The position numbers and the translations under genes are program-made. A stretch of DNA of 64,000 bases from a virus. The notes under the pieces are model-generated. The model was not told the DNA's origin. It did no database searches and saw only the letters and a program-made list of their open reading frames with translations. How positions within the stretch are numbered: position 1 is the first letter of the stretch; the number at the start of each line of letters is the position of its first letter. Positions 1-64,000 of the stretch are shown one piece after another. The stretch covers positions 18,194 through 82,193 of IMG/VR virus record IMGVR_UViG_3300046512_000168, one strand, 5' to 3'.

Positions 1-37
1 AAATTGCAACTTGTTGCACTTCGTTTGTCGATTTAAG

Positions 38-66
38 TTGACGAACACTTAGACATATGGCATATT
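38..66 (+). promoter_or_regulatory. Early promoter P1 (TTGACG-N17-CATATT)
   Basis: TTGACG AACACTTAGACATATGG CATATT; member of a 14-copy family sharing TTGAC[AG]AACACT. Confidence 0.8.
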
Positions 67-88
67 TAAAGCATAGAGAAACACAGAG

Positions 89-271
89 ATGGAGACGGAA
101 ATGTTCAAGGTAGTTCAGATGATCAGCGGCCACGAAGTCAAGATGAGCGGCAAGGTCTCGGCTGAGCGCGCTCACCAGATCATGATCAACTACAACCGTG
201 GCCTGAACCGCTCCGACCGCGCTGCTCTGGCCTGGGCCAAGAAGCAGGGCTTCAAGATCGTCGCTGCTTAA
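89..271 (+). CDS. hypothetical early protein
   Basis: First ORF after P1; start may be ATG at 101. Confidence 0.7.
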   Translation: METEMFKVVQMISGHEVKMSGKVSAERAHQIMINYNRGLNRSDRAALAWAKKQGFKIVAA

Positions 272-282
272 GGATTGGACAT

Positions 283-438
283 ATGTCGCCGACCATCGCA
301 TTGCGCGCCCGCCCGACCAAGATCAGCAAGCCGGCGCCCCGTCTGTCCATCCTGTCGAAGTTGCAACCCGTTGCAATGACCGAAGACGAAGTCGCGCACG
401 ACGCCGCCGTTCCAGCGCTGGATCGAAAACACTTGTAG
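283..438 (+). CDS. hypothetical protein (51 aa)
   Basis: ATG after AAGGA; fills the gap between neighbours; translated by hand. Confidence 0.55.
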   Translation: MSPTIALRARPTKISKPAPRLSILSKLQPVAMTEDEVAHDAAVPALDRKHL

Positions 439-450
439 GAGGAATGCACG

Positions 451-573
451 ATGACGAAGGACGAAATCCTCGCGCAGTATCAGAAGGGGATGAGCTTCAA
501 CGAGGCCTATGCCGCCCTGTCCAAGCTGGGCTATGGTCATTGGCAGATCGGCCGCATGCTAGGAGAGGGATGA
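451..573 (+). CDS. hypothetical protein (40 aa)
   Basis: GGAGG RBS, MTKDEILAQYQKG..., ATGA overlap with next gene. Confidence 0.6.
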   Translation: MTKDEILAQYQKGMSFNEAYAALSKLGYGHWQIGRMLGEG

Positions 574-812
574 TGGCAACTCACGTCATAGACGCAAGCG
601 AGCACCGTGTCGCCCAGAGCTTCGACATCACGCAGAACGCAGACGGGTCATGGCACGTGGTTGACGATGTCGGTCATGTCCAGACGATGAAGGCGATCTT
701 CACCACCGAAGAACAGGTGGTCCTGGTGCTCGACCTCATCGCACGCAACTGGGACGCCGGCTACGAACAGGGCCGTTTCGAACGCACACGCACAGGAGGG
801 CAAAGACCATGA
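570..812 (+). CDS. hypothetical protein
   Basis: RBS GGAGAGG; coupled to neighbours. Confidence 0.7.
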   Translation: MMATHVIDASEHRVAQSFDITQNADGSWHVVDDVGHVQTMKAIFTTEEQVVLVLDLIARNWDAGYEQGRFERTRTGGQRP

Positions 813-1258
813 GCAAGTACGCTAAACTCGACGACATCTGCAAGCGCCTCGGCTATCACGGCATCTGCCCTGAAGCCCTGGAGGAGCTGATCAACATCCG
901 ACCCATGGTCGACGACTTCATGGCCGGCATGCGCCAGATGTTCGCGCCCCGCGAAGAAGGCCCTATCGAGTTCGTCGACGAGTACCAGAACGGCAATATC
1001 GAGGTGCTGGAGACGATCGACTCTGCCGACATTCACCCGACCGATGATGGCGTTACCGGCCAACGGCACGCGATCGCCAAGCAGCTCCGTAGCGGCGCGA
1101 TCGATAGAGATGCTGCGCTCACGCAATTCCGCGCTACCGGCATGACGCTTCAGAGGGCACAAGAGCGTGTCCTGCGCATCCTGTTGGAGCGCGCCAAGTC
1201 CGGCGAGGTCGTCAACATGCCGGCCGGCACGTCCGTCCTGGGCAACAGGGAAGACTGA
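809..1258 (+). CDS. hypothetical protein
   Basis: AGGAGG RBS, ATGA overlap. Confidence 0.75.
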   Translation: MSKYAKLDDICKRLGYHGICPEALEELINIRPMVDDFMAGMRQMFAPREEGPIEFVDEYQNGNIEVLETIDSADIHPTDDGVTGQRHAIAKQLRSGAIDRDAALTQFRATGMTLQRAQERVLRILLERAKSGEVVNMPAGTSVLGNRED

Positions 1259-1259
1259 C

Positions 1260-1439
1260 ATGTACAAGACCGTCATCAAGATCGAGGTGCAGACGGCCGA
1301 GAAGCCTACCCCCGGCCAGCTCAAGGACATCCGCTGGGCCGTCCAGGCAAAGATCAAAGAGCTGGAACACGACGACGAGCTCGGCGAGCCCTTCGACCCT
1401 CTCGTCAAGGGCGCCTTCGTCATGGGGGAGGACGAGTAG
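1260..1439 (+). CDS. hypothetical protein
   Basis: Tight gene packing, typical codon usage. Confidence 0.65.
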   Translation: MYKTVIKIEVQTAEKPTPGQLKDIRWAVQAKIKELEHDDELGEPFDPLVKGAFVMGEDE

Positions 1440-1440
1440 T

Positions 1441-1698
1441 ATGGCGACCTTCAACGCCAAGGACTACACCTGGCCATACAGCCCGAAATACCTCGAAGAG
1501 CAGCACGGCTTCTTTGCCGACTGGATGGTGTTCGGCAGATCGAGCGATGACCCGAGCGTTGGTGACATCGTCGATTGCACGCTGTCGAATAGCGACGTCG
1601 CGCTCAATGTCCCGCTTGCCAAGGCAGAGCAGATTGTCGAGCTGCGGCGCGAATTCGTGCGTCGTGTCATCGCGATCATGAACGATAGGGAAGGCTGA
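1441..1698 (+). CDS. hypothetical protein
   Basis: GGAGG RBS, tight packing. Confidence 0.7.
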   Translation: MATFNAKDYTWPYSPKYLEEQHGFFADWMVFGRSSDDPSVGDIVDCTLSNSDVALNVPLAKAEQIVELRREFVRRVIAIMNDREG

Positions 1699-1699
1699 C

Positions 1700-2359
1700 A
1701 TGCAGGACAAAACCATACCGATGAAGGGCGGCTGGGTCATGTGCACCATGGTCCCGCCGACCCAGATCAAGCCTGCCTACCTTGGTGTCTACTATGCCCG
1801 CCCGGAGAGGGTCTTCGAGCAGGGCGCGTTCACCAATCTGCTGCACAGCGCCTATTCCGACAGCCAGCTTCGGGTGATCTACAAGCATCGCCAGCGCGCT
1901 AAGCTTAGCGTCTCCGAACAGGAAGAACTGCAGCGCATCGGCAAGACCAAGCGTCTGAAGCGCGCGATGGCCGACGTGCCACTGTGGCATGACACGGATG
2001 AAGTCGAACCGCCAGAGGAGATCGACCTGCCGGACCTTTCCGACCTGGTGCTGGAAATGCGTGTGCGCATCCTGACGCCCGACGGCGAAGTCTGCCTCGA
2101 ACCACACGAGTATTCGATCATCGACGATCTGCAGCCATACCTGGACGAGATCGGCGATGGCTATTTCATGCGCGAGCTGGGCGGCATCAAGTCGGCCAAG
2201 AAGCTGCAGGAACAGCTCTTCTACGTCATGCAGCGCGGCATCCCCAGAACGACCGCTTACAAGCTACTCCTCGGCGAGATCGAGCGACCGAACGTCTTCT
2301 GGCTTGAGCCACACCCCGGCCTGCAGGCATACTTCTCTCGCGGTGCCTTCAGCCGTTGA
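1700..2359 (+). CDS. hypothetical protein with SufB/SufD C-terminal-like segment
   Basis: EQLFYVMQRGIPRTTAYKLLL resembles the EEQLFYLxxRG[IL] helix of SufB/SufD. Confidence 0.6.
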   Translation: MQDKTIPMKGGWVMCTMVPPTQIKPAYLGVYYARPERVFEQGAFTNLLHSAYSDSQLRVIYKHRQRAKLSVSEQEELQRIGKTKRLKRAMADVPLWHDTDEVEPPEEIDLPDLSDLVLEMRVRILTPDGEVCLEPHEYSIIDDLQPYLDEIGDGYFMRELGGIKSAKKLQEQLFYVMQRGIPRTTAYKLLLGEIERPNVFWLEPHPGLQAYFSRGAFSR

Positions 2360-2389
2360 GCTAAAATTGCAACCCGTTGCATTCATTTG

Positions 2390-2418
2390 TTGACGAACAC
2401 TTGAACATATGCGATAGT
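2390..2418 (+). promoter_or_regulatory. Early promoter P2
   Basis: TTGACG-N17-GATAGT, preceded by box A at 2367. Confidence 0.8.
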
Positions 2419-2443
2419 AAATAATAGACAGATGGAGGGGCAG

Positions 2444-2659
2444 ATGCCCAAGCTAATTCGAGACGTCCAGTGCAATCTGTGGGGCAGCGATGTCACCCTG
2501 CCGGCGGGCACGCGTGTAATGCTGGTCAAGGGCGCGAGCGGTACAAAGGGCGATCTCTACGCCGTCGCTGACGCAAAGCTGCTGGTCGATCTCACGGGCA
2601 ATTCGCATGACCCGAAATACCGGTATGCGTTCGTCGATCACGCTGACGTAGGGGAATAG
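2444..2659 (+). CDS. hypothetical protein
   Basis: GGAGG RBS after P2. Confidence 0.7.
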   Translation: MPKLIRDVQCNLWGSDVTLPAGTRVMLVKGASGTKGDLYAVADAKLLVDLTGNSHDPKYRYAFVDHADVGE

Positions 2660-2662
2660 GAC

Positions 2663-2977
2663 ATGACAGACGAAGCGAAGCAGAAAGTCAGCTTTCTCGA
2701 CGATGTAAAACCAGCGTGGACCTACGTGGCGCAGGTTTGCCTCATAGCTCTAGAAGATGGGACGGACGCTGGCATTACCGAAGCCAAGAGCACGGTAATG
2801 CACATGGCGCAGGTCGCCGATAAGGCTGTCTTCTACAGGAGCCTCCTGCAGAAATATATCGAGCACGTCGGCAGCCGCGAAGGCTTCACCTTCCTCGACG
2901 ATCTTGACGTCGACACGTCATTTACCAACGAAGAGAAGGCCGAGTTGCTTAAGCTCAATGCGGAGCGTCAGTCATGA
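2663..2977 (+). CDS. hypothetical protein
   Basis: ORF track, coupled. Confidence 0.7.
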   Translation: MTDEAKQKVSFLDDVKPAWTYVAQVCLIALEDGTDAGITEAKSTVMHMAQVADKAVFYRSLLQKYIEHVGSREGFTFLDDLDVDTSFTNEEKAELLKLNAERQS

Positions 2978-3357
2978 GCGAAGCAGTCAGCGAAAAGGGC
3001 GTGCCCCTCGACGGCAAGCGCGCCGCAGAGACCGGCTGGGGCGAACGGGACAATCCATTTCCGAAGGGACGCCGGGACCATGAAGCCTGGGCCAACGCGC
3101 ACAAGGCGCAGCTCGGCGAGATGTGGAAGGACTGGAGGCACGTCCCTGACGCGCTCGTCGAGGCGGTCTCGCGCATCGACCCAGCAACCATAGACGCTCG
3201 CGTCGAGGAAGATCGCTACCTGCGCGCCGGCCGCCACCTCTTCGATACCGCGAAGTCGCTCGGCTGGAAGGACGACGGCGAGGGCGCTTACGAATTCATC
3301 CAACGCATCAGCTACGAGCAGGGCCTGGACGACGCGAAAAGAGGAAACAGGGAATGA
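2974..3357 (+). CDS. hypothetical protein
   Basis: ATGA overlaps on both sides. Confidence 0.7.
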   Translation: MSEAVSEKGVPLDGKRAAETGWGERDNPFPKGRRDHEAWANAHKAQLGEMWKDWRHVPDALVEAVSRIDPATIDARVEEDRYLRAGRHLFDTAKSLGWKDDGEGAYEFIQRISYEQGLDDAKRGNRE

Positions 3358-3824
3358 CTGACAAGACCAAAGAAGCCTTGGAAAAGGTGATGTCCTATGC
3401 GCGCGTGGCGGCCATCCTGCCATTGGACGCGCAGAAGCAGGCGTTCGATGCGCTGAAAGCTGCGGACGATGACGAGCCGACGGCTGAAGACCGCATCGAC
3501 AACGCGGTGCAGGCCATGTCGGAGACGCACTCCTCCTGGGAGAGCCGCTGCCACGCGATCATGGCGGCCATCGGCAAAGACTTCGGCCGGTTGCAACCCG
3601 TTGCAGACGAGGACACGCGCATCGTCTTCGATCAGGAATGGACCCCGAACTACCTCAGTGTCGAGGACAGCGGCGCAGCGCGCATCTACTGCGTCGAGCC
3701 CGTCGACGAAAACCTGCGCATGGAGGTACGTCTGCACGGCTATGACGAAGACTGCAACCATGAGACCTTCAAGCAGTTCGAAGGCAAGCGCATCCGCGTT
3801 ACAGTCGAGGCGATCGAAGAATGA
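3354..3824 (+). CDS. hypothetical protein
   Basis: ATGA overlaps on both sides. Confidence 0.7.
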   Translation: MTDKTKEALEKVMSYARVAAILPLDAQKQAFDALKAADDDEPTAEDRIDNAVQAMSETHSSWESRCHAIMAAIGKDFGRLQPVADEDTRIVFDQEWTPNYLSVEDSGAARIYCVEPVDENLRMEVRLHGYDEDCNHETFKQFEGKRIRVTVEAIEE

Positions 3825-4003
3825 CCCGCGCTCAGATTGAGGCGAGACTTATGGTTTTCCGGGAGCGCCTGTCAAAAGTGCGAGAGGTCCTGCGCAACCC
3901 ATTAAGCCACTCCCCGGAGCAGCGCCTCGCGATGCGGGCAGAAGGGAACGTGTACGCGACAGAGATCATTGCGCTAGAAGCCATGTTGGAGGTGACGGAA
4001 TGA
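3821..4003 (+). CDS. hypothetical protein
   Basis: ATGA overlaps. Confidence 0.6.
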   Translation: MTRAQIEARLMVFRERLSKVREVLRNPLSHSPEQRLAMRAEGNVYATEIIALEAMLEVTE

Positions 4004-4227
4004 GCGTCCATACGATCTTCGCGCACAAGAGCTATATCGTCGACGCGTTCATCAGCGTGGTGCAGGAGGGCGAGTATCGACCTTACTATGCCTTCCTGAC
4101 GGACAGCCTGATGACATCCGAGCGCTGCCAGGCGCAGGCGCGCTTCGAAGGCCGTAAGGTGCTCTACCGCGTTCGCGTCAAGATGCGCAAAGACTTCCCG
4201 ATCATCGGACGAAAGGGTAGATCATGA
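4000..4227 (+). CDS. hypothetical protein
   Basis: ATGA overlaps. Confidence 0.6.
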   Translation: MSVHTIFAHKSYIVDAFISVVQEGEYRPYYAFLTDSLMTSERCQAQARFEGRKVLYRVRVKMRKDFPIIGRKGRS

Positions 4228-4613
4228 TAGACTGGTCAACCGTCATCGGCATGTGGATAGGCATGGCCATAGGCGGGCTCATCCTCGGTGCCCTGATGCT
4301 CATCGGCTTCCATGTCGCAAGGCGTTTCAGGGTGCACCACAACAGACGCCTCTGGAGACAGGTATTCGGGCCGACACTGGCCGAAGCCAAAGTGCTCGCC
4401 GAGCAGAAGCGTAAGGCGACGCTGATACAGAACTGCGCCATGGCCTACCAGCACCACACCGGTACTGACACGATGGTCATCCACCCGACTAAGCGTGACC
4501 GTCTGTCGTGCATGTACTGCCCCTTCGATCTTCCCTTGCCGACGCGCTACCGTGAAATCCGTGGCGGCTCGATCGGCGGTGGCTGGAGCACAGTCGAGGT
4601 CATAGAGCCATGA
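4224..4613 (+). CDS. membrane protein
   Basis: N-terminal hydrophobic helix (VIGMWIGMAIGGLILGALMLIGF). Confidence 0.65.
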   Translation: MIDWSTVIGMWIGMAIGGLILGALMLIGFHVARRFRVHHNRRLWRQVFGPTLAEAKVLAEQKRKATLIQNCAMAYQHHTGTDTMVIHPTKRDRLSCMYCPFDLPLPTRYREIRGGSIGGGWSTVEVIEP

Positions 4614-4882
4614 GCGGACCAGCAGGCGAATACCACCGCAACTTCCTCAAGACGCGTCTGCGCGAGGAATTCAAAAAGGGCGGCTTCTCAATGCAGGACA
4701 TCATGGACAAGACCGGCTTTACCGAACTGGCCGTGCGCCGCGCCTTCAACTACGATGAAGCGACCACGCTCCACAAGCTGGGGGAGCTGGCGAACGCCAT
4801 GGGTTTCAAAGTCGACCTCGTTCGGGCGCACCCCAGAGGTGGCAAAATCGATATTGTGCACATAGAGGAAAGACATGACTGA
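4610..4882 (+). CDS. XRE-like helix-turn-helix protein
   Basis: SMQDIMDKTGFTELAVRRAFN...TLHKLGELANAMG pattern typical of HTH_XRE. Confidence 0.65.
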   Translation: MSGPAGEYHRNFLKTRLREEFKKGGFSMQDIMDKTGFTELAVRRAFNYDEATTLHKLGELANAMGFKVDLVRAHPRGGKIDIVHIEERHD

Positions 4883-5456
4883 CGACAGCAAACCAGACGG
4901 CATGCGCATGGAATACGGCTCGGCGATCTACCGCCATCGCGGCTTCGACATCGCCTACCGTGAGAACAACGAAGTCTGGAGCTGCCATGCGCTGAATGTC
5001 GAGCACGTCCAGCTCTCTCGCGTCAAGGAGATGATCAACAAGATCGACAAGCAGGCGCGTGAGCTGGGCGAGGACGGCGTGCGCGTGCTGATCGTTCACG
5101 ACTACGGCTCGGTCGAGATGAAGGAGGCCTACGCCTACGCGATCGACGCCAACCGTGAGGACGTCTGGGTCACCACGACCAAGGAACACTACGCCCGCCA
5201 CGGCGGCAAGAGTATCGTCGATACCCGCAAGAAGGCGAAGATCGATACCCTCGTCCTTGACACACCCGAGACGCGCGCCGCCATCCAGGCCTATCTCGAC
5301 GCAGAGAAGGAAGTGCAACGGGTTGCACGCGAGAGGCGCGAATACCTCAAGACCCTGCCGCGCCTGACCATGCCGGAGCTGAAACCAGTCGAAGCCTTGT
5401 CCGAGGACGACAGCCAGAAGCTGGCAGCCAGGCCGGTACGCAAGAGGACGAGATGA
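4875..5456 (+). CDS. hypothetical protein, C-terminal VRKRTR
   Basis: GAGG RBS; ends ...ARPVRKRTR. Confidence 0.75.
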   Translation: MTDDSKPDGMRMEYGSAIYRHRGFDIAYRENNEVWSCHALNVEHVQLSRVKEMINKIDKQARELGEDGVRVLIVHDYGSVEMKEAYAYAIDANREDVWVTTTKEHYARHGGKSIVDTRKKAKIDTLVLDTPETRAAIQAYLDAEKEVQRVARERREYLKTLPRLTMPELKPVEALSEDDSQKLAARPVRKRTR

Positions 5457-5707
5457 ATAACGATCCGAACTACGCTGAATTCGACGACTGCATCTGGGTC
5501 AGCCTGTACTGTTCCAGCAAGAAGGCGCGCGCCGAGATTATCCGCCTCAAAACGCTTAATGGACTGGGCTTCCTATTCAATCCAGGGGGCGGCCAGTTTG
5601 TCGGACACGAGCCCTATTTCAACTGTCAGATTACTACATTCGATGACGTGCTCGATCTGACCACGCTGCGGAAGGCGCTCACTGCTGCCGGCCGGTCCAC
5701 AGAATAA
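5453..5707 (+). CDS. hypothetical protein
   Basis: ATGA overlap. Confidence 0.6.
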   Translation: MNNDPNYAEFDDCIWVSLYCSSKKARAEIIRLKTLNGLGFLFNPGGGQFVGHEPYFNCQITTFDDVLDLTTLRKALTAAGRSTE

Positions 5708-5730
5708 TTGCAACGCGTTGCAACGAGTAT

Positions 5731-5759
5731 TTGACAAACACTTAGATATGTAGGATTAT
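5731..5759 (+). promoter_or_regulatory. Early promoter P3
   Basis: TTGACA AACACTTAGATATGTAG GATTAT; box A at 5708. Confidence 0.85.
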
Positions 5760-5787
5760 AAATGAAACCTACAAAGGAGGCGCGGTT

Positions 5788-6552
5788 TTGAAATACACAT
5801 ATTGCCTGTCTGATATTCACGGCATGGTCGATCACCTCGGCCAGGCCATGCGCTGGATCGCCAATGACTGCGCCGAGACCATGACCAGCCTCGAAGATGT
5901 CACGATCGTCTTCATGGGCGACTATATCGATCGCGGCCCCGCGTCACGCGCCGTCCTCGACATGCTGATGCTCATGAGGGACACCAGCCCTCCGACGATC
6001 GTCATTCTGCGCGGCAACCACGACGAGATGATGCTGCAGGCGCTGCGCTACCGATCGAAAACGCACGAGGTATGCTGGCTGCAGAACGGCGGCCTGGAGA
6101 CGCTGAAGAACTACGAAAAGCCGGTCGCGGCCCGTGGCTTCGAACGCAGTCTCTATGACGACGCGGTCTACGCGCATCTCGACTTCATCGAGAGCATGGA
6201 CCTGTTCTACGAGGACGAGCACCGCGTCTATGTTCATGCCGGCGTGCGCGGCTCGTTCCAGCGCATGGGCCTGCAGCAACCCTTTGACCTCTTGTGGATC
6301 AGGCCGAGCGAAATGGACGAAGCCTGGCCGGCCGGTATGCCGGTCGAGCCGAAGCTTGTCGTGCATGGGCACACGCCTGGTCATCCTGGCATCCCCGAAA
6401 AGACCTTCGGTATCGACGGCGGCGCCTGCTTCGACACTGGACATCTGAAGGTGGTCAAGTTTGACGATCAGCATCGCGATCCGATCCATATCCAGGAGAT
6501 CAGACCGATCAAGATGGCAGGCGTCAACGACAACAAGGTAAAGGCAGCATGA
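5788..6552 (+). CDS. Ser/Thr protein phosphatase (calcineurin-like metallophosphoesterase, lambda NinI-like)
   Basis: Motifs DIHG, GDYIDRG, RGNHD, VHAG, HGHTP. Confidence 0.9.
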   Translation: MKYTYCLSDIHGMVDHLGQAMRWIANDCAETMTSLEDVTIVFMGDYIDRGPASRAVLDMLMLMRDTSPPTIVILRGNHDEMMLQALRYRSKTHEVCWLQNGGLETLKNYEKPVAARGFERSLYDDAVYAHLDFIESMDLFYEDEHRVYVHAGVRGSFQRMGLQQPFDLLWIRPSEMDEAWPAGMPVEPKLVVHGHTPGHPGIPEKTFGIDGGACFDTGHLKVVKFDDQHRDPIHIQEIRPIKMAGVNDNKVKAA

Positions 6553-6935
6553 CCGGCATATTCCTTCATGATTTCTCCTGCGAGGAGGACGTCTTCTCGC
6601 AGTTCGAAACAAAGGACGAGGACAGGGAAGGCGTGCGCATCTTATTCGCGACCTACACCTACGAGAACTATTCGGGGAGTGCATTCGTGCTGCTCGAAAA
6701 GGATGGAAAGCTGTTCGAAGTCAATGGATCGCACTGCTCGTGCTACGGTCTCGAAGGTCAGTGGGCACTGGAAGAGGCTGACAAGGACGCGCTCTTGCAC
6801 CGCTTGCGCAAGGGAGACATGGGCGGTGAATACGAGGGCAACTGGTCGCAGGCGCTCATCGATCTGCTCGACCCGCCATCTCCGCCGACGGTAGCAAACC
6901 TCATCGTCGCCAGGAGGAGGGCGATCGATCTATGA
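6549..6935 (+). CDS. hypothetical protein, C-terminal RRAIDL tag
   Basis: Contains GSHCSCYG; ends PPSPPTVANLIVARRRAIDL. Confidence 0.75.
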   Translation: MTGIFLHDFSCEEDVFSQFETKDEDREGVRILFATYTYENYSGSAFVLLEKDGKLFEVNGSHCSCYGLEGQWALEEADKDALLHRLRKGDMGGEYEGNWSQALIDLLDPPSPPTVANLIVARRRAIDL

Positions 6936-8089
6936 CCCCTAAAGTCGAGCTGCTTACGCGAGACGGAGGGCGGGCTTGGCTTCGCATGCCGTCGGCCCAG
7001 CCGTCGCAGGGGATGGTGTCGTCAGAAGCACTCACGCGTGACGACCTCGTGCATCTTTATGCCCAGCTTAGCGCACATCTTCGCGAGACGAGTGGCCAAC
7101 CCACTGTCGCGATCGCCGGCCGCGCCATTCAGCTCGAAGACGCACCTGTAGCCGCCCCGACTTTGCAACCCGTTGCACTATCCACATCTGTCGCAGTGCC
7201 GTCGAACTTTCGCGCCATTGATCGGACCCCTGCCGTAGGAGACTGGTTCCTCATCTTACGCCGCGAAGGCTCGACGTCGGACTGCACAGTCGGCCGTCTC
7301 TACCAGGTCACACGGGTTGACGTCGAGGGCCGCTCAATTCCAGCTATCTCTTTCGTCGACGATGTCGGTGATCGCGTGTCGATGTTCTCTGGACGTGGCG
7401 TTAGCTGGGAGTTAGTCGAGCCGGCGCTGGTCGAGCCGGCGCCCCTGACGTTCAACTGGGACGCCGTAAACGATCTGAGGCCGAGACCAGAGCATTACCC
7501 GCCTCCCGCAGAGACGTTCCCGGTCGAAGGGTCTACTTGGCCGTGGCGCGTCGTCACCGATCGGCCGCCTGTCGTGGGAGACTGGGTGCGCATCACGCAT
7601 GTCCCTGATGAATATAGCGATTTCACTGCCGAGGTTGGCGGCGTCGTGCAGCTAATCGACGTCGACACAGACGAGTGGAGCAGAAACGGGGCATGGGATG
7701 GCAGCCATCACGCAGACGACTACATGGTATGGCATGATGGGGACATGAGCTGTGTCCAGGCCGAGCTGGTCGAGCGCGTTACCAATCCGATCGTCTATCG
7801 CGCCGTGGCTACGACGACAGACACGATGGTCGAGCCTTTGGCGGAGAGCCGCGTTGTCCCCGGAAGCCTGCGCATCAACGAGCTGACACTAGACGGCTAT
7901 GATAGCGTCCCCATGCCGGTGCTTGTGCAGAGCCTTGCCGAAACGATTACAGGCGTCACCCGAGAGACATTCCGCGCGCTCTTCCTGGAGCATGTCGAGG
8001 AACTGAGCCACGCTATAGACGCAGCGGTAACCGAGCTGGATGATGACCAATGGTTAGGCGCCATCCGCAGGATGCGGGAGAGGTCATGA
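6932..8089 (+). CDS. multidomain hypothetical protein (internal GRAIQL; two P-x-VGDW repeats)
   Basis: AGGAGG RBS; repeats RTPAVGDWFLI / RPPVVGDWVRI. Confidence 0.75.
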   Translation: MTPKVELLTRDGGRAWLRMPSAQPSQGMVSSEALTRDDLVHLYAQLSAHLRETSGQPTVAIAGRAIQLEDAPVAAPTLQPVALSTSVAVPSNFRAIDRTPAVGDWFLILRREGSTSDCTVGRLYQVTRVDVEGRSIPAISFVDDVGDRVSMFSGRGVSWELVEPALVEPAPLTFNWDAVNDLRPRPEHYPPPAETFPVEGSTWPWRVVTDRPPVVGDWVRITHVPDEYSDFTAEVGGVVQLIDVDTDEWSRNGAWDGSHHADDYMVWHDGDMSCVQAELVERVTNPIVYRAVATTTDTMVEPLAESRVVPGSLRINELTLDGYDSVPMPVLVQSLAETITGVTRETFRALFLEHVEELSHAIDAAVTELDDDQWLGAIRRMRERS

Positions 8090-8114
8090 ACGGGCAGGGC
8101 GCTAGACATATAAT

Positions 8115-8143
8115 TTGACAAACACTCATACATATGAGATAGT
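8115..8143 (+). promoter_or_regulatory. Early promoter P4
   Basis: TTGACA-N17-GATAGT; spacer holds perfect IR CTCATA-CA-TATGAG. Confidence 0.85.
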
Positions 8144-8166
8144 CAAAGGAGATGAAAGGGCAGGGC

Positions 8167-8400
8167 ATGAGCAGGGCAATCGATTTCACACCGGAAGAGC
8201 ACCACGAGGAAAAAGAGTTCGGCCCTCTGTGGCTCCCGCCGCATACCTGCGACGACTTCAATGACCACGAGTGCGGCATCTGCAGAATGCGCTCCCAGAT
8301 GCGCGCCTATTACGAAAAGTGCCGGCAGGAATATAAGATCGCCTGCGCGGCTGATCGCGGCGAATGGACGCCGCGCGAGACGAGGGCAACGGCATTATGA
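8167..8400 (+). CDS. hypothetical Cys/His protein (N-terminal RAIDF)
   Basis: ORF after P4; HxC...CxxC. Confidence 0.6.
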   Translation: MSRAIDFTPEEHHEEKEFGPLWLPPHTCDDFNDHECGICRMRSQMRAYYEKCRQEYKIACAADRGEWTPRETRATAL

Positions 8401-8894
8401 CACGCGCACTCGAACTGGAAGAATTGCAACGCGTTGCACCATCGGAGGCGCCGCCCGAGCCGATACCTGAATTCACCCATATAAGGCATGACGGCTATAC
8501 GTGGTGCGGCTATGCCAAGGGCAAGTACGGCGACCATGAGCGCGGCCATCTCTACTCAACAGTCACCAACAGGGCCCAGCGCGTCGCTATGTGGCAGAGC
8601 AACCAACTCTACGGAGACGGGTCGCTGACCATCGACTGGGTCGAGAACGGCTGGAAAGTCTGCCCGCACTGCGAACGTGATAAGTGGAGCGAGGAGAACA
8701 AGGACGCCCTGGCTGCGCAGCGCAGGTACGCGGCCGAGGAGATAGCGATCGCCAAGGCCGAGGCCGGCGAATGGACGCCCAAGAAGAAGCGCGCTGTCAT
8801 CCTACGCGAGCATGGTCAGCCAGAGACAGTGCTGCGCGCCAGGCCATTTTCCGACTTCAAGACAACGGAAGAACTGATCGAGGCGTGGAAATGA
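8397..8894 (+). CDS. hypothetical protein
   Basis: ATGA overlap; CPHC motif. Confidence 0.7.
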   Translation: MTRALELEELQRVAPSEAPPEPIPEFTHIRHDGYTWCGYAKGKYGDHERGHLYSTVTNRAQRVAMWQSNQLYGDGSLTIDWVENGWKVCPHCERDKWSEENKDALAAQRRYAAEEIAIAKAEAGEWTPKKKRAVILREHGQPETVLRARPFSDFKTTEELIEAWK

Positions 8895-8925
8895 AAGCTA
8901 CTCCAGGACAACGAGAGCAGTTGCT

Positions 8926-9276
8926 ATGAAGAAAAGCTGCCACATCACCGTGGACTACGAAGGCGGGACTGCCTGCGCCTGGGCGATCGAGCGCACGGCC
9001 AAGGGTGTCGAAGAGCGGATAGAAGAACTGTGCCGGCCCGAGATGCGCGGCAGCCAGCAGATCACCCCGAGAAGAATGCCTACGAAGATAACACTTCACG
9101 TCGACGTGGAAAGCCAAGGCTTCAAGGTATGGGCCGTGGGCACTGACGGCTACGAGAAGGTGGAGGAGCGCGCCCTAGCCCTGCTCGCCGCCACGAGCAG
9201 AGAATTCAACCGTCTGCACGGCATCGAGCCCGCCGTCGACGAGTACGCGATAGAGAAGAGGGCGATCCAGTTATGA
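8926..9276 (+). CDS. hypothetical protein, C-terminal KRAIQL tag
   Basis: ORF track. Confidence 0.7.
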   Translation: MKKSCHITVDYEGGTACAWAIERTAKGVEERIEELCRPEMRGSQQITPRRMPTKITLHVDVESQGFKVWAVGTDGYEKVEERALALLAATSREFNRLHGIEPAVDEYAIEKRAIQL

Positions 9277-9476
9277 GCCAGCCCAATGCGATAAGCTGCG
9301 CAACCTGCGTTTACCGACACACATATACCATCAACTCGGTCTGCCGGCGAAACCCGCCGACGGCGCTCCCAGGCGGCAACGTCTGGCCGAAGGTCGGGGA
9401 GTTGGATTGGTGCGGCGAGTGGCAGCCGAAGAGCGAGCCCATGCCCATCCAGCCGAGGCGATCGCTTAGCCTCTGA
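9273..9476 (+). CDS. small Cys-rich protein (CxxC...CRRNPP...WCGEW)
   Basis: Probable metal-binding miniprotein; ends PRRSLSL. Confidence 0.7.
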   Translation: MSQPNAISCATCVYRHTYTINSVCRRNPPTALPGGNVWPKVGELDWCGEWQPKSEPMPIQPRRSLSL

Positions 9477-9507
9477 AGAAAATACTTGACATCAACTAAT
9501 TTAGGCT

Positions 9508-9536
9508 TTGACAAACACTTAAACATATGTAAAAGT
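9508..9536 (+). promoter_or_regulatory. Early promoter P5
   Basis: TTGACAAACACTTAAACATATGT; box A downstream at 9559. Confidence 0.8.
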
Positions 9537-9581
9537 CAAAAATGAAGGCTACAGGTTTTTGCAACGCGTTGCAGACAGGAG

Positions 9582-10142
9582 ATGGGCATGGCCGAGAATT
9601 TCGACAAGATGTGCGAGGCAGTCATCGATAAGTGCGGGCTCGATGGCGCAATCCCTTGGATCATGATGGCCTCGCTCCTCTACTACCACGCGGACATTTC
9701 CATCCTCACCGATCCATTCTACGACAAGCTTACGCGCGAGCTGCACGGCAACTGGGCCGAGCTGAAACACCCACACAAAGCGCTGATCGACAAGGACGGC
9801 CTGAAAACGGGCAGCCTCTATAACCTGAAGATCGAGAACTATCCGAAGAGCGTGCGCGGCGCGGCCTTCTCTCTCATCACCGGCAAGGGCTTCGGCCTCG
9901 ACGTCAAGAAGCGCGACGCCATCTATTACGCCGACTTCGAGCCACCTGAATATGCCTTCGACACCTATGTCTATGGCGAGCGCAAGGAGACCTGGCGCCA
10001 GTACCAGGCCCGCCTCAATCCGCCGAGCGAGATCGAGCTCGCCGAAGCCGTGATGGCAGCCATCATTCCGCCACCCGAGCCTGAGCCTGTCTTCAATATT
10101 CGCAAGCGCGTCCGGCCGACTAATGAAGGAGTAAGTGCATGA
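9582..10142 (+). CDS. protein with NAD-dependent DNA ligase subdomain Ia-like N-terminus
   Basis: LYYHADISILTDPFYDKLTREL matches the LigA YY-x-D-x-x-ISDxxYDxL pattern; no KxDG adenylation domain; C-terminal IRKRVR. Confidence 0.6.
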   Translation: MGMAENFDKMCEAVIDKCGLDGAIPWIMMASLLYYHADISILTDPFYDKLTRELHGNWAELKHPHKALIDKDGLKTGSLYNLKIENYPKSVRGAAFSLITGKGFGLDVKKRDAIYYADFEPPEYAFDTYVYGERKETWRQYQARLNPPSEIELAEAVMAAIIPPPEPEPVFNIRKRVRPTNEGVSA

Positions 10143-10309
10143 GCGTATTCGCCAAGGACCCCTGGGTTCTGTTCTGGATCGTCCTTGTCATCGTGCTGCT
10201 GATCCGATCCATGTGGAAGAGCAGGGAGCGCACGATCAGGATCAAGGAGCGGGGCTGGCCGCCGAACCATCTCGATGCCAACGGCGACTTCAGGGAAATC
10301 GACGAGTAA
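10139..10309 (+). CDS. small membrane protein
   Basis: MSVFAKDPWVLFWIVLVIVLLIRS... translated by hand; ATGA overlap. Confidence 0.6.
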   Translation: MSVFAKDPWVLFWIVLVIVLLIRSMWKSRERTIRIKERGWPPNHLDANGDFREIDE

Positions 10310-10340
10310 TCCATCCAACCCAGAGAGGGGCAGACGCCAC

Positions 10341-11657
10341 ATGAAACGCGTCAGACACTTTAAGAACCAGAAAACCTACCGGCGGCTCGGCGAAGCACTC
10401 TTCCAGGTGAGCACGACAGATGTACGCCGCGCTCCGCACTTAGCCAGCAGTGAGCACTATGACGGCGAGACCGGCAACTACGTCAAGCAGCGCATCGTCC
10501 GTGACGGCGACCCGGTCGAAGTCTATCAGTCCGAGGAAGAAGGCAAATTCTTCGTGCGCTTCCCCGATGAGATGAACGACGAGGCGCGCTTCATCTCCGA
10601 CGGAGAGACGAACGACAGCGCCCTCTGGGACATGCTCGAAAACCTCTTGCGCGAGGAGGCCATCTCCGATTGGATGAACGACTGCAGGCCTTACGTCGAG
10701 GGCACCCATCTGGCGCGCGACGAGAGACGCGGTCGCATCCGTGCGCTCAAGACCATCCTGCAGACGCAGCGCACCGCCATCCACGCGCCGACTGATATGC
10801 AACCCGTTGCAAGCAAGACCCTCGTGCCGATCAGTGCCGACGGCAAATACGTCTTCATCGACGGGCGCGGCGACGTGCCGATCCTCTACGACTGCGAAGG
10901 CGAGATGACCGACAGCGAGGCGGTCGATCTGATCAACCAGCTCTTTCGTGAAAACGACGTCCGTGATGGAAGCACGTTCACGCATGGGGCGGCGCGCGCC
11001 ATGCTGCAGGGGATGGCCGTTCGGGCTTACAGAGCCGGCCGAGACGACGGCTTCACAAAAGGCTGGAACGCCGCACCGAAGACAGAGGACACTATCCCCA
11101 AGCTGGAGAACTGCGGGCAGTACCTGGCGCGGGACAACACAGGCCAGTGGCATTACATCAATCACGCGAACACCTGGCAGGGATGCCCTGACCCACTCCC
11201 TGACGTGCGCATCGACGACAACCCCGATCACGACGGCACGGATGGGGCGCATCCCGCATGGTGGCGCGGCAATGACCATGGCCTCCATCGCGTCGCGGAC
11301 CTCGTGACCTTCTGGATCACCGAACCTGACATGGGCAAAGTGATGGCCGGCGCCTTCGGTGAGCCGCAGCTCGAACGCCTGCGCGCCTCTGTTATCGATC
11401 TGCGCCATAAGGTGGGTGGATCAGACGAGCGTGCACAGGCAGCATTCGAGCGGGGCTTCGAGGCAGGGGCTACCCGCATCATGAACGCCCGTCCCGACCC
11501 GCTCACTAAGACTGACCTGCGCGACGCGCTGGATTGCTTCTGGAACGCTGCGATCGGCGAGGCCCATCACAAGCAGGACAGCACGGCCTTCGCCGTCGCA
11601 TCGATCATGGCAAGCGGCATACAGGCTATTTCGAACAGCCTGAAGGAGGGCAAATGA
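10341..11657 (+). CDS. mosaic hypothetical protein (DUF1653-like N-terminus)
   Basis: VRHFKNQKTYR...VYQS...FFVRF at the N-terminus. Confidence 0.7.
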   Translation: MKRVRHFKNQKTYRRLGEALFQVSTTDVRRAPHLASSEHYDGETGNYVKQRIVRDGDPVEVYQSEEEGKFFVRFPDEMNDEARFISDGETNDSALWDMLENLLREEAISDWMNDCRPYVEGTHLARDERRGRIRALKTILQTQRTAIHAPTDMQPVASKTLVPISADGKYVFIDGRGDVPILYDCEGEMTDSEAVDLINQLFRENDVRDGSTFTHGAARAMLQGMAVRAYRAGRDDGFTKGWNAAPKTEDTIPKLENCGQYLARDNTGQWHYINHANTWQGCPDPLPDVRIDDNPDHDGTDGAHPAWWRGNDHGLHRVADLVTFWITEPDMGKVMAGAFGEPQLERLRASVIDLRHKVGGSDERAQAAFERGFEAGATRIMNARPDPLTKTDLRDALDCFWNAAIGEAHHKQDSTAFAVASIMASGIQAISNSLKEGK

Positions 11658-11884
11658 CAGAGTGGAACCGAGACATCAGCAGCGCCCCTAGGGTCGGGAA
11701 AATCTGGCTAGCTGTCCAGAACTTCCAAGTCGTCGGCCCGTCCTACTGGGTGGAAAGCCGCCAAGCCTGGGCCGGCCTCGGCAGCAAGGAAGAGCCGATC
11801 GCCTGGTATCCCTACTTCAAGCCGGAGCATCCGGACGCTAAGCCGGTTGAAGAGCCGGCTGTCAGGAAGCGGGTGCGCGCATGA
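11654..11884 (+). CDS. DUF551-like small protein, C-terminal VRKRVRA
   Basis: TEWNRDISSAPR...PIAWYP; AAGGAGG RBS. Confidence 0.65.
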   Translation: MTEWNRDISSAPRVGKIWLAVQNFQVVGPSYWVESRQAWAGLGSKEEPIAWYPYFKPEHPDAKPVEEPAVRKRVRA

Positions 11885-12102
11885 CTATGCCCCTGGAACG
11901 GATTTACGAGCTTGGCGAGGAGATCGTCATGCTTAGCCTGGGCGGCGCGCAGGTCATGCTCATGCTGTCCGACGGCAACGAGACATTCCACGATGCTCGT
12001 TTCGTCGGCTTCCAGCCAGGCGCGATTGTCATCATGCACGCCACGCAGCCGAAGGTCATTCCGTTCCAGGTCATCACCGAACTGGAGATCATGTACGTAT
12101 GA
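11881..12102 (+). CDS. hypothetical protein
   Basis: ATGA overlaps. Confidence 0.6.
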   Translation: MTMPLERIYELGEEIVMLSLGGAQVMLMLSDGNETFHDARFVGFQPGAIVIMHATQPKVIPFQVITELEIMYV

Positions 12103-12341
12103 GGCTCGGCGATATCGATGTGCGGGACCTCGCCAACAGGCTCATGAAGAAGGGCGACAACGTCGAGGCCAGGCGCAGGCAGAAGCGAGACGCAGACAGC
12201 CTAGCATTCGACGCGTCTGCCGGAATGATGGCATCGTCCTTCGTATTCTGGGGGCTATCGCAGGTGCTGACAGACATGGCCGACGCGCATGACGCCGTGC
12301 CACCAGTCAACGGCCGGGCCTTGGACCTTGCAGATGACTAG
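12099..12341 (+). CDS. hypothetical protein, near-C-terminal GRALDL tag
   Basis: Ends VPPVNGRALDLADD. Confidence 0.65.
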   Translation: MRLGDIDVRDLANRLMKKGDNVEARRRQKRDADSLAFDASAGMMASSFVFWGLSQVLTDMADAHDAVPPVNGRALDLADD

Positions 12342-12558
12342 GCGTGAGGTGCACCTGACCCAGGACGAGGTCGTCATGCTGCGCGACGGTATCGTGCCGA
12401 CCAGCCTGCGTGATCGCCTCGCACCGGAGAACAGGCGCACCAAGCGCTGCGAGGCGTGCGGTGGTCATTCCGGGAATGCGTCGGCCACCTGCAAACACTG
12501 CGGCAAGTCCTTCGAGTTGGTGGCGAAACCGTGGCATTGCAGGGTCAAGCGCAAGTGA
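12334..12558 (+). CDS. zinc-ribbon protein
   Basis: CEACG...CKHCG. Confidence 0.65.
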   Translation: MTRREVHLTQDEVVMLRDGIVPTSLRDRLAPENRRTKRCEACGGHSGNASATCKHCGKSFELVAKPWHCRVKRK

Positions 12559-12586
12559 TTTTGCAACGCGTTGCAACGTATATTTG

Positions 12587-12615
12587 TTGACAAACACTTA
12601 GATATGTAGGATATT
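12587..12615 (+). promoter_or_regulatory. Early promoter P6
   Basis: TTGACA-N17-GATATT; box A at 12561. Confidence 0.85.
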
Positions 12616-12650
12616 TTATTATCAACAAGGGGAGACGGGAAATGCGGACG

Positions 12651-12833
12651 ATGGCGAAAATGACCTTCCAGAAGGGCGACGAGACCTTCTCCAGCGAGGG
12701 TAACTTTAACGAGCAGTGCAACGCGGCCGAGGAGCACTTTGGCGTCTCTCGTCGCGAAGGCGAATGGAACATGCTGGGCCTGCTTATGGTCTGGTACTTC
12801 ATGGACGAAATCGAAGACTGCATGGCGGATTGA
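12651..12833 (+). CDS. hypothetical protein
   Basis: First ORF after P6. Confidence 0.55.
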   Translation: MAKMTFQKGDETFSSEGNFNEQCNAAEEHFGVSRREGEWNMLGLLMVWYFMDEIEDCMAD

Positions 12834-13453
12834 TGAACCAGCGCGTCCAGCCCCATGTCTTGTCAGTCACCCCGCTGGAGCAGGAGCCCCGGCGGGCGAT
12901 GGACCTCTGCGAAGAGGAGCTGGTGCGGGACGGGCGCGAAAAGCTGCTTGACCTCACCAAGCGCGAGCTGATCCTCATGATCGAGGCGCTGGAGGGGCAG
13001 AACGAACGCTTCAAGCAATACATCGCGCAGTACGAGGCGATCCAGGTCAATGACCGTGAGGAGAAGCACAATCTCCGGACGGCGGGCGTCGCGCTCAAGC
13101 ACAAGATCGAAGAGCTGGAGCGCACCACGGTTGACACGGCAGACGCACGTTTCATTCTCAGGAACCTAATCTATTCGCTGCTGCACACCGTCCATGTTCT
13201 GCCAGAGGGCGAGCGAACGCGGCCGGCAATGCTGGCTATTAGGCGCATCGAGCATCAGGTCTACAAGACGGCCTTCGTGCTGCGGTGGCTCGAAAGCGAT
13301 ATGGACCTTGCCTGCGCCATATGGCAACTCTGCAAGTGGGCCTGCTACCTGCCGCGCGAGACGTCCAATATCTACCGGGCATGGGCGCGCGCCGACGAGG
13401 ACTGCATGCCGACCCTTCTCACCGAGATCATTCTACGGGACACAAAAGTATGA
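12833..13453 (+). CDS. coiled-coil hypothetical protein
   Basis: TGATG coupling; heptad-like segment; N-proximal PRRAMDL. Confidence 0.7.
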   Translation: MNQRVQPHVLSVTPLEQEPRRAMDLCEEELVRDGREKLLDLTKRELILMIEALEGQNERFKQYIAQYEAIQVNDREEKHNLRTAGVALKHKIEELERTTVDTADARFILRNLIYSLLHTVHVLPEGERTRPAMLAIRRIEHQVYKTAFVLRWLESDMDLACAIWQLCKWACYLPRETSNIYRAWARADEDCMPTLLTEIILRDTKV

Positions 13454-14232
13454 CTGACCCGCGCAGCCTTTGGAAACGCCTCAAGGACTTTCTGTTCAAG
13501 GAACCGAACATCATAGCCGGAAGCACGATGCAACGGGTTATCGGAGGCTTGCGCGACGGCGAAGTCGCAGTCCATCTGTCGCGGCCAGACCAGCGTATAA
13601 AGGGCGAGCCCGGTCATCGCATCAAGGACAGCGATTTGCGGCCTTTCGGGACACCTGGGCATTTATACTATGACCCAGCCGCTATGCAGTGGATGGTCTT
13701 CATGCGCGATGGCAGCACGCGTGAGTTCGAATGGGACGATGCCAGCAGCGCCTGGAACTGCGTCGTGGCCGAGCGAGAGGCCATAGATCGCCAGCCTGCG
13801 GTAGCGGCCGAACCAGTCGCGCCAGCCGTCGGCACGGTTTACGCGGTAGCGGGACCTAACAGCTCCGTTGCGTGGGAGCTTGTCAATTCCGACAGGACGG
13901 TCACTCGGTACCAGAACCAGATCGACGCGCTGAATGCGAGGAACCAGCAACGCGTAGCTGACCCAAGGCATAGCCATTCTGTCTTCGACCCAGGGCATAG
14001 CCACGCCATAACCCCTATAATCCACGTAGGCGTCGACGTAGGCACCCGAGACGAGAGCGTCGTTATAGAGAACATGAACACCATGCTCGACGCAGAAATG
14101 CGCCGCTACCTGACGACACGGGCGCGCAACATGGCCGGCAGGCAGGTCGAGACGGTGACCGTGAACGTGCCCGCTCCATCAGAGCCGAACATCCTGGCCG
14201 GTAGGAAGCGCGTGCTCGATCTCGGAGAATAA
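13450..14232 (+). CDS. hypothetical protein with DP[RG]HSH repeat, C-terminal RKRVLDLGE
   Basis: ATGA overlap; DPRHSHSVFDPGHSHA. Confidence 0.7.
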   Translation: MTDPRSLWKRLKDFLFKEPNIIAGSTMQRVIGGLRDGEVAVHLSRPDQRIKGEPGHRIKDSDLRPFGTPGHLYYDPAAMQWMVFMRDGSTREFEWDDASSAWNCVVAEREAIDRQPAVAAEPVAPAVGTVYAVAGPNSSVAWELVNSDRTVTRYQNQIDALNARNQQRVADPRHSHSVFDPGHSHAITPIIHVGVDVGTRDESVVIENMNTMLDAEMRRYLTTRARNMAGRQVETVTVNVPAPSEPNILAGRKRVLDLGE

Positions 14233-14254
14233 TTTGCAACGCGTTGCATTTTGA

Positions 14255-14283
14255 TTGACAAACACTTGTATATGTACAACAGT
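14255..14283 (+). promoter_or_regulatory. Early promoter P7
   Basis: TTGACAAACACTTGTATATGTAC; box A at 14234. Confidence 0.8.
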
Positions 14284-14311
14284 ACATTATGAGAATTGCG
14301 GAGAGCTGAAC

Positions 14312-15673
14312 GTGCTGCGACTGGAAGTGGGCAAATACTACTGGAACAAAGAAGGGCACGTCCGGGGCCCAATATCGCGTGGCGATGACCCGATGTACCC
14401 ATTCGCAGACCCGGCCGGTTACTCCTACACCGGCGACGGGAAATTCGTCATCGGTCTCGACGACGAGGATGACAATCTTGTGGAGGAGGTCACGCATTTC
14501 AGACTCCTCTCGACGAACGGTTTCCTCTATCGAACGGCCGGAGCGATCTACAGGACCGTGAGCCACGGCTTGAGCCCGGACGATCTGCCTGCGGTAAACT
14601 TTCATGGCGAGCAGACTGCGCAGCTCCTGTGGGCCTACCTCACGGATATCGAATGGTGCAAGGCTCCAGCGGAACGCGCCAGGGTAGGCGACACCGTCAT
14701 GTGCACGCAGACCAACGACGTAGGCGCGCTCGTTCTGCAGGGCGAATACACAGTCAAAGAAGCGGTAGCGACACCAGACATGACGCGCGTCCTGGTCGAG
14801 GACTGGCGGGGCTCGCGATGGTGGCTGTTTAACGATGGCCATCCGCACACTCCGCAATACGAGCTCCTGGTAAACCGGCGCCGCCCACCAAACCCGACGT
14901 TGCCGGCATCGGTGGCGATCAAGCGCGGTGACATGGTGCGTGCCCTTTCGACACGGTACGACTTTACGGCAGGTATGCTCTATGAAGTGATACGCTTCAG
15001 CAAGGACGGTCTCAAGGTCCGCGTGCTTAACGACAAGGGCGAAGACGACTGGCTGTACATCGGCGCCGACACGGGGGCGAGCTTCGTCGGCTGCGAGCTG
15101 GCACAGAGTTTAGCAGGGCCACCAACATTCTCGCCGTCCCGCACATACGACGAATACCTGCAGGAAGGCTGCACCTGCCATCATCCTCCACACATTGCTC
15201 CGTGCTCGTCCTGCACCAACAAGCTGTCCGAGGAAGAATGGCTAGCCGAAGAGAAGGCGGAACACGAGGCTGCCGAGCAGAAGAGCACCCGCGAGGCCGA
15301 GCTGCTGAAGGCGTATAAGCACGAAAGGACCGCCGAGCTGCTGCGCGACGTCATGTTCTCGGACGACATGAAAATGGTCAGCCAGACGATTAAGGACAAG
15401 ATCGAGGCCGTCTTCGATCGGCTCATCCACGATCAGGAATTCGAGAAGAAGCGCAAGGACTACGACAATGCGCGCGCCGTCTACACCCAGCACCTCAACC
15501 AGGCGAACACGTTGCAGGAGAAGAAGCGCGAGCTGACGGCCGAGATCGAAATCCTCTCCAATCGCAAGTCTCAGTTCGAGAAGGAGGTCATAGACCTACA
15601 GAACCGCATCCTTATGCTGCGCGATGAGCTGCCGATCGAGACGACGTCCAACGGAAGGAAAATTCAGCTATGA
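14312..15673 (+). CDS. multidomain protein with C-terminal coiled coil and GRKIQL tag
   Basis: GTG start after GGAGAG; CTCH...PCSSC cluster; coiled-coil C-terminus. Confidence 0.75.
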   Translation: MLRLEVGKYYWNKEGHVRGPISRGDDPMYPFADPAGYSYTGDGKFVIGLDDEDDNLVEEVTHFRLLSTNGFLYRTAGAIYRTVSHGLSPDDLPAVNFHGEQTAQLLWAYLTDIEWCKAPAERARVGDTVMCTQTNDVGALVLQGEYTVKEAVATPDMTRVLVEDWRGSRWWLFNDGHPHTPQYELLVNRRRPPNPTLPASVAIKRGDMVRALSTRYDFTAGMLYEVIRFSKDGLKVRVLNDKGEDDWLYIGADTGASFVGCELAQSLAGPPTFSPSRTYDEYLQEGCTCHHPPHIAPCSSCTNKLSEEEWLAEEKAEHEAAEQKSTREAELLKAYKHERTAELLRDVMFSDDMKMVSQTIKDKIEAVFDRLIHDQEFEKKRKDYDNARAVYTQHLNQANTLQEKKRELTAEIEILSNRKSQFEKEVIDLQNRILMLRDELPIETTSNGRKIQL

Positions 15674-15978
15674 GCGTCTATGTCGATCGAACGCGCTACA
15701 GGCTCGGCCGTATGAAGACATGCCACATGATGGCAGACACGGTCGAGGAGCTGCACGATATGGCCCGTAAAGTCGGATCGAAGCGCGACTGGTTTCAGGT
15801 GTCGCGCACCGGCGTCCCGCATTACGACTTGCCGATCTTCCGCCGCATCCAGGCAGTGCAACTGGGTGCAATCGAAATATCGGGGAAAGAATGCGCGATC
15901 CTGCAGAAGCGTCTAAGAGGTCTCGACGCCAACGCGAAACCTACATATGATGCCGGCGTTAAAAAGGAACTGGAATGA
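15670..15978 (+). CDS. DUF4031 family protein
   Basis: VYVD...CHMMADTVEELHDMA...WFQ...PHYDL. Confidence 0.8.
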   Translation: MSVYVDRTRYRLGRMKTCHMMADTVEELHDMARKVGSKRDWFQVSRTGVPHYDLPIFRRIQAVQLGAIEISGKECAILQKRLRGLDANAKPTYDAGVKKELE

Positions 15979-16313
15979 CCGATCACCCGAAAGACTTGTG
16001 CGAGTGCGACCACAGACGCTCGCTGCATAAGGCCGGCACAGGCCCGTGCGCGCATCGCCATACGCCGCCTTGCACAGGCTTTCGGCTGAAGGAGGCCCAC
16101 GTCATCTTGTCACGGCCGGCGCTCGTGCTGCTGCACGACCTAGTCGAGACCAACGAACCGCTGGCCGCCGTGGACCAGGCTGTCGTGACGGAGCTGATCG
16201 AGGAGGGGTACATCACCTATTACACCACCCATGCCGCAACGTGGCTGGCGATCACCAAGGTCGGGCTCGCCTACGCCAAGGACAACGCAATCAACGGAGA
16301 GACCCATGACTGA
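15975..16313 (+). CDS. hypothetical protein (Cys/His N-terminus)
   Basis: CECDH...PC...CTGF. Confidence 0.65.
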   Translation: MTDHPKDLCECDHRRSLHKAGTGPCAHRHTPPCTGFRLKEAHVILSRPALVLLHDLVETNEPLAAVDQAVVTELIEEGYITYYTTHAATWLAITKVGLAYAKDNAINGETHD

Positions 16314-16596
16314 CGAAAATGAACAGGCCGTGCGTCCGCGCACGAAGGTAACCAGACCGGAAGGCGCGACCGACGCCCCGGCCGGCAAGCAGGTCCTGCT
16401 GCTCGCGCTCGGTCATCTCTACCTCGGAATGTCCAAGGAGAACGTCGAGCTCCTGGTGGCCGATCGATACAAAATCGAAGTGCCTGACGCGCCGGAGCTG
16501 GAGCACCGCTGGATGCGCCCGGACGATCTCGACAAGAACATCTATTGCGAGGCAAACGACAAGGCCGCGACCCCGGTCACCGCACTGATCATCTAA
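16306..16596 (+). CDS. hypothetical protein
   Basis: GGAG RBS. Confidence 0.65.
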   Translation: MTDENEQAVRPRTKVTRPEGATDAPAGKQVLLLALGHLYLGMSKENVELLVADRYKIEVPDAPELEHRWMRPDDLDKNIYCEANDKAATPVTALII

Positions 16597-16634
16597 TTAG
16601 AACTGCTGCCGGGTGCCTCGTACCGGCAGTCGTA

Positions 16635-16671
16635 GGGGAGGGTGTCCGCCGCATGCACCCTCCCCATTTTT
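16635..16671 (+). terminator. Rho-independent terminator
   Basis: GGGGAGGGTG...CACCCTCCCC followed by ATTTTT. Confidence 0.8.
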
Positions 16672-16704
16672 GTGTCTTTTGCAACGCGTTGCAACGGAAT
16701 GTAT

Positions 16705-16733
16705 TTGACAAACACTTAGATATGTAGGATAGT
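16705..16733 (+). promoter_or_regulatory. Early promoter P8
   Basis: TTGACA-N17-GATAGT; box A at 16679. Confidence 0.85.
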
Positions 16734-16765
16734 AAATAGAAGGCAGCACCAGTAGGGGCAGAAAA

Positions 16766-16972
16766 ATGGAGCAGAAAGTCTACGATCCACGCGATCCGAC
16801 CCAGAAGGTCGATGATCCCGCGACATGGAAAGTCACACGCAACCCAGCACTAATAGCCGCGCATTTTGGGCGAGGCATGGCGCACAGCCTGGCACCACTC
16901 AGCGCCAGGTTCTGGAAGGATGTCGAGGCGTCGGCCAATTATTGCGACCAGCCGACGACGATGGTGTTCTGA
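16766..16972 (+). CDS. stand-alone fragment resembling a phage tail tip (J-like) segment
   Basis: KVYDPRD...DDPATW...NPAL...ASANYCDQ. Confidence 0.6.
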   Translation: MEQKVYDPRDPTQKVDDPATWKVTRNPALIAAHFGRGMAHSLAPLSARFWKDVEASANYCDQPTTMVF

Positions 16973-17496
16973 TGACGGCAACAGTTGTGCAGGCCATGCA
17001 GCATCGGTGCCCGACATGCGGCGCGAAGCCAAGCAAATGCTGCTCTGGGAGTGGCTACCACCGGCGCGATAAGGCGCACCCAGAACGCATCGCCGTTGCC
17101 CAGGCCCAAATGGACAGGCCGTCCGTCAGGAGAACCGTGTTCGGCAAGGCGACCAACCTGCGCATCGACGCGCAGTACCTTGCCGACCGTGCTATCGCGC
17201 TGGAGCGGGCAGGCTACCCGAAATCGAAGTGGATTGGCTTCTGCGAATTGATGCTGACCTATGACCTCACGGTGGAATTATACGAGGCCCGCCAGACTGT
17301 TTCCAAATACGTCACGTTGACGAACGGAAACGGCCGGCGATACAAGGTCCGCTTCTCGAACCATAGGCCCATTCACGCACGAGAGCTGGGCGGCGATTGC
17401 GACTTCTTCGTGGGGGTGACCAATCTCCGCGTCACCACGACAGAGCACGCCGTTGCGGCGGCATTGGCGCATTTTGGGCTGAGAGAGGCGGCATGA
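16972..17496 (+). CDS. hypothetical protein with N-terminal zinc finger
   Basis: CPTCGAKP...C...H. Confidence 0.7.
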   Translation: MTATVVQAMQHRCPTCGAKPSKCCSGSGYHRRDKAHPERIAVAQAQMDRPSVRRTVFGKATNLRIDAQYLADRAIALERAGYPKSKWIGFCELMLTYDLTVELYEARQTVSKYVTLTNGNGRRYKVRFSNHRPIHARELGGDCDFFVGVTNLRVTTTEHAVAAALAHFGLREAA

Positions 17497-18140
17497 GCAG
17501 CGATAACCCAGACTACATGAACGCCGTCCATACGTATCAGCTCTCTGACGGCCGATCAGTAACGCTTACGGAAGGACAGCACACGCTGCTGCACATGATC
17601 GTCGACGGCAGAGGGCCGAAAGGTTGGGCCGGCCGGCAGGACGCCGACACGCTTCTGCGCAACTACCTGACCTACGGCGCATTCGAGCCGACGCCTGAGC
17701 AGTTCAAGGCCTACCGCGAGAAGCGGGACGCGTTGGTGACCTCAATCGAGGTGGAGGACGCGCAGACGGGATACGCCAACGTCTCCTTGCCAAAGTTGTT
17801 TGGCGATATGCGCAGCCAGGTGCTGGAACTGTGTGCAGATGCCCGCATGAACCCTAGCGCGCTGAAGCTGATGTTTGAGGAGCTGCGGCGCAGGCTAGCA
17901 GTCGTGCACAGCCAGGACGTGATCGCGACAATGACGGCGCAGAGGGAGCTGGAAGCGGCACAGCAGGAAAAGGTGTTCGCGCAGAACGAAACGGAAAAGG
18001 CACGCCGAGCACAGGCTGAATACCGTACGCGCGCGCTTGAAGACCAGGCGCTGATCGAGGTCCTGGAACGGCGCATTGCAGCCTTGCGGGAAGAACTGCC
18101 GGAGGAAGTCTCCGCTGGCGGAAGGGCGATCCAGCTATGA
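17493..18140 (+). CDS. coiled-coil protein, C-terminal GRAIQL tag
   Basis: GAGG RBS, ATGA overlaps. Confidence 0.75.
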   Translation: MSSDNPDYMNAVHTYQLSDGRSVTLTEGQHTLLHMIVDGRGPKGWAGRQDADTLLRNYLTYGAFEPTPEQFKAYREKRDALVTSIEVEDAQTGYANVSLPKLFGDMRSQVLELCADARMNPSALKLMFEELRRRLAVVHSQDVIATMTAQRELEAAQQEKVFAQNETEKARRAQAEYRTRALEDQALIEVLERRIAALREELPEEVSAGGRAIQL

Positions 18141-18538
18141 GCGATTTCTTTTACCGGACGCACCCACAGGCCTCGGTGCGCGCGGCTGCGCTGGCGCGCT
18201 GGACGATCGGCAAGAAGACGATCCAGTCACAGCTACCGGTTAACTTCCCAGGCTACGAAAAGGTTGGTATCGACAGTCTGCAGTACCGCTGCAGCTCATG
18301 CAACGAGCTGCAGGAGGATAGATACTTCGCCGGCGAGGTGACGCTCATGGAGAATGGCGACTTTCGCGTTCTGGCTGTAGGAGCCTGCCCGGACTGCGAG
18401 CAGGGCGCTTGGTGCGCCTGGAAGGTCCGTTACGAAGCCGACACCGGAGAGCTTGTCATGCTCGACGCGCTGAAGGATTATCCCATGCCGGTACGCGAGG
18501 ACGGGACGAGAGTGAGGGCGATCGATGTCGGCGACTGA
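18137..18538 (+). CDS. zinc-binding hypothetical protein, C-terminal RAIDVGD
   Basis: CSSC...CPDC. Confidence 0.7.
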   Translation: MSDFFYRTHPQASVRAAALARWTIGKKTIQSQLPVNFPGYEKVGIDSLQYRCSSCNELQEDRYFAGEVTLMENGDFRVLAVGACPDCEQGAWCAWKVRYEADTGELVMLDALKDYPMPVREDGTRVRAIDVGD

Positions 18539-18995
18539 TGAGCCCGTCTGCATCCGCAACTGGCGCACAAGCTGGGAAGCGCACGAAGCCAAGGTCAAAA
18601 GCCAGAAATCCTGGCGCGTGATCGAGCTCGACTTCATGACGGCAGCGCGCATTGTGTGCCGCTCTGGGTTAGGCATTTCTGCGCAGGCAAGTCCGAGCCA
18701 CTACTGCAACCTCCGTAGCTCGTTCCTGGGCGGGGCTATGGAAGACGAGTGGCATATGGACGGCACACTGCCGACGAGCTTCGAAGTCATGGTGTTTCTG
18801 CCGGAAGGTGTCTCAAATCTGTGGATACACCATGACCTGATACCTGACGGACTCGATCAGCCCGGAGGGTGGGTATCGATCGAGGCTATCGAGGAGACGA
18901 TCCGCCGAAATGGCGGATGGGTGGCCGACCCGGAACCGCCGAAGCCAACCACGTCGAACATCCTGGTGTTAAGGCCGAGAAGGCTCGATCTCTGA
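18525..18995 (+). CDS. hypothetical protein, C-terminal PRRLDL tag
   Basis: ISAQASPSHYC; ends PEPPKPTTSNILVLRPRRLDL. Confidence 0.7.
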   Translation: MSATDEPVCIRNWRTSWEAHEAKVKSQKSWRVIELDFMTAARIVCRSGLGISAQASPSHYCNLRSSFLGGAMEDEWHMDGTLPTSFEVMVFLPEGVSNLWIHHDLIPDGLDQPGGWVSIEAIEETIRRNGGWVADPEPPKPTTSNILVLRPRRLDL

Positions 18996-19372
18996 TGGTT
19001 TCCGATAAGATGTATCGACGCATGTGCATGAGCGGATGGCAGGCCCAGCAGGAACGGCGGAAGATGAACGCGAAGAATTCCTTGGCCGCGCTCGATCGGC
19101 GCACCAAGCTCATGCTGGAGATCGAGCATACGCTCGCCGGCCGGTCCTGGATGCTGCCGGAACCGCTCAAATTTGCCCTGCACCCAGGCAAGAAGGCCGT
19201 CATTCTTCTGTCTGGAAAGCTGACGCCTATCCTGCGGGAATTTGTGGACAATGGGAAAATCTTCGTAGAGGAGGAATTTTTTCCTAGACAGCGAATTCAT
19301 AATATCCTACTTCTGCTCCCACAGCAGATAACTGAGGAGCCCAAAAGGCCGCCTCGGGCAGTCGATCTTTGA
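18995..19372 (+). CDS. hypothetical protein, C-terminal PRAVDL tag
   Basis: TGATG coupling. Confidence 0.65.
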   Translation: MVSDKMYRRMCMSGWQAQQERRKMNAKNSLAALDRRTKLMLEIEHTLAGRSWMLPEPLKFALHPGKKAVILLSGKLTPILREFVDNGKIFVEEEFFPRQRIHNILLLLPQQITEEPKRPPRAVDL

Positions 19373-19390
19373 CTTTGCAACTGGGTGCAA

Positions 19391-19481
19391 AATGAGCTAA
19401 CTTGCGGCCACAGTTTTAGCGGTGCTCTGTGCTGCGGGTGATAAGCCCGCTCCGTCCAGAACCGCAGGGGTAAACAAGTAT
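19391..19481 (-). ncRNA. candidate structured small RNA
   Basis: Minus-strand TTGACG-N17-CTACTC promoter-like site (-35 at 19510-19515) upstream of a closed multi-hairpin sequence with no credible ORF. Confidence 0.3.
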
Positions 19482-19524
19482 TGAGCGAGTAGTGGCGGGC
19501 CGTGATCCGCGTCAATCCCAATAT

Positions 19525-19539
19525 TTAACCATTGCTTAA
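19525..19539. promoter_or_regulatory. CtrA-binding site (TTAA-N7-TTAA)
   Basis: TTAACCATTGCTTAA, also contains the TTAACCAT half-site; intergenic. Confidence 0.6.
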
Positions 19540-19726
19540 TTCAACCGGGAAGAGCAATAGAGGGGGTAAAATGGTAGGGTTTCCAGTCAATGCAGTCATT
19601 TCCGTGCTCGTAGAGCAACGGTCAGGTAAGAATTAACCTCACGATAGGTTGTGGCTTGCTGCACGGCCGGCCTTTCTGCTAACCAAATACTACAAGTCGA
19701 GTAGCTGGCTTGGAAATGGACCTGAC

Positions 19727-20221
19727 ATGACGTTGCCTGCCGAAAATAAGCCTTCAATTCGTGTGAAGCGCACAGAGACCGCAAAGCGCTTCAGCCTTCC
19801 GTCTTACGCGACCGATGGCGCTGCTGGCTTTGATCTTATCGCCGACATTCCTGAAGACAGAACACTGCAGCCGGGAGAGCATGCCATCATCTCAACCGGC
19901 CTGTCCGTAGAGCTTCCATCGAACATGGAACTGCAGGTCCGCCCACGTTCTGGCCTAGCCGCCAAGAACGGCGTCACCGTACTCAATGCCCCCGGCACGA
20001 TCGACGCCGACTTCCGGGGTATCATAGGCGTTATCCTGATCAACCTTGGTCAGGAGCCGTACACGGTCCAGCCGGGGGCGCGTATCGCGCAGGCTGTCAT
20101 CGCGCCGGTTATCCAGGTCGCACTGGAGGAGGTAGCAGCACTTTCCGAAACCACCAGGGGGGAGGGCGGCTATGGAAGCACTGGGGTCACTTCTATCGAG
20201 GCCAAGAAATACCGTGGATGA
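19727..20221 (+). CDS. dut: dUTPase (trimeric)
   Basis: Motifs AAGFDL, RPRSGLA, GTIDADFRG, RIAQ, RGEGGYGSTG. Confidence 0.95.
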   Translation: MTLPAENKPSIRVKRTETAKRFSLPSYATDGAAGFDLIADIPEDRTLQPGEHAIISTGLSVELPSNMELQVRPRSGLAAKNGVTVLNAPGTIDADFRGIIGVILINLGQEPYTVQPGARIAQAVIAPVIQVALEEVAALSETTRGEGGYGSTGVTSIEAKKYRG

Positions 20222-20492
20222 TATTTACAATGCCGCATACATGCTGCTGCCTTGGGCGGTAGCTCTCTACTTCTACCTGGAAGCCGGAAGATGTCGATGG
20301 CAGGTCATGTTCCTGACTCTTCCGGAGCGTTCGCGAGAACCGCTGGCCATCCTCGTCAAGAACAATCAGGTACCGCGTGCGCTGATCCTGTTCTGGATCG
20401 TCTTCTGGGCACCGCTCGCCGTCGTCTTCTGGGTGCTGGCCCGTTACCGCGAATTTACCGCCAGCCGGCCGAGCACACTCGACCTGAAGTGA
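20214..20492 (+). CDS. membrane protein
   Basis: Two hydrophobic segments. Confidence 0.6.
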   Translation: MDDIYNAAYMLLPWAVALYFYLEAGRCRWQVMFLTLPERSREPLAILVKNNQVPRALILFWIVFWAPLAVVFWVLARYREFTASRPSTLDLK

Positions 20493-20511
20493 AAGACAGC
20501 ATGTCGAACAT

Positions 20512-20533
20512 AGGGGGCACTTGCCCCCTTTTT
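20512..20533 (+). terminator. Rho-independent terminator
   Basis: AGGGGGCA-CT-TGCCCCCT followed by TTTT. Confidence 0.7.
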
Positions 20534-20536
20534 CAT

Positions 20537-20565
20537 TTGACAAACACTTAGATATGTAGGATAAA
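20537..20565 (+). promoter_or_regulatory. Early promoter P9
   Basis: TTGACA-N17-GATAAA; box A downstream at 20575. Confidence 0.85.
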
Positions 20566-20613
20566 GAAACTAGATTGCAACGCGTTGCAGCAGCACCTAA
20601 CGGAGCAGAACAT

Positions 20614-21393
20614 ATGCAGGTTACAGACAAGCAGCTTGAGACGATAATCCGCGCCATCGTCCGGCAGAACAAGGAGATGGACCAGGATGCCTTCTGGACC
20701 CTTCTCGCCAGTGCACTCAAGCAGAACTTCTCCATCCAGCAGCGCGGCGAGGACATAGACAATTATGTCGTTCCGCAATGGCTTGGCGATCTAGCCTACC
20801 AGCAGCAGTCCGTCGTCCTGCTCGCCCTGCGCGGCCCTGACGGCATCCGCAAGCACCATCCAGCCAAGACCGTGCATATCGCCTATCGTGCCACCATCCT
20901 GCGCGCGGCCGAGCGCCAGCGCTTCCTCGAATGGGGCGAAGAGGCAGACAGCTTCATGTCGATGCATGTGATTGCCGACGACACTCTCTGGGAGGCCGCA
21001 GTCAAGGCCTTCTTCGACCACGTCGACGAGCTGCCGCACCACTACGTCTCGCACCTGGCGCACGCCGCGCAGATCATCGGCTACAAGCATCCTGACGATC
21101 GCATGCGCCGCGCGTGGGGCTATTTCTACTACCGTTGGGTGGACGACGCGCACCTGGAGCCGGAACCTGAAACCGTCATGGACCGCCGTCTCGGCGACTG
21201 GGGAACGGCTCAGGCCCGCCTCGGTCTGCGCGGTATTCCGTTCGCTGTCGATTTCGGTATTGAGGCAACCGGCCTACCCGAGAAATGTGGCTGCAGCTCC
21301 TGCCGCGACGAGCAGATCGAGTGCATTGCGGTTAGCGACCCCGCTTACCCGACCGAATTCGCAAGCCAGGCTGACGGGGTAGCAGGCGAATGA
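20614..21393 (+). CDS. hypothetical protein
   Basis: GGAG RBS; LALRGPDG...ELPHHYVSHLAHAAQIIGYKHPD. Confidence 0.75.
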   Translation: MQVTDKQLETIIRAIVRQNKEMDQDAFWTLLASALKQNFSIQQRGEDIDNYVVPQWLGDLAYQQQSVVLLALRGPDGIRKHHPAKTVHIAYRATILRAAERQRFLEWGEEADSFMSMHVIADDTLWEAAVKAFFDHVDELPHHYVSHLAHAAQIIGYKHPDDRMRRAWGYFYYRWVDDAHLEPEPETVMDRRLGDWGTAQARLGLRGIPFAVDFGIEATGLPEKCGCSSCRDEQIECIAVSDPAYPTEFASQADGVAGE

Positions 21394-21971
21394 TCCGCAC
21401 CGCGATCATCGACGACGTATGCCGCTGGGAGCTTCGCCGCATCTGGAACGACGTCCCCGAGCCCCGTCTGCTCGTCTGGCTGATGCTCAATCCGTCGACT
21501 GCTGACGCGGAGAAGGACGATCCGACCCTGCTGCGCATCATCAAATGGGGCAAGGCGTGGGGCTACGATGGCGTGATCGTCGTCAATCTCTATCCGTTCC
21601 GCTCGCCGTCGCCGCTCGATCTCGCCGCGTGGCACAAGGCCGGCGGCCTCACCGTCGAGGTGTTCCAGCGCAACATGGAGATCACGCTCGCCGCTATGGC
21701 AGAGTGCGACTGGATGGTCATGGCCGGCTGGGGCGGTTCTCTGCCGAAGCCGGAAGGAGTCCTTCCGTATATCCGCATGCTGAATACGATCGGCCTGACA
21801 AAGCACGGAGCCTGGCCTGTCTGGCGCTGCCTCGGCGTCTCGCAGGGCGGCATGCCGATCCACCCCATGGCGCGAGGCAAAAACCGCATCCCCGACGATG
21901 CGACGCCGATGGTCTACGATTTCGTCAAGCATCTCGACCCTAGCTATAAGGAGCACGCAAATGCCGTTTAA
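21390..21971 (+). CDS. DUF1643 family protein
   Basis: MLNPSTADAEKDDPTL...VVNLYPFRS...GWG...PIHP. Confidence 0.85.
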   Translation: MIRTAIIDDVCRWELRRIWNDVPEPRLLVWLMLNPSTADAEKDDPTLLRIIKWGKAWGYDGVIVVNLYPFRSPSPLDLAAWHKAGGLTVEVFQRNMEITLAAMAECDWMVMAGWGGSLPKPEGVLPYIRMLNTIGLTKHGAWPVWRCLGVSQGGMPIHPMARGKNRIPDDATPMVYDFVKHLDPSYKEHANAV

Positions 21972-22419
21972 CATGCTCATGCCCCAGCCGAAGAAGACGG
22001 CTGCAGTTTCGCTCAGCAGCGGCTGCGGCCGAGGCAAGAACGATGCCTACCGGCTGACGGTATCCATCCCGACGACGATCTACACGCTCGCCTTCAATGA
22101 CGCGGACAAGGTCAATATCTCGCTCGGTACGGGCACCGACGAAGGCAAGCTCCTGATCGTGCCGAGCGAAGCCGGTCACTTCGAGACGAAGCACCTGATG
22201 CACACCGTCCTGATCAAGCTGCCGGCCAACCCGGACATCACTCCGGATTTCGACATGAAGGACGACAATGTCGAGCGGCGCGAATGGCCGGAAGGAGGCC
22301 TGGTCCTCACCCTGCCGACCTGGGCCAACAAGACGACCTACGAGGGCATCAAGAAAGCCCGCGCCGAAGCCGCTAAGCCTCTGGAGCAGAAGCGCGTCGT
22401 CCCTATGAGCCTGAGATAG
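21961..22419 (+). CDS. hypothetical protein
   Basis: AAGGAG RBS. Confidence 0.7.
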   Translation: MPFNMLMPQPKKTAAVSLSSGCGRGKNDAYRLTVSIPTTIYTLAFNDADKVNISLGTGTDEGKLLIVPSEAGHFETKHLMHTVLIKLPANPDITPDFDMKDDNVERREWPEGGLVLTLPTWANKTTYEGIKKARAEAAKPLEQKRVVPMSLR

Positions 22420-22429
22420 GAGAACACCT

Positions 22430-22732
22430 GTGGGCTATATGAAACCGATCGAAGGCGAAAGCGCCATGCTCGTAGAGAAGGGCGTCTATAAGCCGGCCGA
22501 TCTCTACGAGATGGACGATTACCTGTTCGCGAAAGTCGGGTCCGGCTTCGTCCGCCTCGACGCCAATGGCGGCACCTCGAAGCCGTCCGCCAAGCTGCAC
22601 AAGCTGATGTACGAAGGCCCGCTGTACAAGGATCAGCTCGGCCGGCTGTGCGTCTCGCCAGGTGCAAAGCGGGCAGCCTTGGAAAGCAACGTTCAACAGA
22701 AACTGCTCGGCGTCGCCGAGACAACGGAGTAA
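22430..22732 (+). CDS. hypothetical protein
   Basis: AGGAG RBS. Confidence 0.7.
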   Translation: MGYMKPIEGESAMLVEKGVYKPADLYEMDDYLFAKVGSGFVRLDANGGTSKPSAKLHKLMYEGPLYKDQLGRLCVSPGAKRAALESNVQQKLLGVAETTE

Positions 22733-22738
22733 GGGCAT

Positions 22739-23101
22739 ATGAACGACAGACTTGCACAGCGCGCCCGCGAGGACGAACGTCGTAGTAACGATCTTCAGCG
22801 CGAAGTCGAAAATATCTACGCGGACGAAAGCCTCACGCAGGAGGCCAAGCAGCGCGAAGAGCGCAACGCAAAAGACCGGTTCAACAGAGGGTCAGCCCGC
22901 ATCGCTGCACAACGGTCGTTCGAAGACACAGATGACGAGGGGCGTGCAAAGCTCCTTACGGCAGCGGTCGACGACCTGAACCGGCTGATCGGCTGGGCGC
23001 ACGAAGACCGAATGCGCGTCGAGCTGACAGTCAAGGTTGAGCCGCACAGCTTCCGTCAGCCGAAGCCGGAGCTACGCCACTCGCTGCTGCGGGTCCTCTG
23101 A
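22739..23101 (+). CDS. hypothetical protein
   Basis: ORF track, tight packing. Confidence 0.7.
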   Translation: MNDRLAQRAREDERRSNDLQREVENIYADESLTQEAKQREERNAKDRFNRGSARIAAQRSFEDTDDEGRAKLLTAAVDDLNRLIGWAHEDRMRVELTVKVEPHSFRQPKPELRHSLLRVL

Positions 23102-23346
23102 TGAAGAGCAACCTCGCAGATGTCATGGTCGTAAAGCATCACGAGACGCCGGCCGCTGTCCTGGTCTCCAGTGACGGGCACCGCGACAAGGCGGTATGGC
23201 TGCCGAAAGGCGCTGTCGAGGAGGCAGATACCGGACGCTCGCAAATGGAGACGATCGACCCGCCGTCGCGCTTCAGTCCCAAGCGCTGCCCCATCGTCGA
23301 GATAACCGCGCCGCAGCGCCTCCTCGAAGACAAGGGCCTGGTATGA
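23101..23346 (+). CDS. hypothetical protein
   Basis: HETPAAVLVS...AVWLPK. Confidence 0.7.
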   Translation: MKSNLADVMVVKHHETPAAVLVSSDGHRDKAVWLPKGAVEEADTGRSQMETIDPPSRFSPKRCPIVEITAPQRLLEDKGLV

Positions 23347-23525
23347 TCGGCCTCCTCCAGATCGTGGCTGTCGTGGCGCTCACCACGGCGGCCAGCCTCG
23401 CAGTCGCCTTCGGCGTCGGGCTGCTTCACACCGCCATTCTCCTGTCATTCTAATTGCAACGCGTTGCAGAAAATCCGTCTTTCCTGTACTAGTTCCCTAC
23501 ACTTATAGGCTACAGGAGACGGTAA

Positions 23526-26500
23526 ATGGCAAAGCGCCCAACTGACCTCGGCATCCGCACACCGGGCGGTCTGAATATCCGCACCACGCTCGGGCGCAAT
23601 AACGTCCAGCCGCGCACCGCAAGCGGCGGGGGAGGCGGCAGTCCTCCTGGCGGCCCGCTGCAAACGCTCACGCTCGACAACGTCAATTTCTCCCAGTCTG
23701 CTATCCCTGGTACGCCCGTCGGCACCATTTCTGGCAAGACCTCTGGCACCAAGCTGGAACTTACCGGCACGGGCGGAAAGCTGATGCTGAATAGCAGCCG
23801 CAATCAGGTCGTTGTCGGCCTGCTGGCATCCAAGGCTGAAACGATCGCAGGCACGCTAACGGAATACAATGAAACAACTGGCGAGACCAAATCTACCAAC
23901 GTCTCGTTCACGTGTGGCGGTCTTTCGGCTCTCACCCTCGGGCAGGCATCGCAGGTACCGGTTGCCGTCTGGTCAGTGGAGCGCCCGCCCGGCATTACCA
24001 GCGGCGTGACCAATGCCTTCATCATCCGCAACAGCGCCAACGCCCAAAGCACGCTCGTCTACGACAACACGACGGGCAAGTTGGTTATCACCGGCTTCCC
24101 CGGAACTGGCGACGGTGTTTCCTTCCATTGCACTCGCGTCTACGACACGTCCGGCGTCGCCCACGACCTGACCACGGCAGTCGGCCCGAAGCTCGTGTTC
24201 GAAGGCAACTACGCGACCCTGGTCAACCTCCCAGGCCTCGTGGCTGCAGGGTCTGGCTTCACTCCGAATGACGTCCTCACCGAGGCAGGTACCAATGGCG
24301 TTTTGCTGGAAGACGGTGTTCGAGCCCAAATCCGCGTACTCACAGTAAGCGGTGGCGGCGGGACTGGCCCTATTGCCACTTACCAGATCGAACGAGCCGG
24401 CAAATACTACTATGGCCCCGGCGGCACCAACGCAGGTAGCATCGCAGTCTCGTTCACGGGCGGCACCGGTACCGGCGCAACCTTCACCGTCCCGCTCACA
24501 CCGGCCGCGACCAACACCTACACCAACGACAAGCTCGCTCTGGAGTTCGTCAACCTCGGCGGCACCAACCTGAAGTCCGCAGGCTTCTTGAATGTGGGCG
24601 GCACGAACAACCTCGCTATCCTCGGCGTCGTTTCTCGCAAGGGTTACTCTGGCGGTGCGGTTAATCCACAGCCACGCCCAGGTGCCCCGACGACATCGGC
24701 AAAATCGGTGTTCATGGGTTACGGCACGCTGCCTACGCAAATCCTGGTGACCAGCTCGGCCATCTCTGCCCAAGGCGTCACGTCGCAGGCTGACCCGACG
24801 GGTTACCCTGCCAACTTCAATCGCGACAGCCTCATGGGTAAGACCATGTGCGCTTACGATCTGCCGGACGACCTGCCGATTGACGAGAGCGCGCCCGATC
24901 CGACCAACGGCTATATCAACTTCTGGATCAATCAGCGTGGCGACAAACTCTCTGCAGGTGGAGACACGCGCAGGCATTATGCTGATCGGGACCATGGTGT
25001 TGCCGAAACGCTCGCTGCCCCCATCACCCTAGGTGCTGCAGGTAACTCCGGTGCGCAGTTCAATGGGCGCTTCAAGGAGGTAATCATCTTCCAGTCGGCC
25101 ACTCCGATGACGAACGATGAGGTCCAGCGTCTCAGTATCGGACAACGTAATCGCTTCGGCCTTACCGCCGATACGATCTGCCGCGACCGCTTCGCGATCC
25201 TATACCTCGGCCAATCCAACGCCGTGTCACACCTGTCGCACACCACATCCGGCGACAACGTGGACGCCACGACGATGTCTGCTCAGCGCCGTATCGCCGC
25301 CAAGATCGTCGAAGGCCTCGGCACCACTGCCGATCGCGTGACTTTTGGCCTGGCTGCACGTTCATGTGTGGGCGGTACCTGGATGTTGAAGCACGGCAAG
25401 GCCGGCGTCGACCCAGATAATCCGACTTCTTGGTGGAACGAGGATATCGACGATTGGGGTCAGCTCGCTCTCGGCCTTGCCATGTCGAGCCCTGATGTCG
25501 CCAAGGTCTCGAACAACCCTGTCCCCGGCTCAGGCTACGCAGTCAACGATCTTGTGTCGCCCCCAGGTGGCACGCTGATCTCAGGCGGCGAGGCTACCCA
25601 GCTTCGCGTGACGGCGATCGACGGCAACGGCGGTATCGTCACAGTCGCCCTGGTCAAGGCAGGCGCATACAGCGTCGCGCCGACGGTACCGTTCACTCCG
25701 GTCGGAGGCTCCGGTACCGGAGCATCTCTGACAGGCACGTATTCGGGCGGACTTGTGCCGTACCTGGATGTAGTCAAGCAGTTCAGGAACCGCCGTCTTA
25801 TTATCATCCACGCACAGGGCGAGGCGGACTCCGCCAACTCGCTCGATGACGCACTGCAGCTTCTGTGGGCGCAGAAGACATATCTGTTCCTCAATAAGGT
25901 TCGCATATACTGCGGACAGCCTGACGCACCTATCATCATTCAGCCTCTGGCGCGCTATGGCGGAAGCCCTGGCAGCGATCGCAGGAACCGCGTCAACAAT
26001 ATGCGTCGTCTGCAGAACAGCTATCTCGGCGCGCAGTATAACGTCTTCATCGCTGCCGATACCGGTGTTGCAGCCCGTGCGGCCGGTGCGGGCGCAAGTG
26101 ACGCTCCGCAGTTCGATGCGCACCTTGGCTCCATGTTCCTGCCGTACGGTTACAACCCGGCAACGGGCGGCCCAGAAGACGGCTACCAGAATGTCGGCTG
26201 GCGCAACGCAAAGGCCGCCCTTCACGCCCTGAAGGTGGTTTACGGCCGCGACCTGACGCTGGCCGACGTCTGGCGTGGACCACGTATCGTTGCTGCGACC
26301 CGCGTCAGCGGTACAGTCTTCGACCTCGAAGTGCAGTTCCCTGTCGGTAGCGGAGGCAACGATCTAAGCTCGTTCTCCGGAACGATGAGCGGCATCCGTG
26401 CATGGAACGGCTCAACGGAGTATTACCCGACAAGCATCGTGACACGGCAGGCGAATGGCAAGTTCTACCTGCGCTGCACGTTCGGTACGGCGCTTCCGGC

Positions 26501-26630
26501 AAACAGCAACATCGCGCACGAGCCGAACTATGCCGGTGGCGAATACGCGGCACCCGTGCGCAACCATATTGTCGACAACAATGCCGAGATCGCCATGCCG
26601 CTTGAAGCGTCCCCGGCGCTGGCGGCATAA
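23526..26630 (+). CDS. large virion-associated protein with SGNH/SASA-type carbohydrate esterase domain (probable tail spike or appendage)
   Basis: LGQSNA, HAQGEADS and DAH catalytic motifs; Gly/Thr-rich beta domains; AGGAG RBS. Confidence 0.7.
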   Translation: MAKRPTDLGIRTPGGLNIRTTLGRNNVQPRTASGGGGGSPPGGPLQTLTLDNVNFSQSAIPGTPVGTISGKTSGTKLELTGTGGKLMLNSSRNQVVVGLLASKAETIAGTLTEYNETTGETKSTNVSFTCGGLSALTLGQASQVPVAVWSVERPPGITSGVTNAFIIRNSANAQSTLVYDNTTGKLVITGFPGTGDGVSFHCTRVYDTSGVAHDLTTAVGPKLVFEGNYATLVNLPGLVAAGSGFTPNDVLTEAGTNGVLLEDGVRAQIRVLTVSGGGGTGPIATYQIERAGKYYYGPGGTNAGSIAVSFTGGTGTGATFTVPLTPAATNTYTNDKLALEFVNLGGTNLKSAGFLNVGGTNNLAILGVVSRKGYSGGAVNPQPRPGAPTTSAKSVFMGYGTLPTQILVTSSAISAQGVTSQADPTGYPANFNRDSLMGKTMCAYDLPDDLPIDESAPDPTNGYINFWINQRGDKLSAGGDTRRHYADRDHGVAETLAAPITLGAAGNSGAQFNGRFKEVIIFQSATPMTNDEVQRLSIGQRNRFGLTADTICRDRFAILYLGQSNAVSHLSHTTSGDNVDATTMSAQRRIAAKIVEGLGTTADRVTFGLAARSCVGGTWMLKHGKAGVDPDNPTSWWNEDIDDWGQLALGLAMSSPDVAKVSNNPVPGSGYAVNDLVSPPGGTLISGGEATQLRVTAIDGNGGIVTVALVKAGAYSVAPTVPFTPVGGSGTGASLTGTYSGGLVPYLDVVKQFRNRRLIIIHAQGEADSANSLDDALQLLWAQKTYLFLNKVRIYCGQPDAPIIIQPLARYGGSPGSDRRNRVNNMRRLQNSYLGAQYNVFIAADTGVAARAAGAGASDAPQFDAHLGSMFLPYGYNPATGGPEDGYQNVGWRNAKAALHALKVVYGRDLTLADVWRGPRIVAATRVSGTVFDLEVQFPVGSGGNDLSSFSGTMSGIRAWNGSTEYYPTSIVTRQANGKFYLRCTFGTALPANSNIAHEPNYAGGEYAAPVRNHIVDNNAEIAMPLEASPALAA

Positions 26631-26641
26631 GGAGATCAATC

Positions 26642-26833
26642 ATGACAGGCCAAGATACTCTCGACGCATTTCGTGGGCGACTACGAGCACTAAAGGAGGC
26701 TGGTGAAGGCCAGCTTTCCGCAGGCATAGCGAAAGCCGAGACGGTCGCTCAGCTCCTGCTCGATCCGGACCTGACACCGGAAATAGCGGAAGTCGCGACC
26801 TACCGCATCATGGAGGAAGAAGGCTTCGCATAA
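26642..26833 (+). CDS. hypothetical protein
   Basis: AAGGAG RBS. Confidence 0.65.
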   Translation: MTGQDTLDAFRGRLRALKEAGEGQLSAGIAKAETVAQLLLDPDLTPEIAEVATYRIMEEEGFA

Positions 26834-26851
26834 TCCGGCGCTCCCAATAAG

Positions 26852-26874
26852 GGCGGGCGCTTCGGCGCCCGCTT
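26852..26874 (+). terminator. Rho-independent terminator
   Basis: GGCGGGCGC-TTCG-GCGCCCGCT-TT. Confidence 0.7.
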
Positions 26875-26954
26875 TACGTTGCAACGCGTTGCAACACCTA
26901 CAGATGTAAGATATAAAACCGTAAATCTTTCACGCCAAGCAGAGGATTAAGCCC

Positions 26955-27281
26955 ATGGCCACCACATTCGTCGGAGTTCACATCGTCTGCGCTTTCGCGG
27001 GCGCAAACCAGAACCAGCTCGATATCCTGCGCAAGCCCATCTGGTCGGACGCCCAGTCCGTCGCCGGCCCAACGCAGAACACGGCACCTGCAGCCAACCC
27101 GAAATACGGCGAGCCGACGATCAAGGTCCGCGCCATCGGGCTTGATGCCTGGGTCACTGTCGGCGCTTCCCCGGATGATCCGACCAGCAACAATTCCGCT
27201 CGCGAATTCGTCGAGGCCGGTACGGAGAAGCTCTTCGCCGTCGACCAGAACGACAAGGTCCGCTGGGCTCCCGCCACGTAA
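26955..27281 (+). CDS. hypothetical (possibly virion) protein
   Basis: GAGGA RBS; beta-rich. Confidence 0.7.
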   Translation: MATTFVGVHIVCAFAGANQNQLDILRKPIWSDAQSVAGPTQNTAPAANPKYGEPTIKVRAIGLDAWVTVGASPDDPTSNNSAREFVEAGTEKLFAVDQNDKVRWAPAT

Positions 27282-27310
27282 TTGAAACCAGTTGCAAATA
27301 GGAGAGCGCC

Positions 27311-27661
27311 ATGCCCACGCTTCGCATCGAGTTTATCAAAGGCAGCGAGCTGCAGTCTGGTGTGCCAGGCATCGCTGACGCACGCGTCCGCAAGGAAAGC
27401 GAAATCGCCATTGGTGCATCCGCAACCGTGGTAGGCTCGCAACCAGACGCTCCGGCCGACTGCAGCCACGCTGTTCTCTTCGCCGTCGGCGGAGCATGTT
27501 ACGTCGACTGGGATGGTCAAAAAGGCCTGACCAGCGGCAACCCGACGCCTGCCGATCCGACCACAGGAAAGCGCATCTACGTACCGGCGGGCGGCATGCG
27601 CACGGTGACCAGTTTCAAGACTGGCGCCAAATTCTCCTGCGTCCAGGCAGCACTGTCCTAA
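27311..27661 (+). CDS. hypothetical (possibly virion) protein
   Basis: GGAG RBS; beta-rich. Confidence 0.7.
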   Translation: MPTLRIEFIKGSELQSGVPGIADARVRKESEIAIGASATVVGSQPDAPADCSHAVLFAVGGACYVDWDGQKGLTSGNPTPADPTTGKRIYVPAGGMRTVTSFKTGAKFSCVQAALS

Positions 27662-27741
27662 GCAAATCTACCTAGATGCTTGAAGCCCGCAGTCTATAAA
27701 TGTAGGTTGCGGGCGTCGTTCATTGTAGAAGGAACCGAGCC

Positions 27742-28125
27742 ATGAAGCTCATCGCTGGACTAGTCCTAACCCTCACTGTCGTCATCACCGCGCTCCTGCT
27801 GGTCGCTGTCGTCTACTGCACGCCTGCCTCTGCCGCAGAAACCAACGCCTCCTGGTACGGCTACGAGACCTGCCAAGCTCACCGCGCCTGCAAGACGGCC
27901 AATGGCGAGCACTTCAAGCCCGCAGGCCTCACAGCCGCACACAAGACGCTACCCTTCGGCACCCGCGTCAGGGTCACCAATCCGCATAATGGCCGATCTG
28001 TCATCGTCCGGGTTAACGACCGAGGCCCATTCGTTCGAGGCAGGGGGCTCGATCTGTCCCGTGGCGCGGCGCAAACGATTGGCATGTTGGGGACGCAGCG
28101 CGTCCACTACACCGTCATAAAATAA
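27742..28125 (+). CDS. rlpA: RlpA-family lytic transglycosylase (DPBB) with signal sequence
   Basis: ASWYG...TANGE...[18 protein letters not shown]...VRVNDRGPF...LDLSRGAA. Confidence 0.9.
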
Positions 28126-28184
28126 TCACACGTGCTGCGTTGCAACGCGTTGCAAAATACCTTCCGCTCCTATAGCGTCCAAAG

Positions 28185-28964
28185 TTGTCGGCTACAGTTA
28201 TTGCCGACCGAAGCGAGGACCAAATGGAGCGGAAGCGCCAGAAACCCCGCCGCAAGGCATCCCAGGAAGACCATTTCGAGGCTGCTGCCCTCGACGCGCA
28301 AGCCCGCCAGCAGCCCAGGCCGAAGAAGAACGGCGTCAAACCCTTCCGTCCACTCACCGAAGCCCAGGCTGATTACTCCGACGCGATCGACTTCGCGACA
28401 TATACTTTCGGTGTCGGCCCGGCCGGTACGGGCAAGACCTATGTCGCCGCCTGCAAGGCCTGCGATCATCTCAAATCATCCGATCAGGCTCGTGTCATCC
28501 TGACCCGCCCAGTCATAGAAGCGGCCGGCGAAAAGCTCGGCTTCCTGCCAGGGACGCTTGCGGAGAAGTTCGGGCCATACCTGAAGCCCTTCATGCGCAT
28601 CCTCATCGATCGCCTGGGTGAGAGCTTCGTCGAGACGCTGGTGCGCTACGAGCGTTTGCAGATGATCCCGCTGGCCTTCATGCGCGGTGAGAGCTACGCG
28701 GATACGCTGATCATCGCCGACGAGGCGCAGAATATGACGCCGCTGATGTTCAAACTCCTGCTCACGCGCATAGGCGAGGGGAGCCGCATGGTGATCGACG
28801 GCGACCCGACCCAGGTCGACCCCGGCGTGCAGAGCGGTCTGGAGGATGCGATCTATCGGCTGCGCTTGCGCAACGTCAAGAATGTCGAGGTGGTGCGCTT
28901 CACTAAAGCCGACATCGTCCGTCACGACATTATCCAGCACGTGCTCGAAGCCTACGAGGTGTAA
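28185..28964 (+). CDS. phoH: PhoH-family ATPase
   Basis: GPAGTGKT, LTRP, LGFLPG, FMRG, DEAQN, GDPTQ, DIVRH; start could be ATG 28224. Confidence 0.95.
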   Translation: MSATVIADRSEDQMERKRQKPRRKASQEDHFEAAALDAQARQQPRPKKNGVKPFRPLTEAQADYSDAIDFATYTFGVGPAGTGKTYVAACKACDHLKSSDQARVILTRPVIEAAGEKLGFLPGTLAEKFGPYLKPFMRILIDRLGESFVETLVRYERLQMIPLAFMRGESYADTLIIADEAQNMTPLMFKLLLTRIGEGSRMVIDGDPTQVDPGVQSGLEDAIYRLRLRNVKNVEVVRFTKADIVRHDIIQHVLEAYEV

Positions 28965-28965
28965 A

Positions 28966-29268
28966 ATGGACATGCTCAAGGAAGTCTTCGTCATCGTCGT
29001 GTTCATCCTCGGCTATTATTTCGGCAACCACAACGCCACCAACATCAACGCCGTGCACGAGCTGTTCCGCAAACGGGAAGACCATGCCCGCCGCAACGCG
29101 CTCAAGACGTTCAACGAGGGGCGATACGCCGGCATCTCCCACGGGCAGAGTGCCCTGAACGGATATCAGGCTGGGCAGAGCAGCGTATTAGACGGGGGAG
29201 GCGGCATGGACGAAGACTACGACGGGTCCGCGCCTCTGCCGGACGACGATCCCCCCACCAAGCACTGA
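28966..29268 (+). CDS. membrane-anchored hypothetical protein
   Basis: N-terminal hydrophobic stretch; GAGG RBS. Confidence 0.65.
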   Translation: MDMLKEVFVIVVFILGYYFGNHNATNINAVHELFRKREDHARRNALKTFNEGRYAGISHGQSALNGYQAGQSSVLDGGGGMDEDYDGSAPLPDDDPPTKH

Positions 29269-29272
29269 CCGG

Positions 29273-29297
29273 CGGCCCTTCGGGGCCGTTTTCTTTT
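29273..29297 (+). terminator. Rho-independent terminator
   Basis: CGGCCC-TTCG-GGGCCG-TTTTCTTTT. Confidence 0.8.
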
Positions 29298-29321
29298 GCA
29301 ACGGGTTGCAACGGAAAGTTA

Positions 29322-29350
29322 TTGACAAACACTTAGATATGTAGGATAAC
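29322..29350 (+). promoter_or_regulatory. Early promoter P10
   Basis: TTGACA-N17-GATAAC; box A at 29296. Confidence 0.85.
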
Positions 29351-29394
29351 AAATATAGAAGTTTAGGCAGCGCCTTGAAGGAGACCACTGAATT

Positions 29395-29871
29395 ATGCGC
29401 TTCGTTCTCACCGGCCGGTGCACCGTCCAGGGCTCGTTTATCGAGCGGGACGGACTTACCCAGAACCTTTCTGACATCGGCGATCGCGTCGTCGACAGCT
29501 TCAACCAGGGCGCCGACGTCCTGGTAGCCTCCCGCACCGATACGCAGAAAGCCGTGCAGGCCCGTGCGCTCGGCAAGCCAGTCTGGACTTATGATCAGCT
29601 CTTTCGGTACTGGAGCCTGCGCAAGGACGGGCAGGGCGAGATCGCCGCACGCGAGGCCATCAGGGGCTCAGTTCTGCCCCGTGAGCCGGTCGCCGCACGG
29701 GTGCCCGTGACGCCGCAGGGCCGGTACGCGATGACCGCCAGGGAGGCTATCCGCGCCCGCTTAGAGCAGAACGCACGCGAGCTCCGCGCTGCGCAAGAGG
29801 CACCCAAGACGGTTGCGCCGCACCCCAGCGCTCACCCGCTGTCAAACGGCCGGAGGGCCATCGACCTGTGA
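29395..29871 (+). CDS. BRCT-like domain protein, C-terminal RRAIDL tag
   Basis: FVLTG...R...GDRVVDS...DVLVA...KAVQARALGKPVWTYDQL resembles the LigA C-terminal BRCT domain. Confidence 0.65.
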   Translation: MRFVLTGRCTVQGSFIERDGLTQNLSDIGDRVVDSFNQGADVLVASRTDTQKAVQARALGKPVWTYDQLFRYWSLRKDGQGEIAAREAIRGSVLPREPVAARVPVTPQGRYAMTAREAIRARLEQNARELRAAQEAPKTVAPHPSAHPLSNGRRAIDL

Positions 29872-30176
29872 AGACGCGCCTGCAGGTCGAGACGGAGAGG
29901 GACCTTCACTCCGACACGCACGATTTCGTCATCCGTGTGAAGATGCCGCGATCGGCGCTGGAAGCACTGACGTCTTTTGAGCGGCAGATGATCGTGCAGG
30001 TCATCAAGAGCACGCGCAGCACCAATGCAGCCATCCTGGCCTATATCGCGGACTTCATCGCGCGGCTGGACGGGGAGGGTGAGGAGGCACCATATACGGG
30101 AGGCCGCATCCTGGTCGACGAAACGTTGGTCGGGGGCAGGGCTCTCGATCTCGGGGACGAAAAAGAAAAGCTTTGA
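29868..30176 (+). CDS. hypothetical protein, near-C-terminal GRALDL tag
   Basis: GTGA overlap. Confidence 0.65.
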   Translation: MKTRLQVETERDLHSDTHDFVIRVKMPRSALEALTSFERQMIVQVIKSTRSTNAAILAYIADFIARLDGEGEEAPYTGGRILVDETLVGGRALDLGDEKEKL

Positions 30177-30201
30177 CAAACACTTAGACATATGCAAGTA
30201 T
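30173..30201 (+). promoter_or_regulatory. Early promoter P11
   Basis: TTGACAAACACTTAGACATATGC; -35 overlaps the upstream stop codon. Confidence 0.75.
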
Positions 30202-30231
30202 GATGTGCATATGAAGAACAGGAGCCACATT

Positions 30232-30435
30232 ATGGCACTTATGATTGGATCGCTCTACGACGCGCTGAAGGCAGCGGGAGCATCGGACGAAGCCGCCCGC
30301 AAGGCCGCCGAGGAAGTCGCAACCTATGACGGCAAGGTCCAGAAGACCGAGGGCGACCTGACGTTGCTCAAGTGGATGGTCGGCACGAATATCGCACTCA
30401 CCATCGCCATTCTGTTCAAGGTGTTTTCGCCATGA
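30232..30435 (+). CDS. small coiled-coil protein with C-terminal TM helix (CCDC90/DUF1640-like)
   Basis: LYDALKAAGASDEAARKAAE...LLKWMVGTNIALTIAILFK. Confidence 0.7.
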   Translation: MALMIGSLYDALKAAGASDEAARKAAEEVATYDGKVQKTEGDLTLLKWMVGTNIALTIAILFKVFSP

Positions 30436-30713
30436 GCCATCTGGGCCAGGAAGCAGCGGCAACATCGCCGGAGATCGTAGAGCGAAAGCTCTGTATCGTG
30501 ACCTACACATTCGGGGCCAACGGTCCCTGGAATTACTTTTTCGAGCAGCCGCCGGAAGGTGTCAAATTCGTCCACATGGTCGGCGTGTATGTCGGTGAGA
30601 CCGAACGGCATCACCTCGTTACGAGCGACTTTTGCTCGCTGGCGGACGGTAAAGTTATGTCCATACACCCAAAGCACTTCGACAAAGGTTCAGTGACTAT
30701 CGAATTCCTATAG
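30432..30713 (+). CDS. hypothetical protein
   Basis: ATGA overlap. Confidence 0.6.
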   Translation: MSHLGQEAAATSPEIVERKLCIVTYTFGANGPWNYFFEQPPEGVKFVHMVGVYVGETERHHLVTSDFCSLADGKVMSIHPKHFDKGSVTIEFL

Positions 30714-30722
30714 GAGGTTGCC

Positions 30723-31694
30723 ATGGGGCGGCAGTACAGAGATCGGCGGGACACCGCCAAGAACAGCGTCGCGGAGTGGTGCGGAAAGCATGTGGTGCGC
30801 GAGGAGCCGGTGCGCTCTTTCCGCTTCCACGACGTCAAGGTCAAGGCGTCCTACGACAAAGGTAGGAGCGACCTGCGGCCCGGCTTCATCGTCTATTCGC
30901 CAAAGGAAGGGGCTGGCTTTAGCTACACCTCCTTTTACGCGTTCACGCTGACCTGGACGCCAGGCCACATGACCATCGTCGGAGACCTCGGCGAGCTGAC
31001 CATTGTCCACTACCACGCCATGCCGACCTTCGAGGAGGCGTGCAACTGGTTGCAAACCTCGGACTACGACTATCTGCTCGGCAAGGCCAATGTGCAGCGC
31101 GAGTTTGTGCGCGACGACACAATCGAAGACATCTGGCGCGTGATCTCCGAAGAGGCGCTGCAGGCTATCGAGGAAATCAATAAGGAAGTCGCCGGCTGGG
31201 AGAAGGACAAGCCCAAATGGAACAAGCGCGCTGGCATGACGAAAGCCGAGTTTGACGACGAGATGGGTTATTGGGAGCGCAGCAGCCCGCGCAACGACTA
31301 CCGCTTCGAAAGCGTCGATGCGCCCAGGGACCTCAATCGCAATCTGTGGCGCCAGCACGAGGTCGATGGCTGGCGGGTGCCGGATGGTTTTTACTGGGCC
31401 TTCCGCGCCTGGAAGGACCTGCGCCATAGCTTTCATTTCAACGGCACGGATGATCCGGGCGTGCTGATGACGGCCGACGGCATGGCAAGGTTGCGCCGAG
31501 CGCTCGACGAACGCCTGGACGATCAGCTCGAAGACGAAATCGTTGGCTGGGTCTACCGCGATCTCGGCTACGATGATTATTCCCCCTGCCGTGAGTACCC
31601 GCAGCAGGCCTTCTTCCAGATCGCCGCGATGCAGCACGGCATCAATATGCTTCTTGCCCAGCAGCCACAAAAGAAGGAAAAATCAGCCGCGTAG
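30723..31694 (+). CDS. hypothetical protein
   Basis: AGGAGG RBS; 323 aa. Confidence 0.8.
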   Translation: MGRQYRDRRDTAKNSVAEWCGKHVVREEPVRSFRFHDVKVKASYDKGRSDLRPGFIVYSPKEGAGFSYTSFYAFTLTWTPGHMTIVGDLGELTIVHYHAMPTFEEACNWLQTSDYDYLLGKANVQREFVRDDTIEDIWRVISEEALQAIEEINKEVAGWEKDKPKWNKRAGMTKAEFDDEMGYWERSSPRNDYRFESVDAPRDLNRNLWRQHEVDGWRVPDGFYWAFRAWKDLRHSFHFNGTDDPGVLMTADGMARLRRALDERLDDQLEDEIVGWVYRDLGYDDYSPCREYPQQAFFQIAAMQHGINMLLAQQPQKKEKSAA

Positions 31695-31767
31695 CTTCAC
31701 GGCATCCGGTCCCACGACCGGATATCGGGCAGTTGCCCAGGTTAACCTCCCAAGGAAGGAATGAAAC

Positions 31768-32019
31768 ATGATCCGCAAGTTCTATGCTATCTGCGCCCTC
31801 TTCGCATCCATCGCGGTTATCTCCGCGTTGTCCGTCGCTACGCCTGCATTTGCAGCCGGCGCTGGCACCTGCGAGAAGCCGATGAACGGCACCGAAGTCC
31901 AAAAGGGGCAGTGCAAGTTCTATCTGTCCCGCAACGAAGACACCCAGCAGAAGGCCCAGTTCGACAATAAGAGACAGCGCGAAGCCGCCAAGGCGGCCTC
32001 TCGTCCGGCACGGAAATAA
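31768..32019 (+). CDS. small exported protein
   Basis: Sec-type signal peptide ending ATPAFA; two Cys. Confidence 0.7.
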   Translation: MIRKFYAICALFASIAVISALSVATPAFAAGAGTCEKPMNGTEVQKGQCKFYLSRNEDTQQKAQFDNKRQREAAKAASRPARK

Positions 32020-32100
32020 CACGGAGCTTTCCGGTTTCCTGCCCTTCAGTGGGGCAGGTTTCCCGAACGTTTCAAGCAGCTAATGAAAGGACAAGGCAGC

Positions 32101-32706
32101 ATGAGATCAGACAGTAGATCACGTATAGCCCTGATGGGCAGCGGCGCAGCGCTCGCCATCGCTATGATGGCCCCTATGCGCGCGGTCAGCGAGAGCATCA
32201 TCACTGAGACAGAGGAAGTGCCGCGCGTGCGCACCGTCTCGCACCCGTACGACGAGGTCAAGGACGACGCCGATATGCGGGAATGGGCCACGAAGGTTGG
32301 CGCGCTGACAGAGGCGCAGGCGCATATCTTCCGCGCCTTCAGGCAGGCCGGCGTCGGCCGTCAGGAGGCCTATGACCAGGCCCTGCAGATCGACCCGGCG
32401 CTGTCTCTGGACGACCTCCAGGCCACGGCCAAGCAGAACCTCATGGAGCGCGCGCCGCGCTATGCCGCAGCCGAGGCGAAGCGCCAGCGCAAGGCCGCCA
32501 AGCTTGCCCGCCAGGCCGCCGGCAATGAGCTGACCGACATCCTTGCTAAGGCGCAGCCTCTGTTCGGCCTCGAAGCGCAGGGGCACATCCCAACGATCGA
32601 GAAGATGCTTGCCGACGGCAAGACCTGGGCGGAGATCGGCGAAGCCATCCACTGGGACGGAGACACCGCTTGGGGATACTATGAGCGATATAAGGCGAGG
32701 GGCTGA
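32101..32706 (+). CDS. hypothetical protein with possible C-terminal HTH
   Basis: MLADGKTWAEIGEAIHW. Confidence 0.65.
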   Translation: MRSDSRSRIALMGSGAALAIAMMAPMRAVSESIITETEEVPRVRTVSHPYDEVKDDADMREWATKVGALTEAQAHIFRAFRQAGVGRQEAYDQALQIDPALSLDDLQATAKQNLMERAPRYAAAEAKRQRKAAKLARQAAGNELTDILAKAQPLFGLEAQGHIPTIEKMLADGKTWAEIGEAIHWDGDTAWGYYERYKARG

Positions 32707-33401
32707 TGGGAATTCGTATTAGACGCGCCATGGGCTGGGGTATGGAGTGGAATGCCTTTGAGGAGGCAACCACTCTCGACTGCCAGACGCACGAGACCTG
32801 GGATGCCGTCGACGAGGCCATGTGCAAGGCGACCGACGCCGACCTGACGATGACCATGAAGGAGCGAAAGGAGAGCTGGAATACGCGTGGTATCACCGTC
32901 GTCCACGATAATCGTCTGCTGGCGCTCGACATGACATTCGACGACGAAAAGCCTTCTATGGCAGACGGTTACCGTCACCGTGTCGAGCCGAAGCTTGCCG
33001 TGGCTGACGATCTCTGGACGACAGTCTGGAACGGCGACGACATCACGCACGTCATTTTCTGGCCGAACGCGCGGACGGCAAAGAAATGGTTCCGTCGCGA
33101 CGACGATCTCGACTACGCCTTCGAGGCGCAGCGCGACGGGTATGGAGGCGACCCTGCGGCGCGCGATTTCGTCCAGTTCATGAAATTCAATCCGTATCCA
33201 TACTCGAACTACATCATGGAGCCGGATAGCGGAAATCCGCTGGAATGGGTGGCCTTCTTCGAGCTCGATCGCGAATACGAGAAGACGGGTTGGGCACCGG
33301 CTCCGGCAACGGAGCTGCGCTGGTGGCTGCCGAAGCTCAGCATCCTTGATCTGGCTGGCGTCAACAAACTGCGCCCAATGATCGCGCAGTGGTGGTCCTG
33401 A
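32706..33401 (+). CDS. hypothetical protein
   Basis: GAGG RBS, TGATG coupling. Confidence 0.75.
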   Translation: MGIRIRRAMGWGMEWNAFEEATTLDCQTHETWDAVDEAMCKATDADLTMTMKERKESWNTRGITVVHDNRLLALDMTFDDEKPSMADGYRHRVEPKLAVADDLWTTVWNGDDITHVIFWPNARTAKKWFRRDDDLDYAFEAQRDGYGGDPAARDFVQFMKFNPYPYSNYIMEPDSGNPLEWVAFFELDREYEKTGWAPAPATELRWWLPKLSILDLAGVNKLRPMIAQWWS

Positions 33402-33589
33402 TGAAGAAGTTCGGCTTCAAACTCAGCATCGACGCCCGCGTGTTCGTCGAAGCACCTGACGCAGAGACGGCTCGCGCCTGGCTGCAGGAAGAGCTGACGG
33501 CAGCGGTCGTGCAGACCCCGACGGAGCTGCCGAACCGCAAGAGGATCACGCTCGAAGTCGCGCTGCAGGGTGCGATAGGGAGGCTGTGA
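33401..33589 (+). CDS. hypothetical protein
   Basis: TGATG coupling. Confidence 0.6.
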   Translation: MKKFGFKLSIDARVFVEAPDAETARAWLQEELTAAVVQTPTELPNRKRITLEVALQGAIGRL

Positions 33590-33707
33590 TGCAGAACCAG
33601 ATCATCAGAGCCCTCATCAATGGCCTGGCTTGGAACGTCACACGACGTTTGCCCGTATGGGTTTGCGTTGCTATCCTGGCGGCGCTTTATATTTTCGGAG
33701 GACACAA

Positions 33708-34124
33708 ATGAACTACGATTATACCTCAAAGCGCGACATGAGTGCGCTCGCGGACGAAATCCGTAACACGCCGAAGCTCCGCCGTTCGGTCTTCTATGCG
33801 GCCATCCTCGGCAACCAGATCATGCGCACGCGCTGGTCGCTACACGTGTCGGCATGGATCATCCGCAAGGCGCGCGGCTTGTCGAGAGCCGAGGCATGGT
33901 ACCTCCTCCTGCAGAAGCTGCGAGACTTTGACCCCGACATGATGGCCGGCGCTATCACCGATCTCGCAGATCACGTGGAGAACGGCCACGACAAGGTCGA
34001 CCCGAAATCGGCGGCCGGTCTCAACGGCCCGGAGCTGACCATCGTGTTGCACGCCATGAGCGTCTGTGGCTGGCGTGATCCGCGCGCTGAAATGAACCCT
34101 GTTGCAAACTTGAAGGAGGCATAA
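33708..34124 (+). CDS. hypothetical protein
   Basis: GGAGG RBS. Confidence 0.7.
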   Translation: MNYDYTSKRDMSALADEIRNTPKLRRSVFYAAILGNQIMRTRWSLHVSAWIIRKARGLSRAEAWYLLLQKLRDFDPDMMAGAITDLADHVENGHDKVDPKSAAGLNGPELTIVLHAMSVCGWRDPRAEMNPVANLKEA

Positions 34125-34125
34125 G

Positions 34126-34392
34126 ATGAAGACCATCCCGCAAATCCGCGCCCGCATGCATGAACTGGCCGACATCCTAAAGTGCAAGGAGCTGCACGAG
34201 CTGGCCGACGCCACCAAGCGCCGCAAGCCGGTGCGTAGGGCTCCGCCTGTCCATGCCGTCGTCACGACCAAGCTCGCTCAGGAAGTCCGAGACTATGCCG
34301 CTCGCTACCCGTCGGCACACCTGTCCGAGATCGGCTTGAAGTTCGACCTCAATCAAGGCAGGGTTTCAGAAATCTTGGCTGGAAAGCGTTAG
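34126..34392 (+). CDS. helix-turn-helix protein
   Basis: AHLSEIGLKFDLNQGRVSEILAGKR. Confidence 0.7.
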   Translation: MKTIPQIRARMHELADILKCKELHELADATKRRKPVRRAPPVHAVVTTKLAQEVRDYAARYPSAHLSEIGLKFDLNQGRVSEILAGKR

Positions 34393-34450
34393 CCTACAAC
34401 TGTTAGTTGTTCCATAACGTATGTTATGCGCTCTTTACGAGCGCACTGAA

Positions 34451-34474
34451 GGGGCCGGGGTGACCGGCTCTTTT
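34451..34474 (+). terminator. Rho-independent terminator
   Basis: GGGCCGG-GGTGA-CCGGCTC-TTTT. Confidence 0.7.
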
Positions 34475-34543
34475 CGAGCTGTTTGGGGAGAAGCCGAACC
34501 ATAGCACGATCGCAGCGGATTGCAACCCGTTGCGTTTTATTAG

Positions 34544-34572
34544 TTGACAAACACTCATACATATGACAGTAT
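34544..34572 (+). promoter_or_regulatory. Early promoter P12
   Basis: TTGACAAACACTCATACATATGA; box A at 34520. Confidence 0.8.
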
Positions 34573-34596
34573 GAAACATAGGAAAAGGAGGCGGGA

Positions 34597-34902
34597 ATGA
34601 ACCTTTACAACGCAGACATACTGATCAAGGCAACGGTCTACGTGAAGGCCGAGAGCGAGGAAGAGGCGCAAGAAAAGGTCCTCAAGCTCAATGGGCTCTG
34701 CCTGGAGCTGTCCGAGGACGAGCACGCCGAGCTGCCGATCACCGGCATGACCTACAACAACCCCGATCTGCCAGACATCAGCCTCTCACCGGCCGTGACG
34801 GTCGGTTACGCGGACCCTATCCAGGTGGTCGAGGAAGATATCGACGCTGACCCGGAGGATCGCACCCTCCCCGGCGACGACAATGAGCCGGAGGACGCTT
34901 GA
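34597..34902 (+). CDS. acidic hypothetical protein
   Basis: AAGGAGG RBS; VYVKAESEEEA. Confidence 0.75.
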   Translation: MNLYNADILIKATVYVKAESEEEAQEKVLKLNGLCLELSEDEHAELPITGMTYNNPDLPDISLSPAVTVGYADPIQVVEEDIDADPEDRTLPGDDNEPEDA

Positions 34903-35171
34903 TGCGCGAATATACCTTTGACCTGACACTGAAAGCAGCCGTCACCGTGAAGGCGGAGAACGCCGACCAGGCGCTGGCGATGGTGCAGACCGTGTTCGAA
35001 TGTGCCGACTGCAACGGCGGTGCCTGGCCGAATGGCGAGCCCGTCTTATTCGAGGCGTCCCTCGATCAGCGGCCAGACATCGGCATGATCGACGGCGAAG
35101 ACGCCAGCATCCAGACCTTACGCGAGTGGGACGAGTTGCGCGAAGAGGAACAAGGCAGGATTGGTGACTGA
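34899..35171 (+). CDS. hypothetical protein
   Basis: VTVKAENADQA, similar to the upstream gene. Confidence 0.7.
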   Translation: MMREYTFDLTLKAAVTVKAENADQALAMVQTVFECADCNGGAWPNGEPVLFEASLDQRPDIGMIDGEDASIQTLREWDELREEEQGRIGD

Positions 35172-35560
35172 TGGACAACCTAATCGTTCGAAAGCGTGTG
35201 CTAATGAACAACGAGAACGTGCCACCTCCGAAACCGGAACAAGACTGGTACATGCGCTGGCCGAACGGATCGGAAGTCTACGCGGCCGGCGGCACGGGGC
35301 AGATCGAGCAGCAGCTCGGATGGGTTATCCGACGCGGAGCCGAGCACCTGGCTTTCCAGCGCACGGGCCCAGGTGAGGACGACATAAAATTCGCCGGCAG
35401 TGCGCCGGATGCGTCCTCGGCTATAGTCAAGCTGGGCGGCAAACTCTGGACTATCGGCTACAAGCCGCCTAGTCCCGCGCCCGCAAAGTCCCCTTCCCAG
35501 ACAGCATCTTCCGAACATCTGCCGGCGATAAGGAAAAGAGTTCGCCAGCCTTCTCAATAG
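35171..35560 (+). CDS. hypothetical protein, C-terminal IRKRVR
   Basis: TGATG coupling. Confidence 0.65.
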   Translation: MDNLIVRKRVLMNNENVPPPKPEQDWYMRWPNGSEVYAAGGTGQIEQQLGWVIRRGAEHLAFQRTGPGEDDIKFAGSAPDASSAIVKLGGKLWTIGYKPPSPAPAKSPSQTASSEHLPAIRKRVRQPSQ

Positions 35561-35849
35561 ACATGCCGTATTCAACGTATGTCTTCATCTTCTGGTACTC
35601 GGACGCGGTCATCAGGGGGCCGATTTCATCTATGAAAGTCTCGGCGATCTTTTCCTTTACCGCGCCCAGATGTTCGTCTGGGTTGTTGAAGCCCATGCGC
35701 TCGAAGGCGCTGCGCAACACCCGGTCAAGCATCATCGGCCGCTTGTATCCCAGAGGCACGATGGTCGAAGATAGCGCGCCAGCGAGGCGCTGCACGAGTC
35801 TCGGTTTTTCGGTCATCACCATACTGTTCATCTTGTTTTCTTCCTTCAA
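35469..35849 (-). CDS. helix-turn-helix protein (only credible minus-strand gene)
   Basis: C-terminal GMSIEKAGELFSLSPADVRKMLSG; fills an otherwise empty + strand gap; true start may be ATG at 35831. Confidence 0.65.
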   Translation of the reverse strand: MKEENKMNSMVMTEKPRLVQRLAGALSSTIVPLGYKRPMMLDRVLRSAFERMGFNNPDEHLGAVKEKIAETFIDEIGPLMTASEYQKMKTYVEYGMSIEKAGELFSLSPADVRKMLSGKGTLRARD

Positions 35850-35960
35850 TACAGTCCGATTTACTGTTCGTCCACTCTAAAGCGCCCACGGTTAACAGTT
35901 TGATAACGCTAGATTTTACAGATGTAGGGGACAATTCCAGTGCAACGCGTTGCAGTATAT

Positions 35961-35989
35961 TTGACAAACACTTTAATATATGGGATAGT
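35961..35989 (+). promoter_or_regulatory. Early promoter P13
   Basis: TTGACA-N17-GATAGT; box A at 35940. Confidence 0.85.
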
Positions 35990-36013
35990 GATCTTATCAA
36001 AGGAGGGCTACAT

Positions 36014-36220
36014 ATGCTAAGCATCACTAGCAGGGCAACCAAGAGAGACGTGCTTCTCGAAATAGATAAGGATTACAGTCGTCGCGGCTGCAGCTACGTG
36101 GTCTTCGCCAACGGCATTCCCGTCGACGGCGCGGCCACGATCATCAAGGCCAAGCGCGCCGCTAATGCTTTCGTCGGGGAACACGTGTTCGATCTCAAAG
36201 AGGCCCGCGTCCACGCATAA
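36014..36220 (+). CDS. hypothetical protein
   Basis: AAGGAGG RBS. Confidence 0.7.
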   Translation: MLSITSRATKRDVLLEIDKDYSRRGCSYVVFANGIPVDGAATIIKAKRAANAFVGEHVFDLKEARVHA

Positions 36221-36255
36221 AATTGAAACCCGTTGCAACAGAAAGGTAACAACCA

Positions 36256-36729
36256 ATGACCACCATCTCCCCTGCCCCGCCCAGCAAATGGGCACTCTTT
36301 CGCCACTCGGTGGTCGCGGGGTTCAGGCGCGCCTCGGCCTGGCTCTGGCGGGGCTTTAAAGATTTGTGGGAATTTTTCGCACCCTACGCGCTAGTCCTCG
36401 GCGCCATTCTTCTTTTCGCCCTGCTCTCGCATCTCGACGATCCGGAGCTGAAGACGCCGCTCAGCATCGTCCGCGTTGTCGTCATAATGACCGGGCTCTG
36501 GGGTGTGGACCTGGCCGCCAAGCGGGCGCAGGCAAAAGCCAATGCCAATTACGCCGATAAGCTCTTCGACTTCGTCATCGAAGATCGGGACGCCTCGATC
36601 AGCGTGGTCACCACCACGTCGCCGGAACTGCTGGCGCTCAAGGACGCCATCCCTGGCTTTCTGGCAGGCCACGCAGCGCTGCAGAAGGAAGTCATAGAGC
36701 TGCGGGCGAAGGTCAAAGCAGATGAGTAA
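36256..36729 (+). CDS. membrane protein
   Basis: Two TM segments. Confidence 0.7.
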   Translation: MTTISPAPPSKWALFRHSVVAGFRRASAWLWRGFKDLWEFFAPYALVLGAILLFALLSHLDDPELKTPLSIVRVVVIMTGLWGVDLAAKRAQAKANANYADKLFDFVIEDRDASISVVTTTSPELLALKDAIPGFLAGHAALQKEVIELRAKVKADE

Positions 36730-37051
36730 CGAGCGCGCTATCCAGATCGAGGAGCGGCGCGTAGAGGCCCTGGCCGCTAAATACGCCCCGCCCAAATCCC
36801 CCGAATACGAAACGTCGACGCCTCGCCTGAAGAAGTTCGGTGGCGACATGCTGAATATCTCCTACCCGGAGATGGTGCAGCTCTCCGAAACGCTTGCGTT
36901 TCATCTGCACGCCGTTGCCGGTGTCACCGTCGGCCCCCACGACCTGGCCTCGGCCTTCTTCAAGACCGTCGAGACTATGAACTCCCTTCCAACTGAGAAG
37001 CCTGCCGAGAACACCTCTTCGGACAGGCGTAGCAAAGGAAATACCTGGTGA
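36722..37051 (+). CDS. hypothetical protein (N-terminal ERAIQI)
   Basis: ORF track. Confidence 0.7.
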   Translation: MSNERAIQIEERRVEALAAKYAPPKSPEYETSTPRLKKFGGDMLNISYPEMVQLSETLAFHLHAVAGVTVGPHDLASAFFKTVETMNSLPTEKPAENTSSDRRSKGNTW

Positions 37052-37956
37052 CTATTGAACTCGTAACCAAGCCCTGGGTGGGCGTCCTGGCGCAGCCGCA
37101 GCTCAATCTCGGCGTGATGGAGGCTTTCGCGGAAGAGCACGGCCTCGAAGAATTCGCCGGTGACTTCGGCGACCGCCCTGACACGCCGATCGGCCGCATC
37201 TTTCAGGCGCTCGAACGCGACGACGAAGCTTCGCACGCCGACCTCTTAACGGAATTCTCCGGCCGCTTCTGCTACCGCGCTTGGGACAAGGGCCGCTCAA
37301 CCGGCGAATACCTGAAGAACATCATCAGCGAGCGCCACGGAAGCGTACTTGCCCACTCGAACGTCTCCTTCATCATCACCGGCGTCTCGCGTTCCCTCAC
37401 CCACGAGCTGGTCCGCCACCACGTCGGTACCAACCCGTCGCAGGAAAGCCAGCGCTACGTCACGGCCGAGGGTGGCGAGATCGAGATCGTCGGCTTCAAG
37501 GCCAATCGCGCCGTGGTACCACCGCTGATCATGAAGATGGCGGAGAACCCAGAGCTGATGACGCCTCGCGGCGAGAGCGTTGTCCTCACAGACTTCCTGG
37601 CGCACTACGAGAACGCGCTGGACAGTTATCAGATTTGGCTTGACCGGCTGAAGGGCTCGATGTCTGCGCGCTTCGAAGACAACAAGACAATCGTCAAGAA
37701 GCGAGCCCAGGAAGCCGCCCGCTGCTTCCTTCCGAATGCGTCCGAGACGCGACTTGTGTGGACGATGAACCTGCGCGCCGCACGCAACGTCATCGAGCAG
37801 CGCGGCAATCCAGGGGCCGATCTCGAAATTCGGCGCCTGGCCGTCGCGTTCACCCCGGAATTGAAACGCGTTGCACCGGAGACGTTCTTCGATTGCGAAG
37901 TCTACACCGCCGCCGACGGCTTCGAGGCCGTGCGGGTGGAATACTCGAAGGTCTAA
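37048..37956 (+). CDS. thyX: FAD-dependent thymidylate synthase
   Basis: GRFCY, HGSVLAH, VSRSLTHELVRHH, SQESQRY, EAARCFLPN, EIRRLA. Confidence 0.92.
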   Translation: MTIELVTKPWVGVLAQPQLNLGVMEAFAEEHGLEEFAGDFGDRPDTPIGRIFQALERDDEASHADLLTEFSGRFCYRAWDKGRSTGEYLKNIISERHGSVLAHSNVSFIITGVSRSLTHELVRHHVGTNPSQESQRYVTAEGGEIEIVGFKANRAVVPPLIMKMAENPELMTPRGESVVLTDFLAHYENALDSYQIWLDRLKGSMSARFEDNKTIVKKRAQEAARCFLPNASETRLVWTMNLRAARNVIEQRGNPGADLEIRRLAVAFTPELKRVAPETFFDCEVYTAADGFEAVRVEYSKV

Positions 37957-37960
37957 GACG

Positions 37961-38239
37961 ATGCAGCTTGGCGACAACACGAATTTTACATCGTTCTATG
38001 ATACGGCACAGAATTTCGTGAAGTTGGCGCAGTGTGGCGACGTGATGACGGGCACAGTCCTCTATCACCAAGGCCACGCAGTCGCCCGCATCGTCGACGA
38101 TCGGCACATGCAGATCACGACGCGGAAGGACCTGCCGGCAGCAACGCATGGTCTGGCTGGCGTCGTCGGGCACGTCGCCAAGCGCAGCGGTATGCTTTTG
38201 ATAAACAAAGACTTAAAGGAGCAAGCGACGCACATCTAA
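37961..38239 (+). CDS. hypothetical protein
   Basis: Tight packing after thyX. Confidence 0.6.
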   Translation: MQLGDNTNFTSFYDTAQNFVKLAQCGDVMTGTVLYHQGHAVARIVDDRHMQITTRKDLPAATHGLAGVVGHVAKRSGMLLINKDLKEQATHI

Positions 38240-38270
38240 GACGCAAATTCTTGGTGCAACGCGTTGCAGG

Positions 38271-38315
38271 AAAACCTCGGCCGGGCCCATCCACCCCTGC
38301 CGGGGTTTTCTTTTT
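38271..38315 (+). terminator. Rho-independent terminator
   Basis: AAAACCTCGGC...GCCGGGGTTTT followed by CTTTTT. Confidence 0.7.
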
Positions 38316-38549
38316 GTGCACCGCACATTTTTTCTTAAAATCGCTGGAACCAAATTTATCGGCGTGCGTTTATAGCCCGTTATGCCTGCACTTGAGGGAC
38401 GCACTGATCCAAAATAGCTAGGTAAAACATAGTTGTAGACTCAACAGGTCTAAGTTATATTCACCGCGTCCACTTTTGCGCGTAGCATGCGAGTGGCAGG
38501 CATTCGGACAGTCCCATTGGGAGGGCTGCTCCCGGAAGAAGGGGTTTAA

Positions 38550-39011
38550 ATGCTAATGATCAAGTACCATCGTCAGCCCGCAAAGGGCGATGAGAATGAC
38601 TTGCAGACCATCCTGAAAGACCCGGAGACGAAGGACTACCAGGACCTGCGCGACCGCGCAGCCTATGTCTACATCACCGGCACATTTCCGACGCATCTCC
38701 GCTCGTACATGATGAGCCTGCTGCGCATAGGGACTGCGTACAGTTTGAAACCCGTTGCACTGGATGGCAGATCGGGTTCCATGGAGCTGACGCCTGAAGT
38801 GCGGAAGGCCCTCGACCTCGAAGATCACCCGATGGTTTCGCGCACGCGCGACTTCGTCAACGAAGGATACAAGATTTTCTTTCAGCGCGACGTAAACGAG
38901 CGCCGACCATACTCCAAGGTCCTGCTTTACAAGAAGGACGGCGGGGTCATGCACAAGCTCGTCGTCCAGGCCGACGGCTCCATACTCGAAGGCTGGCCAA
39001 CTCGTTCGTAA
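38550..39011 (+). CDS. hypothetical protein
   Basis: 153 aa ORF. Confidence 0.7.
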   Translation: MLMIKYHRQPAKGDENDLQTILKDPETKDYQDLRDRAAYVYITGTFPTHLRSYMMSLLRIGTAYSLKPVALDGRSGSMELTPEVRKALDLEDHPMVSRTRDFVNEGYKIFFQRDVNERRPYSKVLLYKKDGGVMHKLVVQADGSILEGWPTRS

Positions 39012-39017
39012 TATTAT

Positions 39018-39046
39018 TTGACAAACACTTACACTTGTGGCACTGT
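39018..39046 (+). promoter_or_regulatory. Early promoter P14
   Basis: TTGACAAACACTTACACTTGTGG. Confidence 0.75.
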
Positions 39047-39077
39047 ATAAGTATAACAAACCACAGGTGTCAGAACC

Positions 39078-39467
39078 ATGTCAAATTCGGTCGTAACGAC
39101 CAAGATAGGGGTGCGGACAGACGCACCCCATATTCCCGCACGCGGCTCGAAGGCGTATAAGCTACTCTCGCATCTTCTGAGGGGAGTCGAGATCGATGCC
39201 GGGTACGCTTACCTGGAGCTCAATCTTCCGACCTTACAGGCCAGAGCATCCGAATTGCGCAAACTCGGCTGGCCTGTGCGTGCACTCGAACGCCCCCATC
39301 CCAGGTTGATTAACGAAAAGACTGTGTACTATCTTCTCGATGCAACTTTTCGCCAATGGATTGCGGAAAATTCTGATAAGCATCCGAACGAGTACCCAGG
39401 GCTAGAGGGTCGAGGCAAGTACATTCCGCAGCGTGACGAAGGCACCGGAAATGGGGGTGGGCCTTGA
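39078..39467 (+). CDS. winged HTH protein
   Basis: AYLELNLPTLQARASELRKLGWPV. Confidence 0.65.
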   Translation: MSNSVVTTKIGVRTDAPHIPARGSKAYKLLSHLLRGVEIDAGYAYLELNLPTLQARASELRKLGWPVRALERPHPRLINEKTVYYLLDATFRQWIAENSDKHPNEYPGLEGRGKYIPQRDEGTGNGGGP

Positions 39468-40078
39468 TTGAGTGGATAGCAAGCATAGTACCAAATACAC
39501 CACAAACGAGATGGGCATTGGACGAGTTCATTACCTTGACTGCATTATTCGCCAGCGCCGCATTCGGTATATGGTACATTGTTCGAGCGATAGAGCGGCA
39601 CACGCGCCGCATCATGACCGCCAATATTGAAAATCCGAGCAGACCATTTACTGTATCATTTTCGCCCGATGCCCCCGGTCTGCAGGACGCTTACCGCGTC
39701 GACGCCTGGGTCCGTTGCACCCCGCTTGAGGCACTATTTTTCAACCCCTCCTCTAAGAGGTGGCAGGGTTACCGGCAGATCGCCGGTCTCGGCTCTGCCT
39801 TCGTCAACGGCGCCCTGGTCACATTCCGAGCAGTACCGACCGGCGTGTCGGAAGACTTCCTGGCCGAACTGACCGAGGCCGCCGAGGATGGCTTAATCCC
39901 TCCCGATCTCCTCTCTCGCCTGGCAGACATGGACCCTAATGAGGTCTTCTCTCTTGTCGAGGCGATGGGCCTTGTCCGACAATTCAACACTGCACTTGAG
40001 GCGGCTGCCCAGCCAGAGACTCCGGAGCCGATACTGTCGGCCTTCCGCATCCAGCGTCGCGCCATCGATCTCGACTGA
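39464..40078 (+). CDS. membrane-anchored protein, C-terminal RRAIDLD tag
   Basis: One TM helix; ends PETPEPILSAFRIQRRAIDLD. Confidence 0.7.
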   Translation: MIEWIASIVPNTPQTRWALDEFITLTALFASAAFGIWYIVRAIERHTRRIMTANIENPSRPFTVSFSPDAPGLQDAYRVDAWVRCTPLEALFFNPSSKRWQGYRQIAGLGSAFVNGALVTFRAVPTGVSEDFLAELTEAAEDGLIPPDLLSRLADMDPNEVFSLVEAMGLVRQFNTALEAAAQPETPEPILSAFRIQRRAIDLD

Positions 40079-40193
40079 GAAAATTGCAACGCGTTGCAAA
40101 CTGTAGCCGCGTAAACGCTACAGACACTTGTGGGTTTCAGCTTCGCGGAGTATGGTGCGCCAGTTTTCAGCATCAAAGTAGCGAGGCCCGATC

Positions 40194-41969
40194 GTGGCAG
40201 ATGAGCCGAACATCCGCAAACGGACCCGAACCGAAACGCGCCGCGTGCCTCCGTCTAGGGACGTAAAGGGCAGCGTCGAAGTCCGGATGAAGGAATTCGT
40301 CAATACCCAGTCGCTCGCAGACCCGTTTGACGGCTATTATTCGACCGGCGTTGGGCATGCAAACGACGTGCTGCAGCCGCCGTATAATCCGTACTCACTG
40401 GCCCGCCTCCCCTACGAGAATTCCGCCCTGCTCGGCTGCATCGACGCTATGGTGCGCAATTGCCACGGCCACGGCTGGCAGCTCGAATATATCGGGCCCG
40501 ACGGCCAGGAAAAAAGCTCCGGCGCAGAGGCCGAGAAGAAAATTCTCGAAAAGCTGCTGAAGTTCCCGAACGACCAGTATTCCCTGCAGGAGCTGGCCGA
40601 GCGTGCCCGCTTCGACAAGGAAAGCATGGGCTATTTCTGCATCGAGGCACCGCGCGATCGCAAGGGACGCGTAACGTCGCTCTTCCACATCCCGGCGCAG
40701 ACCATGCGCATCACCACCCGTGACGTCGAAGAGACAGAAGTCGAGGTCAAGCTTCCGCGTGACGGGGCCGACACTTCTAAGATCAAGCGCCGCTTCCGCC
40801 GTTTTGTGCAGATCGTCAACGAGAAGAAGGTCTACTTCAAGGAATTTGGCGACCCGCGCCGGATCGACCCGGCAACCGGTAAGGTCAATGACGCGCTAAG
40901 CATCGATCAGCAGGCGACCGAGATCATCTATTCCGGCGTCTATTTCCCGACGTCCCCCTACGGCGTGCCGCGCTGGATAAACCAGCTCCCGTCGATCATG
41001 GGCGCACGCCAGGCCGAGCTGACGAACTACGACTTCTTCAAGGACAACGCGATCCCGGCCTTGGCCGTGCTTGTCTCGGGCGGCGTGCTGACGCAGCAGT
41101 CGATGGAAATGATCGAGGATCAGTTGACCTCTATCAAGGGCCGGCAGGCCACGCACCGTATGGTCATCCTCGAAGCGCGCGGCGACGAAGACCTCGCATC
41201 CCAGGACGGCCAGGTGCCAATCCCGCGCATCGAGCTCAAGCCGCTTCGCGATGCCCAGCAGAAAGACGCTTTGTTCGCCGAGTACGAAGTTGCCTCCGAG
41301 CAAAAGGTTCGTTCTGCTTTCCGGCTACCGCCGCTCTTCGTCGGCCGCTCCCAGGACATCACCTTCGCGTCCGCGCAGACCTCCTATGAGGTTGCCGAGG
41401 GCCAGGTGTTCGGTCCCGAGCGCAGGCAGTTCGACAGCATGATGGACCTGCACGTCCTCGGCTCCTATGACGCCAAGTTCTGGGCATTCCGCTCGCAGCA
41501 GGCGAAGATCACCGACCCGTCGGCTGTCGTCAACGCGATGACGGCGTTCAACGATCTTGGCGCGATGACCCCGAATATCGCTATCGCCCTCGCCAACGAG
41601 TATTTCGATCTTGAGCTGGAGAAGATCAAGGAAGACTGGGGCAACTGGCCGTTCGAGATCGTCAAGAACCTCGCCAGCGCCGGCAAGCTCGAAGGCTCTC
41701 AGGTTATCGAACGGAAGATCACGGTCAACGCAGACGGCTCGAAGACGGATGCCAACGGCAATCTTATCGAGGCTGCCCCGCAGCCGAAGGGCGGTTTCGC
41801 GCAGGACAATGGCAAGACGCCGGCAAACGACGACACCCCGAAAGACAAGGCTCCGCCCAAGGCCAAAAAAGTCGCCGATGAGGCAACTCTTGTTGCCGTC
41901 AGCGTCGCCATGAGGGACCTGCACGACATCTTGCGGACCAATGCCGATGCTCAGCCTGCTACCGCTTGA
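40194..41969 (+). CDS. portal protein (PBSX-like)
   Basis: HIPAQTMR, YFKEFGD, YGVPRW, FFKDNAIP, AFRLPPLFVG; first gene of the head module. Confidence 0.9.
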   Translation: MADEPNIRKRTRTETRRVPPSRDVKGSVEVRMKEFVNTQSLADPFDGYYSTGVGHANDVLQPPYNPYSLARLPYENSALLGCIDAMVRNCHGHGWQLEYIGPDGQEKSSGAEAEKKILEKLLKFPNDQYSLQELAERARFDKESMGYFCIEAPRDRKGRVTSLFHIPAQTMRITTRDVEETEVEVKLPRDGADTSKIKRRFRRFVQIVNEKKVYFKEFGDPRRIDPATGKVNDALSIDQQATEIIYSGVYFPTSPYGVPRWINQLPSIMGARQAELTNYDFFKDNAIPALAVLVSGGVLTQQSMEMIEDQLTSIKGRQATHRMVILEARGDEDLASQDGQVPIPRIELKPLRDAQQKDALFAEYEVASEQKVRSAFRLPPLFVGRSQDITFASAQTSYEVAEGQVFGPERRQFDSMMDLHVLGSYDAKFWAFRSQQAKITDPSAVVNAMTAFNDLGAMTPNIAIALANEYFDLELEKIKEDWGNWPFEIVKNLASAGKLEGSQVIERKITVNADGSKTDANGNLIEAAPQPKGGFAQDNGKTPANDDTPKDKAPPKAKKVADEATLVAVSVAMRDLHDILRTNADAQPATA

Positions 41970-42930
41970 GGCGCCGGAAAATTGCAACTGTTGCAGCGAC
42001 CCGCTTCTCCTGCGGTGGCACGGCATTGCCCGGACGATGGATTTTCCTGTCACGCTGCAGGTGATGCGCGACGACGGCATATACGACGAGGATGGCGAAG
42101 ACGCCTTTCTCGACGATGAGCTGTCCATCGCCGCCGCGCTGTCGGCCGCCTGGTCTACCGCCGTCGCCAAAGTAAGGCCGCTCTTTACGCGCGTCTTCGA
42201 TGTTGCCTTCTCGACCGGCAATCTGCAGGCTGCAGTCGACGAGGCCGCTCCGATCATGAACAACCTCTACGCGGGCGCTGCTCCGGAGGTGGAGAAGGCC
42301 ATCCGCAATACGCTGGTCACAGGCGTCAATGCGCTAGGCTCCGGCCATAACGCGCCAGGCGGTGGTGGCGGTGGTGGCGACATCCCAATTATCGACACGC
42401 CGTCGGCACGCCAGTTCGAGGCCGCCATTCGTGCGGCAACCCGCTACTCGACGAACAACTTCTTCAACACGCAGATCGTGCCAGGCATCATGCGGTCGAT
42501 CGACACGGCGTTCCATTCTCTGGACGCGCCGAGCCTTCCTGACCTACAGGCAGAGATCGCCCGCCATTTCCGCACGGTGCCCTACTGGCACCTGATCGCC
42601 AACGTCGCAGCCTCGCGCGGCTACCATTACGGTTACCTGCGCACGATGCAGGCCCGTGGCATTCTCGGCTATCGCTTCGTAGCCGTCATTGACGGGCGCA
42701 CATCCGCCATCTGCCGGTCGATGAACGGGCGCGAATTCCTGGTAGCTGACGCGATCAACCTTCTCGACGGCCTCGCCAACGACCCGGACCCAATGGCCAG
42801 CAAGACGCGCACGCCCTGGGTTTCAGCCGAGACTGTCGAAGGCAAGTCCAGCCAGGAGCTGGCGAACATGGGGGTGATGATCCCTCCCCTGCACCCGCGC
42901 TGCCGATCAACCATCTACCCGATCTATTGA
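41941..42930 (+). CDS. head morphogenesis protein (SPP1 gp7 / Mu F-like)
   Basis: FVAVIDGRTSAICRSMNG...PPLHPRCRSTI; start may be ATG 42037. Confidence 0.85.
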   Translation: MPMLSLLPLEAPENCNCCSDPLLLRWHGIARTMDFPVTLQVMRDDGIYDEDGEDAFLDDELSIAAALSAAWSTAVAKVRPLFTRVFDVAFSTGNLQAAVDEAAPIMNNLYAGAAPEVEKAIRNTLVTGVNALGSGHNAPGGGGGGGDIPIIDTPSARQFEAAIRAATRYSTNNFFNTQIVPGIMRSIDTAFHSLDAPSLPDLQAEIARHFRTVPYWHLIANVAASRGYHYGYLRTMQARGILGYRFVAVIDGRTSAICRSMNGREFLVADAINLLDGLANDPDPMASKTRTPWVSAETVEGKSSQELANMGVMIPPLHPRCRSTIYPIY

Positions 42931-42937
42931 GGACACC

Positions 42938-43444
42938 ATGACAGAGAAATTCGTCTGCGGTCGCTACGAGCAGGAAGTTCGTGGCGGACCCTGGAACTTC
43001 CCCGAGCCGACGCTGCGCGCGGACGGGACATGCTCGCATTGCGGCTCGTTATCCGAGGAGAAGTTCTTCGAGTGCGCCGACGCCGGCATGAAGATCACCC
43101 CGACCGACAAGAGCTACAAGGCCTATGTCGACGTGCCGGACCCCGACGAAGGCAAGCCGCGCGTCATCTCGACCACTAATTTCGAGCGGGAGGGCTACAC
43201 CCTCGTCACCCCGGAAAACGTCGATAGCCTGCCGCTCGATGACTATGGTCGCCAGCACTACGTCAACGGGCGGACGTGGGTGCAGTTCGCACCGCGCGGG
43301 GCGACGAAGTTCGGGAAGTTCTACTTCCAGCACCTGTCCGAGGCCGGCCGCGACAAGTTCATCGAATATGCCAACGAAAAGAAGTTCAACCTGGCGGAGC
43401 CCGGCTATTTCTACGCCCGCCCTTATTTCACGAGGCCAGCATGA
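42938..43444 (+). CDS. hypothetical protein (CxxC)
   Basis: TCSHCGSL...PTDKSYKAY...KFYFQHLS. Confidence 0.7.
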   Translation: MTEKFVCGRYEQEVRGGPWNFPEPTLRADGTCSHCGSLSEEKFFECADAGMKITPTDKSYKAYVDVPDPDEGKPRVISTTNFEREGYTLVTPENVDSLPLDDYGRQHYVNGRTWVQFAPRGATKFGKFYFQHLSEAGRDKFIEYANEKKFNLAEPGYFYARPYFTRPA

Positions 43445-43761
43445 CCAAGACGCCCATCCTGATGTCCGCAGAAAATCCGACAGGCTGGAAGCTCGAAGAC
43501 CTTCTGTCGCAGCTCCGCGACGAAGTCCTGGCGAAGACGAGCAAGATCAAGGATGACGATCGTCCCGTCGCCCAGCGCGTCACCCAGAACAATCGCACCA
43601 TCCTGCAGTACCTGACGGCGGCAGAGACCCTGCAGCGAGACAGCCTTGCCGCGCTTGCAACAGTTGCACCGGACCCCGGCCCGCTCTTCAAGCCCCGCAT
43701 CGGCGTTGGCTCGGATGGTTTCGACGTGGCAAGCGAACAGCCTGACCCTCTCGGACGATAA
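43441..43761 (+). CDS. hypothetical protein
   Basis: LMSAENPTGWKLEDLL. Confidence 0.7.
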   Translation: MTKTPILMSAENPTGWKLEDLLSQLRDEVLAKTSKIKDDDRPVAQRVTQNNRTILQYLTAAETLQRDSLAALATVAPDPGPLFKPRIGVGSDGFDVASEQPDPLGR

Positions 43762-43844
43762 ACCCCTTGCAAGCTAGGTAAATATCGCCTAGACATGTTG
43801 GTGACGAGTCCGGCAATGCCCCGCCCAGATTGGTCACCTCCCTA

Positions 43845-43885
43845 GACGCCCTCGACGCTGCCCTCGTCGGGGGCGTTTTCATTTT
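43845..43885 (+). terminator. Rho-independent terminator
   Basis: GACGCCCTCGACG...CGTCGGGGGCGTT-TTCATTTT. Confidence 0.7.
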
Positions 43886-43963
43886 AGATTTTGCAACGCG
43901 TTGCAATTTCCTCGCTGGACGCCGATTGACGCAGGCTACATTTCTAGCGTATTTAATCCAGCC

Positions 43964-44545
43964 ATGAGCAAGACGCCGAAGACATCGCTGACGAAGATCG
44001 TACGGTCGGATGACGACCGGCAGATCATCTATGGCGAAGTCTACGCTCCCAACCGGCTCGACACCTACGGCGAGATGATGGTCGCCGAAGACATCGAGCT
44101 GATGGCTCACCGCTTCATGCGGCTGGACCTGACGAAGTCCATCGACGTGAAGCACGACAACAAGCCGATCGAGGCTTACCCGGTCGAAAGTTTCATCGCT
44201 CGCGAGGGCGATCCGGATTACACCGCTGGCGCCTGGGTCATGGGCGTGAAGGTCGAAGACGCCGAGGTCTGGTCTGACATCAAGGCCGGCAACCTAAATG
44301 GCTTCTCCTTTCAGGCCATGGTCACCCCCGTCCAGCGCACGGTCGAGATCGAGGTCGTTCGCGACCAGGTCGGCAAGACCGAGCAGAATGACGATCACGA
44401 GCACTACTATTTTGTGCAGCTCGACGAGAACGGCAAAGTGGTCAAAGGCAGAACCTCCAAGGCTGCTGACGGTCACTGGCATGAAATCAAGCGCGGCAGT
44501 GTGACCGAGAAGACGGACAGTCACAATCACCGCTTTTTTGTTTGA
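43964..44545 (+). CDS. XkdF-like prohead serine protease
   Basis: IIYGEVYAP...DTYGE...IDVKHD...VESFI...GAWVMG...NGFSF; C-terminal HxH motifs. Confidence 0.8.
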   Translation: MSKTPKTSLTKIVRSDDDRQIIYGEVYAPNRLDTYGEMMVAEDIELMAHRFMRLDLTKSIDVKHDNKPIEAYPVESFIAREGDPDYTAGAWVMGVKVEDAEVWSDIKAGNLNGFSFQAMVTPVQRTVEIEVVRDQVGKTEQNDDHEHYYFVQLDENGKVVKGRTSKAADGHWHEIKRGSVTEKTDSHNHRFFV

Positions 44546-44556
44546 GGACTGCACAT

Positions 44557-45939
44557 ATGAAGCGCGAAGCATCGAAGATCGTCAAAAAGGTCACCCTGCT
44601 CACCGACCCTGAACCGCAGTTCAATTCCATCGTGAGGGCGGGCGCAAACGGCACGCCTCTCCGTGTCATCAAATCCGATGAACTCACTCAGGAGGCCGAG
44701 ATGCCCAAGAACCTCAAGAACGGCACTGCCGATATTGCCAAGCTCACCTTCAAGGGTGACAACTTCAAGACCGAAGAGCAGGTCCAGGCCTGGCTCGATG
44801 CCGGCAAGTATGTCGAGACCACGATCAAGGCCGAGGATGACGGCTCCTTCACGGTCGAAGGCAATACCGAACTCGCCAATGTCCAGGAGATCGAAGTCGA
44901 AGACGGCGTCACCTCCTTCGTCGGCGAACTCGCCGAAAAGGCCAGCGAAACAAACGACACGCCGAACGCCGACGTGGTCGCGATCGAGGGTAAGAAGACG
45001 GAAGCACCGACGACTGGCGCACAGAAGAGCGACGAAGAGCTGCGCGTCAAGGCCGAGGAAAAGGTCCGCACCGAAGCCGGCCTGTCCGAAGCTGACTGGG
45101 CCTCGCTGAACCAGTCCACGCGCGACAAGTTCACCGCCCCTGTCCTCGCCACCATGAAGGCTGAAGCCGGTACGCCGGAATTGCAACCCGTTGCAACGGA
45201 TGCCACGGTCGAGGCTCCCGTGGTCACGGGCGAAGAGCCGGTCAAGCCGTCCGACGAAGTGCCGGAGCTGCTTGCCAAGTCCGAAGACGGCATCGTTTCC
45301 GTCCTCACCAAGAAGGACTGCTACGACATCACCGAGATGGCTTCGATCATCCGCTCGCTGGCATGGCTGAAGGACAGCCTGGCTTACGACGCCTTCCAGG
45401 GCGGCGGCCTGTCTGCGGATGCGATTGCTTCCATGAAGACAGCGATCCAGACCCTCGGAAATATCCTCATTCAGATGGCATCCAACCACGTCGAGCTCGC
45501 CGTTAAGTCGGACGAAGCTCCGGTTGTCGATGCCACTGTCCCTGCTGCTGGGGAAACCCAGGAGAACGAAGTCAAGGCAGCTACAGCAGCCGAGACTAAG
45601 ACCACTGCCAAGGAAGCGAGCAATTCGGACACGGTCGCTGACCCCGTTCTCGCCGCCCTCACTGCCCTGACTGCGAAGTTGGACGGCATGGAGACGGCGC
45701 TGAAGGATGCCAACGAACGTGCAGAGCAGAGCGCAAAGAAGGCAGACACGCTGGCACAACGTCTGGAAAAGGTTGAAAGCACCTCCCAGACGCGCAAAAG
45801 CGCAGATGTCGAAGACATGCCACGCGTCACCTCCATCCACAGCGATAGCGGTAGGACACCCGCACAGAAGTCGGCGACGGAAATCTCCGCTGAAGTGCGC
45901 CACCGCAACTCGCTCGAAGCGATGGGTATTCGCACCTAG
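44557..45939 (+). CDS. capsid scaffolding protein
   Basis: Acidic, low complexity, C-terminal coiled coil; between protease and capsid. Confidence 0.7.
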   Translation: MKREASKIVKKVTLLTDPEPQFNSIVRAGANGTPLRVIKSDELTQEAEMPKNLKNGTADIAKLTFKGDNFKTEEQVQAWLDAGKYVETTIKAEDDGSFTVEGNTELANVQEIEVEDGVTSFVGELAEKASETNDTPNADVVAIEGKKTEAPTTGAQKSDEELRVKAEEKVRTEAGLSEADWASLNQSTRDKFTAPVLATMKAEAGTPELQPVATDATVEAPVVTGEEPVKPSDEVPELLAKSEDGIVSVLTKKDCYDITEMASIIRSLAWLKDSLAYDAFQGGGLSADAIASMKTAIQTLGNILIQMASNHVELAVKSDEAPVVDATVPAAGETQENEVKAATAAETKTTAKEASNSDTVADPVLAALTALTAKLDGMETALKDANERAEQSAKKADTLAQRLEKVESTSQTRKSADVEDMPRVTSIHSDSGRTPAQKSATEISAEVRHRNSLEAMGIRT

Positions 45940-45999
45940 TCGTAAAACGCAGCGCTAGTAGCTCCACAATTGACAACGTTCCATGGAAGGACTGAAAAC

Positions 46000-46956
46000 A
46001 TGACTTCATTTCGCGGTCTCTCGGTAAAGGCCGATATCGCCCTCACCGACCTCGCCACCAACGGCGGCCTGCTCCAGCCCGAGCAGAACGACGTATTCTT
46101 CCGCAAGCTGCTCGACGAGCCTACACTTCTGCGCGCCGTTCGCTCGGTCCAGATGAATGCGCCGCAGGCTGACATCAACAAGGTCGGTATCGGCACCCGT
46201 GTCTTCCACGGCGCCAAGAACTCCGGCAATGGTGCGACCGGCCTCAACGACAGCAACGTGAACGATCGCGTTCTTGCCGCAAGCAAGCGCACGTCTGTCA
46301 CGACGTCGAAGATCAGCATGAACACCGAAGAAGTTATCGCGGAAGTTCGTATCCCCTACGAAGTTCTCGAAGACAACATCGAGCGCGGCAACTTCCAGGA
46401 CACGATCCTGGCTCTCGTTGCTCAGCGCGGTGCCCTCGACTTCGAAACCCTGCTGATCTCCGGCGACAAGACGATCTCGTCTGCCACCGACGACCTGCTC
46501 TGCCTGCAGAACGGCATTCTGAAGCGCTTCACCTCGAACATCGTCGACGCCGCTGGCGAACAGATGTCGCTGGCGCTCTGGAACCGCCTGAAGAAGTCCC
46601 TGCCGACGGCCTACCGCCGCAACCTCGCAGCCATGCGCTACTTCACGTCCATGGACAAGGAAAGCGACTGGCGCGTAACGATGGCCGGCCGTCCGGGCGC
46701 GCTGGGTGACAGCATCGCCGTTGGTGGTCAGCCGGTTGCCGCTCTCGGCATCCCGCTCGCGCCGGCAGCCCTGATGCCTGACGCGAATGTCGTCTTCACC
46801 GACCCCAAGAACATCATCTGGGGCCTGCAGCGTAACGTCCGCATCGAGACCGACAAGGACATCCGCTCGCGTGAAGTGATCTTCGTCATCACTGCACGTA
46901 TCGCCATCCAGGTCGAAGAAGAGCTGGCCGGCGCCAAGCTCATCAACCTGGGTTAA
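46000..46956 (+). CDS. major capsid protein (HK97 fold)
   Basis: GGLLQPEQ...IPYEVLEDNIE...FTDPKNIIWG...RIETDKDI. Confidence 0.9.
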   Translation: MTSFRGLSVKADIALTDLATNGGLLQPEQNDVFFRKLLDEPTLLRAVRSVQMNAPQADINKVGIGTRVFHGAKNSGNGATGLNDSNVNDRVLAASKRTSVTTSKISMNTEEVIAEVRIPYEVLEDNIERGNFQDTILALVAQRGALDFETLLISGDKTISSATDDLLCLQNGILKRFTSNIVDAAGEQMSLALWNRLKKSLPTAYRRNLAAMRYFTSMDKESDWRVTMAGRPGALGDSIAVGGQPVAALGIPLAPAALMPDANVVFTDPKNIIWGLQRNVRIETDKDIRSREVIFVITARIAIQVEEELAGAKLINLG

Positions 46957-47033
46957 GCGAACATCTGTAGGCGTGGGGCTTCGGCCCCTCGCTTCTCCTA
47001 CGCCACCCAACCGCTTCCCGGAAGGACGCAGAC

Positions 47034-47747
47034 ATGACCATCAAACTTTCCAAGAGCACTGCCGGCCGCGTGGACGGTGGCTCCAACCAGCACCTCATCA
47101 TCGCGATCGCCCAGCAGCACGCCCGCCAGGCGGCTTCTGGCATTGTCGCACTTACCGACAGTTCCGGCGGCACGGCGTCGACCACGCGTTCCGTCGTCTC
47201 TATCCCGGCAGACCTCGCCAACAAGGCAGCCTCTGGCTCCGACCTGGCCACTGCCGCTTCGGCCGTCACCCAGCTCACGCTGGTCAAGGACGCCATCCTC
47301 GAACTGGCAACGAAGGCGAATGCTGTTGCTGCTGCAATCGGCGTCCCTGCTGCCGACCAGCTCACCTATAACGGTGGCGGCACGGCGGCCGACGGCACGA
47401 TCGGCGCAATCGGCACCACGACCGGCGCAGCAACTGGCGCACAGGCGAGCAACGTCAACACGAGCATCCTGGCTCTGGACGGCGCGCTCTACACGGTCTC
47501 CCGCTTCGTCTCGCAGCTTGCCACCGCAGAAGGCGTCAACACGCTCAGCACCGCAAAGGACCTCGGCACGTTCGCAAAGACGGTTGCCGCGATCACGATC
47601 GGTGCAGGCGCTGATGCCGCTCCTGGCGTCAAGAAGGCCGAACTCGACGCCAAGCTGGCGCTCTTCGCCAACAACATCGCAACGATCGCGGCTCGGCTTA
47701 ACGCCCTGCGCGGCACGTTCGTCCCCGAGGTTGTAGTGGTCGCCTAA
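47034..47747 (+). CDS. head decoration / head fibre protein
   Basis: Ala/Thr-rich, ALTDSSGGTA motif; directly after capsid. Confidence 0.55.
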   Translation: MTIKLSKSTAGRVDGGSNQHLIIAIAQQHARQAASGIVALTDSSGGTASTTRSVVSIPADLANKAASGSDLATAASAVTQLTLVKDAILELATKANAVAAAIGVPAADQLTYNGGGTAADGTIGAIGTTTGAATGAQASNVNTSILALDGALYTVSRFVSQLATAEGVNTLSTAKDLGTFAKTVAAITIGAGADAAPGVKKAELDAKLALFANNIATIAARLNALRGTFVPEVVVVA

Positions 47748-47815
47748 CGGCGGCCATTCCTCTTTCCCGAAACCCCGAGCAGTCCCGCAGAGACGGGCAC
47801 CACGAGGAGATCGAA

Positions 47816-48097
47816 ATGTCTGATGAAGCAAAGCAGTACCGCGCTACCCTGACACGCGGCATGTACTACGACCACAACGGCGTGGTCTGGAACAACCACA
47901 CGCAGCCGGAGGGCCAGAAGGCCCACCAGCTCGTCGATGAAGCGACCAAGAAGTACCTCGAAGAAAACGCTGTCGAATTCCGCGAAGTGGACGGTGAGGA
48001 CTTCTCCATGACGCGCTTCACGTTTACTGACCCGGATGTCGACGTCAACGACGCACCCGCGCCGAAGACCCGTCGTCGTCAGCGCAGCGCAGAGTAA
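47816..48097 (+). CDS. hypothetical head-module protein
   Basis: GAGGAG RBS. Confidence 0.7.
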   Translation: MSDEAKQYRATLTRGMYYDHNGVVWNNHTQPEGQKAHQLVDEATKKYLEENAVEFREVDGEDFSMTRFTFTDPDVDVNDAPAPKTRRRQRSAE

Positions 48098-48143
48098 CAA
48101 CAAGGGGGCCTCTAGCGGGCCCCCAAAGTCTATGGAGGCCAGC

Positions 48144-48791
48144 ATGGCAGACTTGATCACCCTCACCGACGCCAAGGCTGGCCTTCCCATTCGTGCCGGC
48201 AACACAGAATACGATACGAAGATCGCCGAGCTGATCTCTGTCGTGTCCGGCCAGATCGAAAGGGCATGCCGGCGCTCGTTCAGCGCTGATACCTTTTCTG
48301 AGATTTTTCACGTCCAGGCAGGCGCAGAGCGCCATTATGACTTCCTCTCGGACACCAATACATCGGGCATATTCTTCTCGCCCAGCGGCACGCCCATCGT
48401 GTTGACGAAGGCCCCGCTGCTAGACCCACTGACGGTCAAGGTCTACTACGACCTGACGCACCGCTTCGCCGACGATACGCTGCTGTTCGATGACCAATAT
48501 GTCGTGCTCGCGGAAAAGAACTGCATCTACATCAACCGCCCGCTGGTCAAGAGCCGCGACAGCCTCAAGGTGACCTATGACGGCGGTTATGCGGAAGTGC
48601 CAGCCGACGTCCGCCTGGCCTGCGTCATGCAGGTCCAGCACCTCTTCAAGCGCTCACTGCCGGAGAACGTCTCGACAGCGTCCGACAAGGACAGCAAGGG
48701 CAAGGAAGAATACACGACAAAGTTCGGCCTCCTGCCTGAAGTCGCCAACATGATCGCCGAATACCGCACGCTGCTTCGAGGCCGTGGATGA
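48144..48791 (+). CDS. head-tail connector protein
   Basis: LITLTDAK...IERACRRSF...KVTYDGGYAEVPADVRLA. Confidence 0.8.
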   Translation: MADLITLTDAKAGLPIRAGNTEYDTKIAELISVVSGQIERACRRSFSADTFSEIFHVQAGAERHYDFLSDTNTSGIFFSPSGTPIVLTKAPLLDPLTVKVYYDLTHRFADDTLLFDDQYVVLAEKNCIYINRPLVKSRDSLKVTYDGGYAEVPADVRLACVMQVQHLFKRSLPENVSTASDKDSKGKEEYTTKFGLLPEVANMIAEYRTLLRGRG

Positions 48792-49435
48792 GCGAGAACC
48801 CGATCACAATCCAGATCGGCGGAAGCACCTTCACCGACCTCGACGAGGCAGTAGACTGGATCGTGAAGGAGCTTGATGCCTCTCCCAATCGCGTCGCCCG
48901 CAAGGTGTCCGACGCTATGCGACGTTCGTTGCAACGCGTTGCAAAGGCAATGGAGGAAGCGCATTCCTCCGCGTGGAACGGCAACCTCGTCAACAGCGGC
49001 AACACGTTGCAGCGCCGCACCGGCGAAGGGCTGAAGTCCATCCGGGACAGTATCTACGTCACAGGTTCAACCGGCAGTGTCGAGGACGTAAAGGGTTCGA
49101 TCTCTACCGGGTCCATGACCATCCACGAGACCGGCGGCACCATTACCGCCAGGTCCGGCAAGTACCTCACCATCCCTCTCCCTGCGGCATGCGATAGCCG
49201 AGGCGTTCCTCTGAGGCGATCGGCGCGGGACTGGGACAAGACCTTCGTCCAGCGCTCTCGCAAGGGCAACCTGATCATATTTCAGCGGCGCGGCCGGGAG
49301 CTTGTGCCGCTCTACCTGCTCAAGCCGTCTGTCTATATCCGCCCACGTCTCGGGCTGGAGAAGGCTTACATGAGCGAGATGCCCTACTTCCAGGAGCGCT
49401 TGCTCGATCTCTTCGTGAAGGAGCTTAAGCTGTGA
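48788..49435 (+). CDS. neck / tail completion protein
   Basis: RRTGEGLKSI...IHETGGTI...YLTIP...RPRLG. Confidence 0.7.
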   Translation: MSENPITIQIGGSTFTDLDEAVDWIVKELDASPNRVARKVSDAMRRSLQRVAKAMEEAHSSAWNGNLVNSGNTLQRRTGEGLKSIRDSIYVTGSTGSVEDVKGSISTGSMTIHETGGTITARSGKYLTIPLPAACDSRGVPLRRSARDWDKTFVQRSRKGNLIIFQRRGRELVPLYLLKPSVYIRPRLGLEKAYMSEMPYFQERLLDLFVKELKL

Positions 49436-49923
49436 TTGCAGACCTTCCCCCGGATACCGTCCGCGACCGTATCCTGCAGCATCTTATCAAGCGCTTTCAG
49501 GATTGCGTGGCCGGAGAGAATGGCCGCTTCATTACCTGGAACACCGTCTCCGATTGCCCGCTCACGTCTACCGAGACGGCGCTAGGCAATGCGATCGGCA
49601 TCTACGACGGTCGCGAGCGCAACAGGGACCTGGTCGGGTATTCGACCCGAATTCTCGAAGTCCAAACCGAGTTTAAGATACAATTGGCGATCGGCGACAA
49701 GCCCGCCAAAGTCGCCCGCGCCGTCCTCGGCGAAGTCCAGACCGTCATGACCTCCGACATTTACTGCACCGAAGGCCCTATTCAGTTAAGCCTAGATATT
49801 GTAGAAAGCGGAAACGAGCTTGACGTAGACGGGCCTCACGATCAGACGGTGGCCGGCATTGTCTTCTGGGAAATTCAATATCGGCACATCGCGGGCAACC
49901 CCCGTAAACGACAAGGAGAATAG
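49432..49923 (+). CDS. tail terminator protein
   Basis: Position before tail tube; TVRDRIL...EIQYRH. Confidence 0.65.
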   Translation: MIADLPPDTVRDRILQHLIKRFQDCVAGENGRFITWNTVSDCPLTSTETALGNAIGIYDGRERNRDLVGYSTRILEVQTEFKIQLAIGDKPAKVARAVLGEVQTVMTSDIYCTEGPIQLSLDIVESGNELDVDGPHDQTVAGIVFWEIQYRHIAGNPRKRQGE

Positions 49924-49925
49924 CA

Positions 49926-51200
49926 ATGACCCTGGGTAACCCCCTCCTGACCCGCAAGGCCGTAGTGCTCGCCGGCGTACAGTCTGGCGTAGGCGTGCCG
50001 GCTACACTTACAGCCGCCGCAAACGCAATTCAGGTCACCGACCCCGACTTCTCGGTCGACCCGACCCTTCTCGAACGCAAATTCACGTCTCCGGACCTGT
50101 CTCCGTTCCAGCACCTCATCGGCCGCAAGCTCTCCACGATCAAGTTCACGACCGAAGTGCGTGGCAACGGTCTGGAGCAGTCCGGCATCCTGACCGACGC
50201 CCCGAAGCTCGCTACGCTTCTGCGTGGCTGCGGTTACGTCCTGACGGCCATGACTGGCGCGGGCGGTGACAGCGTCGCTCCGGTTATCAGTGACAGCAAA
50301 AACCCTGCCACCACGCCTGCCATCACGTGGGTAGTCGGCGGCACGCTCGGCGCCGGCATCACCAAGCCCGTGCTCTATACGATCACCAAGGGTGCCACGA
50401 CCGCAGTCGTCATCACTAACAACGACAACGCGACCGACAGCGGCGCTGGCTCTGCTACGACCATCGCCTCCGGCACGCCGCTTACCCTGTCGACCGCATC
50501 TGGCGTCACGGTCACCCCGACCTTCACCGGCTCCATCCCGACGGGCGCAGTCTTCTACGTCCTCGTCCTTCCGAAGGGCATCAAGGCCACGCCGGTCTCC
50601 TCCGGACAGGAGCTGCTGACGATCGAAGCCTACTTCGACGGCCTGAAGCACAAGCTGACGGACGCCATGGGCACCTTCACGATCACGGCAGAGGCTGGCG
50701 GCTACTCCACGATCGAATTCACATTTACCGGTTCGTTCAACAACGTCGTCGACGCAGCCGTTCCGGCGAGCCCCGTGTTCGAAGTCCAGCTTCCGCAGCA
50801 GGTGGAACTGGGCAACCTCACCTGGGGCTCTGTCGACGGTATCGTCGTCCAGGCGTTCTCCTACGACCAGCAGAACACCATCACGCCGCGCCCCGACGTC
50901 AATTCGCAGGATGGCTACAAGGGCAGCCGTATCACCGATCGCCAGCCGTCCGGCAAGATCAACCCGGAAGCGACGCTTGAAGCCGATCAGCCTTTCTGGG
51001 CCGACTTCGCCGCCGCCAAGGCAAAGCACTTCATGATGCAGGTCGGCACGTCTGTCGGTAACCAGGTCTGCTTCCACGGCCCTGTCGTTCAGACGTCGCA
51101 GATGGCTTACGGCGATCGTGACGGTATCCGTACCTACGAAATCGACCTGCTCTTCAAACGAAACCTGGGCAACGACGAGTTTAACTTCTATTTCTGCTAA
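49926..51200 (+). CDS. major tail tube protein with inserted Thr-rich domain
   Basis: LLRGCG...LTIEAYFDGLKHKL...GTFTI...YGDRDG; precedes the chaperone and tape measure. Confidence 0.8.
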   Translation: MTLGNPLLTRKAVVLAGVQSGVGVPATLTAAANAIQVTDPDFSVDPTLLERKFTSPDLSPFQHLIGRKLSTIKFTTEVRGNGLEQSGILTDAPKLATLLRGCGYVLTAMTGAGGDSVAPVISDSKNPATTPAITWVVGGTLGAGITKPVLYTITKGATTAVVITNNDNATDSGAGSATTIASGTPLTLSTASGVTVTPTFTGSIPTGAVFYVLVLPKGIKATPVSSGQELLTIEAYFDGLKHKLTDAMGTFTITAEAGGYSTIEFTFTGSFNNVVDAAVPASPVFEVQLPQQVELGNLTWGSVDGIVVQAFSYDQQNTITPRPDVNSQDGYKGSRITDRQPSGKINPEATLEADQPFWADFAAAKAKHFMMQVGTSVGNQVCFHGPVVQTSQMAYGDRDGIRTYEIDLLFKRNLGNDEFNFYFC

Positions 51201-51227
51201 CAGGGGCGACACTTGTAGGAGACTATA

Positions 51228-51410
51228 GTGGGCCATACCAACGGGACGATGCAGGTGAAAACCTACGTCGTCCTCCAAAAGAACAACGTGGCGCGTGACG
51301 GCGAGCCAAACGAAAAGGTCATCGCCGTCAAGCTAACCCGTGGAGCAGCCCAGGCTATCGTCAATCGAAACCCTGGGACGCGTATCGAAAAGCATCTGGC
51401 GGACAAATGA
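51228..51410 (+). CDS. hypothetical protein
   Basis: AGGAG RBS; VIAVKLTRGAAQ. Confidence 0.6.
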   Translation: MGHTNGTMQVKTYVVLQKNNVARDGEPNEKVIAVKLTRGAAQAIVNRNPGTRIEKHLADK

Positions 51411-51472
51411 TCTGCCAGTTGCAACCCGTTGCAAACCTGCCCTTCGGGGCATTCTCTCACTGAGGAAGACCT

Positions 51473-51919
51473 ATGGCCATCAAGGCACTCAAGCTCGACG
51501 CTGTCCACAAGTACGAAAGCGTCTACGACGAAGACAGGGGCACCGACCAGGCAACCGTCTGGCTCATCGGCACGCTCGACAGCCGCACGGCCGGCCGCAT
51601 CAAGGACCAGACGACCCGTTTCGTTGTCGACGCCAATGCCCCGGACGAAGAAGTCGAAACCGCGATCAACACTTCCGAAGTCAACTATCAGCGCGTCCAG
51701 TACGGCCTGAAGGGGTTCGAGCGCTTCCGCGACGAGGCAGGAAACGACATCGCATTCGAGACCGTCTCGCGCCGCCACGGCGGTCAGTCCTACAAGATCG
51801 TCGCCGATACCGTCATGCAGAAAATCCCGCAGGCTCTCATCGACGAGCTGGCCGGCGAGATTATCAAGGGCAACGAACTGTCGGTAGCTGACGTAAAAAA
51901 CTCCGCCAAGCCGTCCTAG
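51473..51919 (+). CDS. tail assembly chaperone (gpG-like)
   Basis: Position upstream of tape measure; slippery site near the 3' end. Confidence 0.8.
   Translation: MAIKALKLDAVHKYESVYDEDRGTDQATVWLIGTLDSRTAGRIKDQTTRFVVDANAPDEEVETAINTSEVNYQRVQYGLKGFERFRDEAGNDIAFETVSRRHGGQSYKIVADTVMQKIPQALIDELAGEIIKGNELSVADVKNSAKPS
51895..51901 (+). other. programmed -1 frameshift site A AAA AAC producing a gpGT-like fusion ending at 52263
   Basis: X XXY YYZ heptamer in the correct frame; the -1 frame is open from 51895 to stop at 52263 and includes ORF 52030..52263. Confidence 0.85.
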
Positions 51920-52265
51920 CCGTAGAACTCCTCCCCGAGAGGAACTGCGGCCGGTGCACGGCTTCCCAGAAGACCCACTGGGGGTGCAACGGCAACGCCA
52001 AGCTCCCGGTAACTCTGGACGGCGAGGATATGCACACCTGCCCTCGCCGCCCAATCCTGGATGATCCTGTCTTCTACGGCGAGCTCTTTTGGAGTTTCCG
52101 GAACTTCCAGAAGGGTCATTTCTACGACGAGGGTGCAACCGGCTCACAGCCAGCCGCCCTGGTCGACAGTTTTAGAGTGATGGAGCAGACGCTCGACCTG
52201 ATCGAAAATCACCGTCGGGAGCAGGACGCCAAGAGAAGAGCACGAGCTAAGAAGGTCCTTTGATC

Positions 52266-55200
52266 ATGGCGCCTACCAATCGCGAAATCACCTTCATCCT
52301 GAAAATGAGGAACGCCGCCAAGGCCGCCATCCGCGAGTTTGGCGGCGACCTCAAATCTGTCGCGAACCAGGGCAAGGCTGCCGGCGAAGCGCTGAAGGGC
52401 CTCAACGACAAGGCCAACAAGGTCAATCCCGGCAAGCCCTTCAGGGACGGGGCACGAGACGTCTCCTCCTTCTCTTCTACCGTCAAGACAGCCGTCGCGG
52501 CTCTGACTGGTCTCTCCGCTGCCATGCTCACGATCCAGGGGGTGCAGGCCTTCGCCAACCTTGAGCGCCAGCTCTCTGTCTTCAAGGCAGTGACCCAGGC
52601 GACCGAGGCCGACATGGCGCGTGTCAAGCAGGCTGCCCGCGAGATGGGTGCGACGACGGAATTCTCTGCCTCCCAGGGTGCCGAGGCGCTGATCAATTAC
52701 GCCCGTGCTGGCTTCACTGTCGAGCAGGCCATGGCCGCCGCCAAGTCGTCCCTCGACTTCGCGCTCGTGGCAGGCATCGATCTCGGCGAGGCAGCCGCTA
52801 CGACTGGCGCAATTATGAACCAGTTTGCCATCAGTGCCGGCCGTGCGACCGACGTCGTGGACGTGCTGGCGAAGGTCGATAACATCTCGGCCGCCTCTGC
52901 CGCATCACTGGGCGAAAGTTTCAAGTACGCAGGTACGGTCGCCAATGCTGCCGGCGTGTCGTTCAATACCCTTGCGGCTGCGATCGGCGTCGTCGGTGAT
53001 GCCGGCACGCTCGGCTCTATGGCGGGTACGCAGCTCCAGCAGGTCATTGCGCGCATGCTGAAGCCGACGCCGGAAGCTGCGCAGGCACTGAAGGAAATGG
53101 GCCTGTCGATCAAGGACCTCGACCCGAAGGACCTGATCGGCACGTTCACCCGCCTGCACGACGCAGGCATGACGGCCGGCCAGGGCCTGCGCATCTTCGG
53201 CGAGGAAGGCGGACGCGCCGCAATCCTTCTGTCTTCTGCGCCCGAGAAGCTGCGCAAATACGAAGAGGCAACACGCCAGGCCGGCGGCACGGCTGCACAG
53301 GCCGCGAAGATCATTGGCGACAACCTGACAGGCGACTTTCGTCAGCTACAGTCCGCCGGCGAAGAGCTGGCCAACGCGCTCGGTGATGCGGGCGTGGGCG
53401 GAGCCCTGCGCATCATGACCCAGACGCTGACAGACGGCGTCAACGGCATTGCCGGCCTCGTCTCCCACATCAAGGATGGATCGACTGAGGCAAAGGTGCT
53501 GTCTGCCGCGCTCGCCGGCATTGGCACGGCTGCTGGTGTTGCTGCGCTCGTCGGCGGCTTCGCTGCACTGGTCACAGCCATCCGCACCTCCTCGATCGCC
53601 ATGGCTGCGTTCAACGCGATCACCAAGGCTAACCCGCTACTATTCATCGCCAGTGCCATCATCACGGCGGTCACGCTGCTCTATGAATTCCGCGACGCCA
53701 CCTTCAAGTGGGGTGACGACACCGTACGTGTCGGCGATCTGGTCATGGCGATCTGGGAGAAAGTCAAGAACGCGCTCCAGGTTGTCTGGCAAGGCTTCTC
53801 TCAGGCCGTGCAGGACATCCTCGCCGGCATCGGTATCGTCGCCGATGGCGCTGCTACCTTGTTCGGTGGCATGATATCGGCAGCCGCTAAGGCTACGACG
53901 AACATGGTCAACACCTTCATCGCCTTTTCGATCTCGGTGAAGGACGTCTTCGTAGCGCTCGGCAATACGGTCTATGACGTTTTCATGGGCATGGTCGACA
54001 ATGCCAAGTCGCTGTTCGGCAACCTGGCCGACGGCATCGGCGATGCGATGACGCTCGACTTCGATGGCATGCGCGAGGCGTTCAACCGCCCGACCAAGGA
54101 CCTGACAGAAGTCGTCGCTAAGAACTTCGCCGAAGTGAAAGACAAGATCGCCGAGAACTTCTCGACAGACTACGTCAAGACCTTCGTCGACAGCGCCGAA
54201 AAGCTGATCGAGGATTTGAAGTCCGGTGCCATCAAATCGATGGACGAAGTGACCACCCGCGCCAAGCAGCTCGAAGAAGAGCGCAAACAGGCGGAAAAGG
54301 CTGCCAAGGGTGGTCAGACAGACTTCGCCAACCCGAACAAGCCAGGTGCGAACGACGCTTCGCAGGTCCGCAAATTCGCAGAAGCGCTGAACGAACGCAT
54401 CCAGAAGCTGAAGGACGAGGCGGCGGTCATCGGCCTCGGTGCGCAGGCGCGGGACCGTCTGACGGCCCAGCTCGAAGTCGAGCGTGAAGCCCGCAAGGCA
54501 GGTATTGCTGATGCCAAGCAGTATGTCGACCAGTACATGAAGGAATACGACGCGCTGCAGAAGCTGAAGGAAGCCTACGAGAGCAACCCGCTCAACGGCA
54601 TCCGCGCGGGCTTCGACGACTTCATCGACGACAATCTGAAGCTGGCCGACAAGGTCAAGGACGCCTGGAACACGGCGCTCAACGGCATTGCTGACAACCT
54701 CGCCGACCTGGTCGTGGACGGCAACGCCTCGTTTGGTGACATGGTCAAGGGCTTCGCCAAGCAGATGCTGTCTGCCGGTTTCAAGAACATCATGGCCAAC
54801 GCCTTCAAGGGCACCGGCCTGGACAAGATTTTCGGTGGCAGCAAAGACGCCGCAGGTGCAATCACGACGGCCACAGCCACGGTCACGGCCAACACCGTCG
54901 TCGTCAACGGCACGGTCACCGGTACTGGCCTCACGGCCCCGGTCGGCGCAGTGCAACGGGGTGCAGCGGGCTCGCCCAGTTCGCTCGGCTCGTCGGGCAT
55001 CGGTTCGGACTATGTCGCCGGCATTCGCGCTGGCGCATCCCAGGCCAAGAACGCATTCCTGGATGCCATCGCCTCGGTTGAGAGCGGCGGTCGATATGAC
55101 GTGCGCTACGGCGGCGTCGGCTCGCCCGGCAAGACATTCGATCCGTCGGCCGGCCACCCGAACATTCTGGAGCCGACCAAGGACGGTCGCTTCTCCTCGG

Positions 55201-56396
55201 CCGCAGGCGCCTACCAGATCACCGGCTCGACCTACCGCGACTTCGGCGGTGGCGGCTTTATGCCAGACGATCAGCGTGCAATGGCCTGGCGCATCGCCGA
55301 GCAGCGCTCCGGCCTTGGCTCGGGTCTCGAAAGCTACCTGCAGCAGAACGGTCTCGATCGCAGCCTTGTCGGTAAGCTCGGCGGCACGTGGGAAGGTCTG
55401 AAGGACAATCCGTCGAAGGCGATGAGCACCTATAACCAGTCCATCGGCGACAACGGCCCGAAACTGGTCGAGCAGGCACGCCAGACGTCCGAGCAGGTCA
55501 ACCAAATTCAGGTCCAGTCGATGCAGCGGCAGGTCCAGACGGTCCAGCAGACCCAGCAGCAGCTCGACAATATCCAGGTCAACGGCAGCGCCCAGCAGGC
55601 AGCCAATGCCAATCAGCTCAATCAGCAGCTCCAGGCGGCACAGGCCTCTGGCGATGCGCAGAAGGTCGCGTCTGCCCAGCAGGCAGCCCAGCAGTACATC
55701 CAGCTCAATCAGGCGGTAGCAGGGGCTGGCAACTCCGCTGCCACGGCTGCGCCGCAGTTCCAGCAAGTGCAGGCACGCACCACAACGGCCACGCCGCAGG
55801 TCGGCAACTTCGGTCAGGGTGTAGGTGCCCTGCTCGGCCCGCTATCGTCTGTCGTTCCAGGCCTCGGCCAGTTCTCCAGCGTGATCATGGCGGTCATAGG
55901 AGCGCTTGGCTCCAGCGGCGGAGGCGGTCTTGCCACGGGCGGCGGAGGCTTCATCAGCTCGCTGTTCGGCATTGGCCATGACGGCGCAAAGATCGGCTCC
56001 TACACCTCCGGCTATAAGTCGGCGGCACTCTCTGCCTTTGCCGGCGCACAGCGCTTCCACACGGGCGGCAAGCTCGGTCCCGACGAAGTGCCGTTTATCG
56101 GCCTCAAGGGCGAGCGTGTGCTCAATCGCGAAGAGACCAAGGCCTATGAAGCCGGCCAGGTCGCGGGCGGCTTTACCAGCCACCGTGCAGGTGGCAGCGG
56201 CGGCAAGAGCGGCGTGTCTATCGGTGACATCTCCATTCCGATCAGCATCCAGACGCAGGGCTCCTCCGGCGATCGGCAGAAGGACGAGGAGCATCAGCGC
56301 AACATGTCGCGCCAAGTGGGTGCCGCCGTCGATCAGCACATGACCGAATGGTTCATCAATCAGAGCCGCCCTGGCGGCCTCCTCGCAGGACGATAA
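52266..56396 (+). CDS. tape measure protein (TP901-type core) with lysozyme-like domain
   Basis: TTEFSASQGAEAL...LGESFKY...DNLTGDF; AFLDAIASVESGG...AAGAYQI; C-terminal FHTGG...GERVL. Confidence 0.92.
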   Translation: MAPTNREITFILKMRNAAKAAIREFGGDLKSVANQGKAAGEALKGLNDKANKVNPGKPFRDGARDVSSFSSTVKTAVAALTGLSAAMLTIQGVQAFANLERQLSVFKAVTQATEADMARVKQAAREMGATTEFSASQGAEALINYARAGFTVEQAMAAAKSSLDFALVAGIDLGEAAATTGAIMNQFAISAGRATDVVDVLAKVDNISAASAASLGESFKYAGTVANAAGVSFNTLAAAIGVVGDAGTLGSMAGTQLQQVIARMLKPTPEAAQALKEMGLSIKDLDPKDLIGTFTRLHDAGMTAGQGLRIFGEEGGRAAILLSSAPEKLRKYEEATRQAGGTAAQAAKIIGDNLTGDFRQLQSAGEELANALGDAGVGGALRIMTQTLTDGVNGIAGLVSHIKDGSTEAKVLSAALAGIGTAAGVAALVGGFAALVTAIRTSSIAMAAFNAITKANPLLFIASAIITAVTLLYEFRDATFKWGDDTVRVGDLVMAIWEKVKNALQVVWQGFSQAVQDILAGIGIVADGAATLFGGMISAAAKATTNMVNTFIAFSISVKDVFVALGNTVYDVFMGMVDNAKSLFGNLADGIGDAMTLDFDGMREAFNRPTKDLTEVVAKNFAEVKDKIAENFSTDYVKTFVDSAEKLIEDLKSGAIKSMDEVTTRAKQLEEERKQAEKAAKGGQTDFANPNKPGANDASQVRKFAEALNERIQKLKDEAAVIGLGAQARDRLTAQLEVEREARKAGIADAKQYVDQYMKEYDALQKLKEAYESNPLNGIRAGFDDFIDDNLKLADKVKDAWNTALNGIADNLADLVVDGNASFGDMVKGFAKQMLSAGFKNIMANAFKGTGLDKIFGGSKDAAGAITTATATVTANTVVVNGTVTGTGLTAPVGAVQRGAAGSPSSLGSSGIGSDYVAGIRAGASQAKNAFLDAIASVESGGRYDVRYGGVGSPGKTFDPSAGHPNILEPTKDGRFSSAAGAYQITGSTYRDFGGGGFMPDDQRAMAWRIAEQRSGLGSGLESYLQQNGLDRSLVGKLGGTWEGLKDNPSKAMSTYNQSIGDNGPKLVEQARQTSEQVNQIQVQSMQRQVQTVQQTQQQLDNIQVNGSAQQAANANQLNQQLQAAQASGDAQKVASAQQAAQQYIQLNQAVAGAGNSAATAAPQFQQVQARTTTATPQVGNFGQGVGALLGPLSSVVPGLGQFSSVIMAVIGALGSSGGGGLATGGGGFISSLFGIGHDGAKIGSYTSGYKSAALSAFAGAQRFHTGGKLGPDEVPFIGLKGERVLNREETKAYEAGQVAGGFTSHRAGGSGGKSGVSIGDISIPISIQTQGSSGDRQKDEEHQRNMSRQVGAAVDQHMTEWFINQSRPGGLLAGR

Positions 56397-56399
56397 GCC

Positions 56400-56756
56400 A
56401 TGACCACACCAAACCTACCCCTACCGAACGACGTCGAGATTTCCGTCGGCTCCGGCCGCGACGAGGTCGCCCGCGTCCTCAAGGCGCAGTTCGGCAACGG
56501 TTATGCACAGCGGGCCGGAGACGGCCTCAATTCGATCACCGCCGAATACTCGGTGTCATTTGAAAACCTCACGCGCGAAGAGGCGAAGGTCCTGACGGAT
56601 TTCTTCATCGAGCGCGCAGGCTGGCAGGCTTTCTACTACACGCCGCCAGATCAGGACGTGGCGAGGATGTGGACCTGCGAAAAGTGGCGGACTATACATG
56701 TAGGCCCCATTCACGATACAGTCTCGGCAACTTTCACACAGGTCTTTGCCCCGTAA
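56400..56756 (+). CDS. distal tail protein (lambda gpM-like)
   Basis: AQFGNGYAQRAGDGLN...FYYTPP...SATFTQVF. Confidence 0.85.
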   Translation: MTTPNLPLPNDVEISVGSGRDEVARVLKAQFGNGYAQRAGDGLNSITAEYSVSFENLTREEAKVLTDFFIERAGWQAFYYTPPDQDVARMWTCEKWRTIHVGPIHDTVSATFTQVFAP

Positions 56757-57466
56757 TGTATATCCAAGCGGACATTCAGCGTGCATCGCAGCGATTGCAA
56801 CCCGGTGCACTGGTGCAGTTGTTTATCGTCGATCTCAATCCGATCGGCGTTAACCAGCAATGGGCGTTCTGCCCGAGCGGCAATTGTACGTTTGGCGGCG
56901 TCGATTTCGTCTACGCCGACGTCGAGGCTGACGGCTTCGAGTGGGCCGGCAAGGGCACGCTGCCGCAACCGACCGTCAAGATCAGCAATGCCACGCGCTT
57001 CGTCTCTGGCATCGCCAAGGAATATGACGACCTGATCGGTGCCAAGTTCACGCGCATCAAGACCTACAGCCAGTTCCTTGACGGCGGCGCAGAAGCGAAC
57101 TCGGCCGCCATGTTCGCCCCCGATATCTACGTCTTCGAGCAGAAGACCAAGCACACCAAATTCCAGGTCGAATGGAAGCTGTCGGCCGCCATGGACCAGC
57201 AGGGCGTCGAGCTGCCGGGCCGTACCGTCATTCGCGACTACTGCCTGTGGCGCTATCGCGTCTGGAAGGGCGATCACTTTGACTATACCGGGGTCCAGTG
57301 CCCCTACACCGGCGCACGTGGCTCCTTCGACGAGAACGGCGCACCCACGACCAGCGACAACGACACGCCGTCGCGTCGCTTCGACACATGCTGCAAGAAG
57401 AGGTTTGGACCCAATGCTAACTATCCCTTCGGTGGTTTCCCCGGCGTCTCTCGCGTGCGCGCATGA
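56756..57466 (+). CDS. minor tail protein L
   Basis: VEADGFEW...PQPTVKISN...LPGR...CLWRYR...CPYTG...PFGGFPG. Confidence 0.9.
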   Translation: MYIQADIQRASQRLQPGALVQLFIVDLNPIGVNQQWAFCPSGNCTFGGVDFVYADVEADGFEWAGKGTLPQPTVKISNATRFVSGIAKEYDDLIGAKFTRIKTYSQFLDGGAEANSAAMFAPDIYVFEQKTKHTKFQVEWKLSAAMDQQGVELPGRTVIRDYCLWRYRVWKGDHFDYTGVQCPYTGARGSFDENGAPTTSDNDTPSRRFDTCCKKRFGPNANYPFGGFPGVSRVRA

Positions 57467-58250
57467 CGTCGGCCTGAATTCCAGCCACCCGAAAGCACTG
57501 GCCGCCTGGCGCCTCCACGCACTTGAGAAGGTGCCAAACGAGGCATGCGGCCTCTTTCTGCGCGGTGACCGCTTCCTGCCGGTGGAGAACATCTCCGAGA
57601 CGCCGGACAGGCATTTTGCGTTCAGCTCGCACATTTACGAGGACATAGCCGACGAGATCGAAGGCATCGTGCACAGCCATACGCCTGGTCCTGAACTCGA
57701 TCAGCGCGGCGAGCCCCTGATGGCAGATAACGCACCGTCGAAGCTGGACATGGAAAGCCAGATCGCCAGCGATGTACCGTGGGGCATCTCGATTGCCGAC
57801 GCTACCCATACCTCGGACCCGATCTGGTGGGGAGACAGCCTGCCTATACGCCCGCTGCTCGGCCGCGTCTTCCTGCATGGTGTCAACGACTGCTACAGCC
57901 TGGTGCGCGACTGGCACCGTCTGCAGGGCATCCATTTCGACGACGTGCCGCGCGATAGCGAATGGTGGAAGAATGTCAGCGACGCAGGTGTTGCAGAATT
58001 CGACCTCTATATCGACCTGTTCGAAAGCCGTGGCTTCAAGCGCGTGCAACGGGATGCACCGAAAAAGGGCGACTGCTTTATCACTCGCCTGCACTCCCCG
58101 CTCGTGCGTAACCATGCCGGCGTCTTCATTGACGATCAGCAATTCATTCACCACGCGGGCGGGCAGCTCTCGCTTCGCCAGTTCGGGCATGTGTGGGGGC
58201 CGAAGCTCGACTTCATCGTCCGACACAAAGACCTGCCGGAGACCCTGTAA
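57414..58250 (+). CDS. tail tip assembly protein K (JAB + NlpC/P60)
   Basis: PNEACG, VHSH, PSKLD, DCYSLVRDW, NHAGV; start uncertain. Confidence 0.85.
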   Translation: MLTIPSVVSPASLACAHDVGLNSSHPKALAAWRLHALEKVPNEACGLFLRGDRFLPVENISETPDRHFAFSSHIYEDIADEIEGIVHSHTPGPELDQRGEPLMADNAPSKLDMESQIASDVPWGISIADATHTSDPIWWGDSLPIRPLLGRVFLHGVNDCYSLVRDWHRLQGIHFDDVPRDSEWWKNVSDAGVAEFDLYIDLFESRGFKRVQRDAPKKGDCFITRLHSPLVRNHAGVFIDDQQFIHHAGGQLSLRQFGHVWGPKLDFIVRHKDLPETL

Positions 58251-58876
58251 TGGCTTACCGCACCATCCACTTCTACGGACTGGCCAAGAAGCGCTACGGC
58301 GCGTCGGTCGACCTCGACGTGTCGTCGATCGCCGAAGCCGTGCGTGCCCTGTCACTGCAGCTCCCAGACTTCCGTGAGTTTATCGAGAAGCACAATTTCC
58401 AGATCGTATGGGGCCGCAGCCGCAAGACCGGCGTGCAGCTCGGCGAAGACGAAGTGAAGATGCTGCTCAATGGCGGCGACATCCATATTGTGCCTGTCAT
58501 TCAGGGCCACAAGAAGGGTGGCCTGTTCAAGATCATCGCAGGCGTCTTCCTGCTGGCGGCAGCCTTCTTCGTGCCGCTGGCCTCCGCCACGCTGACCCTG
58601 TCCTCCTCGATCGGTATCGGCGGCCTCACCTACGGCAACCTGGCTGTCCTTGGCCTCGGCCTCGTCGCGGCCGGCGTTTCCCAGATGCTGACTAAGAAGC
58701 CAAAGACCGACGAGAAGAAAGACGACAGCTTCATGCTCGACGGCCAGTTGAATGTCACCGAGCAGGGCGGCCCGGTTCCCGTCATCTATGGACGCACACT
58801 TGTAGGCTCCGTTCTAATCTCTGCCGGCATGTCGACCGTCGACATCGCCGTGCCCAGCCATTCAAGCGGGAAATAA
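58250..58876 (+). CDS. tail assembly protein I
   Basis: AEAVRAL...IHIVPVIQG...QGGPVPVIYGRTLVGSVLISAG. Confidence 0.9.
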   Translation: MAYRTIHFYGLAKKRYGASVDLDVSSIAEAVRALSLQLPDFREFIEKHNFQIVWGRSRKTGVQLGEDEVKMLLNGGDIHIVPVIQGHKKGGLFKIIAGVFLLAAAFFVPLASATLTLSSSIGIGGLTYGNLAVLGLGLVAAGVSQMLTKKPKTDEKKDDSFMLDGQLNVTEQGGPVPVIYGRTLVGSVLISAGMSTVDIAVPSHSSGK

Positions 58877-58878
58877 CC

Positions 58879-61800
58879 ATGGGACTGAACCGAAAAATCG
58901 CGACGATTTCCGGCAGCAAGGGCGGTGGCAAAGGCTCCGGCTCTGGCGGCAAGGAAAGCCCGAACACGCTGCGCTCCAAGGCGACGGCGCGCATTCTCGA
59001 TCTGCTCGGCGAAGGCGAGATCAAGGGCCTGGTCAACGGCGCACGCTCGATCTTCCTCGACGAGACACCGCTGATGGCGGCCGACGGCACGTATAACTTC
59101 CAGGGCGTGGCGTGGGATATTCGCGTCGGTCTGCCGGATCAGCCCATCATGAACGGCGCGGCAGGAGTCGAGGCGATCACCAACGTCGGCGCCCAGGTCA
59201 AATACGGCATTCCGATCATCCGCGCACTCACCGATCCGGACTACGATAGCTGCAAGGTGACGATCCGCATCCCTGCCCTGTCGATCGCCGACGACAACGG
59301 CAATATCAAGCCGACGTCCGTCTCATTCCAGATCGATGTCCGATACCAGGGTGGGCCGTGGAGCACGTCGACCGGCGCAGTCACGTTGACCGGCAAGTGC
59401 ACCTCGCCATACGACAAGGAATTCTACTTCGCGCTACCGAAGAACCCGTCTGGCGCCAGCGCGCCGTGGGAAATCCGCGTCTCCCGTCTGAGCGCCGACA
59501 CCGAAGACGTCAAGGTTCAGACGGACACCTATTTCTCGTCCTTCGAGGGCATCATCGAAGCCAAGTTCACTTACCCGAACTCGGCCTATATCGGCATGAT
59601 CATCGACGGCGAGCAGTTCAACTCGCAAATCCCCGAGCGCAAGTACCTGGTCGATGGTCGCCTGATCAAGGTCCCGTCGAACTACACCACGCGTCTCTAC
59701 GACGTGAACGGCAACATCACCCGCAACGCCTCCTATTCTGGCGTCTGGAATGGCACGTTCCAGCTCCTCTGGTCCAACAACCCCGCCTGGGTCTTCTACG
59801 ACATGGTCATCAACGATCGGTTCGGCCTCGGCAACTACATCGACGTTTCGCAGGTCGACAAGTGGGGCCTGTATGAGATCGCGAAATACTGTGACGAGCT
59901 CGTGCCAAACGGTCTCGGCGGCACGGAACCGCGCATGACCTTCAACGGCGTTATCGCCGACAAGCGCGAGGCCTATGACGTGCTGTCGACCATGGCGGCC
60001 TGCTTCCGTGGCATGGCCTATTGGTCGTCCGGGTCGATCGTCTCTGTCCAGGACCGGCCGAAGGACCCTGTCGTGCTCGTCACGCCGTCCAACGTTATCG
60101 ACGGCAGCTTCGAGCGTCAGTCGTCGGCGCTGAAGGCCCGCCATACCGTGGCGATGGCGAAGTTCCAGAACCCGAGCGATTTCTACTCGACCGACTACGC
60201 CGTCTATCAGGACCCCGAAGGCATCCTGAAATATGGCTACCGCGACACCAAGATCGACACAGTTGGATGCACGTCGCGCGGCCAGGCTTGGCGTATGGCG
60301 AAGTGGACTGTGCTGACCGAGCTTTACGAGAAGGCAACGCTGACCTATCAGGCCGGCTTCGATCACTCCGGCGTTCGACCGGGCGACATCGTCGCCGTGC
60401 AGGACCCGTCGCAGGCTGGCATCGAATACGGTGGTCGACTTGCAACGGGTTGCACCACGACGAGCCTCGTTCTCGACATGCCCGTGACCTTCGAGATCGG
60501 GCACGCATACGCTATCAGCGTCGCCCTCCCGGATGGCTCCGTCGCCGAGACCGATATCGTCATCACCGATTACGATACACCGCTCAATACCGTCACCGTG
60601 TCGCCCGCGCTAAGTGCGGCTCCGGATGCCGAGAGCCAGTGGGTGATTACCCGCGACGATCTTGTCCCCGAGCTGTTCCGCGTCATCACGATCAAAGAAA
60701 GCTCGCCGAACGTCTACGACGTCATGGGCCTGCAGTACGAGCCTGCGAAGTTCGCGGCCGTCGACAAAGACGCCCAATTCACGCTGCTCAACGTATCCGA
60801 TCTCCCGTCTGGCGATATCGCGAAGCCGACCACGCCGCAGTTCAACGAATACGCCTACGCGCTCGGCCAGGTCGGCACGATCATGGCGGTCGACTATTCG
60901 ATTGCCGCGCCGAAGGACCCGCGCATCACCCAGTTCCAGTGGGAGTACCAGACAAACACCAACGGCGTGCTGAGCGCATGGCAGCGTATCGATCAGACCT
61001 ACGACCCGATCGTCACCCTCACCAATACGCAGGCCGGCCGCTATAATTTCAGGGTGCGCGCCGTCTCGGCATTGGGCGGCACGTCGGACTGGCAGGTAAG
61101 CACCAATATTCAGTTGCTAGGCCTCATGCTGCCCCCTGCCGACATCGATCAGTTCCGCATCTCAGTTCTGGGCGATCAGTCGCAGTTCACCTGGCATGTG
61201 CCGAACATCCTGAACATCCAGCACTACGAGATCAGGCATACGCCGGCCCTAACAGGGGCTGTGTGGGAAAGTGCGGTGGTCATTGTCGAAAACGCGCAGG
61301 GCTCTTCGATACAGTTGCCGACCATCCCCGGCACATACATGATCAAGGCGGTTTCCTTTGCCGGAGCCTACAGCCCCAATGCAGCCTTGTTGACGACGGT
61401 GGTCACCGGCGCGCAGCTCAATGCCGTCGAGAAGGTCACGGCCCAGCCGACCTTCCCTGGCACGCGGACGGGCTGCTCTGTCAACGGTATCGACCTGACG
61501 CTGACAGAAAGTGGAGGCCTTTACCCACCCGTCGGCACATACGAATTCGGTCTCACCGATCTGAGCGAAATCTACACATCTAGGATAACGGCGACGATTA
61601 ACGTCTTCGCCGTCGACAACCGCGCCAACCTCGACACCTGGGATAGTCTTGCCACGGTCGAGAGCCTTTCGAATGTCGCTTCCGACCTCTGGGATTTGAG
61701 TATCGAGTACCAGATCACCGATGACGACCCGGCAGGTTCGCCAACCTGGTCCGCGTGGACAGAATTCGTCACCGGGGACCTGCGTTTCAGGGCAATTCGC

Positions 61801-62121
61801 TTCAGGGCAACGCTCTACTCGTTGGAGCCGCACGTCTCGCCCGCAGTGCGCACGCTTGAGATCAGCATCGATATGCCTGACCGCATCATCGCAGATAACG
61901 ACGTGGTTGTTCCGACAGCCGGTCTCAGGATCAATTTCGACCCGCCGTTCAAGGGCCTCACCGGTCTGGCGATCGCCGACCAGGACATGGCGACGGGCGA
62001 CCGCAAGCTGATCACCGCCAAGAGCGAGACGGGCTTCAACATTCGCTACTTCAACAGTGCCGGGACCGCGATCTCGCGCACCTTCGATTACAACGCCGTC
62101 GGCTATGGAGTGAAACAATGA
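58879..62121 (+). CDS. central tail fibre / host specificity protein J
   Basis: DLLGEGEIKG...IKVPSNY...WSNNPAW...YCDELVP...GCTSRGQA; FN3-like domains. Confidence 0.92.
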   Translation: MGLNRKIATISGSKGGGKGSGSGGKESPNTLRSKATARILDLLGEGEIKGLVNGARSIFLDETPLMAADGTYNFQGVAWDIRVGLPDQPIMNGAAGVEAITNVGAQVKYGIPIIRALTDPDYDSCKVTIRIPALSIADDNGNIKPTSVSFQIDVRYQGGPWSTSTGAVTLTGKCTSPYDKEFYFALPKNPSGASAPWEIRVSRLSADTEDVKVQTDTYFSSFEGIIEAKFTYPNSAYIGMIIDGEQFNSQIPERKYLVDGRLIKVPSNYTTRLYDVNGNITRNASYSGVWNGTFQLLWSNNPAWVFYDMVINDRFGLGNYIDVSQVDKWGLYEIAKYCDELVPNGLGGTEPRMTFNGVIADKREAYDVLSTMAACFRGMAYWSSGSIVSVQDRPKDPVVLVTPSNVIDGSFERQSSALKARHTVAMAKFQNPSDFYSTDYAVYQDPEGILKYGYRDTKIDTVGCTSRGQAWRMAKWTVLTELYEKATLTYQAGFDHSGVRPGDIVAVQDPSQAGIEYGGRLATGCTTTSLVLDMPVTFEIGHAYAISVALPDGSVAETDIVITDYDTPLNTVTVSPALSAAPDAESQWVITRDDLVPELFRVITIKESSPNVYDVMGLQYEPAKFAAVDKDAQFTLLNVSDLPSGDIAKPTTPQFNEYAYALGQVGTIMAVDYSIAAPKDPRITQFQWEYQTNTNGVLSAWQRIDQTYDPIVTLTNTQAGRYNFRVRAVSALGGTSDWQVSTNIQLLGLMLPPADIDQFRISVLGDQSQFTWHVPNILNIQHYEIRHTPALTGAVWESAVVIVENAQGSSIQLPTIPGTYMIKAVSFAGAYSPNAALLTTVVTGAQLNAVEKVTAQPTFPGTRTGCSVNGIDLTLTESGGLYPPVGTYEFGLTDLSEIYTSRITATINVFAVDNRANLDTWDSLATVESLSNVASDLWDLSIEYQITDDDPAGSPTWSAWTEFVTGDLRFRAIRFRATLYSLEPHVSPAVRTLEISIDMPDRIIADNDVVVPTAGLRINFDPPFKGLTGLAIADQDMATGDRKLITAKSETGFNIRYFNSAGTAISRTFDYNAVGYGVKQ

Positions 62122-63191
62122 GCCAGTATGATTATGGCACTATCGACGTCATCGAGACGAACGGCACTGAGCTTGCCACCATGCTGCAGCAGTTCCGCGA
62201 TGCCGTCGAAAGCAGGCACTCCGGTTCCTCTCGCCCACCCTACGCACAGGCCGGGATGAAGTGGCTGGACACGTCCGGCGCGACATGGCTTGAGAAGTTC
62301 TTCGACGGCGCAGACGACATTCTGCTGGGCACGTTCGACCCGACAACCAACATCTATTACCCGAACCTACATTACTGGACGGCAGAAATCACCATCGCGT
62401 CCGCGACGACGACTGATGTCCTTGGCCTGGACAGCAACCGCGCCATCGTCACTGGCACCAATACAATTTCGTCGTTCGGGACGCGAAAGAACACGCTGAA
62501 ATTCGTGCGCTTCACGGGAGCGCTGACGATCAGCAACGGCAGCAGTATCGTCACGCCGGACGGCAGCGACATCAGCGTAACGGCCGGGCAGACGCTGATC
62601 GTCGTATCCGATAGTGCCGGCGTCGCCCGCATCTGGTCTGCCCCCTCTTCCGGCGTGCCGGTCGGCCAAGTGGTGCAGTTCGCCATGAACACTGCACCAC
62701 AGGGCTACCTGAAGTGCAACGGCGCTGCGATCAGCCGCACGGCCTATGCCGGCCTCTTCGCGCAGATCGGCACTCTCTATGGTGCTGGCGACGGGTCGAC
62801 CACGTTCAATGTTCCTGATCTGCGCGGTGAATTCATCCGTGGCTTTGACGATGGCCGTGGCGTGGACGCGGGGCGAACGATCGGTTCTGCCCAGGCCCAG
62901 TCTATTCAGTCGCACGGGCATACGGCCGTAGACCCTGGCCACACCCACAGCGTATCCGATCCAGGTCACGCCCATTCGCTGCAGGGATTTCAGGTGCCTA
63001 CACGTACCTTTGGCGGCGGCGGTCAGCTTGACGTGGGTAACGGCGGTCAAGTAGCCAATATCGCCAGCACCAGCGCGGCGGGAACCGGCATCGCTATCGC
63101 CGCCAGGACTACGGGTATCACCATCGCGGCGGCCGGCGGCGTGGAAACGCGTGGTCGCAACGTCGCCCTGCTCTACTGCATCAAATACTGA
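62118..63191 (+). CDS. tail fibre protein with tail-collar domain
   Basis: PVGQVVQFA...GYLKCNGAAISRTAYAGLF...FNVPDLRGEFIRG; DPGHTH repeats. Confidence 0.88.
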   Translation: MSQYDYGTIDVIETNGTELATMLQQFRDAVESRHSGSSRPPYAQAGMKWLDTSGATWLEKFFDGADDILLGTFDPTTNIYYPNLHYWTAEITIASATTTDVLGLDSNRAIVTGTNTISSFGTRKNTLKFVRFTGALTISNGSSIVTPDGSDISVTAGQTLIVVSDSAGVARIWSAPSSGVPVGQVVQFAMNTAPQGYLKCNGAAISRTAYAGLFAQIGTLYGAGDGSTTFNVPDLRGEFIRGFDDGRGVDAGRTIGSAQAQSIQSHGHTAVDPGHTHSVSDPGHAHSLQGFQVPTRTFGGGGQLDVGNGGQVANIASTSAAGTGIAIAARTTGITIAAAGGVETRGRNVALLYCIKY

Positions 63192-63202
63192 GGAAACCCA
63201 CT

Positions 63203-63814
63203 ATGCGCGTCTACAACTACGACCCGATCACCAAGGAATATCTCGGCTATTCTGAAGCAGACAACGACCCTCTTCAGAACCCTGACCGGGACGAGGAAGG
63301 TGTGTTCCTCATTCCAGCATGGGCGACGACCATCAAGCCACCAGAAGATAAGCCGAACAATATGCGTGTCTTCGTCAATGGCGCATGGGGCTATGTGCAC
63401 GTCGACACACCAGATGCGCCACCCTCAGAAGAGCCGGCGCCGCCGACATCGGCACAGGTGGACGCTGAGCGCGATCGCCGCATCAACAACGGTCTCATCT
63501 TCCAGGGCTTCGTCTATCAGACCGAGCCAGACGCCCGCGAAAACATTGCCGGTGCCTCGCAGGCAGCGTTCGGGGCAATCATGCTGAACGGTGCGCAGGC
63601 AGGAGACTATCGATGGAGCGATCCGAACAAAGACTTCGAGTGGATTTCAACGAACAACACGCGCGTCCCCATGGACGCTCCGACCATGTATGCGTTCGGT
63701 CTTGCTGCCCTGGCGCACAAGTCGGCTCATATCTTCGCGGCCAACGACCTGAAGAAGATGGAACCGATACCTGAAGACTACGCGACCAATGCTGCCTATT
63801 GGCCGGTCGTGTGA
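63203..63814 (+). CDS. tail fibre assembly protein (DUF4376-like C-terminus)
   Basis: VYNYDPITKEYLG...LIPAWAT...VDAERDRRI...WISTNN. Confidence 0.8.
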   Translation: MRVYNYDPITKEYLGYSEADNDPLQNPDRDEEGVFLIPAWATTIKPPEDKPNNMRVFVNGAWGYVHVDTPDAPPSEEPAPPTSAQVDAERDRRINNGLIFQGFVYQTEPDARENIAGASQAAFGAIMLNGAQAGDYRWSDPNKDFEWISTNNTRVPMDAPTMYAFGLAALAHKSAHIFAANDLKKMEPIPEDYATNAAYWPVV

Positions 63815-63829
63815 TGTGTGCAACAGGTT

Positions 63830-63860
63830 GCACCTGGGGCAGAATTTCTTCCCCAGGTGC
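63830..63860. repeat. inverted repeat after the tail fibre chaperone
   Basis: GCACCTGGGG-N11-CCCCAGGTGC, overlapping box A at 63818. Confidence 0.6.
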
Positions 63861-63960
63861 GCTCCTGTAGATTGACATAACGATACCTTTATATGTAGGT
63901 TGCGCGTCAAAGCAGCAGCCTATGGGCGGCAGTGATCCATCTCGGGAAAAGGATCAAATC

Positions 63961-64000
63961 ATGCTCCCCATCAAGCAGTTCCTCGCACGCGATACATTCT
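63961..64000 (+). CDS. partial CDS running off the window
   Basis: AAGGA RBS then MLPIKQFLARDTF... Confidence 0.5.
   Translation, partial: MLPIKQFLARDTF

Follow-up and report, generated by a model that had tools for sequence, protein, structure and literature searches.

In phage T4, the gp45 clamp is bound by the tails of gp43, gp33 and gp55, and here, as with the bacterial clamp motifs of the QL[SD]LF type, a terminal peptide (N or C) shared by several proteins is read by one hub. T4-type capsid targeting relies on an N-terminal signal on proteins packaged in the head. Small heat-shock proteins (sHSPs) carry a C-terminal IXI anchor; they share with the tag described here the pattern [RK]-x-I-x-[IVL] on a flexible end, after which G-D or polar residues often come. 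The RVxF motif of PP1 partners ([RK]-x(0,1)-[VI]-x-[FW]) and the PxIxIT motif of calcineurin are short strand-forming peptides in disordered regions of many unrelated proteins, as is the case for the peptide described here. RVxF is common among PP1 partners, with basic and acidic flanks, and an RINL variant has been reported as a PP1 binder (PMC3795061).

The present locus belongs to a Rhizobium phage. Our gene call for its whole 82-kb contig yielded 139 genes, all on the plus strand; the window, in whose coordinates positions are given below, is a 64,000-nucleotide stretch of that contig. The pattern [RK][ARKS][ILV][DQES][LIVF] was scored across these proteins, with the last 15 residues as the terminal zone set against the protein interior. 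It was found at 12 of 1529 C-terminal positions, 3 of 1529 N-terminal positions and 8 of 21,698 internal ones (C-terminal versus internal, Fisher's test, 5e-10), and the motif is about 20–37 times commoner in the last 15 residues than in the interior (p about 5e-10 to 5e-8). The terminal tag is therefore a real observation, well above chance. Its copies in the window, together with a gene considered below as a candidate reader, are as follows.

5788..6552, plus strand: PPP-family (lambda-phosphatase-like) metallophosphatase, candidate reader; the densest tag cluster follows directly
6918..6932, plus strand: C-terminal tag RAIDL; gene 6549-6935, 128 aa, body of the phrog_21421/8792 family
7121..7135, plus strand: internal linker copy GRAIQLED; gene 6986-8089, kept in the relative
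8173..8187, plus strand: N-terminal tag MSRAIDF; gene 8167-8400
8403..8417, plus strand: N-terminal tag MTRALEL; gene 8397-8894
9259..9273, plus strand: C-terminal tag RAIQL; gene 8926-9276
9459..9473, plus strand: C-terminal tag RSLSL, the weakest variant; gene 9273-9476, same ending in the relative
12315..12329, plus strand: C-terminal tag RALDL followed by ADD; gene 12099-12341
12890..12907, plus strand: near-N-terminal copy PRRAMDL, then acidic residues; gene 12833-13453
14209..14223, plus strand: C-terminal tag RVLDL followed by GE and preceded by NILAGRK; gene 13450-14232
15656..15670, plus strand: C-terminal tag RKIQL; gene 14312-15673, 453 aa, identical tag in a 49%-identical orthologue
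18123..18137, plus strand: C-terminal tag RAIQL; gene 17493-18140
18515..18529, plus strand: C-terminal tag RAIDV followed by GD; gene 18137-18538
18978..18992, plus strand: C-terminal tag RRLDL, preceded by SNILVLRP; gene 18525-18995
19355..19369, plus strand: C-terminal tag RAVDL; gene probably 18995-19372
29854..29868, plus strand: C-terminal tag RAIDL of a BRCT-like protein; gene 29395-29871
30138..30152, plus strand: C-terminal tag RALDL followed by GDEKEKL; gene 29868-30176
36734..36748, plus strand: N-terminal tag MSNERAIQI; gene 36722-37051
40058..40072, plus strand: C-terminal tag RAIDL followed by D; gene 39518-40078, just upstream of the portal gene

All 13 C-termini listed in the first-pass annotation are present and read exactly as given there, and its N-terminal copies (at 8173, 8403 and 36734), its near-N-terminal PRRAMDL (12890) and its internal GRAIQL (7121) were likewise recovered. 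The part of the genome upstream of the window adds four copies, including the endings TKRAIAL and RRKIDLD and the start MTRAIQI. For the gene ending at 19372, a start at 18995 is most likely, rather than one at 18869. Carriers make up about one-seventh of the phage's proteins and are mostly small accessory proteins without mutual relation. Structural proteins had been described as free of the tag, and the counts agree, with 0 of 24 genes in the structural module against 18 of 115 elsewhere (p = 0.04).

A short linear motif, the tag has the consensus R-[A/K]-[I/L]-[D/Q]-L. Before it there is usually an R, K or G; after it comes either the C-terminus or a small number of acidic residues. Among 36 C-terminal tags, R occupies position 1 in every one and L is final in 31, while position 2 holds A (26), K (5), V (2), S (2) or R (1), never Q; the preceding residue is R in 11, G in 10 and K in 8, and a third of the tags end in Q-L. 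In 15 of the 36, between one and seven residues are still to come after the tag, such as D, GD, GE, ADD or GDEKEKL; D/E runs lie downstream of the N-terminal copies, and one conserved copy is internal. A final F is seen only in MSRAIDF and MSRLLDF, and no hydrophobic residue follows the final L. The tag is located at flexible ends, in tails of low pLDDT. Comparison of the carrier bodies bore out the claim that they are unrelated, and fold comparison agrees with the naming of one of them as BRCT-like. This protein consists of a BRCT-like domain, a hypervariable linker and an invariant R-x-I-D-L end, whose R, I, D and L are unchanged in homologues down to 41% identity. As for whether homologues elsewhere lack the tail, the body encoded at 6549-6935 belongs to the widespread phrog_21421/8792 family, and all 119 other members are without it.

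The same habit is found in related phages. A complete 109-kb relative ("plasmid p7" of Rhizobium bangladeshense) carries 19 C-terminal and 5 N-terminal copies, with terminal enrichment at p = 7e-15. The more distant Rhizobium phages L338C and RHph_I4 use a dialect, R-x-V-x-L-D-D, at both termini, and its core plus an acidic residue or the protein end is terminally enriched at p = 1e-9 and 6e-12, respectively. An unbiased spaced-triplet scan placed basic-x-hydrophobic-x-hydrophobic among the top C-terminal signals in all four genomes. Orthologues gain and lose the tag as a module: it has been gained in the relative's PhoH and in its orthologue of the gene at 17137. The counterparts of the protein encoded at 39518-40078 end in RRLIDLSD in L338C and KRAMML in L002. 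Seven other phages in which the tag was looked for all lack it, among them three from other Rhizobium phage lineages of the same GC; nor is it in use in Agrobacterium phage JP1. The tag thus exists in two dialects in two sister lineages, and other phages of this host genus do without it. Because the three tag-less Rhizobium phages match in GC, the tag counts as the trait of a single phage lineage.

These comparisons also bear on the proposal that the motif arises at the nucleic-acid level, from ribosome-binding sites, ATGA coupling, base composition or a regulatory DNA or RNA word at gene boundaries. Several copies do overlap AGG-rich Shine-Dalgarno sequences and ATGA junctions, and the DNA word GCGATCG is over-represented, although only mildly and at scattered positions. 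Nevertheless, coupling through ATGA or GTGA makes no difference to tag frequency (10% of coupled genes, 11% of the remaining ones; p = 1.0), and shifted frames of the same genes yield 0–1 strict motifs, compared with 14 in the coding frame, which excludes the ribosome-binding-site artefact that the first-pass annotation had already argued against. Across 12 orthologue pairs of this phage and the relative, identity reaches 92% in the tag, compared with 62% in the linker and 55% in the body, and 20 of the 25 changed tag codons are synonymous, the other five being conservative. The 20 synonymous changes spare the peptide, as expected from the earlier claim that selection acts on it. Together with the missing enrichment in three phages of the same host genus and GC, these results refute a nucleic-acid origin, which is left with next to no probability.

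The best explanation, to which we assign a probability of roughly two in three (0.68), is a lineage-specific linear-motif tag on unrelated accessory proteins that likely docks to one shared reader protein. In one lineage of Rhizobium siphoviruses, about 20 unrelated accessory proteins would have acquired the tag at a free end, joined on by disordered linkers that evolve fast. The tag's invariant residues at i, i+2 and i+4 would lie on one face of an extended strand, so that its most likely mode of docking is that of a beta-strand inserted in a groove. The interpretation in the first-pass annotation holds in part: selection on the peptide and the lack of relation among the bodies are borne out, and the shared partner proposed there is a hypothetical one. 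A capsid-loading receptor, also suggested there, is without support because the structural genes carry no tag; T4-type capsid targeting was likewise rejected, given a tag that is mostly C-terminal and absent from the structural module.

That three Rhizobium lineages lack the tag argues against a reader exploitable by any Rhizobium phage and favours a lineage-specific, possibly phage-encoded one. The gene at 5788..6552, overlooked in the first-pass annotation, encodes a PPP-type phosphatase with DIHG, GDYIDRG and GNHD motifs and relatives in the PDB, and is a further candidate reader. The phage might use it as PP1 uses its RVxF partners, a rather unlikely reading. All 4 tag-bearing phages have the phosphatase, adjoining the densest tag cluster, and none of the 7 tag-less phages does; as in RVxF, the tag has two hydrophobics, spaced by two, after a basic residue, and its flanks are basic on the N-side and acidic on the C-side (PMC3795061). 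While R-x-[I/L/V]-x fits RVxF, the tag's final residue is mostly L instead of F or W, and nearly all its copies are at termini. The phyletic pattern is also that of about ten other genes, and the co-occurrence amounts to one or two events because the four phages are related. Two unrelated phages with NinI-like phosphatases, CcrRogue and phiM12, have distant homologues at 28–30% identity and no tag enrichment (0.8-fold and 0.4-fold). We know of no docking groove in lambda-type phosphatases. A different lineage-specific phage protein has slightly better, though still low, odds of being the reader. On the host side, it is doubtful that the tag mimics the C-terminal IXI anchor of sHSPs and inserts in the alpha-crystallin beta4/beta8 groove, by which marginally stable accessory proteins may be tethered to host sHSP oligomers, or the oligomers perturbed. 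The analogy drawn earlier has become sharper, since the [RK]-x-I-x-[IV] anchor is present in 33 of 33 distinct sHSPs from nine Rhizobium genomes, often as KPRKIAIGD or KPRQIEIG, and anchors such as KPRKIAIGDG share their register, the basic residue at −2 and the following G-D with RKIDLGD, RAIDVGD, RALDLGDE and PRAIQL. Both peptides comprise I/V/L-x-I/V/L with a basic residue two before it in a flexible tail. In contrast, the final L of the phage tags was never seen in the host anchors examined; the residues favoured in the tag are L, A and D/Q, at positions taken by I/V, K/R and A/E/S/T in the anchors, and some N-termini carry the tag as well. A single phage lineage has it, whereas the hosts of the three tag-less Rhizobium lineages and of JP1 have the same sHSPs. 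No precedent for such mimicry was found in the literature searched. The carriers themselves are not sHSPs, as no alpha-crystallin domain (PF00011) was found in this phage or the complete relative and the carrier bodies are mutually unrelated.

It is likewise improbable that the tag is a degron through which ClpXP, Lon, FtsH, an adaptor or the relative's classic-clade AAA ATPase would clear early proteins at a set time. The strong terminal bias on non-structural, presumably early proteins would suit a degron, as would a basic cluster followed by A-I, which recalls ClpX signals of the MuA RRKKAI class; among the relative's genes are also a PF00004 AAA ATPase, followed by a gene that ends in RRRALDL, and its DUF1257 and DUF2997 partners. 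Yet that module is present in tag-less members of the clade too, and the same peptide occurs at N-termini, at C-termini, ahead of 1–7 extra acidic residues and once in a linker, varied positions that a docking groove fits better than engagement of a free end. Terminal degrons of the ssrA/MuA class need the extreme free terminus, so the extended and internal copies reject them. Recruitment to host DnaN through a variant clamp motif is very unlikely. Clamp motifs, like the tag, are found at flexible N- or C-termini of several unrelated proteins, and the Rhizobium Pol IV (DinB) paralogues end in PQLDLGV and PQLRLAL, whose cores L-D-L-G and L-R-L resemble the two phage dialects. The tags, however, do not match QL[SD]LF or QLxLxL (Q at position 1, L at 4, F/L at 5 or 6): the defining Q is absent at its position in 36 of 36, the final F/L is missing, and the invariant R has no clamp-motif counterpart. 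Termini show no enrichment of canonical clamp-type motifs; the one that this phage family has, EQLSLL in the dNMP kinase of L338C and RHph_I4, is of the canonical form, and the polymerase and helicases of the close relative are untagged. Unlike T4, moreover, this phage encodes no clamp, and its carriers are mostly small proteins instead of replication enzymes. Mimicry of the host SDHAF4-like (DUF1674) protein, in which the C-terminus plugs the active site of the succinate dehydrogenase flavoprotein, is less credible still. Each Rhizobium genome has one conserved protein with the ending INGRAIDF, near the phage NGRRAIDL, NGRALDL and MSRAIDF, but chance would give about one host ending of this kind. 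The D-F-COOH end of SDHAF4 sits in the dicarboxylate site (PMC10784507); the mechanism needs D-F at the extreme C-terminus, whereas the Q-L endings, several extended tags and several N-terminal ones depart from it. Finally, the tail may have an intrinsic role without a common reader, in solubility, self-association or nucleic-acid contact.

Because selection keeps this peptide on unrelated proteins, the tag looks like an undescribed address or docking label. Under the preferred reading of docking to one shared protein, a single reader groove would bring a set of accessory proteins of these Rhizobium phages to one place or enzyme.

The IMG/VR viral contig comprises 82,193 bp and is about 77% complete according to CheckV; the window takes up its bases 18194 to 82193, has a GC content of about 60% and carries every gene on the + strand. 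The portal protein (w40194-41969, where w marks window positions) groups the phage with siphoviruses of alphaproteobacteria and some gammaproteobacteria, its closest relatives in that comparison being the Rhizobium phages RHph_I4, L338C and P11VFA, at about 47% identity. Far closer to the phage is NZ_CP071625.1 ("plasmid p7" of Rhizobium bangladeshense PLR8-1a; the complete relative), a circular sequence of 109,431 bp that shares its gene order and whose proteins are 75% identical in the median. It also holds about 27 kb absent from the contig, with lysis genes, an AAA ATPase accompanied by DUF1257 and DUF2997, DnaB, a DNA polymerase, helicases and ribonucleotide reductase. Since this syntenic relative resides in R. 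bangladeshense, the host of the phage is almost certainly a Rhizobium. The record NZ_CP071625.1, deposited as a non-mobilizable plasmid, is the complete, circular genome of a phage, equipped with modules for capsid, tail, lysis and replication; it is a phage-plasmid or else a phage in a carried or pseudolysogenic state. No match was returned by a near-identity DNA search among phages, by viral-contig scans with two tag-bearing proteins, a polymerase-sized ORF and alignment A1, by metagenome scans, or by a search for the capsid protein in species genomes; the portal used as query in the viral-contig scan had one match only, a 4-kb contig. The window also includes a 1034-aa ORF (w23526-26630, + strand) with good coding statistics; it matches no Pfam family and lacks a homologue in the complete relative, where a different ORF of 1205 aa takes the same position.

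The tag, R-[A/K]-[I/L]-[D/Q]-L, was described in the first-pass annotation as a peptide shared by the ends of unrelated early proteins. All the C-termini quoted there are present in the sequence, as are the N-terminal, near-N-terminal and internal copies. When the last 15 residues were compared with protein interiors at several stringencies in our own call of 139 genes, the pattern was 20-37 times commoner at the C-terminal end (Fisher p 5e-8 to 5e-10 by stringency); at N-termini the enrichment was modest. In the complete relative the same test counted 19 copies at C-termini, 5 at N-termini and 15 in interiors (p = 7e-15). An unbiased scan of reduced-alphabet triplets at i, i+2 and i+4 placed basic-x-hydrophobic-x-hydrophobic among the two strongest C-terminal triplet signals in each Rhizobium phage of the group. 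Across 36 C-terminal tags, R is invariant (36/36) and is followed by A (26) or K (5), I (20) or L (15), D (19) or Q (11), and L (31). An R, K or G stands directly before the tag, and a stop codon follows it in 21 of the 36, the others continuing for 1-7 mostly acidic residues. With both termini counted, about 21 of about 140 phage proteins are carriers. The structural module was said to lack the tag, and indeed none of its 24 genes bears it, against 18 of 115 elsewhere (p = 0.04).

The tag is a peptide signal. Selection on the peptide rather than the DNA, as proposed at first pass, was borne out by tests of coupling, reading frame, orthologues, DNA words and GC-matched phages. Genes coupled through ATGA or GTGA bear the tag in 10% of cases, compared with 11% of the remaining genes. 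In the coding frame, the strict motif has 14 and 22 occurrences in the phage and the complete relative, versus 0-1 in shifted frames of the same genes. Among 12 orthologous carrier pairs, identity reaches 92% in the five tag residues, compared with 62% in the preceding ten and 55% in the bodies; 20 of 25 differing tag codons are synonymous, and the other 5 are conservative swaps within the motif definition. GCGATCG, as a DNA word, shows mild enrichment only, and its occurrences are scattered. Together, the parity of coupled and uncoupled genes, the frame specificity, the synonymous changes and this scatter rule out an origin in ribosome-binding sites, translational coupling or a DNA word. Base composition is not the cause either, because three other Rhizobium phage lineages of equal GC (RHEph10, V1VFA-S and RHph_TM16) show no terminal enrichment (0.6-1.6-fold). 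The terminal enrichment stands far above chance expectation.

The tag is an appendage on the protein body. In the widespread family of w6549-6935, the tail, which the first reading had seen on unrelated bodies, occurs solely in a 99%-identical copy (n = 120 homologues). Homologues of the carrier w29395-29871, traced to 41% identity, have a conserved N-terminal domain and a hypervariable, indel-rich middle, and keep the end PHP-x4-5-L-SNGRR-x-IDL, in which R, I, D and L are invariant and the "A" position is A, F or M. In its AlphaFold model, residues 1-90 have a pLDDT of about 90 and residues 91-158 a low one (50-59); the top-ranking Foldseek hits for this folded part are without exception BRCT domains, with modest E-values. 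No family assignment was found for most of the remaining carriers. Tails come and go among close orthologues: PhoH ends in PARAIQV and the w17137 orthologue in RPRALQL, both solely in the complete relative. Such gain and loss shows how networks of this kind grow, a shifted start or stop codon adding or removing the tag.

The more distant phages L338C and RHph_I4 use a dialect, R-x-V-x-L-(D-D), at both N- and C-termini (enrichment p = 1e-9 and 6e-12), as in the N-terminal MKRHVRLDD and MRYVRLDDD and the C-terminal RRKINLD, RRHVNLDD and RRAVKL; the RHph_I4 polymerase bears the copy MRPRNVQLDD. The gene 5' of the portal keeps a C-terminal tag in every lineage (RRAIDLD, RRLIDLSD, RRRVDLDD, and KRAMML in the 4-kb contig). 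Enrichment was not found in the portal-clade members Agrobacterium JP1, Rhodobacter RcTiptonus, Aeromonas HJ05, Pseudomonas SM1 and Rhizobium RHph_TM16, nor in unrelated rhizobiophages. This distribution indicates that the tag system is a trait of one phage lineage and not of Rhizobium infection.

The other top C-terminal signal is a second terminal motif, [IV]-R-[KTQ]-R-[VT]-R (basic-x-basic-x-basic), located as follows:
w40194-40230, + strand: second motif at the portal N-terminus, MADEPNIRKRTR
w5430-5456, + strand: second motif
w10092-10142, + strand: second motif
w11860-11884, + strand: second motif
w35171-35206, + strand: second motif
w35520-35560, + strand: second motif
Outside the window: second motif in the compared loci L006-L008, L014-L038 and L120-L125

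Unlike the main tag, this motif is present throughout the portal clade, in phages of Rhizobium, Aeromonas, Agrobacterium and Pseudomonas. In the members inspected, namely the phage, the complete relative, the 4-kb contig, L338C, RHph_I4 and HJ05, the portal bears the motif, which is N-terminal in the phage and C-terminal in L338C and RHph_I4. RecA and SSB of RHph_I4 carry it as well, and both motifs are joined in some tails (NILAGRKRVLDLGE). A classical SSB-type acidic tail, MDDNIPF, ends a protein in L338C (piece L007, 3316-4116) and in RHph_I4 (73465-74532), so that these phages have at least three different terminal peptide signals.

Modular, under purifying selection, placed on flexible ends and restricted to a single phage lineage, the tag is best read as a lineage-specific, selected terminal peptide that docks accessory proteins on one common reader, with a probability of roughly 0.68. 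The invariant R, I/L/V and L would share one face of an extended strand, which probably docks by strand addition in a groove of this reader and thereby gather a set of accessory proteins onto one partner. A degron read by a protease or unfoldase would be consistent with the terminal bias, but the tolerated extensions, the use of both termini and the internal site fit a docking groove better. The small heat-shock proteins (sHSPs) put forward at first pass are candidates on the host side only, as no alpha-crystallin domain was found encoded in the phage or the complete relative. In nine Rhizobium genomes, each of the 33 distinct sHSPs has an anchor of the form [RK]-x-I-x-[IV] (typically KPRKIAIGD, KPRQIEIG and the C-terminal VKRIAIRS). 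The resemblance is real, with the same register, a basic residue at -2 and often G-D afterwards, but it falls short of identity, given the final L of the tag and its preference for A and D/Q; a host sHSP would also leave unexplained why other rhizobiophages disregard it. A predicted complex of a Rhizobium alpha-crystallin domain with the RRAIDL tail scored 0.02, a value that weighs neither way on binding. The sliding clamp is suggested by Rhizobium Pol IV paralogues ending in PQLDLGV and PQLRLAL, whose cores resemble both tag dialects. However, the defining Q of clamp motifs never occurs in the tag, the final F/L is absent and the invariant R is foreign to them, and the phage family has a clamp-type ending of canonical form in its dNMP kinase, which ends in the beta-clamp-binding motif EQLSLL in L338C and RHph_I4 (L006, 37892-38566, and the RHph_I4 homologue); the orthologue of the complete relative has a different ending, EQLRPT. 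Endings of the type RAI[DEQH][LF]-stop number 2-4 per 7-Mb host genome, the same as a reversed-pattern control, so no native client set points to a host reader. The sole recurrent host match is a DUF1674/SDHAF4-like protein ending in INGRAIDF in five of the five Rhizobium genomes examined (G001, G004, G005, G007 and G008; loci L089, L090, L091, L096 and L097). It is strikingly near the phage's C-terminal NGRRAIDL and N-terminal MSRAIDF, a likeness that is probably coincidental. The D-F-COOH end of SDHAF4 blocks the active site of SDHA (PMC10784507), a mode not open to tags that end in Q-L, carry extensions or sit at the N-terminus.

Among phage proteins, a reader may be sought in the PPP-family phosphatase (w5788-6552, + strand; motifs DIHG, GDYIDRG and GNHD), although we consider this identification unlikely. 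PPP enzymes are the classic example of a single catalytic subunit docking many unrelated partners by a short strand motif. The lambda-type enzyme would, by analogy with PP1 holoenzymes, dock some 20 interchangeable accessory proteins by a terminal strand motif resembling RVxF; as its substrates, or as subunits that target or regulate it, these would redirect the enzyme in host takeover. Its closest solved structures are RLPH2, the Pnkp phosphatase domain, BSU1, PP2A, lambda phosphatase, PP1 and calcineurin. RVxF is present in most of the more than 200 partners of PP1 and, with a basic N-flank and an acidic C-flank, is anchored in a hydrophobic groove (PMC3795061); the grammar of the tag is alike save for its last residue. 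The gene lies immediately 5' of the stretch in which tagged genes are most crowded, with six copies in 3 kb, and an HMM search found a PPP-type enzyme in 4/4 tag-bearing phages and 0/7 tag-less ones, the PF00149 matches in RHEph10 and V1VFA-S being SbcD/Mre11-type nucleases. However, the four tag-bearing phages are relatives of one another and the same distribution is seen for about ten other genes, and the unrelated CcrRogue and phiM12, with homologues at 28-30% identity, show no tag enrichment.

Another protein considered as reader, w38556-39011 (+ strand, 151 aa), is unusually conserved (89% to the complete relative, 53% to L338C) and belongs to an uncharacterised family of 99 representative clusters. 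Its fold is confident (pLDDT 94), with no convincing match among the structures listed by Foldseek and VIA-align (best Z 3.2, VIA-align); it has no feature marking a peptide binder and was set aside. The complete relative also has a module absent from the contig (L003 28253-31576), made up of a classic-clade AAA ATPase (PF00004), an unannotated 220-aa ORF, DUF1257 and DUF2997; the ORF (L003 30083-30745), directly after the ATPase, ends in the tag as RRRALDL. Outside this module DUF1257 is a cyanobacterial and plastid family, and its control match came from Synechococcus only.

A description of the tag was not found in the literature searched on phage short linear motifs and on sHSP IXI motifs with phages. 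The principle of a common terminal motif serving one hub is already known, from T4 clamp tails, T7 acidic tails, clamp-binding motifs and PP1 RVxF. Such one-hub short linear motifs are central in eukaryotic regulation and, to our knowledge, few are known in phages, the known cases being the T4 and T7 tails. If the docking reading is right, a five-residue peptide organises about 15% of the phage proteome. As most of these proteins are of unknown function, naming the reader would give about 20 ORFans a functional context at once, and would yield a portable tag directing proteins to a defined partner in Rhizobium. Should the reader be the phage phosphatase, docking-motif logic of the PP1 type would exist in bacterial viruses.
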